Shown piece by piece: positions 1 through 64,000 of a stretch of DNA of 64,000 nucleotides. Below the pieces are notes generated by a model. That model ran no database searches. It had not been told where the DNA came from and saw nothing but the letters and a program-made list of their open reading frames with translations. The translations under genes and the position numbers were made by a program. Positions within the stretch are counted from its first letter, which is position 1, and the number at the start of each line of letters is the position of its first letter. The stretch comes from Chiloscyllium plagiosum (lineage: Eukaryota), in NCBI RefSeq assembly GCF_004010195.1, contig NC_057719.1, positions 33,644,767-33,708,766 of the forward strand. Direction: 5' to 3'.

Positions 1-16
1 CGCTATGGAATCTTCA

Positions 17-164
17 TTAGATTAGATTAGATTACTTACAGTGTGGAAACAGGCCCTTCGGCCCAACAAGTCCACACCGCCCCGCCGAAGCGCAACCCAC
101 CCATACCCCTACATTTTTCCCTTGCCTAACACTACGGGCAATTTAGCATGGCCAATTCACCTGA
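17..164 (-). mobile_element. HE1-type V-SINE, 3' fragment (5'-truncated)
   Basis: Nearly identical to the tail of the full copy at 62264-62565; ends in (TCTAA)n on the minus strand. Confidence 0.85.
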
Positions 165-349
165 ATTCATGATGTAGAGAAAATCCAACACATAAGAATC
201 TAAATCTAAACTCCACAGATGGGTGGTTAGGATTATATTAAAAGTTAAAGTACAAAAATCCAAAACCAGGCATGTAACTATCATGAACCCATTCTCTTCC
301 AATTTTATCAGAGCCGATGACCTTGCATCTGCAGTGTTTCATTTTTGTG

Positions 350-1030
350 TAAGTGTTTGCTGATATTATCTAAATGGATGTCCAGAAGATATTTGATAAG
401 ACTGGATGCAAAAGGCTATTAGTAAAAATGATTAAAATCACAAAATTAGATGTGACATCATGATACACATTGGCAAACCAAAAATAAGGACAAGTGAGGC
501 AAAGAATAGAGATCAAGGATTCATTTTTAGATCAACACAACGTGGCAAGTGATGTTTCCTAGGTACATGCAGTTTGACTTCATATTTTCATCCTATATAT
601 CATTGTTATGGATGAAGGAATAGAGAGTGGTAGATCCCTGTTTTCGGTTGACTTTTCATTAGTTTGATTGAAGAAGCTATGTTGATATGACCTAGAATTT
701 AAAATGAATATAGAGAGAGTATAAAACAATGACAGATGGAATTCAATGGAGGATGTGAGGTCAGTGACTTGCATGCTACGAAAGACAAAAATCAGCATAT
801 TCACCGAATGGCAGTGTAGTCACTTTGGAGGAGCAATGGGATTTAAGTGTCCATGCACCCAAAATTGTATACAAGTGAAAAAATTTATTGAAGATGGAAT
901 GTTGGCTTTTGGGAATTAGAATATAACACAGAGGAACAAATGCTTCAGTTGGATAAAGCTTTATCAGATTATATCTTGTTACAACTGAGACAAGAGAAAT
1001 GTGATGGTAATCATGCCCCAATGCATCATG
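350..1030 (+). mobile_element. old degenerate CR1-like LINE RT fragment
   Basis: Decayed matches to CR1 RT motifs (e.g. gatggaattcaat, gatatttgataag) also seen in the younger copies; many stops. Confidence 0.5.
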
Positions 1031-1673
1031 AATCACAACAATCATGTAAGTATTTTCAATCCATTAATTACTAAAAAGGTGATTTTGGTCCTGCTATGGA
1101 AACAAAACAAAACCTTTCACTAGGATTCTTTAAGCCACTCAAAAATAATCTGTTTTTTTTAATAAACCAATTCTCATTGGCAAAAAGCAAGTGGCAAAAT
1201 TGGTTAACAACTAAATTATAATCTAGAATTAGCACTATATTCCTTTTTCATCCCAGCACAAATTCACTCACACAATACAAAATACAAACTCTACAGGGAT
1301 GATATTTGCAAATGGGGAAAGAAAACACAATTGCCTTTATTGGCTAATGGTCAAAAAAAAAGATAGAATTTGATGAATTCTCATAGTTCATCAGGTTTCA
1401 TGTTACGGGCATTGAATTCTTCACAACCACAGAGTGTGTAATGGAAGATCATATAGGTAAACATTGGGCTTGTATGAAAATTAGGCTAATTCTGGTTAGT
1501 GGTCATAGTTTAGCTTCTCAGGATTTAAAAACTAATCAAAATACCAAGGTGTTGAAACTTTACCAGGTTTCCAAATATTCCAACCAAGACAGAGACTTGC
1601 ATCTTTGAAAGTTTTCTTCATTCTGACTACCCATGTTTTTAAAACAGAACCCAGCACCCAATCTACAGAAATA

Positions 1674-3078
1674 CTCCCAGAAGACAGGAGGATAGCAAAT
1701 GTTGTCCCCTCGTTCAAGGAGTTGAGAAAATCCTGGTAATTATAGACCAGTAAGCCTTAGTTCGGTTGTGGGTAAAGTGTTGGAAAGGATTATAAGAAGT
1801 AGGATTTATAATCATCTTGAAAGAAATGATTTGATTAGGGATAGTCAACACGGTTTTGTGAAGGATAGGTTGTGCCTCACAAACCTTATTGATTTCATTG
1901 AGAAGGGGAGCAAACAGGTGGATGAGGGTAAAGTGGTTGATGTGGTGTATATGATTTGATAACGTTCCCCATGGTAGGCTCTTGCAGAAAATACAGAGGC
2001 ATGGGATTGAGGAAGATTTAATGGTTTGGATCAAAAATTGGCTAGCTGAAAGAAGGCAGAGGGTGGTGGTTGATGGAAAATGTTTATCCTGGAGTTCAGT
2101 TACTATGGGGTACCACAAGGATCTGTTTTGGGGCCATTGCTGTTTGTCATTTTTATAAGTGACCTGGATAAGGGCATAGAAGGATGGGTTAGTTAATTTG
2201 CAGATGATACTAAGGTTGGTGGAGTTATGGACAGTGCTGAAGGATGTTGCAGGTTACAGAAGGACATAGCTAAGCTGCAGAACTGGGCTGAGAGGTGGCA
2301 AATGGAGTTTAATGTGGAAAAGTGTGAGGTGATTCACTTTGGATGGATTAACAGGAATACACAGTACTGGGCTAATGATAAGATTCTTGGTAGTGTGAAT
2401 GAACAGAGAGATCTTGGTGTCCATGTACGTAGATCTCTGAAAGTTGCCACCCAGGTTGATATGGTTGTTAAGAAGGCACACAGTGTGTTAGGTTTTGTTG
2501 GAAGACGGATTTAGTTTCAGAACCAGGAAGTCGTGTTGCAGCTGTACAAAATTCTGGCGCGGCCGCACTTAGAGTATTGCATACAGTTCTGGTTACTGCA
2601 TTATAGGAAGGATGTGGAAGCATTGGAATGGGTGCAGAGGAGATTTACTAGGATGTTGCCTAGTATGGTGGGAAGGTCTTATGAGGAAAGCCTGAGGGAC
2701 TCGAGGCTTTTTTGTTAGAGTGAGAAGGTTGAGAGGTGACTTAATAGAGACATACAAGATGATCAGAGGATTAGATAGGGTGGACAGTAAAAGACTCTTT
2801 TCCTTGATTGGAGATGGCTGTCACGAGGGGACACGGCTTTAAACTGAGGGGTGATAGACATAGGACAGATGTCAGAGGTAGGTTCTTTACTCAAGAGAGT
2901 AGTAAGGGTGTGGAATGCCCTGCCTGCAACAGTCGTAGACTCACCAACTCTAAGGGCATTGAAATAGTCATGGAATAAACATATGGATGATAATGGAATA
3001 GTGTGAGCTTCAGATTGGTTACACAGGTCAGTGCAACATCAAAGGCTGAAGGGCCTGTACTGCGCTGTAATATTCTAT
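1674..3078 (+). mobile_element. CR1 (HER1-like) LINE, 5'-truncated, RT domain plus 3' UTR, disrupted
   Basis: ORF pieces SQHGFVKDRLCLTNL, FADDTKVG, WQMEFNVEKCEVIHFG, RPHLEYCIQFW; 3' tail gggcctgtactgcgctgtaatattctatg. Confidence 0.92.
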
Positions 3079-3099
3079 GTGTGTGTGTGTGTTTCCAGT

Positions 3100-3520
3100 A
3101 ATCTGTAACAATGCATTCAGGTTTGTCCACTAAACTTCAGTAAAGATATGTTGGCCTTGTAAATGATGTAGCGTAATAATACTAGAACTTAAAAGAATCA
3201 ACAAACAAGGCCAGATTGCATATATTTGGCTTCGAATTCTCTCAGATTAGAAGGTTGAGATGTGATCTATAATAGATTTGCTTAAAATAATAAATAGTAA
3301 TGCAGAGTGAACAAAGAATAACTGTTAGTAGAGGATCAAGAGAATAAAATCTTAAGCTAGTGCTGATCAGAATGAAGCTGGAAAGCATGCTTTGCCCTGT
3401 ACGAAGTAATGGAAATCTGGAAGTCTCCTTGCTCCCAAGAGGCTGTGAGTGCACAGACAAATGGAATTTTCAAGATTTAGATTCTTGTTGGGTAAGAACA
3501 TCATGGGCATGGAAGAAAGA
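3100..3520 (+). mobile_element. old CR1-like 3' fragment
   Basis: agaaggttgagatgtgatctataatag resembles the RRLRGDLIE region; highly diverged. Confidence 0.45.
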
Positions 3521-3624
3521 TAAGGGGATGATTTGGATTTTAATTCTCACCAAGCAATTGACAGTGAGTAAAGTAGTGCAACCATTCTGCTGACCACAGA
3601 GTAATACATAACAAACCTTACTGA

Positions 3625-3812
3625 AATAAAAACCAAAGTACAGTGGATGCTGAAATAAAAACAGAAAGTTCCTTTTAAACTTTACAGTAATTGTGAAGAC
3701 AGAAATAGAGTTAATATTTTGAATCCAATATGACTCAAAATATTAATTCTGCTTCTCTCTCTTCAGACGCTGCCAGACCGCCTGAATTTCTTCAGTGTTT
3801 TCAGTTGCTATT
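3625..3812. mobile_element. old Penelope-derived pLTR inverted-repeat element (degenerate)
   Basis: Imperfect inverted repeat (gagttaatattttga / tcaaaatattaattc) plus a gacgctgccagaccgcctgaatttcttcag tail resembling the PLE pLTR copies. Confidence 0.45.
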
Positions 3813-4830
3813 TAAAACCCTATTGATGAGTGGTTCCACCAATCAGAACATCAAATTTATTTCTCTGCCAACCCATGCAGGTTATGCTACTCTTCTTTGT
3901 GTATCCTACCACATTCAAGATAAATGGAATAAATACTTCATCAAACATTTACGCAAAAGGTGAACATGAGATTATGGTGATACATAATAGTAGCTTTCAA
4001 CCACAGCTTGGATGATGCATTCAAAACCTGAATAGTATGTGTTTAACTGCCAAAACTCTGTATCAATTAGAAATTCAATTTGGAACTCATTCGTTGAGTA
4101 TGCGATCCACATTGATGCCAGAATAACTACAAGAGTGTGTTTACAGTGTCTGCACTCCAATTATTGATCAATGTGTTTGCATACCACTACCTCAATAACA
4201 ATTGCAGGTAAGACAACATAAAATACAGTCAGTGTGAAAACAAGAATTGAATGCAAAATAGATGCAGTGGCAGCTTGGTTACAAAGTTGGCCAAGGGTCA
4301 AAAAAATCAGTGTGTAGTAATGAACAGTTGCTTCTCACTTTGGAAGGAACTATACTGTGGTTTTTCCCAGCAACTGTAGTAAGCTCATTGTTCTTTTTTT
4401 ATTTATATAGATGACCAGGAATTGGGTGTTAAAGGTATAATTTTTAGATATTTAAGATGATGACTTGGAAATGTAATAAACATTTGAAAAGACATAGACA
4501 GATGAAATAGGCAAATGGATGTGAAATTACATTTAATGCAGATAATATTTTGGTAGGAAAAGCAAGAACAAGCACTATGAATGAATTAATACAATTTTTG
4601 ACATGCTGCAAGAAAAGCGAAAGCTGAAAGTGTAAGTAGACAAATCCTCAAATGTGTTGGGATCAGATGAGAAGTGTGTTACAAAACAGATGGGATCCTT
4701 GGCTTTATTAACAAAGTCACAAAGTACATAAGTAGGTAAGTTATATTAAACCTTTATAAAACACCAGTCAGGATTCAATTGGAGTATTGTGTTCAATCCT
4801 GTGCACTACTCTTTAGGAAGGATGTTAAGG

Positions 4831-4968
4831 CTGTATTCCTGATGAAGGGCTTTTGCCCGAAACGTCGATTTTACTACTCCTTGGTTGCTGCCTGAACTGC
4901 TGCGCTTTTCCAGAACCATTAATCCAGAATCTGGTTTCCAGCATCTGCAGTCATTGTTTTTATCTAGA
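4831..4968 (+). mobile_element. Penelope-derived solo pLTR (family 1a) with minimal hammerhead motif
   Basis: Core ctgatga-a-gggc-tttt-gccc-gaaa-cg-tc at 4839-4866; direct repeat atgttaagg at 4822-4830 and 4969-4977. Confidence 0.85.
4839..4866 (+). ncRNA. minimal hammerhead ribozyme motif
   Basis: CUGAUGA, 4-bp stem II, GAAA, palindromic ACGU, GUC cleavage triplet. Confidence 0.75.
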
Positions 4969-7461
4969 ATGTTAAGGGAGATTGACATAAATGGTACCAG
5001 GGATGAAAGATTTCAGGAACATGGAGAGACTGGAGACATGAGTGTTGTGTTTATATGAGCTGAGAAAATTGAAAGGAGACTTGATAAAGAGGTGCAAAAT
5101 CATTCAAGATTCTGATGAGTAAATCCAAAGAAACTGCTTCCAGTAGTAAAGGGACAGGAACAACAGGGAGGTATAAATTAAAGGTGACTGGCAAAGTAAA
5201 CAGAGGTGGTATGGGGAAACTTCTGCTATTACAAATTGGAATATTGTGAAATGGAATACATTGTTTGAAAAGGTGAAAGGAACTAGATTCACAAACATTC
5301 AAAAGGGAATTATAATGGACAAAATATTTAAAAAATAGAATTAAACAGCTATATCTACCAAACATGATATACCAACACAGATATGATGGGGTGAAAAGCC
5401 TTCTCCTATATCATTTTGTCATTCTGGGCAGTGGTACATTTACTTATTTAATGTATAAATATTATAAATCAGTTAAAGGGGAAAAACATTAATTCATTCC
5501 TCTTTTTAATTTTTCTTAATCTCTCTACATAAATTACAAGTTTTCACATTCTTTTCTTATGATTTCTTTTGCCTCTTACCCCTGTTTAATGCTGCTGTAA
5601 TAAAACATTACAAATTCATGGTACCCTATTCCTTATTAATATGCCTGAAAAGTGTATATTTTCAATGGCTCTGGCTCAGTGAAGTGTTCTTACTTCAATC
5701 AGTTAGTTGGAAGTTCAAGTAGACTTAACTACATAAACCTGGACTTTTAGGACACAGCGAACCACCTTCCATTTCTCCCTTCCTCCCCATTCCAACCATG
5801 AGGGAATGCTATGCTGACTTCCCTGCTGATATTTATTGTTCAGCAGGATGATGGACATTTATCTAAGGGTGAAACTTCCAATTCCACTTGGGATGAAGAC
5901 CCTTCTTAGACAGCTGCCAGTCAATCTAATGAGCTGGCAGGTTTACAGTCCCAGCAGCACCAGGTTGCAGCAGTCAAGGAGATAATGGAGACCAGAATTT
6001 GTGCAAGTACAGGGTATCGGTGTAGCCTAGTTTCAGGTCACAGCAACAGGATAAGGGGCTAGTGTCTAGGTTTGAGAGAATGGGGAAGGACTAAACGGGG
6101 TTATCTCAAATGGGCACAGGGATTCCAAAAGAAAGTTAGCCCCCACTTCATTGCCTGACCCCTGCTCACTCAGTAGGGTCTACCCAGGCCACAGATAAAT
6201 TAGTGGTGGAGGTGGAATAAAGCACTGAAGTGGCTATTATTTGGTCACCTAAGGGCCTCAACTGGCCCAAAGGTGGGTGAGCCACATGACAACTCTATTA
6301 CCCGCTTATACAATGGAAGGAAAGATGGATGGGTGGTATGTGGCACGCTGTCTGTATTCTGTACCATTGGAGCCTCCCTCCTTCCAGCCTATAAGCAAGG
6401 TCTGTAAGATTTCAGCCATAATCTAAGTAAACACTTCACTACAATACTGATGAAGTGTTGTATTACCATAGATGCATTAAAATCAAGGTCCACCCTCACT
6501 TTCACTTCCTATGGACTTGATCCATCGAAACAGCAACAATCAGTAAATGAGATTATGTAGTCATTAAAATGTTGATACGTGAAAAATCTTTGGCTGTATT
6601 TTGCTAAGCTGCAACAGAAAGATATCAAATAATTTCCCTTGCAATTAATGTACGGGGCATATGATTTGCATAAAGCTACTTAAATGGAAGTTCTTCTGTT
6701 CATTTATAACTTGAAATCCAGTTGTAGAAATGGAGTTGGAATGATTAGTTTCAATATAGAACTCTCATGAGTACAATCACAGTGAGTGAGATGATGTCTT
6801 TCTACACAGAAATTTTCACGACCTTCTATAGATAGTGGCATTTACAAGGGATTATATTGGAGCTTCAATGGCATCAATAGCTTCAATATAATGAAGGAAC
6901 AATAAATTGTTCAATTAATTGAATTTCCCATTTATGATACTGAATAACATTTGGATAAATTAAATCCACAACTAACCTCTGCAAAACAGACTCACTCAAA
7001 TTATTGCATATATTCGTCTGGATTTTGTGATAGTATTGATGACAGTAATGATGGTGTTCATCATCATTACATCACTGAAATTGACAATAATTTCTGGAGT
7101 CTGCAAAAGTGCAGTTAAATATGGCAATCCAAAACTGTCAGTGATTCTATGCTTTTCCATAGGGTTGAAGTCCCCACAGTTATGTTCAGTTAAATATCAC
7201 TGAGCTAATCAGTAAAAACCCTTCTAAAAGTTATACCATGTTAAATGAGGTGGGTTTTTAATGGCATATTCAGTTTATAACTACTGCTGCACAATTTTTC
7301 TGACCTTGAAAAGTAATCTAGTGTCTGTGCCTCTGGACAATTCAGGATGGACAACAGGTGGTGACCCAGCCAGCAATGCACATATACCATAAATGAGAAG
7401 AAAAACTTTTTTATTGTGACAGATAATACAGAGAAAATCAAGGGCAAGCTAGATGGGCCTT

Positions 7462-9685
7462 GAATCATAGAGTTATAGAGATGTACAGCACAGAAACAGA
7501 TCTCTCGGTCCAACTCATCCATGCTGACCAGATATCTTTAATTAATGTAGTCCCATTTGCCAGCATTTGGCCCAAATCCATTTAAAACCTTCTCACTTGT
7601 ACTCATTCAGATACCTTTTAAACATTGTAATTGTACCAGCCTCCACCTCTTCCTCTGGCAGCTCATTCTATACACGCACTACCCTCTGTGTGAACAAGTT
7701 GCCCTAAGGTCTCTTTTAAATTTTTCCCCTTTCACCTTAAACCTATGTGCTTTAATTTTGTACTCCCTATTCTGGGGGAAAGACCTTGGCTATTCACCTT
7801 AGCCATGCCCCTCGTGATTTTATAAACCTTTATAAGGTCATCCCTCAGCATCCAATGTTCCACTGAAAACAGCTCCAGCCTATTCAGTTTTTCCCTACAG
7901 TTCAAAAACATGTACCCTGGCACATCCATGTAAATATTTTCAGAACCCTTTCAAGTTTCATGACATCTTTCCCATATCAGAGAGACCAGAACTGAACACG
8001 GTATTCCAAAAGTGGCCTAACTAATGCCTTGTACAGCCGCAACATGATCTCCCAACTCCTGTACTCTTTGCACTGACAAATAAAGGCAAGCATACCAAAC
8101 CCCTTCTTCACTATCCTATCTATCTGTGACTCCACTTTTAAGGACCTCAGGTCTCTTTGTTCGGCAACATTCCCCAGGACCTTACCATTAAGTATATATA
8201 AGTCTTGCCCTGATTTGCCTTTCCAAAATGTAGCACCTCTCATTTATCTAAATTATACTCCACTTGCCACTCCTCAGTGCATTGTCCCATCTGATCAAGA
8301 TCCTGTTGTATTCTGAGGTAAATCTTTTCACTGTCCTCTACACCACCAATTTCGGTGTTATCTACAAAATTACTAACCATACTTCCTATATTCACATCCA
8401 AATTATTTATATAAAAGCCAAAAAATAATGAACCCAGCACCGATTCTTGTGGCATACCACTGGTCACAAACTTCCAGTTCAAAAAGCAACCCACCACTAC
8501 TGCCCTGGTTCTTCAACCTATGAGCCAGTTCTCGTGGTCTAATTGGCTAGTATTCCCTGTATTCCATGTGATATAACCTTGTTAACCAGTTGACCTTGCG
8601 AACCTTGTCGAACACCTTACTGAAGTTCATATAGATCACGTCCACCACTCTGCCTTAAACAATCCTCTTTGTTATTTCTTCAAAAAATTTATGTTAGTGA
8701 GATATGATTTCCCATGCACAAAGCCATGCACTATCCCTAATCAGCCCTTGTCTTTCCAAATACATGTAAATCCTATCCCTCAGAATCTCCTCCAATAACT
8801 TGCCCACCAACGATGTCAGGCTCCTCAGTTTTCCCTGGCACTTCCTTACCACTTTTTAAAAAAATGGTACCATATTAGCCACCTCCAATCTTCCAGCATC
8901 TTACTTGTGGCTAGCAACGATACAAAAATCTCAGCAAGGTGCCCAGCAATCACTTGCCCATCTTCCAACAAAGTTCTAGGTTACAGTTGATCAGATCCCG
9001 GAGATTAAAATGCATAAAGGTGCATAAAAGCATTTTAGGACATCCAGCACCTCTTCCTCTGTAATCTGGACACTTTTCAAGATCTTGCTATTTATTTCCC
9101 CAAGTTCTCTAGCTTCGGTACCTTTTCCATTGTAAACACTGATGCAAAATACTCATTCAGTATGTCCTTCATCTCCTGTATTTCCTCAAAAAAGCAACCT
9201 TGCTGATATTTAAGGAGACCTATTCTCTCCTTTGTTACTCTTTTGTCCTTAGTGTATTTGTACAATCCTTTTGAATTCTCCTTAACCCTACTTGCCAAAG
9301 CTATCTCATGTCACCTTTTTGCCCTCCTGATTTCCCCCTTAAGTATAACTACCTTTATACTTTTCTAGGGACTCGCTCGATCCCTGGTGTCTATACCTGA
9401 CATTTGCTGCTTTTTTGATCAAAACCATAATTTCTCTAGTCATCCAGCATTCCCTACACCTACCAGCCTTACCCTTCACCCTAACAAGAACATATTGTCT
9501 CTAGACCTTTGTTATCTCATTTTTGAACGCTTCCCATTTTCCAGCCATCCCTTTACCTCCGAATTACCTGGCCCAACCAACTCCTGGAAGTTCTTGCCTA
9601 ATACCATCAAAATTGGTCTTCCTCCAATTTAGAACTTTAATTTTGAGATTAGGTCCATCATTTTCCATCAGATTTTAAAACTAAA
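7462..9685 (-). mobile_element. CR1 LINE, 5'-truncated, disrupted ORF2
   Basis: Minus-strand ORF pieces VRPLLEYRVQFWS, VTSGMPQESVLGSL, LRDDLIKVYKI; 3' tail (CTATGA/CTCTAT)n at the left end. Confidence 0.92.
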
Positions 9686-11352
9686 TAGAAAAAAGAACCA
9701 AAGAGTATGCGGAAGGAGATAGATAATGAAGTGTAGATGGTTCATGTCGAGCACAAAAGCCTGAATGGATTGCAGTAATTCTATGTCATGGCCAGCAATT
9801 CAATGTAATTTATGGCAATCCACAAAAATCTTCAACTCCTCCTATTACAGCATCTAATTGGTTTAGAAAGAAATGTGAGATTTTTTTTGTCATTGCTACT
9901 GAACCTTAACTTCAGGTTTGTGCTGAACTTCGTGAAATGCAAACATTTATATTCATCTTTTATTAGTCTGAACTTTTAGCCTTTGTCCTACATATTAAAT
10001 TTTATGTTAATTCATCACAATCATCTTTCCTGTACAATTAACTATTTTAAATACCTCCACTTCCAGCTGTTAACTAAAAATAGAATGTCAAATATGGGTT
10101 ACAGCAGTTGGAATGAATGTCTGTCTCTTCCTCTCTTTGTACTTTTTAAAGCAAAATAAAATTCAAAGTTTGGACTCATTCTTTGTATTCCTACTACAAA
10201 TGCATAAACTGCACTGAAATATTGCAATATTGTAAACAGTCATTGAAAATGAATCAGTTTGGTGGATGAAAGAAGGATGAGCATCTCTAAAAGTTATCCA
10301 GAAGCAAAACTATGAGGTTGCCCCTGATTCAATCAGTCCAGTTGCTCGCTTGAATTCGTAACTCATTTTAGTGGAATATACGCTTCCAACTGGACTGACT
10401 TTGTCGATCTTGCAGGGGGTTTAGGCAGTGACCAATTTCAGAATCCTGCCACTAAGTATATGCAATTTGTGGGCAGAGTCAATTTCCATAAAAGCAAAGC
10501 AAATTTCCAATAGATGAGTTACTTGAGCTGAAACAAAAAAATACAGCCCTGGTTGTATGGCTGATAAATTTAAATTTTGTTTTGGCTTTGTTTTAGAACA
10601 GATAAGATTAACAGTAGCCGAATTATCTGTTTTCCAACGCCCACTGACAGTAAATTCTGATCCTGATAATTTTAGTAATGCGGAATTGTCACTTTAACTG
10701 ACCGCCTTCGTCTTTAATATATTCGATCTACGATCCAAGTAGAGAAGCCGCTGGCCTTAACAAAAACGATTCTCACTTCTGCATCTAGAATAATCCGTAC
10801 ATGTACCAACATCTGAACTGCTCTACATTGAATATTTCTCTCTGTATAAACAAGTTCAGCACTCTGCTCTCTTGTACAAATCACTTGTGCTTACGACTCC
10901 CGATCCGGGCATTTTTGGCAGTCAGTCACAAAGCAAGGGGGTCTACGGGAAACCTGCAAGACTTAGACAGCCAATTACTTCGCTATTAATCATTTCACGG
11001 ATTATTTTTAACATTATAATACGGTGTGTTTAGCTACTTATGTTGCATGGGGTGGGAGTGGGGTGCGGGCACACAACAGAAACTGACATTTACAAGTGTT
11101 GCGAATAATTTGATTTCCCTCGAATCCTGCAATAGTGATTGATCACCAGGGGACAGGCCTGTCAGTTTCACTCGTGAAATTAACATAACTACTGACAGCT
11201 CGCTGCTGAACTCACGCGTGCCAGCAGTTGGTGACTGGCCAGAACCTGGAAGGTTCGGATGTTAAAATCCACCGTCTCATTGAGCAAATTTACAGCGCCG
11301 TCGGTAGGAAGGGCGCCCGACAATTTGTTTTTGACAAGGGATTGAACTCGGA

Positions 11353-11441
11353 GGAGTGGTGGTGGTGGTGATGAGGAGCGGGGGAGGGGGAGGGGGGGGG
11401 GTGGAGGGGGGGGGGTGGGGGTGGTGGTGGAGGGGATGGGG
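11353..11441 (+). repeat. G-rich low-complexity tract, G-quadruplex potential
   Basis: More than 7 runs of GGGG or longer with 1-3 nt spacers. Confidence 0.8.
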
Positions 11442-11691
11442 TCCAAGGGACTAATGGGTGAGTCAGCCGAGCCCATTGATCGCTTCACAATGGGACCTCT
11501 GCAACCATCCATATCGGAACCAATTCCCCGACATCCATCTGGCTATTCAGCACAGGTTCCGCGCAATTGTTAACATGCCGGCTGCAGAATCGGCTTGGGT
11601 GAATATACTCGCATTTCCGCTCGGCGAACCACCTTCCTTTTAACCCCCTGCTTTCGGAATCAAAAACAAAACAAGCCTGTGGTCGACTCAC

Positions 11692-11727
11692 TTGGAGCCT
11701 GGCTGATGCCATCGCTGTCGCATCCAT
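11692..11727 (-). CDS. possible first coding segment MDATAMASARLQ (phase 0), product unknown
   Basis: ATG in good Kozak context (GCAATGG), in-frame stop upstream, open to the donor; the other two frames also have open ATGs, so the frame is uncertain. Confidence 0.3.
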
Positions 11728-11780
11728 TGCCCAGTGTAGGGTTAAACATTATCTAATGTTAAATATTAGACATGCAGGAT
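11692..11780 (-). other. candidate 89-nt internal exon (exon 2) of an unidentified gene
   Basis: Minus strand: cttgac branch-like motif, ttgtctcctgctgcAG acceptor, CAA|GTGAGT donor. Confidence 0.6.
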
Positions 11781-12447
11781 CTGCAGCAGGAGACAATATG
11801 TTGACTGTCAAGGCGACACCTCCATTTCACGGCCTCCGTTTGGAGGGATGGGAAGTGGGAGTGGGGGGGGTAAAGATAATTAAATTCCATGAAACAAATG
11901 GCATCGCTTTTTCAAATCTTTCTCATTTCAAAGTTTAAGAATGCAACAACTCTCCTTGAGAATGAATCGCTGAATGTAGCAGTTACCGAGGCCTCTCTGT
12001 CTCTCTTTGGCAATGCTTTCCTGCCAGGGAAGAAATTACTTCCCTTCACTATCCTTAGCAAAAAAAATCTATGTCGGTTTTATTTGCACAAAGTCCCTCA
12101 ATCCAGTTGGCACAAAGTGCGATGGGAGTAAATAATGGGGAGGTTATTGGTGTTTAACAGTGACCCGCTCTCGGTGGGAGGGAGGGAGCTTGAGATTATT
12201 GCACTTTTCAAGCAAGCTCGAGATCAGAATGTCTCGTTGCCCCGCACTTTTAGTTTGGTGTCAGTTTCCTTTTTTTTTCCAAAAAAGAATTTTCCACACT
12301 TTGGAAACTTGGCGCTTAAACCCCGCGAATCGACCAGAAAAGAGCACCTTGACCAGTAAGCACTCCTCCGTGCCTCCTGTCGGTTTGGGGGCTCAGATTC
12401 TCAAGTTTGAAATCCCCCTTGGAGATAATGAGGTGCAAGTGGCTATT

Positions 12448-12647
12448 ACACACACACACAGACACACACACACAGACACACAGACAGACAGACACACACA
12501 CACAGAGACACACACAGACAGACACACACACAGACAGACACACACAGAGACACACACAGACACACAGAGACACACACACAGACAGACACACACAGACACA
12601 CACACACACAGACACACACACAGACAGACACACACACAGAGACACAC
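12448..12647. repeat. compound (CA)n/(CAGA)n microsatellite, ~200 bp
   Basis: Seen directly; it explains the THTD/VCVC ORFs. Confidence 0.95.
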
Positions 12648-13100
12648 GCTCTATCTGCATGGACACAATTCAGTTTCATATATCCTCAGATACAAGTGTT
12701 CCCACTGCACAACCCTGGTCACATCCAGTGTGTCTGAGTGAGACAGTGCACATATTCCACAGCTGCTCTGATCGCCTTGAAAGCGCTTTATCGGAGCTCC
12801 ACTTTAACGGGCCGGCGATTAAGCGCCGCGGTTTCAGTACTTTGCCATTTGAAGATCCGTGTTTGCATTTACCACAATGAAGTGACTCAGTGCAAACCAA
12901 CACATCAAACGGAATTCTACCTGCTGGAAGGGAAAACACAGACAGAGCTTTCAGGCCAGTGCTACCGGCTCACTTACTGGCTCAACGCGGCGCTAAATTG
13001 CTGCAAGTGTTGAGAAAAACGCCTCCGGCTTACAGTTAAAGGAGGACAATTTGGTACCCATCCCCAGAAAGGGGGAAATCGCTCCCGTTTGCAAACTCAC

Positions 13101-13330
13101 CGTAAACCCCCTGACCCGATACGCTTTCCAGTGCGAGTGTCAGTAGCCACAGCAGCAGACAAGCAAAATCCATCTTCACGTTGCTCTGAACATATCCGTT
13201 CTGTCAGCTCGCTCTGGGTACGGGGGTCCTCCGTTAGCGATGCCCCCTCTGCCAGTCCCGCGGGGGTGGGCGAGCGCAGGAAGACGGCCACACCAGCTCC
13301 CACTGATCGCCTGCTCTGGGCAGCACGGGC
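13101..13330 (-). other. candidate alternative first exon (5' boundary unknown)
   Basis: Strong donor ACG|GTGAGT at 13101/13100 inside the CpG island. Confidence 0.35.
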
Positions 13331-13490
13331 TGGCAGGCGTCGGCGGTTCAAGGCTCCGGGAGCCCGGTCAGAGCTGAGAGCAAAGCCATTGGAAAGCGGT
13401 CCGTCCGGGGAAAACGGGGGCTTTTTGCTGCTGCCCAAAGGGGTTGGGGGGGGGGGGGTGGGAGGGAGAAGAGCTGTCCAAGTAACTCAC

Positions 13491-13960
13491 GCCAAGCTCC
13501 CTGGAGAACGATTAACAAAAGCCTCTCGGTCACCGCTCAGCCACATCCATCCTTGTGCCAAGATCAGCAGCAGGCAGTAAAAAATCAAACAGCAAACTCC
13601 TGTGTCTATCGGATTTCAGCAGCTCCACATCAGGCTGGAACCTGTTTCCGTGGGAGGGGGGGTGGACTCGGCTCCAAGTAGCCGTCTGCCCCTCCTCTCT
13701 CGTAGCACAGAGAGAGAGGGCTGGATCCGCACAGCCAAACACACACACACCAAATCACTGAAACAAGAAGTTCTGGACGTGCAGAGAGAGACGCTGCTTC
13801 ACCGCTCGATCCGGGCTTAAAGGAGGCTGTGAAGATGTCACCGCGCAGGAGAGAGAGGGAGAGAGAGAGAGGAACAATCTTCCACAGCCGGCCCCTTCGC
13901 TGGGTGCTGCTGCTGCTGGGAGGGCGGGGGGAGGGCGGAGAGAGAGAGAGGGTCGGGATG
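13491..13960 (-). other. candidate first (5' UTR) exon (TSS approximate)
   Basis: Donor GGC|GTGAGT at 13491/13490; CT-rich leader; TAAATA-like motif at ~13974-13979 on the minus strand. Confidence 0.45.
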
Positions 13961-15449
13961 GGGGAAGAGTAGATATTTAGCGGAGCTGGAGAATCACGTT
14001 GCTCAGTACGTGCCCCCGATGCTGAGCATGGAGCTCGCCCACAGCCGGAGACGTACAGACTGCGTGATTGAAGCTCGTCAGCAGCAGAGGGAGAGCACAG
14101 TGGGAGTGAGCGAGGCCCCGCTCCCCTCTCCTTACCCGGCACCACCCCTCACACACACACACCGCGGCGCCCTCAGGCTAACCCCTCGGCCTTTTTCATA
14201 ACCGCACTGTTTCTCTCTGTCTCTCAGAAAACAGATTCCATTTGGGCACCTTCCTCATTAGCGATTGAGGAACGGTCGCAATTTAACTCGCGGGGGCCAA
14301 TTGGAAAACTTCAAAGTCCAACTGTGAACGAGGAGTGGAAAGGGAGTGAATCATCGCTGGTGGAGCCGGAGTTTTCTCTGACAGGGCCCGCGGGGTCTAA
14401 TGGTTTCTGGTTCCACATTCGGACCTGGGACTTTCGGTCCCGCTTTCAATCGCACCTGGGAGAAAACCTCACGAACAACAAGGAAAAAAAAAGCCAAACT
14501 TTTTGTTTTCCAAACGTTCAGCTGGGTACCTGGCCCACGTACATGTTCAACCAATCAAACTACCCAGAAGTATTTCCTGTGTCTCTGGGGTAGTACGCTG
14601 ACTTCCCCATTGGGACCAGACCTGACCGCGAGATGCAGGGGGTGCGGAGAGATTAGTGAAAGGGGACAGCTTCCTCCTACCCCAAACAATCCCAATACAG
14701 ACAAGCATCCTCATGGGAGGCGGTTGCAATCAACAGGAGCCAGGGATCATAGCCACCCTGCAGGTATCCTTGGTGGGCCGAGCTGGTTAAGCAGCAGTTC
14801 CCAACACACCAGTTGGTTCCAATATGAGAAGCTCTCCCAGTCCGTCCCCAATTCTAGGGTCAAGTATGAGATCATCGAGCCACTCCAGACCCTAAACTAT
14901 CACCTACGTCCAAGAAGGACAGCCAGTGTTTGGTTTCTGAGCTGGCCCACTGTTACACGATAGTTTCCCATCCTTCAGTGACAGATGACCTGATATTCAT
15001 GTCTCTCAAGCCGCATTCTACGCTCCTCCATTACATGAGTCCAGGTCCTCCTGTGGACAACATTTTAAAACAGCCGTGCCTGACCTTAGACTGCTGGATT
15101 CCCACTCTCCCGGCCGATCAGTCATTTGAACCCTTCCACTTTAGAAATCGCCCTTCTGCACCATCTCAGCTCCTTGACATTAGTCTCTGAAATTCTGCAA
15201 CATTAGATCAATGGGGCAAGGTGTGTCCAATTGTTCAGGAGGCCTGAGTGTTTCTGATTCTGATCAGGACACCTCTGGATAACCGTGGAATAGCCTTCTG
15301 GAATCTTCGATTGCCTGCAGGCAGGAGGTTCTTTGGCCCATCTTGTCTGCTTTTTTTTCTGTGTGTGAGCAATTCCCCAAGTGCCACTACCCTCCTCTCT
15401 AGGAGCTGCATTTTCCCCTTGTTCAGATAATGATGCAATTAGCTTTTTG

Positions 15450-16430
15450 AAAGCCCCATCTCACTTTCTGACAGATCTGTGATCCGCACCCGGTTGCCTG
15501 GAAAGAAAACAACTCCTCCATGTTGGCCACTGATCCATTTAGCATTGCTCTTAAACCTTTGCCCTGGATTCTGGAACCTTCCACCAACGAAAACAGCTTC
15601 TCCCTATCCATTTTATGCAGACTTCTCTTGCTTGTAAATACATCGATCAAATTCTCTGTCAACTTTCTTGTCTTCGAGGATAACAGTCTCAGTTTCTCTG
15701 AATCTTCTCATATAACTGAAATTCTTTGCACATGTGGTAAAAACAATGACTGCAGATGCTGGAAACCAGATCCTGGGTTAGTGGTGCTGGAAGAGCACAG
15801 CAGTTCAGGCAGCATCCCAGGAGCAGCGAAATCGACGTTTCGGGCAAAAGCCGTTCATCGTGGAGAAGGGCCTTTATTCCTGATGAAGGGCTTTTGCCCG
15901 AAACGTCGATTTCGAAGCTCCTTGGATGCTGCCTTAACTGCTGTGCTCTTCCAGCACCACTGATCCAGAATCTTTGCACATGTGACCATTCTCCTGGATT
16001 TTTTTGCCGTCCTCCGAACACCTTTACAACCTAAAGTGTGTGCTCAGAACAGGACACGGCTGGAACTGAACTTGTATGTTTATGCTGGTTTGATTGTAAG
16101 CTTGCTTTTGTACTCTATGCCACTTTTGGTGAAATCCAGGATGCTGTATGTTTTACAAACCGCGCTCTCCACCCGTCATGCAACTTCCAGGGGATTATAT
16201 GCATATGCACCCAGAATACCTCTGCTCCTGCACCTCCTTTAGAATTGCGATTTTTCTTTGATATTGTCTCTCCACATCCTTCCATTAAAATGAATCATTT
16301 CACACTTCTCTGCATTAATCTGCCATTTGGTCTGTCCATTCCACCGACCTGCGAATTCCCTTCTGAAGTTACCATCTTAATGGTTAATAGTACTTCCGAG
16401 TGTTGTCTCATCAGCACATTTTGAAATTGT
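15450..16430 (-). mobile_element. old CR1-like fragment hosting a PLE hairpin
   Basis: ORF 15423-15662 ENLIDVF...MDREKLFSLVEGSRIQG resembles the CR1 ORF2 C-terminus. Confidence 0.55.
15737..15970. mobile_element. Penelope-derived head-to-head pLTR hairpin (family 1a) with hammerhead motif
   Basis: Inverted arms of ~90 bp; intact core on + at 15880-15907; 14-bp TSD tctttgcacatgtg at 15723-15736 and 15971-15984. Confidence 0.9.
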
Positions 16431-17271
16431 GCCCTGCGTGACAGTATCAATGTCGGTGAAAACACAAACAAAGCCATAATGATATGGACAGAATCAGGCA
16501 ACAAAAGCGAAGGGGCGAAACACACAGTTGTCTTGCAGCTGGAGTATTTTGCTATCAGAGGTAGTAGCTGAAACTTAGCTGCCCCAGGAAAGGAAATGAT
16601 GCCACCATCAAAACTGGCAGCAGCCTTTCCCAATGCTCCCGATGCACACAAACTGATGGAGTTAACCTTGAAAAGTAACTGGCTTATGATCATAAATTAG
16701 TGTTGCACTGTGGAGTGTCCGCTACTAATCTGTATTTTTTTAGTAACTGAATGTCAAAAATGGACGAATGTCCCTCATTGTGCTACGCCTCACGAAATCC
16801 AGAAAACGAGTGATCCACCTCAGTGCAATTGTCTATTGCCTGATTGCAGATTGTAAGATCATAACCCCTTGCATAATGTAATAGACTGAAATGGAGTAAA
16901 ACTGCTCAAGCTGTTCTACGCCAGACTCGTCAGACAAAACTTGACAAAGAGCCAAAGCTGCCTCGTCAAAGGTTTGAGCTTCAAGGGGGATTTGAGACTA
17001 AGAGAGAAGATTGGGGAGGGATTGGATAGGATGGCTTTAATGACATTCAGAGAGAATTAATCAAAGTTGACAGAAGTCAAGGTTTCCGAATGCCCAACAA
17101 TACACAGAGGACTATGGGATTTAGACAGCACACAGGTTTCCTTTTGTCTGTTCAGGCTTAACTGGAGCTGAGTGGAAAGAATCCCTCCATCAGTCAGAGG
17201 CCTTTGTAATAAGCCGGGCCGGTGTGCTGAGCATTAACAGTGGCGCCTGCTGTACATCTCAGATTCAACTT

Positions 17272-17545
17272 ACTAGAGGGCAAAGGTTTAAGGTGAGAGG
17301 GGAAAGATATAAAAGAGACCTAAGGGGCAACTTTTTCACACAGAGAGTGGTACATGTATGGAATGAGCTGCCAGAGGAAGTGGTGGAGGATTTAAGAGGC
17401 ATTTGGATGGGTATATGAATAGGAAGGGTTTGGAGGGATATGGGCCGGGTGCTGGCAGGTGGCACTAGATTGGGTTGGGATACCTGGTCGGCATGGACGG
17501 GTTGGACCGAAGGGTCTGTTTCCTTGCTGTACGTCTCTATGACTC
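17272..17545 (+). mobile_element. CR1 3' end fragment
   Basis: TRGQRFKVRGERYKRDLRGNFFTQRVVHVWNELP plus 3' UTR tail. Confidence 0.9.
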
Positions 17546-20027
17546 TTGCGCCCATCACCTCTTGCGGGAGATTGGATACTGTTTTAAAACATCGTTATCT
17601 GTCGGTTCTTGAAAAGCAATCGTCATCTATCTGGAAGTAACGAGTGTTGCGACTTAGCAAGATGCTAGCCACACACACAGAGACAACTGTCCCTTTTGAG
17701 ATTATGGATGCTTCGGGCAAAAGGCGGTTCTTTCTGAAGATAAATCCAGGCGCAAAACTGCTCGTGATGGCTTGATAGATGAAGTTTCTGTTGGGGGAAA
17801 CTGATATGTTGGAAAAAAAAATGCATTTATAGAGTGTCTTTTCACTTTCTCGAGCTTCAGATGCCCAAAGGATAACGTGTGACCCGAATTGTGGAGCCAA
17901 GCGCATTGATTCACTGATCTGTTTTAGTAGAGGTATTTGAGAGAGGAATCTTGGCTGAAACATCAGAAGTCACTGTTATTCTCTTGCAAAAAACTCATTG
18001 ATTTTGCATACACACTAGAGTAGGCTGACAGGCCTAGCACCAATGTCTCATCCAACACACAGTGCAGTTGGGAAATGGAGGGTTGAACCTTGTGTAGATC
18101 TAAGTCTGTCCGCTCCTTATCCTGGTATGTTACATTCTGTAATTGGATGTATGGTGGAATTTAATTTCCTACTCTTCCTTCCCATTATCTTGATAAGCAC
18201 AACGAAGGCGCCATTAATAAATGAACAAGGGGACTGTGAAGTTGATTCGGAATTTGCCTCATGTAAGTATATAAGGCAATGAAGAACTGTAAGTTAATAA
18301 CAACCCTGCAACGCAGAAGACTGGAAGCTCCAGCACGCCTTCCAACATTTATTAAGACAAGTAATAATGGTACCTTTAAATTCAATAACGTTTACTAAAA
18401 CAAAAGACGCGAATGAGATTGAATGTATCCTCTTGCTGGTTACTGTTTCCAGTTCCTGCACGTGTTTCAGAGGGAATATTACCCCTCAGTCCAACACTAA
18501 CGCAGTTATGTCTCAAATGGTTTCTATGGAAACCAAAAGTATATACAATAAAATACGATTTTCTCGTTCTCTTGATCCTGCAACAGTACTATGGCCGAAC
18601 GGATGAATATTGAGATGTGGCACATTAATAACCCACTAACTGTTTAATTAGGGAACCACTTTCAATCGTTTTAAAAGGGCAGAAAATTAATGTTCTTATT
18701 AACTTATACATAAATAGTGTCTCATACAACACGCACCTCAATATAAAAAAAATCCCCGGTACTGAGTAATATAACCAAAGCGATATCTGCTTTTCTTGCA
18801 TTTCTAATAGTGACATTACTTTAGACAAGTCTCTGTTCAACACGAGCCCTCGTGATTAGTTCAACATTAGCAAGTCTTTCTCTGTTGGCTTACTTCTTCT
18901 GTGAAGTTGAATAAGGAATAAAAATATGCCATTGCTTCGTATAAACGTGCTCCCAATAAATACACAACAGGGCAAATGTACTCAGCTCCAGGTTATTCGC
19001 GGAAGGCAAGCTTTTTAAACTGAACAGCCAACATCACGTTCCTCCAGGCCTCATCATGTGAAATGCGGTATGAGTTCCAACCAGAGCTTCTCCGAGCTAC
19101 ACACAGATTGACAGCATGCAAACTCGCGCACCGGTACACTCCTTCCTTGAGCTAGAAGTGGAGTTAACACCGTTTGCACACACCATGGTGATTACGCTGA
19201 CAATGTTTCTTTACGAGGTGTAACTGCCACAGAACGGCACACAGGCCAAGGAGATGCTGACATGCGCTCTCTGACACAGCGCACCCTTTGCTAAGTCGCA
19301 GATCCGAGATTTACATCCTTCAGGAAGACTGGCGTTGGTTTCTGGCTGGAATCTGTGACTGTTGTGTTTCTGTGAGAGTTGATACCGCTTCCTGCAGCCC
19401 GTGTGCACGTTATGTTGCAAGAAAACTGTAATAAGAACACTCCATGTTTTATTAGTAGGCCTTCTTGTTACAGAATTGACCAAGTTGGAGTTTCCTGTCT
19501 TTCGTACAAATTTTGAAAATTCACACGTAAACACATTGAGCGCGTGACGGCAATTTCGAACTTGTTCTTGCACCCCGATCGCCCCACCTCTCCGTTAGTA
19601 AATCAATTTATTTTGATAATCATACAATTCCTGTAGCTTTCACACAAAGTTAACAATATAGATATTTACTTGCCTCTGCTAATTCAAAAGAGCCTGTTGT
19701 GCGAATATACATGTGGGAACATGTACATCTTGTACAGCGCAGTATCTTTATATGATCTCGTGGTTGTCCCTGAAGTTGGCAGCAACTGACCTGGATTCCA
19801 ACAGCGCCATGCTGCTTTACAACGGTAATGCCTCCTTTGCAACTTGAAAAGACAGGGTGGTGGGTACATCTGAACGATTGACTGTCATGCCTGAATGTCT
19901 GATTGACAGTCTTAATGGATGCTTCATCTCGAGACTTATCCTTCCATTGCGTTCAAGTTCTCGCGCCTTCCGAATAGTGCCATCATTGATTTTCACCCTG
20001 CTCTATTGCCCTAGATTTCGTTTTTGT

Positions 20028-20850
20028 TTTTATTCATTTGTAGGATGTGGGCATTGCTGGCTGGCTAACATTTATTGCCTATCCTTGGGTGAGCTGCCTT
20101 CTTGAACTGCCTGCTGTGGGTTGACCCACAAAGACATTAAGGAGGGAATTCCAGGATTTTGACCCAGTGACAGTGACCGACAAAGAAGAGCAATATATTT
20201 CCAAGTCAGGATGGTGAGTGGTTTGGAGGGGAAACTGAAGATGTTGGTGTTCCCATATATCTGCTGCCTTTGTCCTTCCAGTTTGGAAGGTGTTATCTGA
20301 GGACCTTTGGTGAACTGCTGCAGTGCATCTTGTAGAAAGCACACACTGCTGCTATACTTGTGAATGTGGTGCCAATCATGCAGGCTGCTTTGTCCTGGAT
20401 GGTGTTGAGCTTCTTGAGTGTTGTTGGGGCTGCAGTATCCAGGAAAGTGGGGAACATTCCATCACACACCTGACTTGTGCCTTGTAGATGGTGGACAGGT
20501 ATTGAGAAATCAGGAGGTGAGCTTTTGGCTGCAGTATTCCTAGCTTCTGAGCTGTTCTTGTAGCCACTGTATTTATTGGTGAGTTCAGTTGAGTTTTTAG
20601 TCAATGATAACTGCCACAGTGATTGTAGCACTGTTGAATGCCAAGGGATGGTGATTAGATTGTCTCTTATTTGTGATGGTCATAGTCTGACATTTGTGTC
20701 GTGCAAATGTTATTTGCCACTTCTCTGACCAAGCCTGGATATTATCCAGACCTTGTTGCATTTCACCATGGACTGCTACAGTATCTGAGGAGTCATGAAT
20801 GGTGCTGAACATTATGCAATTATTGGCAAACATTCCCACTTCTGACTTTC
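20028..20850 (-). mobile_element. L2/CR1-group LINE (second family), 3' part
   Basis: MFANNC (FADD-like), IYKAQVRCVMECSP, LKKLNTIQDKAACMIG; tail gcaataaatgttagccagccagcaatgcccacatcc. Confidence 0.85.
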
Positions 20851-23199
20851 TGCCACTGTCATGAGAATTGGCATCCGGAAGGTTGCGATCAAGGAAAACC
20901 TGACTTGAAACAGTGAAGTATGTTCACTGAGAGCAGAGGTTAGCAGATGACAATGATCTGCTTATAAGGGCACTTCAGGTAGCCCTTGCCCATTGCTAGC
21001 CATTTCGGCAGGTGTTAGCTTGCAGCTTTTTACAGGCCTATCGCTCTGAATGGTCAATTAGCTTCTCGCTCTCCCTCAATGACTGTCCTTTCTGTGCTGT
21101 CCTGGAGCACATGCCACGAATGAAGCGAAGCGACAATTCCACTGAGGGACCACATTAGCTCAAATGCACCACGCAGCATTGCTGCACTGTGTCTATCTAA
21201 CACCCGAGACTATCAATTCTTCAGCAGCAAAGAAGCGGGATGGAGGAAGCTTTCAGGTTACAAATGTTGCATTTGGTACATTGGAAATAATCTGGTGAAA
21301 AATAAACAATAATGCACTGTTTCCATAATAATTCAGAGTCGATATACCTATAATATATGTGTGTGTGTGTATGCCATTATTCTGCCAATTATTTACCATT
21401 AATGCCAATGGTTCTTTTTAAGAGCACATCAGCAGATTTAAATGTACAGTTGTGTGGAGGCGGCCAGTACCAAACCTCTTGCAGTATTAATGTACTGAGT
21501 GCACTCTACTGGCCAACAGGCTGAGCAACACGTAGACATCCAACCGCGCGACTCCATCTGCTGCCGTTCCACTTGATTCCGAGTACATTCACGTCAAACC
21601 TAATTGCAGAGAGCCAACAGAAGAGCATTACAAAATCTGTGTGTTGCCTTTTTGATTCAAACCAAGGTTATCCACGCCAGCTGATGTTCCTTTTGCTATT
21701 AAACATATGACTCGAGGCATTCAAAACTAGTTTAAAGTTAATTGCTATACTAGGCAAAAATAAAGTGACACGAATCCGTAACAATGATCCCAAACTCATA
21801 TCCGTATTTAGTGAGCTCCATTTATTTTGTAACTTGGGAAATTCAAAGACGACTTCCCGAGTGTATTGGTAGAGTTTTTCTAATCTACTTGTGTGTGAAT
21901 GTGGGTGTTAAGTACCCATAAATATGTATAATCAACATATGCTGTTTTGTTAACTTCAGAAAAATAATTGATGAAAAGATGCCTTCTAGGTAGAATATTC
22001 TTTGTCTTAATCTTCCTAATTATGAATCAACAAACTGTCACATCATTGAAGCTTTATTGTTTAGTGAAGATTTTAAGATTTAAAAAATAGATCCCTAATC
22101 ACATACGCGAATTCAGTCCAAAGAAACATTTGGCACTGGTTGGCATAATCGTGGAATTACTCAAGGTACTTTACATGCTCGATTAATTGGCAGCAATACA
22201 TGTGCAAAATGGATGTCACTGTCCGCTACCCGTTGTTTGTTTCTGCAAGCTTTAGAGATTTGAGCGCCACTGTCTTTCCCTCCTGCACCCCCACCCCCAT
22301 CCATTAGCAAGATCACAGCAGACATACAAATGTTGAGCTGCCGGTGTCTAACATTGCTGCTCGGTACAGATAAGACAGACTATCTGCACAAAATGCTTGA
22401 GCTCTTCCTTTCATAAAGGATCGTGCGACCGTAAATAATCGGTCGTTATTTTTAGAGTGGAGTTAAACAATCGAGGCTTAGAGTCTCCCCATAGATGCCT
22501 GCCACCGCAAGGAAGAAGGGGCTATTCATTTGGCAGTGCAGATGCCTTTCAGTAATAATTAGTATATCCATTTGTAAAGTTCAGCGAATAACCTTCAATT
22601 GTTTTGTTTTTTTTTCCTTTTGGTATATAATTCTCCTTTCAAGTGACCATGATAACAGTAGCATTTTAAATTAAGAAAAAAACATAATGCTTTGTCTTTA
22701 TGGCGATGCAATAAATGATGGAGTGAAAGGAAAGGTGGTTTATAATCATCGTAATTATGGGGATATAGGTCAAGCTCGTTCCTAGCAAATTAACACCATA
22801 GCGACTTGGCATTTCTAAAACCTCATAAATGGGCAAAGAACTGCATTAAGTGCCAGGTGGTAGGGTTGATTTGTCTACCTGTAAGAAAGAAGCATGCATT
22901 ATAGTTGACAGCTCCCATTCTTTCAACTTCAATCAGCAAAAAACAGGAAACTGGTAAACTGTTTATTCACTCTATTATTATATGATGGCATGAATGGCGC
23001 ATAATTTAAATTTTGATTCTCACTTATTGCACCCTTATGAGCTCAGAGAAATTTAAAATTGATTTTGTTGATATTCCATTTTACTACAAGAATCTTTGTA
23101 ACTATTAGCTTTAAATGATTACATTGTTTATTGCCTGTCATAACACAAGAGAAATAAAAAAAGACCATCACAATAAAGGAAGTGTTTTTAATTAAACCA

Positions 23200-24870
23200 A
23201 AGGGGCAGAATATTTACAGCCCAGGCCCACTGTATTTGACCCACTGTCGTTATGCCAGTTCAGGCAGACATTCCAGCCCTTGGCCTGTAGTCGTTTGGGT
23301 TTCAACAATTCAAATGTTATGAAATAAGGTAAATGGAATGAGGGTTTTTGCTTCTGTTACCATTTGAGCAAAAAGGACCAGACCATACCCAACAATTCTT
23401 GATTGCCACTCCACCACACCCACACCTCCACCATCATCACCTCGGTGTGATATTCCAAAATTCTTTTCACAACCAGTCTTTTCTGCCAATTATTTTAAAT
23501 TTCTGCCACTGGAAATGATATCTCTGCTAAGAGAAAAATTCTTTCCCATCCATTCAATCTAGACTATTGATCGTTTTATACATCTCATTTTAACAGCTCC
23601 TCAGACTCTTCTGCTTCAACATCTCCAATCTTTCTTCATAGCTAAGATTTTCCATCCTGCAAACATTCTCATAATTCTCTTCTGTCCCCTCTCTAGTGTC
23701 ATTGTCTTTTTCCTCTAATATGTGTCCAGAACTGTAGGTATTGGCCTGACTTGTGTTTTGTGCAGTTTGTAGTCTATTCTTTGTGCTCTGATATTCTATG
23801 CCTCAAATAAAAAAGGAAAATATCCCATTTACTTGGTTATTTATCCATCCTGCCACATTCAGCAATCTGCAGATATTTACTTCCAGGATGATCTACAGTT
23901 TCTCCGAATCCTATAATTTATTGCGCATTCCTTTGTCTTGTTTGCTGTCCTCAAGTGCATATTTGTTTGTGCCTTCATATACTGTTTTTCCTCATGGGAC
24001 ATAATGGAAAAGAATTGGAAGGATTAGTAAGCTGATTATCACCTTATTGAATTATATCATGAACATCTCTTTTGTCACCAATAAGTCTTGAAGTGGACTT
24101 TAACCTGAAGGCAAAAGTGAGGACTGCAGATGCTGGAGATTAGAGTTGAGAATGTGTTGCTGGAAAAGCACAGCAGGTCAGCCAGCATTCAGGGAGCAGG
24201 AGAATCGATGTTTCGGGCAAAAGCCCTTCATCAGGATTGATGATGAAGGACTCCTAATGGAGGACTTTTGTCTGAAGTGTTGATTCTCCTGCTCCTCGGA
24301 TGCTGTCTCACCTGCTGTACTTTTCCAGCACCACATTCTCGAATTTAACCTGAAGCTCCTGGCTCAGAGATAGAGAAATTACCAGTTAAGCCACAATGCT
24401 TCCTCCTCAAAACCATTCCATCACATTTCTTCAGATTGAATTCCTTTTGCCACTTTTCTATTCATCAGACCAACCCAATGCTGATACTCTTCAACTTTCA
24501 CCATCACCATCAATCACAGAACCAAGCTTTGAATCATCTGCTAACGTCTTACTTATGATCCAAGCATTTACAATAAATCATATGATAGAAAGACAGGACC
24601 ACGTACTGAGCTCTATGGACCTCTACGAGAAACAACCTTTCAATTACCAAAACAGGTTTTAAACATTACCCATAGCTTCCCGCCAATATGCCAATTTTGG
24701 ATGAATCTTGTCAATTACCCATCATCTTCTGTCATGAACTCTTACTTTCCTGATCAGTCTTCCATGTTAGAGCTTCACTAAAGCCTTACTAAAATAGTTG
24801 AAGACTGGACTGAGACATTACTCTTATTGAGCTTCCTTGTTATCTCCTCAAATATTTCAATTAAATTAGT
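23200..24870 (-). mobile_element. old degenerate CR1-like LINE with a nested SINE remnant and a PLE hairpin
   Basis: Decayed reverse-strand motifs (tccagaactgta, tcatctgctaac = FADD region). Confidence 0.45.
24111..24343. mobile_element. Penelope-derived pLTR hairpin (family 1b) with hammerhead motif
   Basis: Inverted arms; core on minus at 24207-24234; 12-bp TSD tttaacctgaag at 24099-24110 and 24344-24355. Confidence 0.88.
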
Positions 24871-25079
24871 TGACACTCTGCAGACTTTTCTTTCTGAATA
24901 TGTATATCAAAAACTAGAGTGGTTAACCAAACACTACAGTTGATGGAAGAGATTGGAAAGTACAGTACTGCATTATGCTGGAGGTGGATTATTTAACAAG
25001 CCTGAATGAAAACTATCCAAGGCTATGACGGGAAACGAAAAGTAAAAACAGGGAATCTAACTATAATTTGTAAAATTTT

Positions 25080-25930
25080 CTCTGACTAGAGATGTAAATC
25101 AAAGAACTGGAGAGCAACTAATATGGTGCTATTGTATAAGAAAAAGGGAAATCAATAGACCAAGTAATTGTAGGTCTGTCATTCTGATTTGGGTGGTAGG
25201 AAAATTATTGGAAAATTATCAGGGATGGGATAAACGTTTAGAAAGACACAAATTAATCAAAGACATTCAGTTTAGACTGATATAAGAAATTCATGTCTGA
25301 TTAACATAATTCATTTTTTGAGGAGGCAACAAGAAGTGTTAAGCGATTGATGAAATATCACATGACAGACCGATCATGAAAGAAAATGCCTATGGAATTC
25401 AAGGCATATTGGCAAAGTGGATCAAAATTTGGCTCAGAGGCTGGAGGCAAATAGTAATGGTCAGTTGGCATTATCGTAAGAAAGGTTGCTTTCAATGGGG
25501 TTCCAGAGGACTCAGCATTGAGTCATAGAGTCATGGAGACATACAGCATGAAAACAGACCCTTTAGTCCAACTCGTCCATGCCGACCAGATATTCTAACT
25601 TAATCTAGTCCCACTTGCCAGCACCCGGGCCAAATCCCTCCAGACCCTTCCTATTCATATGCCCATCCAGATGCCTGTTAAATGTTGCAATTGTACCAGC
25701 CTCGACCACTCTTTGACATCAATGATTTCGACTTGAATGTTGAGGACATAATCAAGAGGTTTCCAGAGGATACAAACATTGGTTATGTGGTTGATAATGA
25801 AGAAAACAACAGGAGGATGCTGAGAGTTATCAAAGGACTACTCTGCTGGTTGGACAGTATCAAGCAGACTTCAATCAAGATAACTAGAAAATAATATATT
25901 TGGAGAGAGCTAACAAGGCAGGATAATAGG
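25080..25930 (+). mobile_element. old CR1-like RT fragment
   Basis: Decayed NYRPVSL, CLTNL and GVPQGS-type motifs. Confidence 0.55.
25522..25710 (-). mobile_element. CR1 3' end fragment nested in an older LINE
   Basis: Matches the 7462-7650 tail. Confidence 0.85.
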
Positions 25931-26389
25931 GTAGTTCAACATCTTAGAGTACAGTTTTCATAGTGACTACCTCAAAATATAAAAATGCACTAAAATGTTA
26001 GACCAGTGATGACAAACATTCTGGCCTAGCCAGCAATGCCCACATTCCCTGAACAAATGAAAAGTAATTCGTTATGTGCATCTTTGCTTTACCAATATTT
26101 CAATTACAAAACTTAGTGTAACTAAAATGTTCTGTTTACGTATACATATTTAAATGAGAATTTGAATCAGATTATGCCTCACAATTAGAAAGAGAATGCC
26201 ATCCTCCTAGAACCTATGACTTTTTTCATGTACATAATGGTTATATTTCAATTTTGAGATAATTAAACATAAATAAAATAAACTTTAAAAACTTATTCTA
26301 AGTATTTCTCCACATCTCACTTTCAACTTTGTTCAGATTTAATTTTGTTTTAACCATTACTGCATTAATCAGCTAATATGAAGATTATG

Positions 26390-26512
26390 CAAACAAAATA
26401 CTGTGGTGTTGAAATATGAAAATAAACAGAAAATGTATACTCGGCAGGTCTAACAGCACCTGTGGCAAGAGAAACAGTTAAATCAGTAGGTCTTTGACCT
26501 TTCATCAACTGA
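26390..26512 (-). mobile_element. old PLE-derived pLTR remnant
   Basis: Minus strand reads ttgatgaaaggtcaaagacct, a decayed hammerhead-like core with aggtc/gacct stem, followed by a pLTR-like tail. Confidence 0.45.
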
Positions 26513-27602
26513 CAATATATCATGGTTCTGGTTTTAATATTACCTGGTGATCATGTTAACTTGTTTTTGTTGAGAATACAAAGAAAACTCATGTGGGAAA
26601 TACTTTAACTCTGCCTAATAATGACTCCCCTGAGAGGGCTCATCTGCAGTAACTTTCCATTCATAAGAGGGCAAGACCCACTAGAAATGAGAAGAACTGT
26701 GAGTGCTGTTTTGCTATCAATCACACTTTGACAATGTTGCAAGTTTAAAGAATAATATTTGTTTCAATCACATTTCCAATCTGAGAAATCTTTTAGTATC
26801 AGAATCATAGCCCTGGGAAGCCTCATGAACTTCCTGGCTGATGGTTCTTATACAGATGTGACTCTCCAAGGGAAAACACTTCAAACATAGTAAATGCCTG
26901 TAATAGTTTATACCTTGATCATATTATAGCCTCATGTGAGTGTGAAGTATCAATTTATTGAATAAATCAAAATCATAATATAAAGAACTTCCTAAATAAA
27001 TTTATGTCATTGTATTTGTCACTGTTTTGACATTCATATCTTTGATTCATGGATCTTCAGGACTGGTGCCTTCCTTTCCTGCTTATATTTGTTAATTGCT
27101 GTGTTTCCACTTGGACTGATGTGTTGCTCTTTATGAAAGTGGCAGTTCAGCTATTCAAGTGCAAGTGTATTGTATAACAAAAGTGATGCTTGAAATGTGA
27201 CACCTAAGGTTTGTTGAATCAAAGGTGGTATCTGAATGCTAAAATGAGATGTGTATCTCTACATAACTACCTGTATAAATATCTTGTCTGCTTCTTTATA
27301 ATATGCTTTCTGTCCATTTTAACCTGTCACACTGTAATTACACTTAGAAGTACTACAGTGGTATAAGTTTACACAGGGAGCCTTCATTATAAAAGTAGGC
27401 ACAAGAAATTTCAATGGAATGTTATGAAACTCACTTTGATTGTGTACACATGAAAGAGAATTTAATTCAATTCATCAAAGTTTCTTTTGATTCCATAACT
27501 ATGGATTGGTAAACATTTTCTGCTTTTCTTTCTTTTCACTCTTTTCTGGACAAAGTTACAAAGACATTTCATTCTTTTTGTAAGAGCAATTCATTTGAAA
27601 GA

Positions 27603-30600
27603 CTCCTTACCAGGGGTAAGCCATGGAGTACAGGTCCCTGGCACAGAGTCTGTCCCTGTTGATCTGAAGGAAAGGGGGAGATGAGCAGAGCATTAGTCAT
27701 TGGGGACTCCATAGTTAGGGGGACAGACAGGAGATTCTGTGGGAATAAGAGAGACTCATGGTTGGTGCTTTGCCTCCCAGTTGTCTTGGATTGTGTTTTG
27801 GGGATCCTTGAGGGGGAGGGGGAGCAGCCCCAAGTCGTGGTCCTCATAGGTACTAACGAAATAGGTAGGAAAAGGATGGGAATTTATGGCAGAAATTCAG
27901 GGAGCTAGGGTGGAAGCTTCGTGCTAGAAAAAACAGAGTTTTCTCAGGTTTGTCACCTGTGCCACGTGCTCGCAATGTGAGGAATAAGGAGAGAGAGGAG
28001 TTGAACACGTGGCTGCAGGGATGGTGCAGGAGGAAGGGTTATGGATTCCTGGATAATTGGGGCTCATTCTGGGGTAGGTGGAACCTCTACAAACTGGATA
28101 GTGTACACCTGAACCAGAGGGGTACCAATATCCTGTGGGAGTGGGTGGAATTTCTTTGGTAGGGTTTAAACTAATTCAGCAGGGGGATGGGAACCTAAAT
28201 TGTAGCTCCAGTGTCCAGGAGTTGAGAGTGGTGAAATCAGAAATGAGGTTTCAAGGTCACAAGAGTTCACTGGCAAGCAGGAAGGTGGTTTGAAGTGTGT
28301 CTACTTCAACACCAGGAGTATCCGGAATAAGGTGGGTGAACTTGCAGCATGGGTTAGAACCTGCGACTTTGATATTATGGCCATTTTGGAGATATGGATA
28401 GAGTAGGGACTGGAATGGTTGTTGGGATTTAAATGTTTCAGTAAGAACAGTGAAGATGGTAAAAGAGGAGGAGGTGTGGCATTGTTAATCAAGGACAATA
28501 TTACGGTGGCAGAAAGGACGTTTGAGAACTCACCTACTGATGTAGTAAGGCTGGGGTTAGAAATCGGAAAGGAGAGGTCACCCTGTTGGGAGTTTTCTAT
28601 AGGCCTCCAAATAGTTCCAGAGATGTAGAGGAAAGAATAACAACAATAACTCTGGATAGGAGCGAGTAACAGAGTAGTTGTTATGGGTACTTTTAATTTT
28701 CCAAATATTGACTGGGAATTCTATAGTTGGAGGACTTTAGAAGGGTCAGTTTTTGTCCAATGTGTGCAGGAGAGTTTCCTGACATAGTATGTAGACAAGC
28801 CAACAAAGGGCGAGGCCCTACATTGGATTTGGTACTGGGTAATGAACTCAGCCAGGTGTTAGATTGGGAGGTAGGTGAACACTTTGGTGATAGTGACCAC
28901 AATTTGGTTATTTTTACTTTAGCAATGGAAAGTGGTAAGTATATACCACAGGGCAAGAGTATTTCTTGGGAAAGGTAATTATGATGTGATTAGGCAAGGT
29001 TTAGAATGCATAGAAGGGTGAAGGAAACTACAGGGGATGGGCACAATTGAAATGTGGAGCTTATTCACAGAATGGCTACTGTGTGTCCTTGAAAAGTATG
29101 TACCTGAAAGGCAGGGAGGAAGTGGTCGAGCGAGCAAACTGTGGTTTATTAAAGATGTTGAAACTCTTGTCAAGAGGAAGAAGAAGGCTCATGTTAGAAT
29201 GAGACATGAAGGCTTATTTAGGGCGCTTGAGAGTTACAAGTTAGCCAGGAAAGACCTAAAGAGAGAGCTAAGAAGAGCAAGAAGGAGACATGAGAAGTTG
29301 TTGGTGGACAGGATCAAGGAAATCCTAAAGCTTTCTATAGGTATAGCAGGAATAAAATGACTAGAGGAAGATTAGGCCCAATCAAGGATAATAGTGGGAA
29401 GTTGTGTGTGGAGTCTGAGGAGATGGGGAAGCACAAAAAAAATATTTTACTTCAGTATTCACACTGGAAAAATACATTGTTGTCGAGGAGAATATGAGAT
29501 ACAGGCNNNNNNNNNNNNNNNNNNNNNNNNNNNNNNNNNNNNNNNNNNNNNNNNNNNNNNNNNNNNNNNNNNNNNNNNNNNNNNNNNNNNNNNNNNNNNN
29601 NNNNNNNNNNNNNNNNNNNNNNNNNNNNNNNNNNNNNNNNNNNNNNNNNNNNNNNNNNNNNNNNNNNNNNNNNNNNNNNNNNNNNNNNNNNNNNNNNNNN
29701 NNNNNNNNNNNNNNNNNNNNNNNNNNNNNNNNNNNNNNNNNNNNNNNNNNNNNNNNNNNNNNNNNNNNNNNNNNNNNNNNNNNNNNNNNNNNNNNNNNNN
29801 NNNNNNNNNNNNNNNNNNNNNNNNNNNNNNNNNNNNNNNNNNNNNNNNNNNNNNNNNNNNNNNNNNNNNNNNNNNNNNNNNNNNNNNNNNNNNNNNNNNN
29901 NNNNNNNNNNNNNNNNNNNNNNNNNNNNNNNNNNNNNNNNNNNNNNNNNNNNNNNNNNNNNNNNNNNNNNNNNNNNNNNNNNNNNNNNNNNNNNNNNNNN
30001 NNNNNNGATAAGCTGCAGAGTTGGGCTGAAAGGTGGCAAATGGAGTTTAATGTGGAAAAGTGTGAGGTGATTCACTTTGGGAGGAGCAAAAGGAATAAAG
30101 AGTACTGGGCTAATAGTGAGATTCTTGGTAGTGTGGATAAGCAAAAATATCTCAGTCCCCATGAACATAGATCCTTGAAAGTTGCCAACCAGGTTGATAG
30201 GGTTGTTAAGAAAGCATACAGTGTGTTAGGCTTAATTGGTTGAGGGATTGAGTTTTGGAGCCATGAGGTCATGCTGCTGTACAAAACTCTGGTGCGGCCT
30301 CACTTGGAGTATTGTGTACAGTTCTGGTCACTGCATTATAGAAAGGATGTGGAATCATTGGAAAGGGTGCAGAGGAGATTTACTAGGATGTTGCCTGATA
30401 TGGAGGGAAGGTCAAATGAGGAAAGCCTGAGGGACTTGAGGCTGTTTTCATTCACTGTTGTTAGGTCACTTATTTGAGATATACAAGATAATCAGAGGGT
30501 TAGATAGGGTGGACAGTGAGAGCCCTTTTCCTCAGATGATGATGGCTAGCACATGGGGCCATAGCTTTAAATTGAGGGGTGATAAATATTGGACAGTTAT

Positions 30601-30822
30601 TGTAGTCAGTTTCTTTACTCAGAGAGTAGTAGGGGCATGGAAATCACTGCCTACAACAGTAGTAGACTCACCAACTTTAAGGGCATGTAAATTGTCATTG
30701 GATAAATGTATGGATGAAAATGGAATAATGTAGGATAGATGGACTTCAGATTGGTTCCACAGGTCAGCACAACATTAAAGGCTGAAGGGCCTGTACAGCA
30801 CTGTAATGTTCTATATTCTATT
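27603..30822 (+). mobile_element. long CR1 LINE: ORF1 SGNH esterase, ORF2 APE endonuclease and RT, disrupted, spanning a gap
   Basis: ORF1 VIGDSIVRG, IGTNEIG, DSVHLN; EN RGGGVALLIK, LDLVL, GDSDHN; RT WQMEFNVEKCEVIHFG; 3' tail as in the 1674-3078 copy. Confidence 0.92.
29507..30006. other. assembly gap (500 N)
   Basis: Run of N. Confidence 1.
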
Positions 30823-33800
30823 GAGAAGAGAAAACCAAAGTTGTTTTTAAAGGAGACACTGAGACATTAAGACTTCTTTTTAAAGATAGTTGCTTGGACT
30901 CGTTTACTGGAAATTATTAGCTTTGGTTTATGGCCCTGTTTTGGATAATGTTTAGAGATCCTCTGAGATACTGCTTACTGAGAGAGAGAGAGGGAGGGAG
31001 AAGCTACTTGGCTCATCCTGTGCCTTTCTGAGTAAACCTTTTCAGAGATTCCACTGATTGAAGAAATAAAAGTACATCTATTGAAATTAAGAAAATTTAA
31101 CTTTCAGTGATGTAAACTTATTTTATACCTATTATGAAAGCATGTCAATTTTATTCCATTCAATTGAGATGATTTTTTGTTTAATGGAGCTAACAGCAAA
31201 ATCAAACAAATGGGTTGGTGACTTCTGCCTTTCGAGTTTAAGTAGACATCTACCTTTTATGCGTCAATAATGGTGAGAACCATTAACCTGAGTTACTCTA
31301 GTAGCAAATCATGGCTTAGTGTGCAATAAACGTGCCCACGTGACTTGTGCTTCTTGTCGATGATATGCAGTACAAGGTCTTCAATTCACAGAGCTGACCT
31401 TTCATGTTGGAGTTGTCCTAAAAGCACCGTTACTATACTAAAGGAAAACTTGGTATTAGTTTAACGTTTATTTCATCCCAAAATGCTTTCCAGCCAATGA
31501 AGTAAATTTTCAAGAGCAGTCGAGGAAAATTTGTAAATGCCACACTAAGTTATATCAGAGCCCAGTGTTAGTCTGCTCAGGCTACGTTTAGAATTTAAAT
31601 CTCGCAACTACACTCACATTTTGTGTTGGATTCCTGGTAAGTGCGACTGAAACAGAAAGTTAAAATATCACAAACTGTGAAAGTTCTTTATAAGGTCCCA
31701 CACGGTTATTAATATTTGATAAAGCTGCGTAAAAACATCAGAAGGCTTTTTTTCACACGAAACATCCTGTAATTAATGTATTGTGTGAAAGTTAAATAGT
31801 AATCATATCAATTTTACAATTAAAACGGTTTATCAATTCCATAGAGACAACTATATTCTGCAATTGTTTCAGGTTTTCGAGCAATAAAGATATCGAATTG
31901 TATTTATATTTCAAATTCTTCCAATGCTTTCAGATAGCCTTTTCATTAACATTACTTTGAATCACATAGCATCTAAAAAAATGAATGCATTATTGTCAAG
32001 CTCTGCCTTTATCCAACTCCAAAATATATGCTTTCCCCAGTGTTCCTTCTCAAACAGTGCCTCTGAATGTTGAAGCAAGAAACTGCCATTGAGTGAAAGG
32101 TCCAGGCAAAGTTCAGTTGACACTGGAGATGTAGATGTGAAGACCACATGTACAGCAGTCAGACTACGTGCTGTCCTTTTGATCTCGCTCAAGTAAGCGA
32201 GACGTGAATACCACAGACTAAATGGAAGGATGTGCAATGGTCCAGACCGCAACAATCTGACCTATCAGTACATGTTCCAAACACTTTACTCAAGCGAGAA
32301 CAATCATAAAGAACACTGAACCATAACTTTAAAATAGTTTTCAAAATACGAAAATCATCCATCCTTCAGATTACTTTGAATCTGCACGCTTTAAACTGAA
32401 CTGAATGCCTGTCAGTCACAATGGCAATGAATCCACACTTTAAAAGGTTGTGCGCGCACTTTGCGTTCGTGGTCATGTGGTTTACTGTCTTATGGCTATT
32501 TCTAGGTTCAATTGATAAGGTGATTAGAAAGAAAAGTCAAAATTCTGCGTCATGGAGCTGGGGAAAGACAACTGCTAGATTTAGGGAAGCAATAAAACGT
32601 TGGAAATGCGAAATGTGGCAGGTAGCCTATGACTCCCCCTCGTGGCTTGCTGTCAAAAACCTAAGGAAAACATTCGTGAGCAGAAGTGGTGCCAATTCGA
32701 CCTGTAATTTGCTGTGGAGAAGATCCCTACAGAGTTTGGATAAATGATTCAGATACATAATTACCCAAAATGTGTGAGTGCAGGTCGGAGAATTTACAAA
32801 CAACTGACCAGTAGGTTTTAAGGTCTTGTGAGTTCATAGAGTTCAAGTGGAAGGAGATAATAATTATATTTTTACAAAACAACTGTTGGCTCACACTTCA
32901 CATCCGGTGGTGTTAGAGTTTTGAGCCCTCCAAGGACATTGAAACCTCTCCTGTCACCACTAACGTATTTTAATTAGAATGTGGCCAATTATAGGGAATT
33001 ATAGTTGCGAGAGAAAACTTGAGATGCTGAGACTAATCCCGCAGAGAATGAATAGCAGATATTTACGAAAGGTTTTTTGAAAAAAATCAAGTTCTGAATT
33101 ATTTAGAAGGAATGGATAGTCAGAATTTTTTTTGTTATGAAGAGTCAGTGACATGGATCATTATGTAAAATTACCATTAAGAAACACATGAAAGGAACAG
33201 GAGATATTTCTGTCCAGAGAGGAACTTGGGAGTACGGAATTGTTTGTGGCCGGAACTGGTCTATGAACTGTTTTTTTTTAGAAAAGAACAATATTGGAAA
33301 CATATTGTAAGACATTGAAAATGCAAATTAAAAACTCTGAAAAAAGAATTTTAAAAACATTTTCTAAAGCAAAGGAGAAAGAATATCTCTTGGACTTGAA
33401 CCATTTTTTTTCAGATTCCATCTGAGCCACTGAAAATACTGGGCAAGTCAGACAGAATATGTGGAGAGAGAAAATCACAATTAATAATTCAGGTTGTTAA
33501 CCTTGCACTTACAACTGACAGAAATTGAGGTGAAACAGGTTTTGAGCTCATGCAGAGATAGGGAAAAGAAGGACAGGCAGTAGCAACAAAAGAGCTGCTC
33601 TGCAAAGGGATGGAAGGCAGGATAGTTTAAATGGTGCTGTGGTATCTGAATCGTATATTTTAGAACATAGCCTGTTGTTTTTGGAAATTAACATTTTAAC
33701 TGCAGTAAATGAGTGAAAATTCACTTTAAAATAGCGAATATCTGATATGATGCAAGATAACTAAGCTGTGAAGTCATTACACTTAAAAGTTCAGAAGAGA

Positions 33801-33829
33801 AGAAATTAAAATGGCAGGTGGAAAGCTGA

Positions 33830-34712
33830 ATATAACTGAACAGAAAACCAAAACCAAAAAGTGAAACAGAAAATAATAAGTAAGTAGGCAAATAGTTGGA
33901 AAAATGGAGTAGAATGTGGAATGATGTGACATTTTTCATTTTGGAAAAGGGAACAAAAGAACAGTATTATTTGGATGCAGGAAAACTGCAGAGAGTTGCA
34001 ACACAAAGGAACTTGAAAGTACTTGTGCATGAAACACAGAAAGCTAGCACATAGGTGCAGCAAATAATCAGGAAGGTGAATGGAATGTTGAGCCTTATTT
34101 CAAGAAGGGTGGAGTATAAGAGTAGGGAAGTCTTACTGCAAGTATCCAAGGTGCTGATGAAACCACATCTGGAATATTGTGAGCCATTTTGGTCCCTGTT
34201 TCTAAGGAAAGATGTCATTTTGTTGGAAGCCGTTCAGAGGAAGTTTGCTAGGATGATCCTGGTATAGAGCAAAGGTTAAACAGGTTGGGACTCTACTCAT
34301 TGGAGTTCAGAAGAATGAGAGCTGATCTCATTGAAACATAGAAGATCGTTAAAGAAGATGGCAGAGTAAATGCTGAGAAGATGCTTCCCCCTCATAGGAG
34401 AGTCTAAGACTAGGGGCATTGTCACAGAATTAGGGTAGCAGTTTAAGACTGAGGTGAGGAGAAATTACTTCTTCCAAAGCATTGTGAGTCTTTGGAACTC
34501 CTCGTCACAGACACTTGTGAGGGCAGAGTCCTTGAGTTTATTAATGGTTGTAAGACTTAGATTCTTGATCAGTCAAGGAATCAAGGGTTATGGGCAGGGC
34601 AGGAAGTTGGATGTGAGGAATATCGGATCAGCCATATTCCTATGGAATGGTGGAACAGGCTCAGCTGGCCGAATGGCCTACTCCTGTTCCTATTTCTTAT
34701 GGTCTTATGGTC
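33830..34712 (+). mobile_element. CR1-like LINE 3' part (subfamily with TTATGGTC tail)
   Basis: KPHLEYCEPFWSLFLRKDV...VQRKFARMI; tail tcttatggtcttatggt. Confidence 0.85.
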
Positions 34713-34719
34713 CAGAAAG

Positions 34720-35811
34720 GAAACATAGACATTAGGTTGCTTAGCAAGGTAAGTGTCCAAGGTGTTGGACATTGTATATTAGTGTGGATTGAGCACTGAC
34801 TAACAACTAAATGACCATGAGGGGGCATTTTCATATGGCAACCTGGAACTATGCAAAATGGAGGGCCATTGGGATCAGCCCTGATATATTAATAATTTGG
34901 ATTTGGAAAGTCTGGGAATGACACAGGAAGATAAGTGATGAGGTCGACACAAAGAGTCTGCAAAATTTAAGCATGTGGGCAAAAACTTGGCAGATGGAAT
35001 ATAATGCCGGAAAATGTGAGCTTGTGCACATTGGCAGGAAAATAGAGGTGCGGAATATTATTAAAATGGAGAAAGACTCCAAGAAACTATTGATCACAGA
35101 GAGTTAGGAGCCCTCATCAATGAATCATAGAAAGGTAGCATACAAGTTCAGTGGGTAGTAGGGAAGCAAATGATGTTGGTGCTTATTTCAAGGGAATGGA
35201 GTATAAAAGATGGGAAGTTTTGCTAAAACTACACAACGCATTAGTCAGGCCACAGCTGGGATACTGAACAGTTTTGTGACCCTTATCTAAAGAAACATAT
35301 ACTGGCAATGGATACAGTCCTGAGAAGGTTCACCACACTGATACCAGGTATGGAGGGATGGTCTTATGAGGAGAGCTTCATTAGGTTAAGCCTAAACTTG
35401 TTTGAATTTAGGAAAATGAGAACGAATGTATTGAAGCATAAAAGCATCTTAGGGGACTTAACAGGGTAGTGGAAAGTTTGTTTCCTCTTGTGGGATAGTC
35501 AAGGATCAGAGGACACAATCTCAGAATAAGGGGTCACACATTTAAAATAAAAATGAGGAGGACTTCCTTCTCTAAGAGGGTCATGAATCTGTGGAATTTC
35601 TTACTACGGAGGGCTGTAGAGGCTGAGCCATTGAGTATATTCAAGGCTGAAAGAGACAAATTTTTAATTAGTGAAGCAATCAAGGGCTATGGGGCAAAGG
35701 CAGGAAAGTGGAGTTGAGGATTTTCAGATCAACCATGTTCTAATTGAATGGTGGAGCGGACCTGATCAGTGAATGATTTACTTCTGCTCCTATGTTTTAT
35801 GGTCTTGTGGC
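34720..35811 (+). mobile_element. second, adjacent CR1-like LINE 3' part of a similar subfamily
   Basis: WAKTWQMEYNAGKCELVH; similar tail atgttttatggtcttgtgg. Confidence 0.8.
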
Positions 35812-38117
35812 CTGAAAGGCAACTGACCCTCCCAGTTTCCAAGGAAGCAAACTGAACCTGAGAGTTGGAAAGTTACTGAACAGAATAGAACTGGTTGAGG
35901 CTTTGTGAAAGGGCACAGAAACAATTGTGCAAAGACCTGGCCAGTAAACTTTTAGATAACTTGACCATTTTGGTTATTTTCATATCATAGTCACCAGCAA
36001 GCTAATGAGGCCAAATAAGACATTTTGAGAGTATCTTAGGACTAAAGGAGCCATTTTGTATTCTTTGTGTTCTGTACTTTGTGATTGTTAAAATATAGTA
36101 ATCAAGAATTACTGTATAATTAATAACCAATCAGAAACTGGGGGTTGACTAAGTAGAGAGGTTCAAATAAACTACAATTGAATAATTCTTTTTTAATTAG
36201 TATTTGTATTAATGTTATGTTATACTCAAACAACTGTATGCTTTTCTTAAATCTATTAAGTAGCTTTTGTAACCTTATCCTGGAGAAAAGAATGTTCATT
36301 TAAATATTATGTGCTAACTAGAGTCTTCCTGATATTGAACCAGGCTTGTCCATGAAGGGCAACATTCCAATGTTTTGCTCCCTTGGTTGAGCAATGAGCA
36401 AATTTTAGAAAGCTAACATTTACATGAATAGTAAACAAAAATTTTAGGGAATAAAACTAATTCCAAAGCAAATAGCTAATCATTTTAATGAGTAATTAAT
36501 AAAAAATGACCAATAAACAGTGCCAAACAGCAGTTAATAAAAATGTTTGCTTTTTCAGTTAAGAGATAGGGCTAGAGAGTGACAGACCAGACCCCAAGGG
36601 GTGGGGGTGGGGACCAGGGCAAAACTAAAGAGTCAGATTTAACTAACACTAACTCTGGTGGCACACACTCAAAGCTGGCCTCAGCAGAGTTTATTCAGAA
36701 GTGATGGTTGGAAGCAAGTTGTCTTTCAGCCTAGTTTTTCCTCCTCAGCCAGTCCACTTTATAGATACATTTTCCATTCCAGCCCAACTTGCATTGTTCA
36801 ACTCCACCAGCCTGACTCTTATTGGGTTTCCCAAACCCTGTCAGCTCTATTCTCACTCTGTCCAACAAAGGAGTTTGAGCATTGTACATCTCAAGCCTGA
36901 TCAGTCTCATGAAGTTGCAAAAAGCATTTTTTCTAAATTATGTATATCTTTTTGCTTTTAATGTACTCCCTTTAAAAGTTATTATCCAGAATTCTGCTTT
37001 TGCCTTAATAGGTTTATGTCTTATCCACCCAAACTGAACCTACTAAATAGGCAAATTGAGGTGGTTGAAATCAATGAAGTTGCAAATAACTGAACCAGAT
37101 ATCAAAATATTATCACATGTTCTCCATATGAATGGCTGTCTGTATATAATCTTCCCATAACAATGCATTTCATAACATCACAGACCACTTTGTAAAATAT
37201 TTCTTCTCTTTATTCAAAACATATCATGTTTAATCCCCCATCTATGTCACTTCTTTGCAGATTGCTACCATTGGAAACATTCTGTATAATGTAATATTGC
37301 ATGAGCTTACAATAATATTCACTTGAAAATGATTGGTCGAAGAAGTTTATTGTAACAATGACATTAGAAAAGTTTTACCTCTGTACAACCAGGCTTATTG
37401 ATCTGGTTAGTAAATTCTTGTAATTTTGTGTAACAGTGACTCAACAAATTTATAAACATCCATGAAAGAAAGACAGGTAAAGACTAACGGATCTGACACA
37501 ATGAGGTAGCCCTATCTCAGCGCAACATAAAATGTGCAACCTATTATTACCATTTCCCTTGTACATCATAGTATCTATTAGATAGGAAAAACACAGGAAA
37601 AACATTATTTGGTTTTGGAAAAAATGAATCTAGGAAGTTCTTCTTTGGTTGTGAAAGGTACTTTTTCTAGTGTCAAGCGAATTCAGTGTTTTCGTGGCAA
37701 ACATTTTAGTCATTCTCAGGAATTTGTCTCTCTCTCTCTTTTGACCTTTTACAGAAAAACTGCATTACTCGCAATTTAAGCTCTGAAATTAAGTATTTCC
37801 TGGCATTAAACAAACCTGACTGCTTTTGTAACTGTTATGTTCTGCCATTCTTCCTAACCAATCTCACTAAAGTAGCTTAACTACCCACTTGTGCCTAATA
37901 GAGTGTGTTCCAGCAACAGTGGCATAACAGAAAACATGAATCTTGAATTCCGCTTACCATCAACTCCCCCACAAATTTCAACATACAAAGAAGAAAATTC
38001 TGAATCTGCTTAGATCTGTGTGGTCAACAGATATATTTTATTATTGTATCTATTCAACATTATTAATATGTTTGAAACAATACAGTCAAAGCATAAACAA
38101 AATCATTTTAAAAAAAA

Positions 38118-38433
38118 TTAGATTCCCTACAGTGTGGAAACAGGCCCTTCAGCCCAACAAGTCCACACTGACCCTCCGAAGAGTAACCCACCCAGACCCA
38201 TTCCCCAACATTTACCCCTGACTAATAACCTACACTATGGGCAATTTAACATGGCCAATTCATCCTAACCTGCATATCTTTTGGAATGTGGGAGAAGACT
38301 GGAGTACCTGGAGGAAGCCCACACAGACACGGGAAGAATGTGCAACCTCCACACAGTTGCCTGAGGCCGAATCAAACCTGGGTCCCTGTTGCTGTGAGGC
38401 AGCAGCACTAACCACTGAGCCACTGTGCCATCC
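38118..38433 (-). mobile_element. HE1-type V-SINE, full length
   Basis: tRNA-like head (tggctcagtggttag A box, B box), V-domain, CR1-like tail. Confidence 0.9.
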
Positions 38434-39481
38434 ATTATTTCTATAGAAATTAATAATTTATTTGTAGATTGAAAAAGAAAGTTTCATTACAGAGCTATAT
38501 TGCGATATATCCACCATGGGCAGTTAAAATTCAGCCTCTGCCATTCAGAATAATTAGGTCAATCTCTTTACCAGGCAGTTAATTTTCTCAGGTCAATCTC
38601 AGTTAATCATAGCTAATCTATGCATTATCAAAGAAGCATTCATGGTTCTTTTTCTTTAAATGCCCATAATCCCTTCACCAACCAATTAGCCCTTTTGTTA
38701 TAAAGCAGAGTGTCTGCGGCTGAGGAAGTATGTCTCAGCTAATGCATACATGAGTAGCTTGTTGCTTTGAAATCTCTTCTTGGGGATAGGCAGTCTCTTG
38801 TGATCTTGTATTGCGCTTACTATTCAAAAAAGACATCAGGATGGCAAGTAATTTGCTAAATCTAGCTTGCTTTTGGAATATTAAATGACCCACATTTAAC
38901 CAAAGTGTCAGATTTTCAAATTGCCTGAAGCTAATCTTGACTAACTTGCCATGCATCCTAAAATTTGGCAGCTGGCTAACCATTAAGTTGTACTCTCAAA
39001 TGAATTCCTTCTACCTCTCTTTTCCCATAGCTAAATACCCCTGTGCACCCTGGCCACTGTCCAAGGCTGGGTGAAAAGAATGAACATTTAACAAAAATTT
39101 TAAGCCATATATATCAATTGTGATTTACATGTACCTTCAATTTTTATTTTTATTTTTATTTACAAACTTGCACACACCAGCCAGATGTGAAAAGAATGAG
39201 TTTGGAATAAATTTGACAACCAATATTGATTCAGTCACACATTATGTTTCTCTCACAATGCTATTTTTTATTAAATGGGATATTAGATTATACCATTAAC
39301 CAAGATCAAAAAGCCCAATTGTATGGCAATTGAATGTAATTAAGAGGGCAGAAAAATGAGTAGGGAAGATGAAGGCAATGTATTCCTCTATCTAACAGCA
39401 ATATAAACCACCTCTAGTGGACACATGTTCTAATACCAGGTAGTCAGATGCTATCATATCTAAGCCCTGAAATTGTTTGGC

Positions 39482-39595
39482 CAAAAACTAGAGGGCATAG
39501 GTTTCAGGTGAGAGGGGAAAGATTTTTTAAAAATCAGAGGGGTAATTTTTTTCATGCAGAAGGTATTGCATGAGCTGCCAGAGGAATTGGTGGTC
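39482..39595 (+). mobile_element. short CR1 fragment
   Basis: aaactagagggcataggtttcaggtgagagggga. Confidence 0.75.
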
Positions 39596-40379
39596 TGACT
39601 CTCTGACTCTTTGTTCCTGTCAATAGAATTGAGAGTACACATACAGGTATTGTCCAGTTTTGGCCACAGTAAAACATTTCATTTTCTATTTGTTATCAAA
39701 TTTTTCATGCCATAATTGCAACAAACAGTTATATTTGTTGCATGATTCAGGCCCAAATGGTATAAAACAACGAGCTTTAACAGATTAATAATAATATTAA
39801 TCTCACACCACTGGTTTACAATATTTTATAAAAGGCAACAAATAATATCATGCTTCCTCCAAAAGGACAAGGATGATTAGGCTTGGAACCCTTGTGAACT
39901 AAAGACAAGATGAAAGAAAGTTCAACTGTCCACTAGATAGCTGTTTTATTTACAAATTCTACCTGTATTCTAATTGGTATGCACACGTTCACAACAGTAA
40001 TGTTCAACTTTCCTACCAAGCTAATGTGAACCTTCTTTACACAACATCCAAATCTCACCTGTCTCCAGTTTTGTCTTATACATTTGTTATTGCTTCTCCT
40101 CTCATTGGTATTTCATGGGCAGTATGTTAATATTGAAAGGGTTCCAAATCAGATATTGATTACCCTGCTGGGTTGGTGCTGCAATGACAACTGTTATTTT
40201 TCTACTGGACACTTTTAGTATATGGACATACATTTGGAGCAAGGTCAATCATTCTGCATCTCAAATCTGCTCCAACATTCAATAAGATCAGACAGTACAA
40301 ATGTTATTTTCCTTTCACTTTGATATTTCACGTGAATTGTCTTGATGAAGTGCAAAATGAAAAGTTTAGACATTATGCT

Positions 40380-40775
40380 TCAGTTTACAGGGTATTGGTG
40401 AGGCCACATCTCGAAGACCATGTTCAGTTTTTGTCTTCTTATTTAAGGAAGGATGCAAATACATTGGTGATGGAGCATGGGATATTTGTCAGACTGATGA
40501 CTAGAATAAGTAAGTTGTTTTATGAGAAAATGTTGGACAGATTGAGCTTACTTCCACTGTTGAGAAGTGAAGGGATGACCTAATTAAAATGTACGAGATC
40601 CTGAACAGTCTTGAAAAGGTGTACGTTAAAACGTTGATTCTGCTTGTGGGTGAATCCACAACTAGGAAGTATTATATAAAAAGTAGGGATCACTTCTTTA
40701 AAACAGACAAGAGCAGAATTATTTTCTTTCAGAGGTTTATTCACTTCAGAACTCTCTGTCGTAGAAGAGGAAGCA
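40380..40775 (+). mobile_element. old CR1-like fragment
   Basis: YRVLVRPHLEDHVQFLSSYLRKD. Confidence 0.7.
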
Positions 40776-40794
40776 ATGGCTACCACCACTAAAT

Positions 40795-41106
40795 TATTAA
40801 TCCTGAAACTCAGCTAATATTCTGGGGACTGGGTTTGAATCCTGCCACAGCAGATGGTGGAATTTGAATTCCATTCAAAAGCAATCTGGATGTAAGAGTC
40901 TACTGATGACCATGAAACCATTGCTGATTGGTGAGCAATAACCCATCTGGTTCACTAATGTTCTTCAGGAAAAAAAATCGGCCATCCTCACCTGGTCTGG
41001 CCTACATGTGACTGTCAAATGGCCGAGCAAATGACTCAGATCAAGGACAGCTAGGAGTGGATAATAAATGCTGGCAGCCCATGTCCCTTGAGTGAATCGA
41101 AAAAAG
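40795..41106 (+). mobile_element. tRNA-derived SINE sharing its 3' tail with the second LINE family
   Basis: B box gggtttgaatcc; tail aataaatgctggcagcccatgtcccttgagtgaat resembles the ends at 20028 and 59290. Confidence 0.7.
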
Positions 41107-41862
41107 AAAGCAATAGAGATTGTGTCATCAAGCATTTTGAAGGTGGACATAGCTAAATTCTTGTTAGGGCATCAAAGATTACTTAGGCTAGTTGGGAATG
41201 TGGATTTCAGAACACAAACTGATCAGCCATACAAATCCTCACACTCATTGATGAAAGAGCTGTCCAGCTGGGTATAAAACATTGCAGCCATTTCTGCAGT
41301 AAGAGGGAGTCAAGAATGGCCCAGGAATCCAGGAAGCAACATTACCGTTTGTTCTTCCCAGATGTGAACAAAGATAAGCACTCTGCATGAGCATCAACCA
41401 ATTCCCTTCATTTCTCAAGGACCCAGCAGTACCCAAGATCAAGTCCAACAAAAGGAGTTGTAGCTTGACCCAGTCCTGTACCAGCACCACCTCTAAGGGG
41501 GGGTGTTTGTGACACATCAGCAAACCTATTGGTAAGGCATTCTCCTGCAGGAGCACAGAGATAATCACCTCGCTGGGTGCATTCTTTTAGCTAAATTACA
41601 CTCAGGGAGACAATCTGATGAGCACATCATTGACCCATGTCCATAGGTCATGCAGGAAGAAAGTGCCACCAGAGACCAGCTGCTCTGCCCGAAGCAATAA
41701 CTGAGCCTTTGTGTTCACCCATGCTCAACCTGAAGAAACCGGTAGAAAGACAAAAGACAAGTGTGCTAAAGACTCTAGGTAGGCCAAAGCAGAAAGTGGA
41801 GGAGTCAGTCCACATTCTCGTTATTGTGGTGCCTCTGGTGTTTGAGTACTCGGCTGCCTCCA

Positions 41863-42177
41863 AGGCACGATGGCTCAGTGGTTAGCACTGCTGACTCACA
41901 GCGCCAGGGACCTGGGTTCAATTCCCACCTCAGGCAACTATCTGTGTGAAGTTTGCACATTCTCCCCGTGTCTGTATGGGTGTCTGGGTACTCCGGTTTC
42001 CTCCCACAGTCCAAAGATGTCCAGGTTAGATGAATTGGCCATGCTAAATTGCCCGTAGTGTTAGGTGCATTAGTCAGGGGTAAATGTAAGGGAATGGGTC
42101 TGGGTGGATTGCTCTTCGGAGGGTCGATGTGGACCTGTTGAGCTGAAGGGCCTGTTTTCACACTATAGGGAATCTAA
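41863..42177 (+). mobile_element. HE1-type V-SINE, full length
   Basis: A box tggctcagtggttag, B box gggttcaattcc, V-domain gtttgcacattctccccgtg, tail gggcctgttttcacactatagggaatcta. Confidence 0.92.
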
Positions 42178-43249
42178 AAAAACACTGTGGCGGCAGCTTG
42201 GTGTTTCAGGTTCTGCAAATTACTGGGTAGCTGGTTTTGCACTCCAATTCTCCAGTCATGAGTTCTCAGCATCAATGGCAAGGTGCAAGGAGGATGAGGC
42301 ACTGTGACCTCTTTCCAGCTGTTCCTGCTTCTCAAGAAGACAGCTGATGACAGGAAGCACCTGCAGAAAGGAGGAGGGCAAGGCTGGCACCCTGGCAGTT
42401 TCTTCTCAGGGCACCAGAGAGGTGTCCTGCCCCTCCACCTTGCCTCTTCCTGCGATCCTGTTCCCTCCTGCAACTGAGGCCAAGGAGAGTGAGTCTGCAC
42501 CTGTGTTAGAAATGTGCAGAGACCAGGACCATTTTAGGCACAGTGGCACCAGAGGATATCACCAAGTCTTCAAAGTCACCAGGGCATGCCAGTCATCAGG
42601 CTTACTTCACCCTATCTGTGGATGTCTGGAGTCCACCTCAAACTAGTGAAAGAGAAAATCTTTCTGAGGGTAAATCACTGGCATAGATGTTCATCAAGCC
42701 TATATAATAACTAAATTTTGTAAATATCTATTCACTTGCATTATTCTAATGCCTGTTGTGATCTTATGATACCAACAGGAGCCGAAAAGGTTGTCGGAAG
42801 TGAAAGATACAGATTACCTTCCACTATCGAAAGGATGCATTACTTTTCAAATGCCACACCTAGATGCCTCTTTCATAAGCAGCAAAATGTTGTCAGGAGA
42901 GCACCTCATCCATCAGAGGACCACACATCTCTAACATGGGGAATGGAGAAATGGTGATACAGATCATTCTCGAGATCAATGATAGTAATGATAAGGTTTG
43001 GGGCAGGAACCAGGAAACCCCAACTGGTGGATCTGTATATACACTCAATGGTGGTAACTGCCATGTATCTATAGGCTCCAGGATGGAAGGAACCATTCCA
43101 GGTATGGGATTCCCAAACTGAAGGGTGTGTTTATCTATTACCATATCATGCATCAATATCACATGATTGTATAGCCAAGTGGAATGAAGAGCTCAAAACT
43201 TCATAGCCCATAGATTTAGAAACTTTATTGGATGGCACTTTATAAAGAC

Positions 43250-43984
43250 AAAATCTCTCCTTTAATGTTAGCAAAATGAAGGAGTTGGCCATTGAAGTCA
43301 AGAAGCAGAGTGAAGGACATGCCCCTGTCTGTATCAATGATGCTGAGGTGGAGGTGGTCAAGAGCCTCAAGTTCCTAGGAGTAAATATCACCAATGATCT
43401 ATCCTGATCCATCCACGTTGATGATACAGTCAATAAACCACACCAATGCCTCTACTTTCTCAGAAGGCTAAAGGAATTTGGCATGTTCACAATGACTCTT
43501 ACCAATTTTTATAGATGAATCATAGAAAGCATACTATCTGGATGCATCATAGTTTGGTATGGCAACTGTTCTGCCCCACACCACAAGAAACTCCAAAGAG
43601 TTGTGAACTCAGCCCAGCCAATCATGCAAACCAGCCTTCCACCTATTGACTCTGTCTATACTTCCTCAGTCTATACTGCCTCGGGAAAGCAACCAACATA
43701 ATCAAAGACCCCTCCCACCCCAGTTGTACTCTCTTCCACCATCTTGCATCAGGCAGAAGATACAAAAGTTTGAAAACACATACTAACAAATTCAGAACAG
43801 CTTGTTCCCCACTGTTATTAGACTTATGAACACCCTCTTATCTATTAGAAATAATCTTTCTCTGCATCTTCTCTGTAGCTGTAACACGATATTCCGCAAG
43901 CATGCAAAACAATGCTTTCCACTGTATCTTGGTACATGTGACAATAATAACTCAAAACAAATAATAAACCAAATCAAAACAAAT
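43250..43984 (+). mobile_element. Rex1/Babar-type LINE 3' part
   Basis: Translates to FNVSKMKEL...KFLGVNITNDLS...LYFLRRLKEFG...IIESILSGCIIVWYGNCS; ends in an (AAATC/AAAC)-like tail. Confidence 0.78.
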
Positions 43985-44439
43985 GCTTGGGCATTGCAAA
44001 GATATAGTGAAGAATCATTATCTTCTGCAGGATTTTGTGTGTAAAGTGTATAAGGAGTAGTCTGATGATATGGGACAACTCATTCACCTGGGAGTAGATA
44101 TTTTTCATGTGATTCTTAAGTCTTTTATGTAAGGATAATTTTAGTCCAATTACACTGGAGTGCATGGTCATGGAAATGCTCAATGTATCACAGTTGCTTT
44201 AGTGCTATTGTTTGTTCACAACAAGGTTTGTATGTGCATTTTGGTTTCACATAAGAAAATCTGAACTACAGTTAGAAGAAAAAGTTGCCATTTTATTACA
44301 TAGATAAAGTAAATAGAAAAATAACTCATTCTCGAGGAATGTGACATACAGCAAGCAGAGGACTGATAACCAACTCCTTAAATATAAGGCATTTGGATCC
44401 CTTGGTGGTTCAGTGGATCATGGTGGAGTTTTGTTTTGA

Positions 44440-45350
44440 ATGGAAAGCATTTTTCAGAAGGATTCCACAGAGCTCAGAAAAAGGGACAGTACTTATTTTT
44501 CATCATTTATGATAATGATTTGCAGGCAATGAATGGAAAGTATAGTCGATGAGACAGCACTTCGCTTTATAGTTAATAGTGAAGTGAATGACTGTCTGTC
44601 TGAATGAATAATTTGGTCAAATACACAGAAAAGAGGGAAATGGAATTCAATTCAGCCAAGAATGAGGTAATATAATGGTGGAGAACAAACGAAGCAAGGG
44701 AATGTCCAATAATCAGGAGGATGTTGAATGAGGTTGAGGAAGTGAGCGATCTTGGAATGATCCACAGGTCCCTGCTGGTATAGAACAGGTTGATAAAATG
44801 CTAAAGAAAGAATTTGGAATGCTTTCCTTTAATGGACAAGGTGTATAAAACAAAAGCTGAAATGTAATGCTAAACCTTCATAAATACTCAGCTACAGCTG
44901 GAATTTCAAGTACCATTTTGATCACAACAGTCCAGGAAGGAGAACATACAGAAGAGACATACAATAATATTTAAAATTGCATTGGTAAAGAAACATTAAA
45001 CTGGCTAAGTCTGTCTTCCTTAGAATAGACGAAGCCGAGGAGTGACTTAATTGAGGTGGACAAAGTAATGAGGGGTCTGGATAGAATGGACAGGGAAGAC
45101 CCATTTTCCCATCTGAAAGTAAGTTACAGGATGCACAAATTAATGTATCTTGTAGAATGATTAGCGAGGACATAGATAAACTTTTCAACAGAGGGTGATG
45201 TGTGGTGGTTGATGGTTGAATTCACTGCCTGATTTCATGAGGGAGCCAGAAAGCTTCAACTAGTTTAAAAGGAACTTAGATCTACACCTGAAGTATTGTA
45301 CAACACGATGGACTGAATGGCCTTTTTCTGTGCTGTAGCTTCTCGATGAT
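44440..45350 (+). mobile_element. old CR1-like 3' fragment
   Basis: aaatggaattcaat and gagtgacttaattgaggtg motifs; tail ggactgaatggcctttttctgtgctgta. Confidence 0.6.
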
Positions 45351-45354
45351 TCTA

Positions 45355-46115
45355 AAGTTCTACATCTCTTCAGGGCAGTCTGTGGATTTCTTACAGGTGA
45401 CATCAGCCAGACATGGAGTGTGTATCCCATTGCCCAGCAACTGTTCTTGTATGGGCCAAATGTCTTTTGAAGTGGTTGGCATCCACAAGGAGTCCAAGAG
45501 CTATGAGGCATGGTAGCTCTGCAGTTATTGAGTGCAGATCTGCATTATCTGACTGTTGTGGCCACAAAGGATTTGGACAATAAGGGAGTGGAATTCTTTC
45601 CTATTGACCATGACACTGGTTGATATTGGGACACTCTAATTGGTATTACACCATGAAACCAGTGCCAACTGAGAAGCTTAATGCCTTAGCTGCTTGACAC
45701 CCCCCCACCCTACAACACAAAGGAAAAACTAAAGAATTGGTGGCTATTGCAAAACACAATGAGCAACATTCCAAATTATGAAATGCCACAAAGTAGCTCA
45801 CAGCAACTAGTCACTGACAAAGAACCTGAGGGAAACTGTTACATTTAGGGCTTCTGAAATGAATTGCCACTCAGCTCATTGGACCAGAGGGCATTGGTAA
45901 TGCTCCCTCTCAGTTGCACAGTTGCTGGAAAGCCCAATGGCATGTTGATCATTATGCTGTTTTATGACTTCCACATCTGGAAGTTGTTGCCACACATGAA
46001 CCTCAGAGGTCTGTGCAGGAGGAAGAGAAATCAGATGGAATGTTACACTTTGTGAAGGCATGAGACAAAAGCTCAGGACATCCTGAGTTGTTCTTCAAAC
46101 TGGCTCTCACTCATC
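45355..46115 (-). mobile_element. degenerate PIF/Harbinger DDE transposase remnant
   Basis: Frameshifted LLGN/GYTLHVWLMSPVRNPQT (cf. LLGDxGYPLxxWLMTP), QIMQIC, FPQV, MSESQFEEQLRMS. Confidence 0.6.
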
Positions 46116-47779
46116 TGCTGATAGCAACATCAAAACCTGTAGATTCTGTTTTGTGCTAGAACTCTCCTCCATGATGGTTCTTATCTTGCTGCTTCTGCCT
46201 TTGCAGGCTGTATCATTTGATGCTGCTATTGCTGTATTAGCAATCTTCAGCAACAGCTCCTGGGAACAAATGATAAATAGCAAGGTTGATCTCTGGCATG
46301 CTCCATTCTCATACAGGAGATCTGTGAGAACAGTAAATGAAAGCTTACTACCTTAGGAGAGGCACATTTTATCCCTGATATTCTTCTCCACGAAGTGCCA
46401 GTTTATGCTTTCACAGAGGTAAGTCCCACACCTAGAAAAAGCACCAACCAATGAACACTCCATGTCAACCTACATTGTCATGTGGCTTGAGAGGCCAGCT
46501 CCTTGCCACCAGCACCACAGATGCCTAGAAGTATCTACCACTGCTATATGACCTTTCAGCCTGACAATATCCTTTTTCATGTACAATTATCATGCTGACC
46601 TCATTTAGGGTGGCCAAAAGTGTCAATGTGACCATGACATGGAGCAGCTGCCCCACTACCCTATTCTTCTATCTCCTATGTTCCCCCCCACCACTCCCAA
46701 ACACACACGTCCATTATTCCTTCCACCTTGGGTCCTGTTTTGTTGATATTGAAAGCATCTTGAACATTGATTTTCAGATTGAAATGATGAGCTTTAGAAT
46801 GAATGTTTACTGCAGTGAATTGCAGATTTTGCTTGTGATCCTTCATCATGCCACTATGTTCTCCATCTGTTTCACCAAAGACTCTTCACCTTACCCCTAT
46901 TTTGGTTGAACTTTTTTATGTTACTGTCACTGTCCTCATTTGAACCCTGAAGATTCTGATGCCCTTGCTGACACTGCATCCTCTGCATAGCGAGGTCAGT
47001 GCGATCATAACTTGCCTTGACCATGTACTATGTTTGCTGCATATCAACAAAAAATACATCAAATATTGGTGGAACTTCGTGCCCTTCAGCAAAATACGTT
47101 CTGCCATATGCCCCCCTCTTGTGTTGATGTTTCACTGTTCCCTACAGATGCAAGCTGCCTCCTTGCCTTTCTCACTAAATTACCAGTCTGAGACAAAAAC
47201 CTTTGGCTAACTCTATGCACTAAGCTTCCACTGTAAGCAGAAACTGGTGTGCTGCTGTTCTCTGGTTCTAAAATGATCAAGGGACACATTCTTCCTGCGT
47301 CTCTTAAACATAGCTACTGCAGATGTAAAGCTAACAGCAAAAGTGAAGATGATGAACCTTGAGAAGGTTTCACTGGCAACCAAAACTCACCCAGACTGGA
47401 AGCTGAAGAGTAAGTCAACATATACATGCTTACTATATGTGGTGAGGTTGCTAAAACAAAGTGGCTCAACTGGACTGGTGTTAATTAATAAGGCAAAGTT
47501 AGGTAATTCCAAAGGGTTGTGAATTTATGAGGGATAAATACCCACAAATTGGCTTTTTACCACTTGATGGTAAGAAATGAGCTCATCTAAGTGGAAAAGA
47601 ACTTAATTGCTGAAGTTTAACTCAGCAGCAGGAATCTGATTGTTTGGACTTGAGCCTGATTAAGACATCACACTCACCATTATCCTCACTACCTCTGAAA
47701 GTGTAAATAACAGCCTATGCTTAAACAAGGTATTGATATTGATATTGCTGTTGCTCATCCATTGTCACAAGTTTCCATG

Positions 47780-47892
47780 TATAGAGGTGTGCAGCATGGA
47801 AACAGACCCTTCGGTCCAACCCGTCCATGCTAACCAGATATCCCAACCCAATCTAATCCAACCTGCGAGCACCCAGCCCATATCCCTCTAGA
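47780..47892 (-). mobile_element. CR1 3' tail fragment
   Basis: Reverse complement of 17430-17540. Confidence 0.85.
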
Positions 47893-50492
47893 GTCTTCTT
47901 TTTTAGATTCTCTTGTACTTCACATCAATTCTAAGAGCATAGGAATAAGAAATCACTTACATCCAGGCATTTGCTAAATTCATCCTCATACTAATTGTTA
48001 GGCACTGTAAATGTATGACTGGAGTTAATGTTTGCTACATTGTTTTGTGGTGCAAGCACCATATAAACGTCTGCCAGAAATCATGTCAAGAACTTGAATA
48101 AAAATTCATAGACAGAAGTCATTTCATGACATGTGGTAAGAACATAAAAAAAGACACAGGACCCAAAACCCTTCAGCTCGTCAAGCTTGCTCTGCTGTTT
48201 AAATGAAATCATGACTAAATTTTTATCTCAAGGTCACCTTCCTGAACAATTGTTGTATTTCTTGATATTTTTTGTGTAAAATGTAACAATTTCTGTCTTG
48301 AATATTCTCAACAATTGAGTCTTTGCCACCCAACAGAGCAGAGAATTGAAAAAAAAATCACTGCTGTCTGAATGAAGAAATTCTTCCTCATCTCAGTCTC
48401 AAATGCGTCATCTGCTACTCTGTGATGGTGACTTCTGACCAGAAGAAGTATCCTTCCTGCACCTTCCCTGATGATCTTGTAAGAAATTGGAATACTGCAC
48501 CATTGTATGCTATTCCACACTTTGCTCCACATGTAATTTTCCTAAAAGGCACAAGTTTTATGAAAAAAAAACAATGGATTCATCTTTGTCAAGGACGGTT
48601 ATAATAACCATGACCACTGCAACTTCATTTGACAGTTTGAATCTATTTACAAAAGAAGTTCTTGTGATATGGTCAACATAGTCAGAGAAACATTCTATTC
48701 TAGTCTAGTCACTCCAAAGCTATTTAGAATTGGTCAGTCAGATATAGATCAGTCAGAGCTGCTTGATTTTCTTACCATAAAAGCCTTTATAGGTTTATGA
48801 CAAGCAGCAGCGTTTACCTCATCTGAAGTCTGTCTCAGTGAATATCTCTGTTTTAATTGTGCCACCTAGCAATGCTCAGCTCCCATCTTTGTCTGCCTTC
48901 ATCAGACACTCTCCTTTGAGACATGCTTTAAGAGTCTTGTGAAAAACATAAGAGCCATTCATTATAATAAAGTAACAGTCACCTCACTGTGCCAGGTACT
49001 CTCCTATATATCTACAGATCTCTGTGCAGAACATCTATACAGATGATATTTAATTTGAACAGATATACAAATGAACATACAAATTAGGAATTGGACATTC
49101 AGTCCCTTGAGTCTGCTTTGCCATTTGATAAGGTCACGGCTAATCTGATTGTGGCCTCAACCCTACTTTCTTAATGAGCCCTGATATTCTATGACTTTCC
49201 AGTCAATCAAGAGTCTATCTGACTCAGGTTTAGAAATATTGAATGACTTTACCCCCACCATCATAGAATCATAGAGTTATACAGTACAGGAACAGACCTT
49301 TCAGCCCAACTCGTCCATGCTGACCAGGTTTCCTAAATTGAACTAGTCTCATTTGCCTGCATTTGGCCCATATTACTTTAAACCTTTCTTATTCATGTGC
49401 ATGTCCAACTGTCTGTTCAGTGTTATAATTGTACCCATCTCTGGCAGTTCAATCTATATGTGCACCACCCTCTGCGTGAAAAAGCTGCCCCTCAGATGCC
49501 TTTAGATTTTTCCCTTCTCACCTTAAACCAATGACCTCTAGTTTTGAACTATGGAAAATATCTTGGCTATTCACCTTATCCATGTCCCTCATGATTTTAT
49601 AAATTTCTATAAGGTCAACCCTCAGCCTCCTACACTCCAGGGAAACATATCCCAGCCTATCCAGCCTCTCCTTATAACTCAAACTTTCCAGTCTTGGTAA
49701 CATGTTTAAAAATATTTTTTGCACTCTTTCCAGTTTAATCCTTTCAACAGCAGAGCGACCAGGATTCGAATTGTGATTGTGTACAGCCACAATATGACAT
49801 TCCAACTCCTGTACTCAATGCTCTAATCAATGAAGGCAAGTGTGTCAAATGTCTTCTTTACCATTTTCTTTACCTTTAATGCCACTTTCAAGGAACGATG
49901 CATCTATATCCCTAGGTCTCTCTGCTTGACAACACTCTCCAGGGCTCGACCATTAACTCCGTAAGTCTTCCCCTAGTTTGTCTTACTAAAATGCAACAAC
50001 TCACATAAATTAACCTCTATCTGCCATTCCTCAGCCAAATAGCCCAGTTAGTCATGATCCCATTGTATTCTTAAATACTCTTCTTCACTGTCTACTATAC
50101 CACCAACTTTGGTGTCATCTGAAAACTTATTAAGCATGCCTCTTATATTTTCATGTAAACCATTTACATAAATTACAAACAACTATGGACTCAGTACCAA
50201 TTCTCTCAGCACACCGCTGGTCACAGACCTCTAATCTGTACAACAACCCAGTACCATTAGCTTCTGTCTCCTACGTCAAGCCAATTTTGTACCCAGTTGG
50301 GTAGATCTCCCAGGATCCCATGTGATTTAACCTTCTTATGCAGAATGTTGTTGAAGGCCTTGCTACCATCCATGTAAACAACATCTACTGCTCTGTCTTC
50401 ATCTATCTTTTTGGTCACATCTTCCAAAAACTCAATCATATTTGTCAGACATGATTTCCCATGCACAAAACCATGCTGACTATTACTAATCA

Positions 50493-51135
50493 TGATGTGG
50501 GGGTGCCGGTGCTGGACAGGGTGGACAAAGTAAGAAGTCACCAGGTTATAGTTCAACAGTTTTATTTAAAATCACAAGCTTTTGAGGCACTGCTCCTTCA
50601 TCAGGTGAAGTGAAGGGATGCGCACAGGCACAGAATATATAGCTGAAAATGTGTTGCTGGAAAAGTGCAGCAGGTCAGGCAGCATCCAAGGAACAGGAGA
50701 ATCGACGTTTCGGGCATAAGCCCTTCTTCAGGAAAGGTTTTCCTGAAGAAGGGCTTATGCCCAAAACGTCGATTCTCCTGTTCCTTGGATGCTGCCTGAC
50801 CTGCTGCGCTTTTCCAGCAACACATTTTCAGCTCTGATCTCCAGCATCTGCAGCCCTCACTTTCTCTCACAGAATATATAGTCAGAGAGATAATAGCAAG
50901 ATAAATTCAGGTAATTAAGAGTGGAAGCAGATAATTACAAATAGTCTAAGTAGAGTGTCAACTGGCTGAATAGCAAGTCTTTGCAGGTTATCAAAAGTTT
51001 CAATAGCTTAATACAAATGGTGTGAGTGAAGTGTCAACAACTGAATAACAAGTGAACGGATGACCTATGAACTGATTAATTAAGACAGAGATAATTACAA
51101 ATAATCAAAAATAAGATGATGCTAGAGACAAACAT
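50493..51135 (-). mobile_element. Penelope-like family 2 3' region/pLTR with decayed hammerhead
   Basis: Minus strand 50573-50607 reads cac-ctgatga-a-ggagc-agt-gcctc-aaaa-gc-tt-gtg; homologous to 61397-61607; right boundary approximate. Confidence 0.7.
50643..50867. mobile_element. young Penelope-derived pLTR hairpin (family 1c) with hammerhead motif
   Basis: Near-perfect ~92-bp inverted repeat; intact core on minus at 50704-50731; 14-bp TSD cacagaatatatag at 50629-50642 and 50868-50881. Confidence 0.92.
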
Positions 51136-52049
51136 TGCTACTTTGGTTAGATTCTCATCGTGCAACTCTGATACATACTCATGCTATTCTAACCATTTAG
51201 TTAGACTCAATCCCATCAAAATGACCACCCCCTTCCTTTTTCTCAGTTCCACCCATCCAGTTTACTGAACAATCCCTCAGGAATATCATCTCTAAATGCT
51301 GCTGTGATGTTTTTCCTTAACAAAAATGTCAATCCCCTCCTCTCTTGTTTCACCTTCTATTCTTTTTATATCATCTGTGCTTGATCTGCTCGTCCTGTCC
51401 CTCCCTCCATCATGACTTTGTAGTAGCAATGATATCCCAGTCTCATGTTCCCAACCATACCCTGAGTTCAACTGCCTAACCTGCCAGGCCTCTTGAATTG
51501 AAACAAATGGATAGTTTATCTATCTTTCCTTGTTCACTGCATACTCCTGCCTGCCTAGTCATTTACCTTGCTCTCTTTAACTTCTGGATCAGCCTCAAAC
51601 TTATGTTTTGTCTCACTACTACTTAGGGTCCCTACCCCCTGACAGACTAGTTTAAACTCTCCCGAGTTGCTCGAGCAAATCTCCCACCAGGATATTATTC
51701 CCCCTCCAGTTCAGTGGCAACCAATCCCTATTGTACAGGTCACTTCTGCACCAGAAGAGATCTCAATAATCCAAAAGTCTGAATTCCTGAATAATGCGAT
51801 CAGGCTGTGGAATAAAATGGAGGATTATATTGATGCTGAAAATTATATTTCACTGGAAACAAATAGAGTGACTATTTGTTTCTCAACAATTGCCTGAGTT
51901 GCAGGAAAACCAACAGCCCTGGAGGTAAAGTATGACCAAATCTTAGCTCAACAATAATGGAAGAGTAATTAGGTAGATGTATAAATGACATCTAGTGCAT
52001 GTTGAGAAGAAATTTCCTCCAATTAAGTTTTGAGATCAAAATAATTGTG

Positions 52050-52715
52050 TTCAATTTCCTAATCACCAATTCCCCTCCTGACAATTGTTTCAGGGTGAAT
52101 CAGATTGTTACAACTTTGGTAACATATTTGACTTCATGTTAACTACACATTTGCATTGTTTGAACATGGCCTAATTCCACTTCCATAATATTGCATGTCA
52201 CAGCCTCTGTCTTATCTCATCTGTTGATCATACCTTTGTTACTTCGTGGCTTAGTTATTCCAAAGTATTCCTGGCTGGTCACCTATGTTCTATTCACCTT
52301 AAATCTGAGACCATCTAAATCTTTCATGACCATATCTTAATTTGCTCATTCAATTGTCCTGTGTCTATTGACATATCTTGGTTCCTGGTGAAGCAGCAAT
52401 TTTAAAATATTACCTTCATTTTCAGATCACTCTGCAGCCTCTCCCCTCTCCACCCCTGTAATGTGCTCCAGTCACAAAAGCACCCATTGCTGTCCTCTTG
52501 AACATCACTGATTTGAATTGCTCTGCCACTGTCAACAGCACCCTCATCTGCTAAACCCTACCCTGCACCCCTCGCTTGTCCCTCCTTTAAGACACTCTTT
52601 AAAACTTAATTATTTTACCAAGTTCAGTGTCAAATGTTGCTGATAATCTGTCAATGAAGTGTTTTGGATTGTTTCATTACATTAAAAGTGCTATATAAAT
52701 GCAAATCGCCGTTGC
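52050..52715 (+). mobile_element. old L2 LINE 3' part
   Basis: HTFVTSWLSYSKVFLAG (cf. HAFVTSRLDYSNALLAG); L2-like tail gtgctatataaatgcaa. Confidence 0.7.
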
Positions 52716-53029
52716 CATTTTCGATATCCTGACCTAACAAAAATCAACAAAAGTCTTACAAATTTTAATTTGCTTGGTATCCACAGCATTCTGGGGAAGA
52801 CAACTCCAGATACTCCTTTTTTGTAAAAGAGTGATTCCTGATTGTGCTCTCGAATAGCCTCACTTTAATTTTAACATCATGCCCCACTCTTTTTTTTCTG
52901 TATTTTCACAACAGAGGAAATTAATTATTTGTTTCCTTGCTATTAAATGCATTTTCCAATCTAAAAATGTCAATTCAATCAACCTTAAACCATTTTTATC
53001 TCAGCAATACAGGACATGTTTTGACAGTA

Positions 53030-53150
53030 AAGCCAGAAAATGTTGGAAACACTTAATGGGTCAGGCAGCAGTGTCCAGAGAGAAAAGCAGAGCTCATCAG
53101 TTCTGATGAAAAATCATTGACCCCAATAATTAAAGTTTCAGTATATTTTC
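53030..53150. mobile_element. old PLE-derived pLTR remnant
   Basis: gggtcaggcagca arm and central palindrome tcatcag-tt-ctgatga. Confidence 0.45.
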
Positions 53151-53537
53151 AGTTTGAAGTAAATGCGATGAAGCAGTTAGCATCACTGGGAAGAGCAGAC
53201 AAAATAAGGACCCTGAGGCAGACAGCCAGCGTCAGTGTGAGGAACAGGCAAGGTGAAGACTTGAAGACAAGCAGTCAGAGACAGAACTGAATTCATTGGA
53301 ATGAATTGGAAATGGGAATTGCTCTGCTACAGATAAAGGAACTAACTGTTTTATTAGCCTCTAGGAAGTGATTAAGGATTTATAAGATTTTCAAATGTTG
53401 ATATAGTATACAATTTGGTGGCAAAAGGGGTTAAAAAAATGTGAAAAACATATTTGAGCTCATCTATACAAATCTCTCTGCTACAGATTAATTTGTCTAT
53501 GCAAGTATAAGTAGGAGTGACCACTGTACAGTTCATG

Positions 53538-53846
53538 ATTAGATTCCTACAGTGTGGAAACAAGCCCTTTGGCCCAACCAGTCCACACTGACCCTACGAA
53601 GAGCAACTCACCCAGACCCATTTCCCTCTGACTAACGCACCTAACACTATGAGCAATTTAGAATGGCCAATTCACCTAACCTGCACGTTTTTGGACTGTG
53701 GGAGGAAACCAGAGCACCCGGAAGAAACCCATGCTGACATGGGGAGAATGTGCAAACTCCACACAGACAGTGACCCGAGACTGGAATCGAACATGGGAAC
53801 CTGGTGCTGTGAGGAAGCAGTACTAACCACTGAGTCACCGTGCCAC
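53538..53846 (-). mobile_element. HE1-type V-SINE, full length
   Basis: Homologous to 41863-42177. Confidence 0.9.
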
Positions 53847-54029
53847 CTCCTTGGAAAAAAGTGCATCATGTATCATGTTGTGTGGAATTAACATGATGCT
53901 AAACAGGATGGATTTTCTACAACTCTAACAAGTCTAGATTGGGCTTCCATATAACACTATGGCTGTCAGCAGCATAAAAATTGTACTCAAAACCAGTCGA
54001 CATATGACTTATCCCATATTATCCCCTAT

Positions 54030-54490
54030 TCCATCATTACCATCAAGCCAGCGGTCAACACTGACTCAATGAATAGTACAATACAGCATGCCAGGAGCAG
54101 CACCAGATATACCTAAAAATGAGGCGATAACTTGGTGAAGCCCACAAGTAGTGTCAAACCTCATAAATGGCAAGTGATAGACAGAGTTAAGCAGTTGCAC
54201 AAGCAATGGATCAGATGTGAATGGTGGCAAATAATTTAATAACTCATTGAAGGAGGAGGCTCCACAAATGTTCTCATCCTCCATGGTAGAGGAACTCAGC
54301 ACTTTCCTGTAAAGGATAAGGCTGAAGTATTTGCAACAGTTTTCAGCCAGAAATATTGAATTGATGATCCATCCCAGCCTCTTCTAGAGGTCCCATCATC
54401 ACGGGTTCCAGTCTTCAGTCAATTCAATTAATTCTGTATGATATCATAAAATGGCTGAAGGCACTCAGTACTAAAAAGATGATGGACCTC
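54030..54490 (+). mobile_element. internal fragment of the second LINE family
   Basis: Reverse-complement homology to 58660-58900 (KDKAEVFATVFSQK). Confidence 0.65.
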
Positions 54491-55198
54491 AACAAGATAC
54501 ATATTATTACATTTCTATAACATAGCTTTACATTGTTCTTGGCTTTAATTTCCCAGGTCTGCGCAGTGAAATGTCTAAAATTCTAGAGTACTGCAGCAGA
54601 ACAATTGAAACATTTGATAATTGTGACCCAGCAAAGTCTTCAAAATGTTCGGAAATGGGTAGCTAAACATCATATATCAAAAACTTACTTTTTATATCAA
54701 AAAATCTTCAAAGCACATCAATATGAGTAACAAACCTTGTTTTACAAATGAGAAGACAGCTCTTTATTTATGAATATATTTTAAGCATATTCTTATGCCT
54801 AACCTGATAGTCAAGTGTTAATTATTTAGATTCATAATTTGACCAGTTTTGAATAGAAATTATATGTCTAGCAAATAGCAAGGTACAATACATGCCATGG
54901 GTGCAAATAACCTAATTTTCAACTTCATTGCATTCTGTTGAGTATCTCTGACTGAAAGTACTGTTTATCCAAAATAGCTTTGATATTCAATTCATCAGAT
55001 TCAAGCTGAGATTTCCTAGGGGAAATTAATGTACAAAATGGCAGTATTAATCCAAATTTTCATTTAGTTGCCACAATAGCATTTTGCTTAAAAGATTTTA
55101 CATCTTGCATTGTAAACAAGATCAGTTTTTTTTTCAGTTATCTTCAAATGATTTAAATTTGAAGAAAAAGTTCCAAAAAAAAGCTGACCTTTTAATTT

Positions 55199-55768
55199 TA
55201 GAAGGACAATATGAGTTTGATCATATCTGTTATTCTGAGGAGCACAATCACAATCTGCACCTTTTTGAATGTCTCAATAGCTGCAAGAACAGATGATTGC
55301 TGGTGTGCTGCTTTGCAATTATTTCATTAGTATTATTCTTAATCCAGATAACTATATTTCATTAAGTGAATAACGTCAATCGTTAATTTAATTATTTTTG
55401 CCTCATTTCTTCATTTTTAACTTTTGTTCTCTGAATTCTGACTGTATTTTACTTCTAATTAATCTCTGTGGTGTAACACTTTATAAATAACATTGATTGA
55501 AGTTCTGAAATATGGATTTGATTGAGATACTTTAAAGTAAAAAATATAATAACAATTCTATGATAGATTCTCGATTCTTGAAAGCTGCATTTACCTCTTG
55601 CATCTCCCTGAATTATAATAAGTTTATTTTTACAGGATTGCAATGTATTTTTCCTTATACTTAGCATGAAACTAAACAATCTCATTAACTGATGTGAATG
55701 AATTATTGTGATCACAATTAATCATGTGTTCACATTACAAGAATTCTCTTGCAATTGACAGCAGATGT
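55199..55768 (+). repeat. ~570-bp segment, presumed source copy of a local duplication
   Basis: Colinear with 57090-57653, roughly 90% identical by eye. Confidence 0.92.
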
Positions 55769-56216
55769 TATTCATGTAAACTGTTTTCACACCTATGCCT
55801 TGATGTCTTTGCAAGCTTTACAGCAAATTGCAGAAGTGCATTGAACCGTTAATTTATTTCCTCTTTCACTTTCCTTCCTCACAGCCACCCTTTGCCCTGG
55901 ACATTTTCATGCAACTGCAATGGATACAATACCGACTCATTCTCATATCTTTTTCCAGAAGGATAAATACTTAGCTTCTTCAGGTTAAAAACACTGCTCC
56001 ACTGCTCACAGCAGAATGTCTTTTTTTACTGGGAAGGAACAAGCACCAATTCAGGGATTTTCCTGTTTCTCTTGTCATATGATGGCCCTGAGCTCCCTGG
56101 GGTCTAAAACTTCAGTTTGCTGTATCACCCCTCCCAACATGCCAGTCAGTCTGAACTGTCAAGCTTCAGGGTTCCAACCCTACACAAAGCAATATTTTAG
56201 AAATTAAGGAATTTGA

Positions 56217-57089
56217 TTTTTTTTATTCACTCATGATATGTGGAAAGTGCTGACTGGCCTGAGTTGCCCTTGAGAAGGTGATGGTGAGTTGCCTTCTTGA
56301 ATCACTGCAGGTGGTGGTGTTCCCATGTATCTGCTTCCCTTGACCTACTAGATGGAAGTAGTTGTGGGTTTGAAGGTGCTCTCTAAGGATCTTCGATGAA
56401 TTTGTGCAAGTGCTTATTGCAGATAGAACATACTGCTGCTACCGGCCATTGATGGTAGAGGTATTGGATTTTTGCAGATGTGGTGCCAATCAAGTGGGCT
56501 GCTTTGTCCTGGATGGTATCAAGCTTCTTCAGTGTTGTTGGAGTTGGACCATTCAGGCAAGTGGACAGTATTTCATCACACTCCTGACTTGTGCCTTGTA
56601 GATGGTGGACAGGCTTTGGGAAGTCCAGAGGTGAATTACTCAGAATTACCACAGCCTATGACATGCTTTTGTAGCTACTATGTTTATGTGGCCAGTCCTG
56701 TTGAGTGAGAGTAACACTATAGAATGACAAGAGCCACTGATTAGATAGACTCTAATTGGAGATGATCATTGCCTGGCATTTGTGTGGCATAAATATTAGT
56801 TGTCACTTGTCAGCCCAAGCCTGGATATTGTCCAGATCTTGTTGCATTTGAAGATAGACTGTTTCAGTATCGATGGAGTCACTGAACCGTGTGCAATCAT
56901 TGGCGAACGTCCCCACTTCTAATTTTATGATGGAGGGAAGGTCATTAATGAAGTAACTGAAGATGTTTGGGCCTAGGACACTACCTGAGGAACTCCAATG
57001 TCCTAGAGCTGAGATGACCGACCTCCAACAACTACAACCAACTTCCTATGTGCCAGGAACTCTCCAACCAGCAGAGAGTTTGCCCCTGA
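56217..57089 (-). mobile_element. second LINE family, 3' part
   Basis: Homologous to 20028-20850; LKKLDTIQDKAAHLIG. Confidence 0.85.
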
Positions 57090-57653
57090 TAGAAGAACAA
57101 TATGAGCTTGATCATATCTGTTATTCTGAGGAGCACAATCACAGTCTTCACCTTTTCAAATGTCTCAACAGCAGCAAGAACAGATGATTGCTGGTGTGCT
57201 GCTTTGCAATTATTTCATTAGTATTATTCTTGATCCAGATAACTGTATTTCATTAAGTGAATAACTTCAATTGATAATTTAATTATTTTTGCCTCATTTC
57301 TTCATTTTTGCCTTTTGTTCCATGAATTCTGACAGTATTTTATTTCTAATTAATCTCTGTGGTGTAATACTTTATAAATAACATTGATTGAAGTTCTGAA
57401 TTATGGATTTGATTGAGATATTTTAGTCTAAAATATAACAATTGTATGATAGATTCTCAATTTTTGCAAGCTGTATGTACCTCTTGCATTTCACTGAATC
57501 ATATGTCTGTTTTTATAAGATTGCAATGTCTTTTTCCTTATAATTAGCATGAAACTAAAGACTCTCATTAACTAATGTTGAATGAATTTATTGAGATCAC
57601 AATTAATCATGTGTTCACATTACAATAATTCTCGTGCAATTGACAGCAGATGT
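57090..57653 (+). repeat. ~565-bp duplicate of 55199-55768 lying inside a LINE
   Basis: Direct sequence match, flanked by LINE sequence on both sides. Confidence 0.92.
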
Positions 57654-57756
57654 GTCAAGTGGATGATCCATCTCAGTCTCCTCCAGTGATCCTCAGCATT
57701 CCAGTCTTCAGCCAATTTAATTCACTCAACGTGGTATCAAGAAATGGTTGAAGGCA

Positions 57757-58250
57757 GGTGAGAGGGTAATGATTTAAAAGGGACCTGAAGGGCAACTTTT
57801 TCACACAGAAATTGGTGTTTTTGTGGAACGAATTACCAGAGAAAATGGTAGAGGTGAGTACAGTTACAAGATGTAAAAGATATTTTGACAGGTACATGGA
57901 TAGGAAAGATTTAGAGGGATATGCTGAAAATGTGTTGCTGGAAAAGCGCAGCAGGTCAGGCAGCATCCAAGGAATAGGAGAATCGACGTTTCGGGCATAA
58001 GCCCTTCTTCAGCCCTTCTTCGGGCTTATGCCCGAAATGTCAATTCTCCTGTTCCTTGGATGCTGACTGACCTGCTGCGCTTTTCCAGCAACACATTTTC
58101 AGCTCTGATCTACAGCATCTGCAGTCCTCACTTTCTCCTAGAGGGATATGCGCCAAACACAGGCAAATGGGACTAGTTCAGTTTAGGAAAACTTCTCAGC
58201 ATGGACAAGTTGGACCAAAGGGCTGTTCTGAGCTGTGTACCTCTATAACA
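57757..58250 (+). mobile_element. CR1 3' end fragment hosting a PLE hairpin
   Basis: ggtgagagggtaatgatttaaaagggacctgaagggcaactttttcacacaga through the tail gctgtgtacctctata. Confidence 0.85.
57925..58138. mobile_element. Penelope-derived pLTR hairpin (family 1c) with hammerhead motif
   Basis: Inverted arms; intact core on minus at 57985-58012; 13-bp TSD tagagggatatgc at 57912-57924 and 58139-58151. Confidence 0.92.
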
Positions 58251-58259
58251 TCATGAAAG

Positions 58260-59010
58260 AGGCCTTGATGTCAAGAGCTATCACTTTCACTTCATCTCTG
58301 GAATTCAGCTCTTTTATCCATGTTTGAACCAAGGTTGTAATCAGGTCAAAATTGAGTGGCCCTGGTGGAACCCAAACTGGGTGTCAGTGAGCAGGTTATT
58401 ACTGAGCAGGTGCTACTTGATAACACTGTTGATGACACCTTCTGTCACTTGACCGGTGATCAGATGGGGTAGTAAATGGCTGCATTGGATTTGTTCTGTT
58501 TTTTATGTACAGGACATACCTGGGCAATTTTCCACATTGTTGGGTAAATGCCAGTGTTGAAACTGTATTAGAACAGCTTGACTAGGAGTACAGCAAGTTT
58601 TGGAGCACAAGTCTTCAATACTATTGCCAGAATGTTGTCAGGCCTCATTGTTGTTGCAGCATACAGTACCTCCAACTGTTTCTTGATGTTATGTTGAGTG
58701 AATCGAATTGGCTGAAATATTTATAATGATGGGGACCAATGCAGGTGGCCAAGATAGATCATCCACTTGGCACTTCTGGTTGCAGATTTTTGCAATTGCT
58801 TCTGCTTTATCTTTTTCATTGATGTGCTGGGCTCTTCCATCATTGGTGATGGGATATTTGTGGAGCTTCCTCCTCAAGTGAGTTTAATTGTCCACCACCA
58901 TTCCTGACTGGATGCAGAGCTTAGAACTGATCCTTTGTTTGTGGGATTGCTTAGGTCTGTCTATCACCTGCTGCTCGTGCTGTTTGGCATGCAAGTAGTC
59001 TTCTACAGGT
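58260..59010 (-). mobile_element. second LINE family, upstream continuation of 56217-57089
   Basis: Minus-strand RT N-terminal motifs (ALDIKA at ~58262-58280; EKDKAEAIAKICNQKCQVDD). Confidence 0.75.
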
Positions 59011-59289
59011 AGACACATCATTTTCAGTTCCCAGGTTTCTGCTGCTGAGTCAACTTAGAAAACTTGAAACTGTATTGGCCATGATTTTCCGTTCTTTGTG
59101 AACTTAGAAGTTAATCCTGGTAATTCTTTCTCTGGACGCTCTGCAGCTCTCTACACTAAATGACTGTGGATTTTGGAATACTGTGGTGTGTTCAAGCACA
59201 TTTAGAGGGATAAGGAGTAAATCTTTCATCAGGTTTTCATAGTTGTCAGGCACCCAGGCAGAAATTGTTTTGTGATGGTGGGATTTTTA

Positions 59290-59915
59290 AACAATCTTTT
59301 GTGGAGGGTTGGCATCGCTGGCTGGGCAGTATTCTTTGCCTGTCGCTAGCTGCCCTTGAGAAGGTAGTGGTGAGCTGCCTTCTTGAACCACTGCAGTTCA
59401 TGTGCTGGAGGTAGACATACATTGTGATTAGGGAAATAATTCTAGGATTTTGATCCAACAGTAGTGAAGGAACGACAATATATTTCAGTATTAGGATGGT
59501 GAGTGGCTTGCAGGTGTGGTGTTCCCATATATATGGTGTTCCCAGCTACCCTTGTCCTTTTAAAAGGAAGTGGTTTGGAAGGTGTTGTCCAAGGATGTTT
59601 GGCAGATTTCTTCAGTGCACCTTGTACATAGTACACACTGCTGCTACTGAGTGTTAGTGGTGGTGGGAGTAGATAATTGTGGAAGTAGTGCTAATCAAGC
59701 AGGCTGCCTTGTCTTGGATGGTGTCAAGCTTTTTGAGTATTTTTGCACTCATCCAGGCAAGTGGAAAGTATTCCTTCACATTCCTAACTTGTACCTTGTA
59801 GGCTTTAGGATGTCAAGAGGTGAGCTACTCACACAATATTCCTAGTCTCTAACCTGCTCTTGTACCCACACTATTTATATGACGAGTCCAGTTATTTGTC
59901 GTCAATGGCAACCAG
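59290..59915 (-). mobile_element. second LINE family, another 3' fragment
   Basis: Homologous to 20040-20610. Confidence 0.8.
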
Positions 59916-60439
59916 AAATTGCTGTTTTCAGTGTTTGTTAAAAAATGCTAGTAATTGTTTTTGTGTGACGCTATCAATAATAAGGTGGCTTCCTGTGAGA
60001 GCCATATCATGAGATGTATTCTCTATCATTATGGTAATGAATCCACCTATAACATCAAATTAATTATCAGCAACAGTGTTTATGCAAACATCTTCAATAT
60101 TGTATCACTGAAAGCTCTTATCTGTTTGATCTGCCTGGTAGGTTTCATAACTAGTTAGTGCCCTCTGTGCAATTAGAAAGGAAAGGAAAAATCTGAAAAT
60201 AAGACAGAAAAGCTAAAAATATACTAATTAAGAATTTGTAACGATTAAAGTGGACTTAGTGTCCTGAGGAGAATGCTTTATCAGAACAGTAAAGCAAAGA
60301 GCTCTGCAGCTATTGTTAAGATTGGTTAAAAGAGATTTGCAAACATTTAGTTCATGGTTTTGGGTAGCCTGCATAACAGAAAGCCAAAGTCAGGAAGTGA
60401 CAGATAAAGGAATGAAAGATCGTCAAATTTAATAAAAAC

Positions 60440-60612
60440 CAAAGAAGAGCTCAGGGAACATTGCTTCAGATGGAGGCATCATGTTCCCTTCAGACAGACT
60501 CAGAGAATGCAATGGGAGCAGTGTAGTGGAGGTAAGTATTAGCAGTATAACCTCAAGAATCTGGATGCAGTACTCAAAGAATTCCAATGGCCTCACACAA
60601 GTGACCAAGGCC
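60440..60612 (+). mobile_element. degenerate Harbinger Myb/SANT-like ORF remnant
   Basis: Frameshifted MFPSDR...QWEQ/VVEVSISSITSRIWMQYSKNSNGLT, resembling W..VA..V.....RT..QCRKK.NDL. Confidence 0.45.
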
Positions 60613-61396
60613 AAGGAATATATTTTCAAATTCTGTCTGCTATAATTGCACTATTGGATTCGCAAACTGCTCCATTTACCACTACCTCTACTCACTGAGC
60701 AACAATCTCTATTAACCACTGCTCATGCTTCTCTCTTATAGCCTCACTTCATATTCACACACACAGTTATGCTGCAAGTTCGCACCTATATCTCACAGCT
60801 TGTACAACTGTTCAACTACCAAAGGAATAACTCCCAAACAGATTATACCACATTCACTCTCTCCCCCTATCTCCAGGACACATTGGTAATGACCAGAATC
60901 AACAGCTCATTGATGCATGTCCTCATGCAAGGAAAAATGCTCACCCACTTCTTCTGATTTAAAAGCTGTGGATGGAGTAAACAATAAACTTGGTCGTCCC
61001 ACCTTGCCTCACCAAAACCCCATCCTCAAGCATTTCACTTTTCAAATGTCGAAAAAAGAACTGTCACCTGGCTAAGCAATAATTCTGAAGCAAGGCAGAG
61101 GAGAAAGAAAAGATGCTTATGAAGAAAGACTGTCACTGAATCTCATATTCACAATCGCCAGCTCAGATATCAACACTGAATAATTTAGAACCTGGCCCTT
61201 CGATAGGATCTGCAGATAATGTGAATACTGGGCATTGGTAGCCTGCAATCAGGGAGAGAGGGCGGGGAGAAGGATAGTACAGCTCTCAGCTAGCCAGGTA
61301 ACAAAGTCAAATGGTGGTTCTGCTGTAGGCTACTCAGGTATAGACTTAGAGGTACATAAAAAGGCTGCTGGGTATAGGTATTGAAATGCTTGATGT

Positions 61397-61607
61397 CTTG
61401 ATGTGGAGGTGCCTGTGTTGGACTGGGGTGGACAAAGGTAGAAATCACACGACACCAGGTTATAGGCCAACAGATTTATTTGAAATCACAAACTTTCAGA
61501 GCTCTGCTGCTTTGTTACTTCACCTCATGAAGGAGCAGAACTCTGAAAGCTTGTGATTTCTAATAAACTTGTTAGACTATAACCTGGTGTCATGTGACTT
61601 TTGGCTT
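61397..61607. mobile_element. Penelope-like family 2 pLTR hairpin with decayed hammerhead
   Basis: Inverted arms (gacaccaggttata / tataacctggtgtc); core cac-ctcatga-a-ggag..ctct-gaaa-gc-tt-gtg at 61521-61555; 10-bp TSD tgcttgatgt at 61387-61396 and 61608-61617. Confidence 0.82.
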
Positions 61608-61809
61608 TGCTTGATGTATTGGCATGTCTGACAGAAACTCACAGTGACTGGCAAGAACCTTAAAGGACAAGCACAAAACTTTATGCACTTTGTTTACAGC
61701 ATAATATTGCATAATCTCATCCAAATTGGTTGCCAAACTTTCAAATGTGTTTAGGCTAGAATCATGGCTGCCATTCCAATAACTTGGAGCTTCTTACAGG
61801 TGTCCTGCC

Positions 61810-61947
61810 TGTATTCCTGATGAAGGGCTTTTGCCCGAAACGTCAATTTTATTGCTCCTCGGATGCTGCCTGAATTGCTGTGCTTTTCCAGCACCACTAA
61901 TTCAGAATCTGGTTTCGAGCATCTGCAGTCATTGTTTTTAACCTAGC
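61810..61947 (+). mobile_element. Penelope-derived solo pLTR (family 1a) with hammerhead motif
   Basis: Same ends as 4831-4968; intact core at 61817-61844; imperfect TSD tgtcc(t/a)gcc. Confidence 0.85.
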
Positions 61948-62263
61948 TGTCCAGCCCATCAGAGGGTTGCTAGGATTGCTGAGTCACCACTCCAGATGAT
62001 TGGCAGTTGCTGTAGGAAGTGCCTTTCTGCTGTCTTCCCTCAGATTTTCAGTGTGCATGGCCTTAACATTCCATCTAGGCCTGTGACCTTGTCTGTCACC
62101 CAGCGAGTCCTGACTCCTATCACCTATTTTGAGATGAAGCAAGAAAAATCCTGAGCAAAAATGCTTCCTAATGTCAGATATACAGGAGGTAATTCTACAC
62201 CATCTGTGGTCTCCTACTCTGAAAGACTGCAGCCTTCCATCAGGCATGCAGCAGCCTCTGGAG

Positions 62264-62565
62264 TAGATTAGATTACTTACATTGTGGAAACAGGCCCTTC
62301 GACAGTCCACACCACCCCGCCGAAGCGCAACCCACCCATACCCCTACATTTACCCCTTACCTAATACTACGGGCAATTTAGCATGGCCAATTCACCTGAC
62401 CTACACATCTTTGGACTGTGGGAGGAAACCGGAGCACCTGGAGGGTGCTCACGCAGACACGGGGAGAACATGCAAACTCCACACAGTCAGTCGCCTGAGG
62501 CGGGAATTGAACCCGGGTCTCTGGCGCTGTGAGGCAGTGCTAACCACTGTGCCACCATGCCGCCC
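62264..62565 (-). mobile_element. HE1-type V-SINE, young full-length copy
   Basis: tRNA head, V-domain and tail; CpGs retained. Confidence 0.92.
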
Positions 62566-62947
62566 ACAGTGTAACACTGTGTTGGAGCACCAGGACTTTT
62601 AAAGGCACTAAGAGCAAGTGAAAGGGTGATCAAGTTGATTTTTTTTAATAGAATAATCACCACTGTGATTTCTAAAGCTGGTTTAGGAATTTAGTTTCAT
62701 GGTGGTTTTTCTTTCAGTGTAGTGGTCAAGAGGGTTCTGGTACTTTTTTCAATCATCTAGGTTAGATGTGTTATGGCACACCTCTGGAGCAGATACCATT
62801 GAACCCAAACCTAAGTAGGGACACAACCACACCACCACAACAGCCCTGCATCAAGAGGATTCAATGATGGGTTGCAACAAAGTGTACATATTGTAATTGA
62901 TGATTGCAAAATTGGATTTGTCTGCACTAGAATGACACTTGGATGAA

Positions 62948-63757
62948 GGCCAAGAGTGTGGTGCTGGAAAAGCACAGCAGGCCAGGCAGCATCCGAGGAG
63001 CAGGAAAATCAATATTTTGGGCAAAAGCCCTTCATCAGGAAGGAGGTTGGTAGTCTCGGGCGTGGAGAGATAAATGGGAGGGGAGTAGGGCTGGGGGTCT
63101 GAGTGCAATAGGTGGATGACGGTGGCGGTAAAGGTGATAGGTCGTAGGAGAGGGTGGTGTGGATAGGTGGGAAGGAAGATGGGACAGGTCATGTGGACGG
63201 TGCTGAGCTGGAAGGTTGGAATTGGGGTAAGATGGGGGGAGGGGAAATGAAAAAATAGTGAAATCCACATTGATGCTTTGGGATTGGAGGGTCCCAAGGC
63301 AGAAGATGAGGCATTCTTCCTCTAGGCGTTGGTGGTAAGGGAGTGGTGATGGAGGAGGCCTATGTCCTTGGCAGAGTGGGGGGAGAGGGTGCGGTGTTAA
63401 AGTGTTCGGTCACGGGGTGGTGGGGTTGATTGATGTCCTGGAGATGTTTTCTGAAGCACGCTGCGAGTAGGCATCCTGTCTCCCCCAATGTAGAGGAGAT
63501 CACGTCAGTAGCAATGGATACAATAAATGATATGTGTTGAAGTGCGGGTGAAACTTTGATGGATGTGGAAGGCTCCTTTAGTGCATTGGACAGAGGTGAG
63601 GGGGGAGGTGTGAGTGCAGATTTTGCAATTCCTGTGGTGACAGGGGAAGGTGCCATGAGGGGAGGGTGGGTTGTTGGGGGGCGTGGACTTGATGAGGTAG
63701 TCACAGAGGGAACAGTCTTTATGGAAGGCGGATGGAGTAGGGATGGAAATATATCTC
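62948..63757 (-). mobile_element. 5'-truncated Penelope-like retroelement: GIY-YIG endonuclease remnant plus 3' pLTR
   Basis: GTFPCHHRNCKIC...IIYCIHC...LLYIG/ETG...FRKHL...HPVTEHFN; pLTR with decayed hammerhead at ~63011-63038; 15-bp TSD tgacacttggatgaa at 62933-62947 and 63758-63772. Confidence 0.9.
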
Positions 63758-64000
63758 TGACACTTGGATGAACCAATTGCACACTGCCCCGCTGGAAAAT
63801 TAGTTTCTTTTTTTCTGTTTCTTCCTCCTCCTTCACTTTCTCTTTCTGAGTTCATCAGAGCGTGTCTGTTGAGAATGAGGCTATACAGACTGGAGCAGGC
63901 CATGATGGACTATCATAGAGACAGGATGGCAGTGTTGCTCAAGTGTCTGAGTGGTCTACCAGATGATGTTTCTTGTTGCAGCTTGGCTCTCGTTATATGA

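Follow-up and report, generated by a model that had tools for sequence, protein, structure and literature searches.

Minimal hammerhead motifs in short, probably truncated copies of a Penelope-like element

The link between Penelope-like elements (PLEs) and hammerhead ribozymes was published in 2014 by Cervera and De la Pena (PMC4209133), who noted pairs on opposite strands, 100-700 bp apart, and described most motifs as single copies "probably related to truncated PLEs". The PLE mechanism is poorly understood. The element PAc inserts without a hammerhead, and neither cleaved RNA ends nor reads at the site of cleavage were seen for it (PMC11167929). The definition of the Neptune clade by Craig et al. 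(2021) includes a CX2-5CxxC linker before the GIY-YIG domain (PMC8557442).

In the window, the whole 64-kb stretch of DNA that was analysed, an earlier note had reported six copies of the 28-nt motif CTGA(T/A)GA-A-GGGC-TT(T/A)T-GCCC-GAAA-C(G/A)-TC, and all six are exactly where it placed them: 4839-4866(+), 15880-15907(+), 24207-24234(-), 50704-50731(-), 57985-58012(-) and 61817-61844(+). Nine matches with at most three mismatches are present in the window, against a mean of 0.00 and a largest count of 0 in shuffled sequences (n=100). Each of the six lies in an insertion with its own TSD of 12-15 bp (0-2 mismatches), and the insertions are 135, 234, 230, 225, 214 and 135 bp long. Two insertions are single pLTR arms with a tail, each of 135 bp and on the forward strand. 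The first, at 4831..4965, starts at -7 (counting the first C of the motif as +1) and has a 12-bp TSD with one mismatch (4819-4830 / 4966-4977); the second, at 61810..61944, has a 12-bp TSD with two mismatches. The others are palindromic, with arms on both strands. The head-to-head insertion at 15737..15970 (14-bp TSD) joins a tailed (-) arm with a worn motif at 15834-15861 to the tail-less (+) arm carrying 15880-15907; that at 24111..24340 (15-bp TSD, one mismatch) joins the tailed (-) arm carrying 24207-24234 to a worn, tail-less (+) arm; that at 50643..50867 (14-bp TSD) joins the tail-less (-) arm carrying 50704-50731 to a tailed (+) arm with a motif at 50743-50770 (one mismatch); and that at 57925..58138 (13-bp TSD) joins the tail-less (-) arm carrying 57985-58012 to a tailed (+) arm that starts at +11. 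The description of all six motifs as intact is correct for the 28-mer, but not for the ribozyme: the copy at 24207-24234 has lost the ACGU palindrome of stem III, that at 57985-58012 lacks the 5' strand of stem I, and the first stem I pair of that at 61817-61844 is C.A.

A second family of PLE-type minimal hammerheads is represented by a worn copy with a stem II of the GGAGC/GCUCC type (50539..50607, minus strand, counted as 50577-50607) and by a palindromic insertion with arms on both strands (61436..61602, motif 61521-61551); if these two are counted, the window holds the at least nine elements claimed earlier. An Rfam scan of the window returned no hammerhead family at E<=1, and its seven miRNA matches and one histone stem-loop match were all below the gathering scores. 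Six of the seven miRNA matches fall on palindromic insertions, and 61436..61602 is the source of the one to mir-1597. It should be noted that such palindromes give sub-threshold microRNA matches and inflate genomic counts of ribozymes.

The six motifs are a minimal hammerhead in the pLTR of a ~3.5-kb Penelope-like element that encodes an RT, a CX4CxxC linker and a GIY-YIG domain. The copies show the conserved core, the extra nucleotide after A9 (an A in 54/54 and 20/20 hits), the G10.1-C11.1 pair and the palindromic stem III that characterise PLE minimal hammerheads; the descriptor gave 87 hits, against none in the reversed sequence, and helix I has at least two base pairs in 44/54 hits and at least four in 8/54. 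A distal extension of stem I was found to be unsupported, its register differing between subfamilies. In the window, the protein part of the element is represented by a tail-less 3' fragment of 810 bp on the minus strand (62948..63757), which has a worn motif at 63011-63038 and a perfect 15-bp TSD and consists of a broken ORF end (Zn linker and GIY-YIG region) followed by the 3' UTR. Owing to a frameshift in this fragment, Pfam found nothing on three ORF fragments of the window; its identity emerged from tblastn with a better-preserved copy, which matched 63393-63741 to residues 134-251 of P0002 (E 7.6e-31). Natural copies encode RT motifs DKG and YIDD (PF00078, E 1.7e-6), as well as the linker, which is in P0002, and GIY-YIG (PF01541, E 3.6e-4), with scores slightly short of the curated thresholds (28.3 against 29.6 bits and 21.2 against 22.6 bits, respectively); RT and GIY-YIG were read from separate broken copies, not from one intact full-length ORF. 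At three loci (L166, L188 and L169), motif, pLTR and tail are followed directly by the body of the element, whose ATG lies at +164/165, and the sequence of the 3' end thus also stands before the ORF, as in the partial tandems typical of pLTRs. The RT with DKG and C-terminal GIY-YIG, the tail of 30-40 bp at one end, the inverted truncated neighbour and the TSD are those of EN+ PLEs. By its linker motif the element would be of the Neptune type, although the CX2-5CxxC linker that it has is shared with Nematis.

Extrapolation from 133 position-chosen 10-kb stretches, which together with the window form our sample, gives ~0.7 million arms genome-wide, of which ~0.17 million have the core with stems II and III and only ~1.7e4 a 4-bp stem I. 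The core, the PLE origin, the palindromic stem III, the very high copy number and the insertion by PLE enzymes asserted in the earlier note are all borne out. The sample holds 55 palindromes: 51 with one tail, four with none and none with two, although two-tailed ones do occur among loci selected for their tail (L014 and L232). The tail is the known one of 35 nt. A TSD is present in 40/55 palindromes (12-17 bp in 39 of the 40), and 53/55 palindrome junctions are distinct. The 3' ends of arms have two modes, at ~+126 (with tail) and ~+90 (without). In 24/51 one-tail pairs the 5' reach of the tail-less arm exceeds that of the tailed arm by more than 3 nt; neither arm can therefore have been copied from the other, and we reject fold-back copying. 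Self-priming on an antisense template has been put forward as an alternative explanation of head-to-head PLE junctions (PMC3846280).

The short insertions are likely to be independent, dead-on-arrival copies truncated by the element's own RT, and we consider it highly probable that truncation accounts for them. Among 30 loci retrieved for 61809-61940, many extend upstream into shared PLE 3' sequence or into an inverted arm, loci that include the ORF end form a staircase of 5' truncation, and long copies running into the PLE 3' region occur in every subfamily. Genome searches with the core-free part of subfamilies B and C, made with a tool that passes over very common words, gave no candidates. 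In a tree of 93 short and 40 long arms the two are interleaved, with 31 label changes compared with 32.9 after shuffling, and 125/500 shuffles were as low as observed. Since the tree has only 80 columns and leaves 74/112 inner branches open, small short-only lineages could hide in it. The earlier note had taken the short copies for dedicated non-autonomous mini-retroelement families; the long copies in each subfamily, the lack of a short clade in this weakly resolved tree and the diversity of junctions speak against that, and an own lineage with a fixed, master-copied structure was not found. Its subfamily differences at N7 and loop II are real, but 15 downstream positions differ too. Taken together, pLTR hammerheads in truncated PLE copies, produced by the stepwise mechanism outlined below, are probably the best explanation of what we see.

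Most arms begin at the 5' edge of the motif, not at the cut site. Starts at -11..+13 account for 99/172 arms, and the rate of stops is 0.118/nt at 0..-4 vs 0.004 at -12..-50, a 30-fold difference. Of these 99 ends, 78 adjoin a TSD or an inverted arm, while upstream of the remaining 21 no common sequence is seen. Near the cut site (+29), 11 ends at +28..+32 form a slight excess (a rate of 0.0105, against 0.0066 and 0.0042 alongside), which could equally be explained by CpG decay. The second family has the same 5' edge, with 24/72 ends at -9..-1 and 11 at -12..-148; those at -9..-1 are spread over the interval without a common initiator sequence. An AG near -18 that resembles a splice acceptor was discarded as an explanation of the edge, since only two ends lie at -17/-18; reference bias was likewise rejected. 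A G precedes 7/17 arms that start at -3, but the rows are not independent and do not amount to a cap signature. The sequence TCATTC at -5..0 is initiator-like, judged by the Inr consensus, and a DPE-like ACGT lies ~28 nt downstream of it. Drosophila Penelope has a DPE (PMC2377424); here, TCATTC and ACGT are not counted as evidence because their spacing is ~2 nt off and the second family has neither. In a poly(A) RNA run from a related organism (X21), 4708 reads lie on both strands, with no site of many starts or ends, and 95% continue into unlike sequence; another RNA run (X22) gave no such reads, and neither run bears on the start site.

The putative cause of the pile-up that we favour, while placing it slightly short of probable, is run-off of the RT at the 5' end of its RNA. 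The GIY-YIG endonuclease, judging from the TSDs, would nick the two target strands ~15 bp apart, and the RT would start at two internal sites on the RNA, ~+126 (giving the tail) and ~+90 (giving none), an interpretation of the two 3'-end modes that follows the in vitro work on PAc. With both strands primed, microhomology or short filler would link the two cDNAs head to head into a one-tailed palindrome. The stop of most cDNAs at -11..+13 is likely due to the template RNA starting at this point: with priming on the transcript's first pLTR, which is followed by the ORF start, the RT would run off the RNA 5' end, and read-through RNA, by its downstream pLTR, would account for the fifth of arms that extend further. 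The hammerhead would likely be kept by selection only in source elements, acting as a dimer or with the help of protein. In its full form, this proposal, in which most insertions are "strong-stop"-like run-off cDNAs from an uncleaved transcript starting at the hammerhead 5' edge, made in a dimeric complex whose two start sites are used asymmetrically, one per target strand, is possible rather than probable. If true, the genome is a fossil map of the 5' end of the PLE RNA, and the transposing RNA is not cleaved by the hammerhead in vivo.

Truncation might also hold with the pile-up produced by the hammerhead structure, through stalling or template switching of the RT at a folded or protein-bound edge, or 5'-3' nuclease trimming to a footprint, with TTC/GAA microhomology. 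This may be supported by the observations that the two families have unlike upstream sequences and share only the motif boundary, that the single junction seen three times (a 3-nt overlap) occurs in three different subfamilies, and that the PAc hammerhead cleaves only with protein (PMC11167929). However, non-inverted single arms end at the same place, and stem I, for which the predicted probability of forming is very low (P<=0.06 in subfamilies A, B and D), would be a poor barrier; we regard this cause as possible rather than probable.

The concentration of starts also gives a basis to the earlier note's idea of a discrete unit, here of ~130 nt, although not as a separate lineage. Among clean single arms with TSDs a start at -2..-4 is frequent, and two sets of identical tree rows (six and seven rows) are all short, as would be expected of dedicated pLTR-only mini-elements of that size with an internal promoter, mobilised in trans by the PLE protein in a SINE-like manner; Chlamydomonas has non-autonomous PLEs (PMC8557442), and in one rotifer case pLTRs are all that is needed in cis (PMC3846280). 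Apart from the tree and the junctions, this unlikely scenario has to contend with the requirement of PAc RNA, that of a Poseidon element, for sequence downstream of the RT start sites, which tail-ended copies lack (PMC11167929). Still less is to be said for non-LTR retrozymes, in which tandem hammerhead units would yield circular RNAs that reinsert as monomers: PLE pLTRs are indeed the source of animal retrozymes, and the one chondrichthyan sampled had them (bioRxiv 10.64898/2026.07.22.740005), but the window has no two consecutive tandem units with complete hammerheads and no same-strand neighbours within 700 nt (five pairs <700 nt in the 133 stretches), the ends are not centred on the cut site, and the copies show the PLE tail and inversion pattern, so that we regard this origin as very improbable.

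Dispersed copies decay neutrally and show no sign of selection on the motifs, which are therefore not a dispersed system of working ribozymes. Their non-CpG divergence is 40/1000 (4.0%) in the core vs 149/3800 (3.9%) in the body (p=0.93), and G12 is changed in 19/100. Between subfamilies, where the earlier note had looked to an excess of core conservation, 0/11 core positions vary vs 18/76 others, which is not significant alone (p ~0.07 by hand). By prediction, a long hairpin would bury four of the six motifs, with a modelled stem II pairing probability of 0.00 in all four window palindromes; a perfect stem I is confined to the GAAU subfamily (predicted P 0.3-0.5), and a 4-bp stem I is present in only 6/260 arms. 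Co-option of the dispersed motifs by the host as working ribozymes or regulatory hairpins, for which the copy-derived reads on both strands in the poly(A) RNA run could be cited, is made scarcely credible by this neutral decay, the predicted loss of stem II and the scarcity of 4-bp stems I.

As a family, these copies are ordinary for PLEs; the remaining oddity is that most of them begin at the front edge of the motif. They constitute a very large natural data set, and the hundreds of thousands of edge-stop junctions, together with the near-strict one-tail rule, provide precise predictions for an in vitro PLE assay. The hammerhead is like the metazoan PLE min-HHR in its core, the extra nucleotide between 9 and 10.1, G10.1-C11.1 and the palindromic 15.2-16.2, but stem II has 4 bp compared with 7-8 in Schistosoma, and most stems I consist of 2 bp and a U.U mismatch instead of 4-5 bp (PMC4209133). 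The estimated ~1.7e5 copies with core and stems II/III compare with 9,000 in Xenopus and 4,000 in the coelacanth, counts made with different descriptors (PMC4209133). As in Neptune EN+ PLEs, the RT is followed by a CX2-5CxxC linker, then by GIY-YIG at the C-terminus, and heavy 5' truncation is accompanied by an adjoining inverted copy and, at one end, by a tail of 30-40 bp; a sharp accumulation of 5' ends at the edge of the hammerhead is not known from that account (PMC8557442). As in PAc, which is a Poseidon element from Anolis (Frangieh et al. 2024, PMC11167929), the tail would be bounded by two internal RT start sites, and both target strands would be cut and extended. Unlike in PAc, where the ATG is within stem II, the ATG here follows both start sites, and the two strands differ in their start site almost throughout (51/55), while PAc showed no strand difference in vitro (PMC11167929). 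Finally, our copies resemble animal non-LTR retrozymes in being pLTR-derived and non-coding and in having a type I hammerhead (bioRxiv 10.64898/2026.07.22.740005), but whereas retrozymes form head-to-tail arrays with a hammerhead per unit, the present copies are scattered, either singly or as head-to-head pairs, and have TSDs.

The six 28-nt hammerhead-like motifs of the window, all of which lie exactly where the earlier note placed them (4839(+), 15880(+), 24207(-), 50704(-), 57985(-) and 61817(+)), are real and were correctly spotted; they belong to truncated and inverted ends of a Penelope-like element (PLE) with a relic minimal hammerhead. With up to three mismatches (<=3) allowed, the motif has 9 matches in the window, against 0.00 expected. 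By mapping of target-site duplications (TSDs), the first family has seven insertions here, every one with a 12-15 bp TSD: two single arms (one copy of the terminal repeat, or pLTR) of 135 bp each, four palindromes 214-234 bp long whose arms meet head to head, and a longer fragment of 810 bp. Two more insertions, at 50539-50607 (- strand) and 61436-61602, represent a second PLE-type minimal hammerhead family with a 5-bp stem II and a GC-UA stem III; its 123 arms across all loci examined show two 3' modes and a 5' pile-up, as in the first family. The window also holds a long (CA)/(CAGA) microsatellite array (12418-12693), a run of 500 N, perhaps an assembly gap (29507-30006), and several other dispersed repeat families (2271-2887, 17272-17546, 25523-25697, 30009-30529, 38108-38357, 53528-53844 and 62258-62537), which resemble CR1/L2-type LINE and SINE fragments.

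The proposed origin from a PLE pLTR was borne out at three other genomic loci (L166, L188 and L169), where motif, pLTR and the known 35-nt 3' tail run on into the element body, which is the partial-tandem structure of a pLTR; an ATG follows at +164/165, counting the first C of the motif as +1. Longer natural copies encode an RT with DKG and YIDD motifs (PF00078, E 1.7e-6, 28.3 bits, cut-off 29.6), as well as a CX4CxxC linker and a GIY-YIG domain (PF01541, E 3.6e-4, 21.2 bits, cut-off 22.6). The 810-bp fragment matches this linker/GIY-YIG region (E 7.6e-31), and 30 loci found with its ORF end form a staircase of 5' truncations. A linker of this type marks Neptune and Nematis PLEs (PMC8557442). 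From coordinate arithmetic across loci, the unit is roughly 3.5 kb long; none of the natural copies read had an intact ORF, the longest "open" frames crossing assembly gaps. A search with 61809-61940 gave 40 scored matches, and upstream of many of the 30 examined lies a common pyrimidine-rich sequence or an inverted arm. In pLTR subfamilies A, B and D (loci L009, L071 and L053), a splice-acceptor-like polypyrimidine tract ending in AG stands about -18 to -26 before the hammerhead; the Penelope element of Drosophila has an intron whose end lies at helix I (PMC4209133). A Pro/Thr-rich low-complexity stretch of variable length precedes the RT domain of the ORF (L063:4400-4800 and the equivalent in L065). 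Second-family insertions occur in the first codons of the first-family ORF (L169:760-1080; L182 ~950-1080, - strand), and their nearly equal place hints at a target preference or at one event common to both loci. Some rarer motifs that resemble the minimal hammerhead and have a longer stem II (L088:+521, L125:-8905 and L083:+1541; 0-based, matched strand) are probably further PLE families.

The very high copy number that had been proposed holds. A core-free query of 133 10-kb stretches, placed at round-number coordinates of large contigs (1,280,834 non-N bases), found 260 arms, a total that takes in some older, more distant relatives and extrapolates to 7.2e5 in the 3.56-Gb assembly. All 11 core letters are present in 85 of the 260 (2.4e5), the core with stems II and III in 60 (1.7e5), these with a 2-bp stem I in 46 (1.3e5), and with a 4-bp stem I in six (1.7e4). 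A 2014 survey, using another descriptor, reported 9,000 in Xenopus and 4,000 in coelacanth (PMC4209133).

The dispersed copies evolve neutrally, since the core decays like the body: in 100 sampled arms spanning the core, a sample slightly biased towards intact cores because alignment through the core was demanded, 40/1000 cells at non-CpG core positions and 149/3800 body cells depart from the commonest letter (p=0.93). G12, within a CpG, is altered in 19 of these arms, and 62 keep all 11 core letters. Folding predicts stem II with a probability of 0.00 in 4/4 window palindromes and 1.00 in 2/2 singles, and stem I with 0.02 or less; among window copies, the complete motif is predicted to be unburied only at 4839. 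Between subfamilies, variable positions number 0/11 in the core and 18/76 elsewhere, which is weak taken alone; N7 and loop II do vary, as had been noted, but so do 15 downstream positions. The two families have the core and an extra A in common, and differ by matched changes in stem II, the stem III palindrome (CG vs GC) and the second stem I pair; a hammerhead descriptor without stem I gave 87 matches, against 0 in reversed sequence. A kept core together with matched stem changes points to selection on the hammerhead in the source elements.

The 5' edge of the arms bears on the PLE cycle in a way that can be tested. Among 172 of the 260 arms (identity >=0.85, reaching +84, clean flank), 99 start at -11..+13, 38 at +14..+55 and 35 beyond -12, with a stop rate per base of 0.118 at 0..-4 against 0.004-0.006 further upstream, and at most a weak bump of ends at the predicted cut site after +28. 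In the second family, AT-rich upstream, 24 of 72 ends fall at -9..-1 and 11 at -12..-148, and the 3' modes lie near +85 and +123. A reference artefact is ruled out, because an inverted arm or TSD adjoins 78 of the 99 edge ends and the others have no common upstream sequence. We prefer run-off at the 5' end of the RNA, towards which two published observations count: Drosophila Penelope has an internal promoter inside its pLTR (PMC2377424), and PAc requires RNA sequence lying downstream of the sites where its RT starts (PMC11167929), and within one transcript this is available solely at the first pLTR. A G stands before 7 of 17 arms that start at -3, rows that are not independent, and reads of poly(A) RNA from a related organism have no site where many start or end. 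A pile-up caused at the motif itself, where the RT stalls or a nuclease trims the RNA, would be nearly as likely.

The links of PLEs to hammerheads and to retrozymes are already in the literature, as is the tail mechanism. Our literature search, outside which lay most subscription papers, Dfam, Repbase and supplements, found no description of these families or of the 5' pile-up; a retrozyme preprint sampled one chondrichthyan (bioRxiv 10.64898/2026.07.22.740005), and its supplements may list these families.

The view that the short copies are mini-element families of their own is contradicted by subfamily and tree, junction and tail tests. Long copies are present in 4/4 subfamily groups. On a poorly resolved tree (80 columns; 93 short and 40 long arms, without those whose start lies at -12 to -49 or past +5), the short/long label changes 31 times against 32.9 when shuffled, with 125/500 shuffles as low, and nearest neighbours agree at 0.594 vs 0.573; two sets of identical rows consist exclusively of short arms. 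Among the 55 palindromes, of which 4 lie in the window and 51 come from the sampled stretches, there are 53 different junctions; the sole one met three times is a 3-nt overlap, each time in another subfamily. Exactly one arm bears the tail in 51 palindromes, neither in 4 and both in 0, and two-tailed palindromes do occur among tail-selected loci. The tail-less arm extends further 5' than its tailed partner in 24 of the 51, so the two arms were each copied from a longer template. Published PLEs likewise come with a truncated copy in inverted orientation and with a tail at one of their ends (PMC8557442; PMC3846280), and the one-tail pattern matches the two RT start sites that PAc uses in vitro (PMC11167929).

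Follow-up and report, generated by a model that had tools for sequence, protein, structure and literature searches.

How does a Penelope-like element (PLE) come to insert two copies of its own end, head to head, within a single TSD? Among mobile elements, PLEs have the enzymes most closely related to telomerase. The way in which PLEs make tandem and inverted insertions has been described as undefined (PMC8557442). A 64-kb stretch of Chiloscyllium plagiosum DNA, the whole of which we call the window, contains several short insertions of this kind, and a sequence-only reading had attributed them to reverse transcription primed at both staggered nicks of the target. We asked which features of these hairpins bear on that idea and which fit other routes equally well.

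Hairpin insertions and their parent element

An inverted-repeat search of the window recovered all five of the hairpins picked out by the sequence-only reading, head-to-head insertions (H1 to H5) whose arms of 80-110 nt are 78-98% complementary. They are the sole inverted-repeat pairs in the 64 kb with arms of at least 40 nt at a spacing of at most 600 nt. In a fold-back scan of the same window they scored 206-370 and everything else at most 86; nine other places with scores of 58-86 had no clear arm structure on inspection. Each hairpin is surrounded by an exact TSD, which measures 14 nt in H1 (15723..15736 and 15971..15984, plus strand), 12 nt in H2 (24099..24355; TSD at 24099-24110 and 24344-24355), 14 nt in H3 (50629..50881; 50629-50642 and 50868-50881), 13 nt in H4 (57912..58151; 57912-57924 and 58139-58151) and 10 nt in H5 (61387..61617; 61387-61396 and 61608-61617). 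In all five, an antisense arm lies on the left and a sense arm on the right, the ribozyme ends face the centre, and both 3' ends face the TSD, an arrangement common to dual priming and fold-back. One arm of each hairpin carries a full 3' tail of 34-37 nt and the other is tail-less. This layout had been read correctly from the letters, as had its kinship with the inverted pLTRs of PLEs, for which an inverted copy plus tail has already been published. A sixth, decayed hairpin had been overlooked: H6 (3613..3826), of a different hammerhead-like family, has a long left arm and a short right arm at ~3625-3814 and a candidate TSD (3613-3624 and 3815-3826, matching at 10 of 12 positions). Elsewhere, the window holds a G+C-rich stretch at 12000-15000 (0.50-0.53), a possible gene promoter island, an (AC)n-rich array at ~12450-12650, and a 500-base run of N at ~29500-30000.

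H1 to H4 belong to one family (A), with three subfamilies, and H5 to a second family (B). Four single-arm copies accompany them. With positions numbered from C3 of the hammerhead core as +1, M1 (4831..4968, plus strand) is a single tailed A1 arm running from -8 to +129, with a TSD of 9 nt exact or 12 nt with one mismatch, and M2 (61805..61947, plus strand) is a similar A1 arm running from ~-12 to +130, with a 12-nt TSD containing two mismatches. The tailed family B arm B2 (50491..50628, minus strand) served as the reference for bases upstream of the H5 core; a TSD was looked for at B2 and none was found. The fourth copy, M3 (62933..63776, minus strand), is 5'-truncated within its ORF and runs upstream into a broken reading frame with a Cys-rich linker and a GIY-YIG remnant (~63741-63151, by tblastn). 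This piece is 70% identical to the bamboo-shark protein P0002 over 99% of 78 aa, and P0002 in turn has matches to RVT_1 (E 0.008) and GIY-YIG (E 2.5e-4), both short of the Pfam cut-offs. A Cys motif is seen in P0001 and P0002. A direct Pfam scan of the broken M3 ORF pieces found no domain, and the Atlas lead for this remnant is a weak GIY-YIG (0.86, 10% of members). Because M3 continues into an RT/GIY-YIG-like frame, the hairpin arms are the pLTR ends of an endonuclease-bearing (EN+) PLE. The predicted placement of such an end downstream of an RT and GIY-YIG ORF holds for family A only; no family B copy in the window is linked to an ORF.

In both families the hammerhead is of the minimal type I, an extra base precedes stem II and stem III is palindromic, as judged by a motif scan and a stem II fold; Rfam at its gathering cut-off gave no match to the hammerhead arms. 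Family A is very abundant, with 91,080 and 67,982 contig pieces from two runs aligning to the H3 long arm. The same arm attracted 3,213 reads in one RNA run and 0 in a fourth run (X22), and no pile-up of molecule ends on it was seen among the matches listed. A pattern scan for further copies returned 0 in viral contigs and, for family A, 0 in metagenomes; four family B metagenome matches were dropped as chance, the match being confined to the 24-25-nt pattern. We conclude that the structure is real and of a known type, a truncated pLTR insertion of a PLE.

Two end positions and the junctions with the target

The outer ends of the arms fall at two places. The short arms of H1 (15870..15973, plus strand, to +91..+94, with an intact minimal hammerhead core starting at 15880), H2 (24252-24342, plus strand, to +89), H3 (50641-50735, minus strand, to +89..+91) and H4 (57923-58012, minus strand, to +88..+90) end together with M3 (+88..+91) within +88..+94, a span of 7 nt, and a spread this narrow has a chance frequency of 1e-4 to 1e-3. 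The short arm of H5, in family B, ends at +84..+86 (61517-61609, plus strand). The long ends of six family A arms lie at +124..+130, including those of H1 (15737..15859, minus strand, A1, from ~+125/126), H3 (50739-50867, plus strand, to +124/125) and H4 (58022-58141, plus strand, to +125..+128). The two end positions are therefore ~36 nt apart, with a tail of 30-40 nt at one end only. M3 ends at the short site, has an exact 15-nt TSD (62933-62947 and 63758-63772) and lacks an inverted arm; an insertion can therefore begin at the short site.

Alignment of contigs and reads to the H3 long arm gave a compatible picture, with both end clusters appearing again. The largest loose end lay at +124 and continued as CTAG, which is why TAG at the H4 long end counts as a 3-nt overlap. 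Other loose ends at +81..+86 showed ~10 element-like letters followed by A+T-rich sequence, in line with the short-end cluster; subfamily differences also break alignments there. If each arm had chosen its site freely, the pairing of one long and one short end in five of five hairpins would have P = 0.03 or 0.007. On the inner side, M1 and M2 terminate where hairpin arms do, at -8 to -12 (4831, 61805, 15870), which points to either an RNA 5' end or a strong enzyme stop.

The sequence-only reading had rested its case for priming at both nicks on bases that the short arm shares with the TSD in four hairpins, and these overlaps are present as described (TCT at 15971, the last 3 nt of the H1 short arm; AG at 50641; GC at 57923; TG at 61608). 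From H1 to H5 the short-end overlaps measure 3, 0, 2, 2 and 2 nt, where the null mean is 0.70 (P = 0.027 for a sum of at least 9; P = 0.0035 for at least four of five with at least 2 nt). The excess over chance (P 0.003-0.03, n = 5), although genuine, is modest in size and was singled out post hoc. The overlaps at the tailed ends, which had been passed over, are 1, 2, 0, 3 and 0 nt (P = 0.17). At the left junction of H5 (61387-61404), 8 nt are duplicated in tandem, and the last 6 of them match the end of the element tail; with this duplication discounted, the H5 tailed-end overlap becomes 6 nt, the tailed sum 12 and P = 0.003. By eye, the H2 TSD at 24344-24355 matches the continuation of the element (+91..+102) at 8 of 12 positions, perhaps a longer imperfect pairing with the RNA. 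We reject the microhomology as proof of double priming. Both models predict overlap, since under fold-back, too, the cDNA end has to pair with the second overhang; double priming remains the best reading, on other grounds than the one originally offered.

Proposed priming at both nicks and its alternatives

The explanation that we favor, and consider probable though well short of certain, is that the hairpins are truncated EN+ PLE insertions, produced when target-primed reverse transcription began at both ends of a staggered cut. The element protein would cut both strands and leave 3' overhangs. One overhang would prime at the outer start site (~+124..+130) and the second at the inner site (~+88..+94), often aided by 1-3 paired bases. 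Both cDNAs would be extended along an uncleaved RNA as far as the vicinity of the hammerhead core's 5' edge. The two cDNA ends would then be joined, in some cases following a brief slip in which +12..+1 is copied again. Support comes from the fixed short site, which M3 also uses, and from the non-nested arms of H4, H5 and probably H1. The base is small, six junctions including that of the decayed H6, and the joints suggest, without proving, that copying began from both cut target ends.

A self-priming fold-back is the published reading of head-to-head PLE junctions (PMC3846280), and we regard it as unlikely here while treating it as the most serious alternative. A single nick would prime the outer-site cDNA, whose 3' end would fold near the hammerhead, copy itself and stop before the tail; the new end would then anneal to the second overhang by microhomology. 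In a variant, an antisense RNA self-primes, as in rotifer Penelopes. This route explains why both arms come from the same subfamily (5/5), why a long arm is paired with a short one and why the short ends show microhomology, but it gives no reason for M3, which has no inverted arm, to end at the same short site. It also makes a prediction about the inner ends: under self-priming one arm is copied from the other, and one must therefore be nested in the other.

The tail is unique to the long arm in all hairpins compared, and it is the inner ends that bear on this prediction. The short arm of H4 reaches +1 and its long arm only +9, so that the long arm lacks +1..+8. The H5 short arm extends to -7, in agreement with B2, whereas the long arm (~61397-61517, minus strand) reaches +2 at most, leaving -7..+1 to the short arm alone. 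The short arm of H1 extends to -10, as M2 bears out. The long arm of H1 stops at +3, or at ~-9 in an alignment that permits an insertion, a deletion and mismatches. Because each arm holds bases that the other lacks in H4, H5 and probably H1, neither arm there would have templated the other. Two hairpins behave as self-priming would have it. H2 is nested, its long arm (24111-24239, minus strand, reaching ~-5) extending ~3 nt further than the short arm (-2), and H6 is nested and joined through a shared 5-nt stem-II-like repeat with the loop in the long arm. The H6 junction fits fold-back, though two annealing cDNA ends would rely on that stem as well. H3, a young copy with arms 98% alike, is likewise compatible; its inner ends are symmetric at -3/-4, or the short arm reaches further, depending on upstream bases absent from the window. 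Across the six hairpins, two are thus clearly non-nested, one probably so, one symmetric or ambiguous (H3) and two nested (H2, H6).

Palindrome centres are unstable, and remodeling or deletion of the centre after insertion may mimic non-nesting. Such later change is possible because in H2 and in H5 one arm is heavily mutated beside the centre; in the right arm of H2 (24254-24283), 8 of 30 sites are changed compared to 1 of 30 in the other arm. More generally, one arm of the older hairpins has a cluster of changes, mostly transitions, beside the centre (24254-24283, 61505-61517, 15850-15862). The centres themselves differ among all five hairpins, and that of H3 is 3 nt long. Neither outcome named in advance by the sequence-only reading as refuting it, uniform arm ends and spacers or microhomology at chance level, was therefore observed. 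Three of them contain an extra copy from +1..+13, each in the short-arm orientation: an exact copy of +12..+3 in H4 (58012-58021; 10/10, P = 0.004), a 12-nt copy of +1..+12 in H2 (24240-24251; 10/12, P = 0.03) and, in H1 (15860..15869, plus strand), a best match of 9/12 to +2..+13 (P = 0.15, not significant alone). We infer that these copies arose by a slip of the short-arm cDNA ahead of end-joining. A similar switch, by the second enzyme, has been reported for L1 (PMC11702581).

The least certain part of double priming is the template. Each of the ten arms begins at +9 or further upstream, and all ten extend upstream of the predicted ribozyme cut, which the hammerhead consensus places after +28; this had been overlooked. 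Arms copied through the predicted cut imply that the template RNA would have been uncleaved or religated. We tentatively lean toward one RNA read twice, a quite possible arrangement in which the leading enzyme starts from the inner site and a trailing one displaces its cDNA. One RNA with two start sites would give the long and short arms if the trailing enzyme displaces the leading cDNA, and the same model also predicts a further-reaching short arm and tail-only inversions. Strand displacement by the PLE enzyme is assumed; enzymes related to PLE enzymes displace strands, and PLE enzymes are not known to possess RNase H. Two RNAs, or a tandem or circular RNA, as the sequence-only reading proposed, could also have served, which we think rather less probable. 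Two RNA copies are not needed, as one RNA read twice explains long plus short, and two free RNAs are disfavored because they do not predict that pairing in five of five hairpins. None of the four family A hairpins compared has arms from two clearly different subfamilies. Both arms of H1, H3 and H4 match their own subfamily; heterologous arms were considered for H2 but not demonstrated, its arms differing at 15 of 80 sites while having other marks in common.

The joints found in contigs and reads bear on the same question. Among the matches listed (15 of 61 rows), five rows are opposite-strand joints to a 33-35-letter tail piece, found in nine contigs of X1, six of X16 and two reads, with the proviso that X1 and X16 may share loci; one such joint, in 2+1 contigs, has 4-5 shared letters. 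As a lead, these tail-only joints could be the form without overlap that twin priming on one RNA should leave, or they may be later deletions or clipped alignments. No centre-to-centre joint occurs among the matches listed (15 of 61 rows). Separately, tail-to-tail joints (50828/50834 with 50866) connect a long end to a short end in opposite orientation in 15 contigs of X1 and 11 of X16, and could be tandem hairpin units, target re-use or circles. A few joints run backwards, leaving the element close to its short end (50824) and re-entering it at the 5' edge of the core (50740), much as a tandem or circular unit of ~90 nt would give.

Taken further, double priming might make the inverted pLTR a programmed product, with a protein dimer holding the two target ends on two sites ~36 nt apart on one RNA. 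The inner-site enzyme would run ahead, and the outer-site enzyme would follow and displace its cDNA. We offer this as a conjecture that is somewhat improbable as a whole. If it is true, the tail, the inverted copy and the short stubs are one mechanism, replacing the published self-priming model, and this shark-type genome would offer many thousands of readable junctions as proof.

The more specific proposal that the hammerhead palindrome holds an RNA dimer fared poorly. Here, two RNAs joined through palindromic stem III would each be primed at one nick. The minimal type I core and palindromic stem III of both families suit such a dimer, minimal motifs of this kind are known to work as dimers (PMC4209133), and priming of two RNAs at one site has been proposed and observed for L1 (PMC2837659; PMC11702581). 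However, the homodimer gain of -7 to -11.5 kcal/mol, computed for four units, is equalled by 14-63% of shuffles, and the family A palindrome alone yields -3.1 kcal/mol. It is as a dimer that the ribozyme cleaves, yet every one of the ten arms passes the predicted cut, and two free RNAs fail to predict the invariant long and short arms. In addition, ribozyme core mutants, with catalysis mutated and the palindrome intact, did not alter insertion in vitro (PMC11167929). We consider the dimer very unlikely, and it makes up the minor part of the probability given to two, tandem or circular RNAs.

Still less probable is a two-step origin, in which a single-arm insertion receives a second insertion at its 5' edge or a repair-made inverted duplication. 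PLEs are reported to insert in or beside their own copies (PMC6765202, PMC11167929), and H3 itself sits 25 nt from the hammerhead core of B2 (window positions 50604-50629); against this, one TSD brackets the whole hairpin in five of five cases, no second TSD was found, and the two arms of young hairpins resemble one another no less than they resemble any sister copy. The idea that the hairpin is itself mobile, a master hairpin or MITE-like unit copied whole, is the least probable of all and largely refuted, for while H3 and H4 agree at 95-98% in their arms and have short ends at almost the same position, the five centres all differ (those of H3 and H4 included), there are four subfamilies and TSDs of 10-14 nt, the outer ends are not terminal inverted repeats, and single-arm copies have the same ends. 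A MITE was likewise rejected on the unpaired tail of 34-37 nt at one end, the variable TSD and the differing centres.

The structure itself is ordinary, and our mechanistic reading of it is plausible, testable and different from the published one. The value of such hairpins lies in being a test bed of short, abundant, TSD-bounded junctions, in which nesting separates self-priming from both-nick priming and the count of long and short pairs separates one RNA from two.

Relation to known systems

An inverted pLTR with a one-sided tail is the canonical layout of EN+ PLEs (PMC3846280; PMC8557442). The hairpins share with it the head-to-head copies in one TSD, the tail of 30-40 nt at one end, the hammerhead and the palindromic junction; they differ in that the arms are only 85-135 nt long with no ORF between them. 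The parent element may be Neptune-like, going by its Cys-rich linker and the account of Neptune in PMC8557442; this linker sets it apart from the Anolis element discussed below. The authors of PMC3846280 read such junctions as self-priming, which two junctions here contradict. Our literature search, incomplete for subscription papers including several PLE reviews, found no stated both-nick origin for PLE inversion, and the accessible parts of PMC7229834, PMC2377424 and a retrozyme preprint (10.64898/2026.07.22.740005) yielded nothing on inversion.

The hammerheads resemble those of metazoan PLEs and non-LTR retrozymes in their core, the extra base before stem II and the palindromic stem III (PMC4209133; 10.64898/2026.07.22.740005), and Schistosoma has hammerhead pairs on opposite strands 100-700 bp apart (PMC4209133). 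Retrozymes differ in being head-to-tail tandem hammerhead units. We rejected a non-LTR retrozyme as the source, as no head-to-tail tandem copies occur among the family A or B matches in the window.

The closest experimental parallel is Poseidon of Anolis (PAc), whose protein is a predicted dimer (PMC11167929). In vitro, both target strands were cleaved and extended, two internal start sites bounded the 30-40-nt tail, and uncleaved RNA was used (PMC11167929). The hairpins agree with PAc on all three counts, the two start sites bounding the tail, the use of both strands and the uncleaved RNA. PAc start sites are reported as non-homologous to the cut DNA, whereas overlaps of 1-3 nt are found here, and as no different between strands (PMC11167929); this weighs against our reading in that it does not by itself yield the long and short rule. 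In its accessible parts, that paper was not found to link two-strand extension to inverted copies.

Twin or dual priming in L1, in which both nicks are primed, the cDNAs lie head to head and the TSD is kept (PMC2837659; PMC11702581), is the other close relative. It shares with our hairpins the microhomology at the second priming site and an end-joined centre with small duplications or inserts. The second site in L1 is variable and the two pieces hardly overlap, whereas here the second site is constant and the two arms have 75-95 nt in common.
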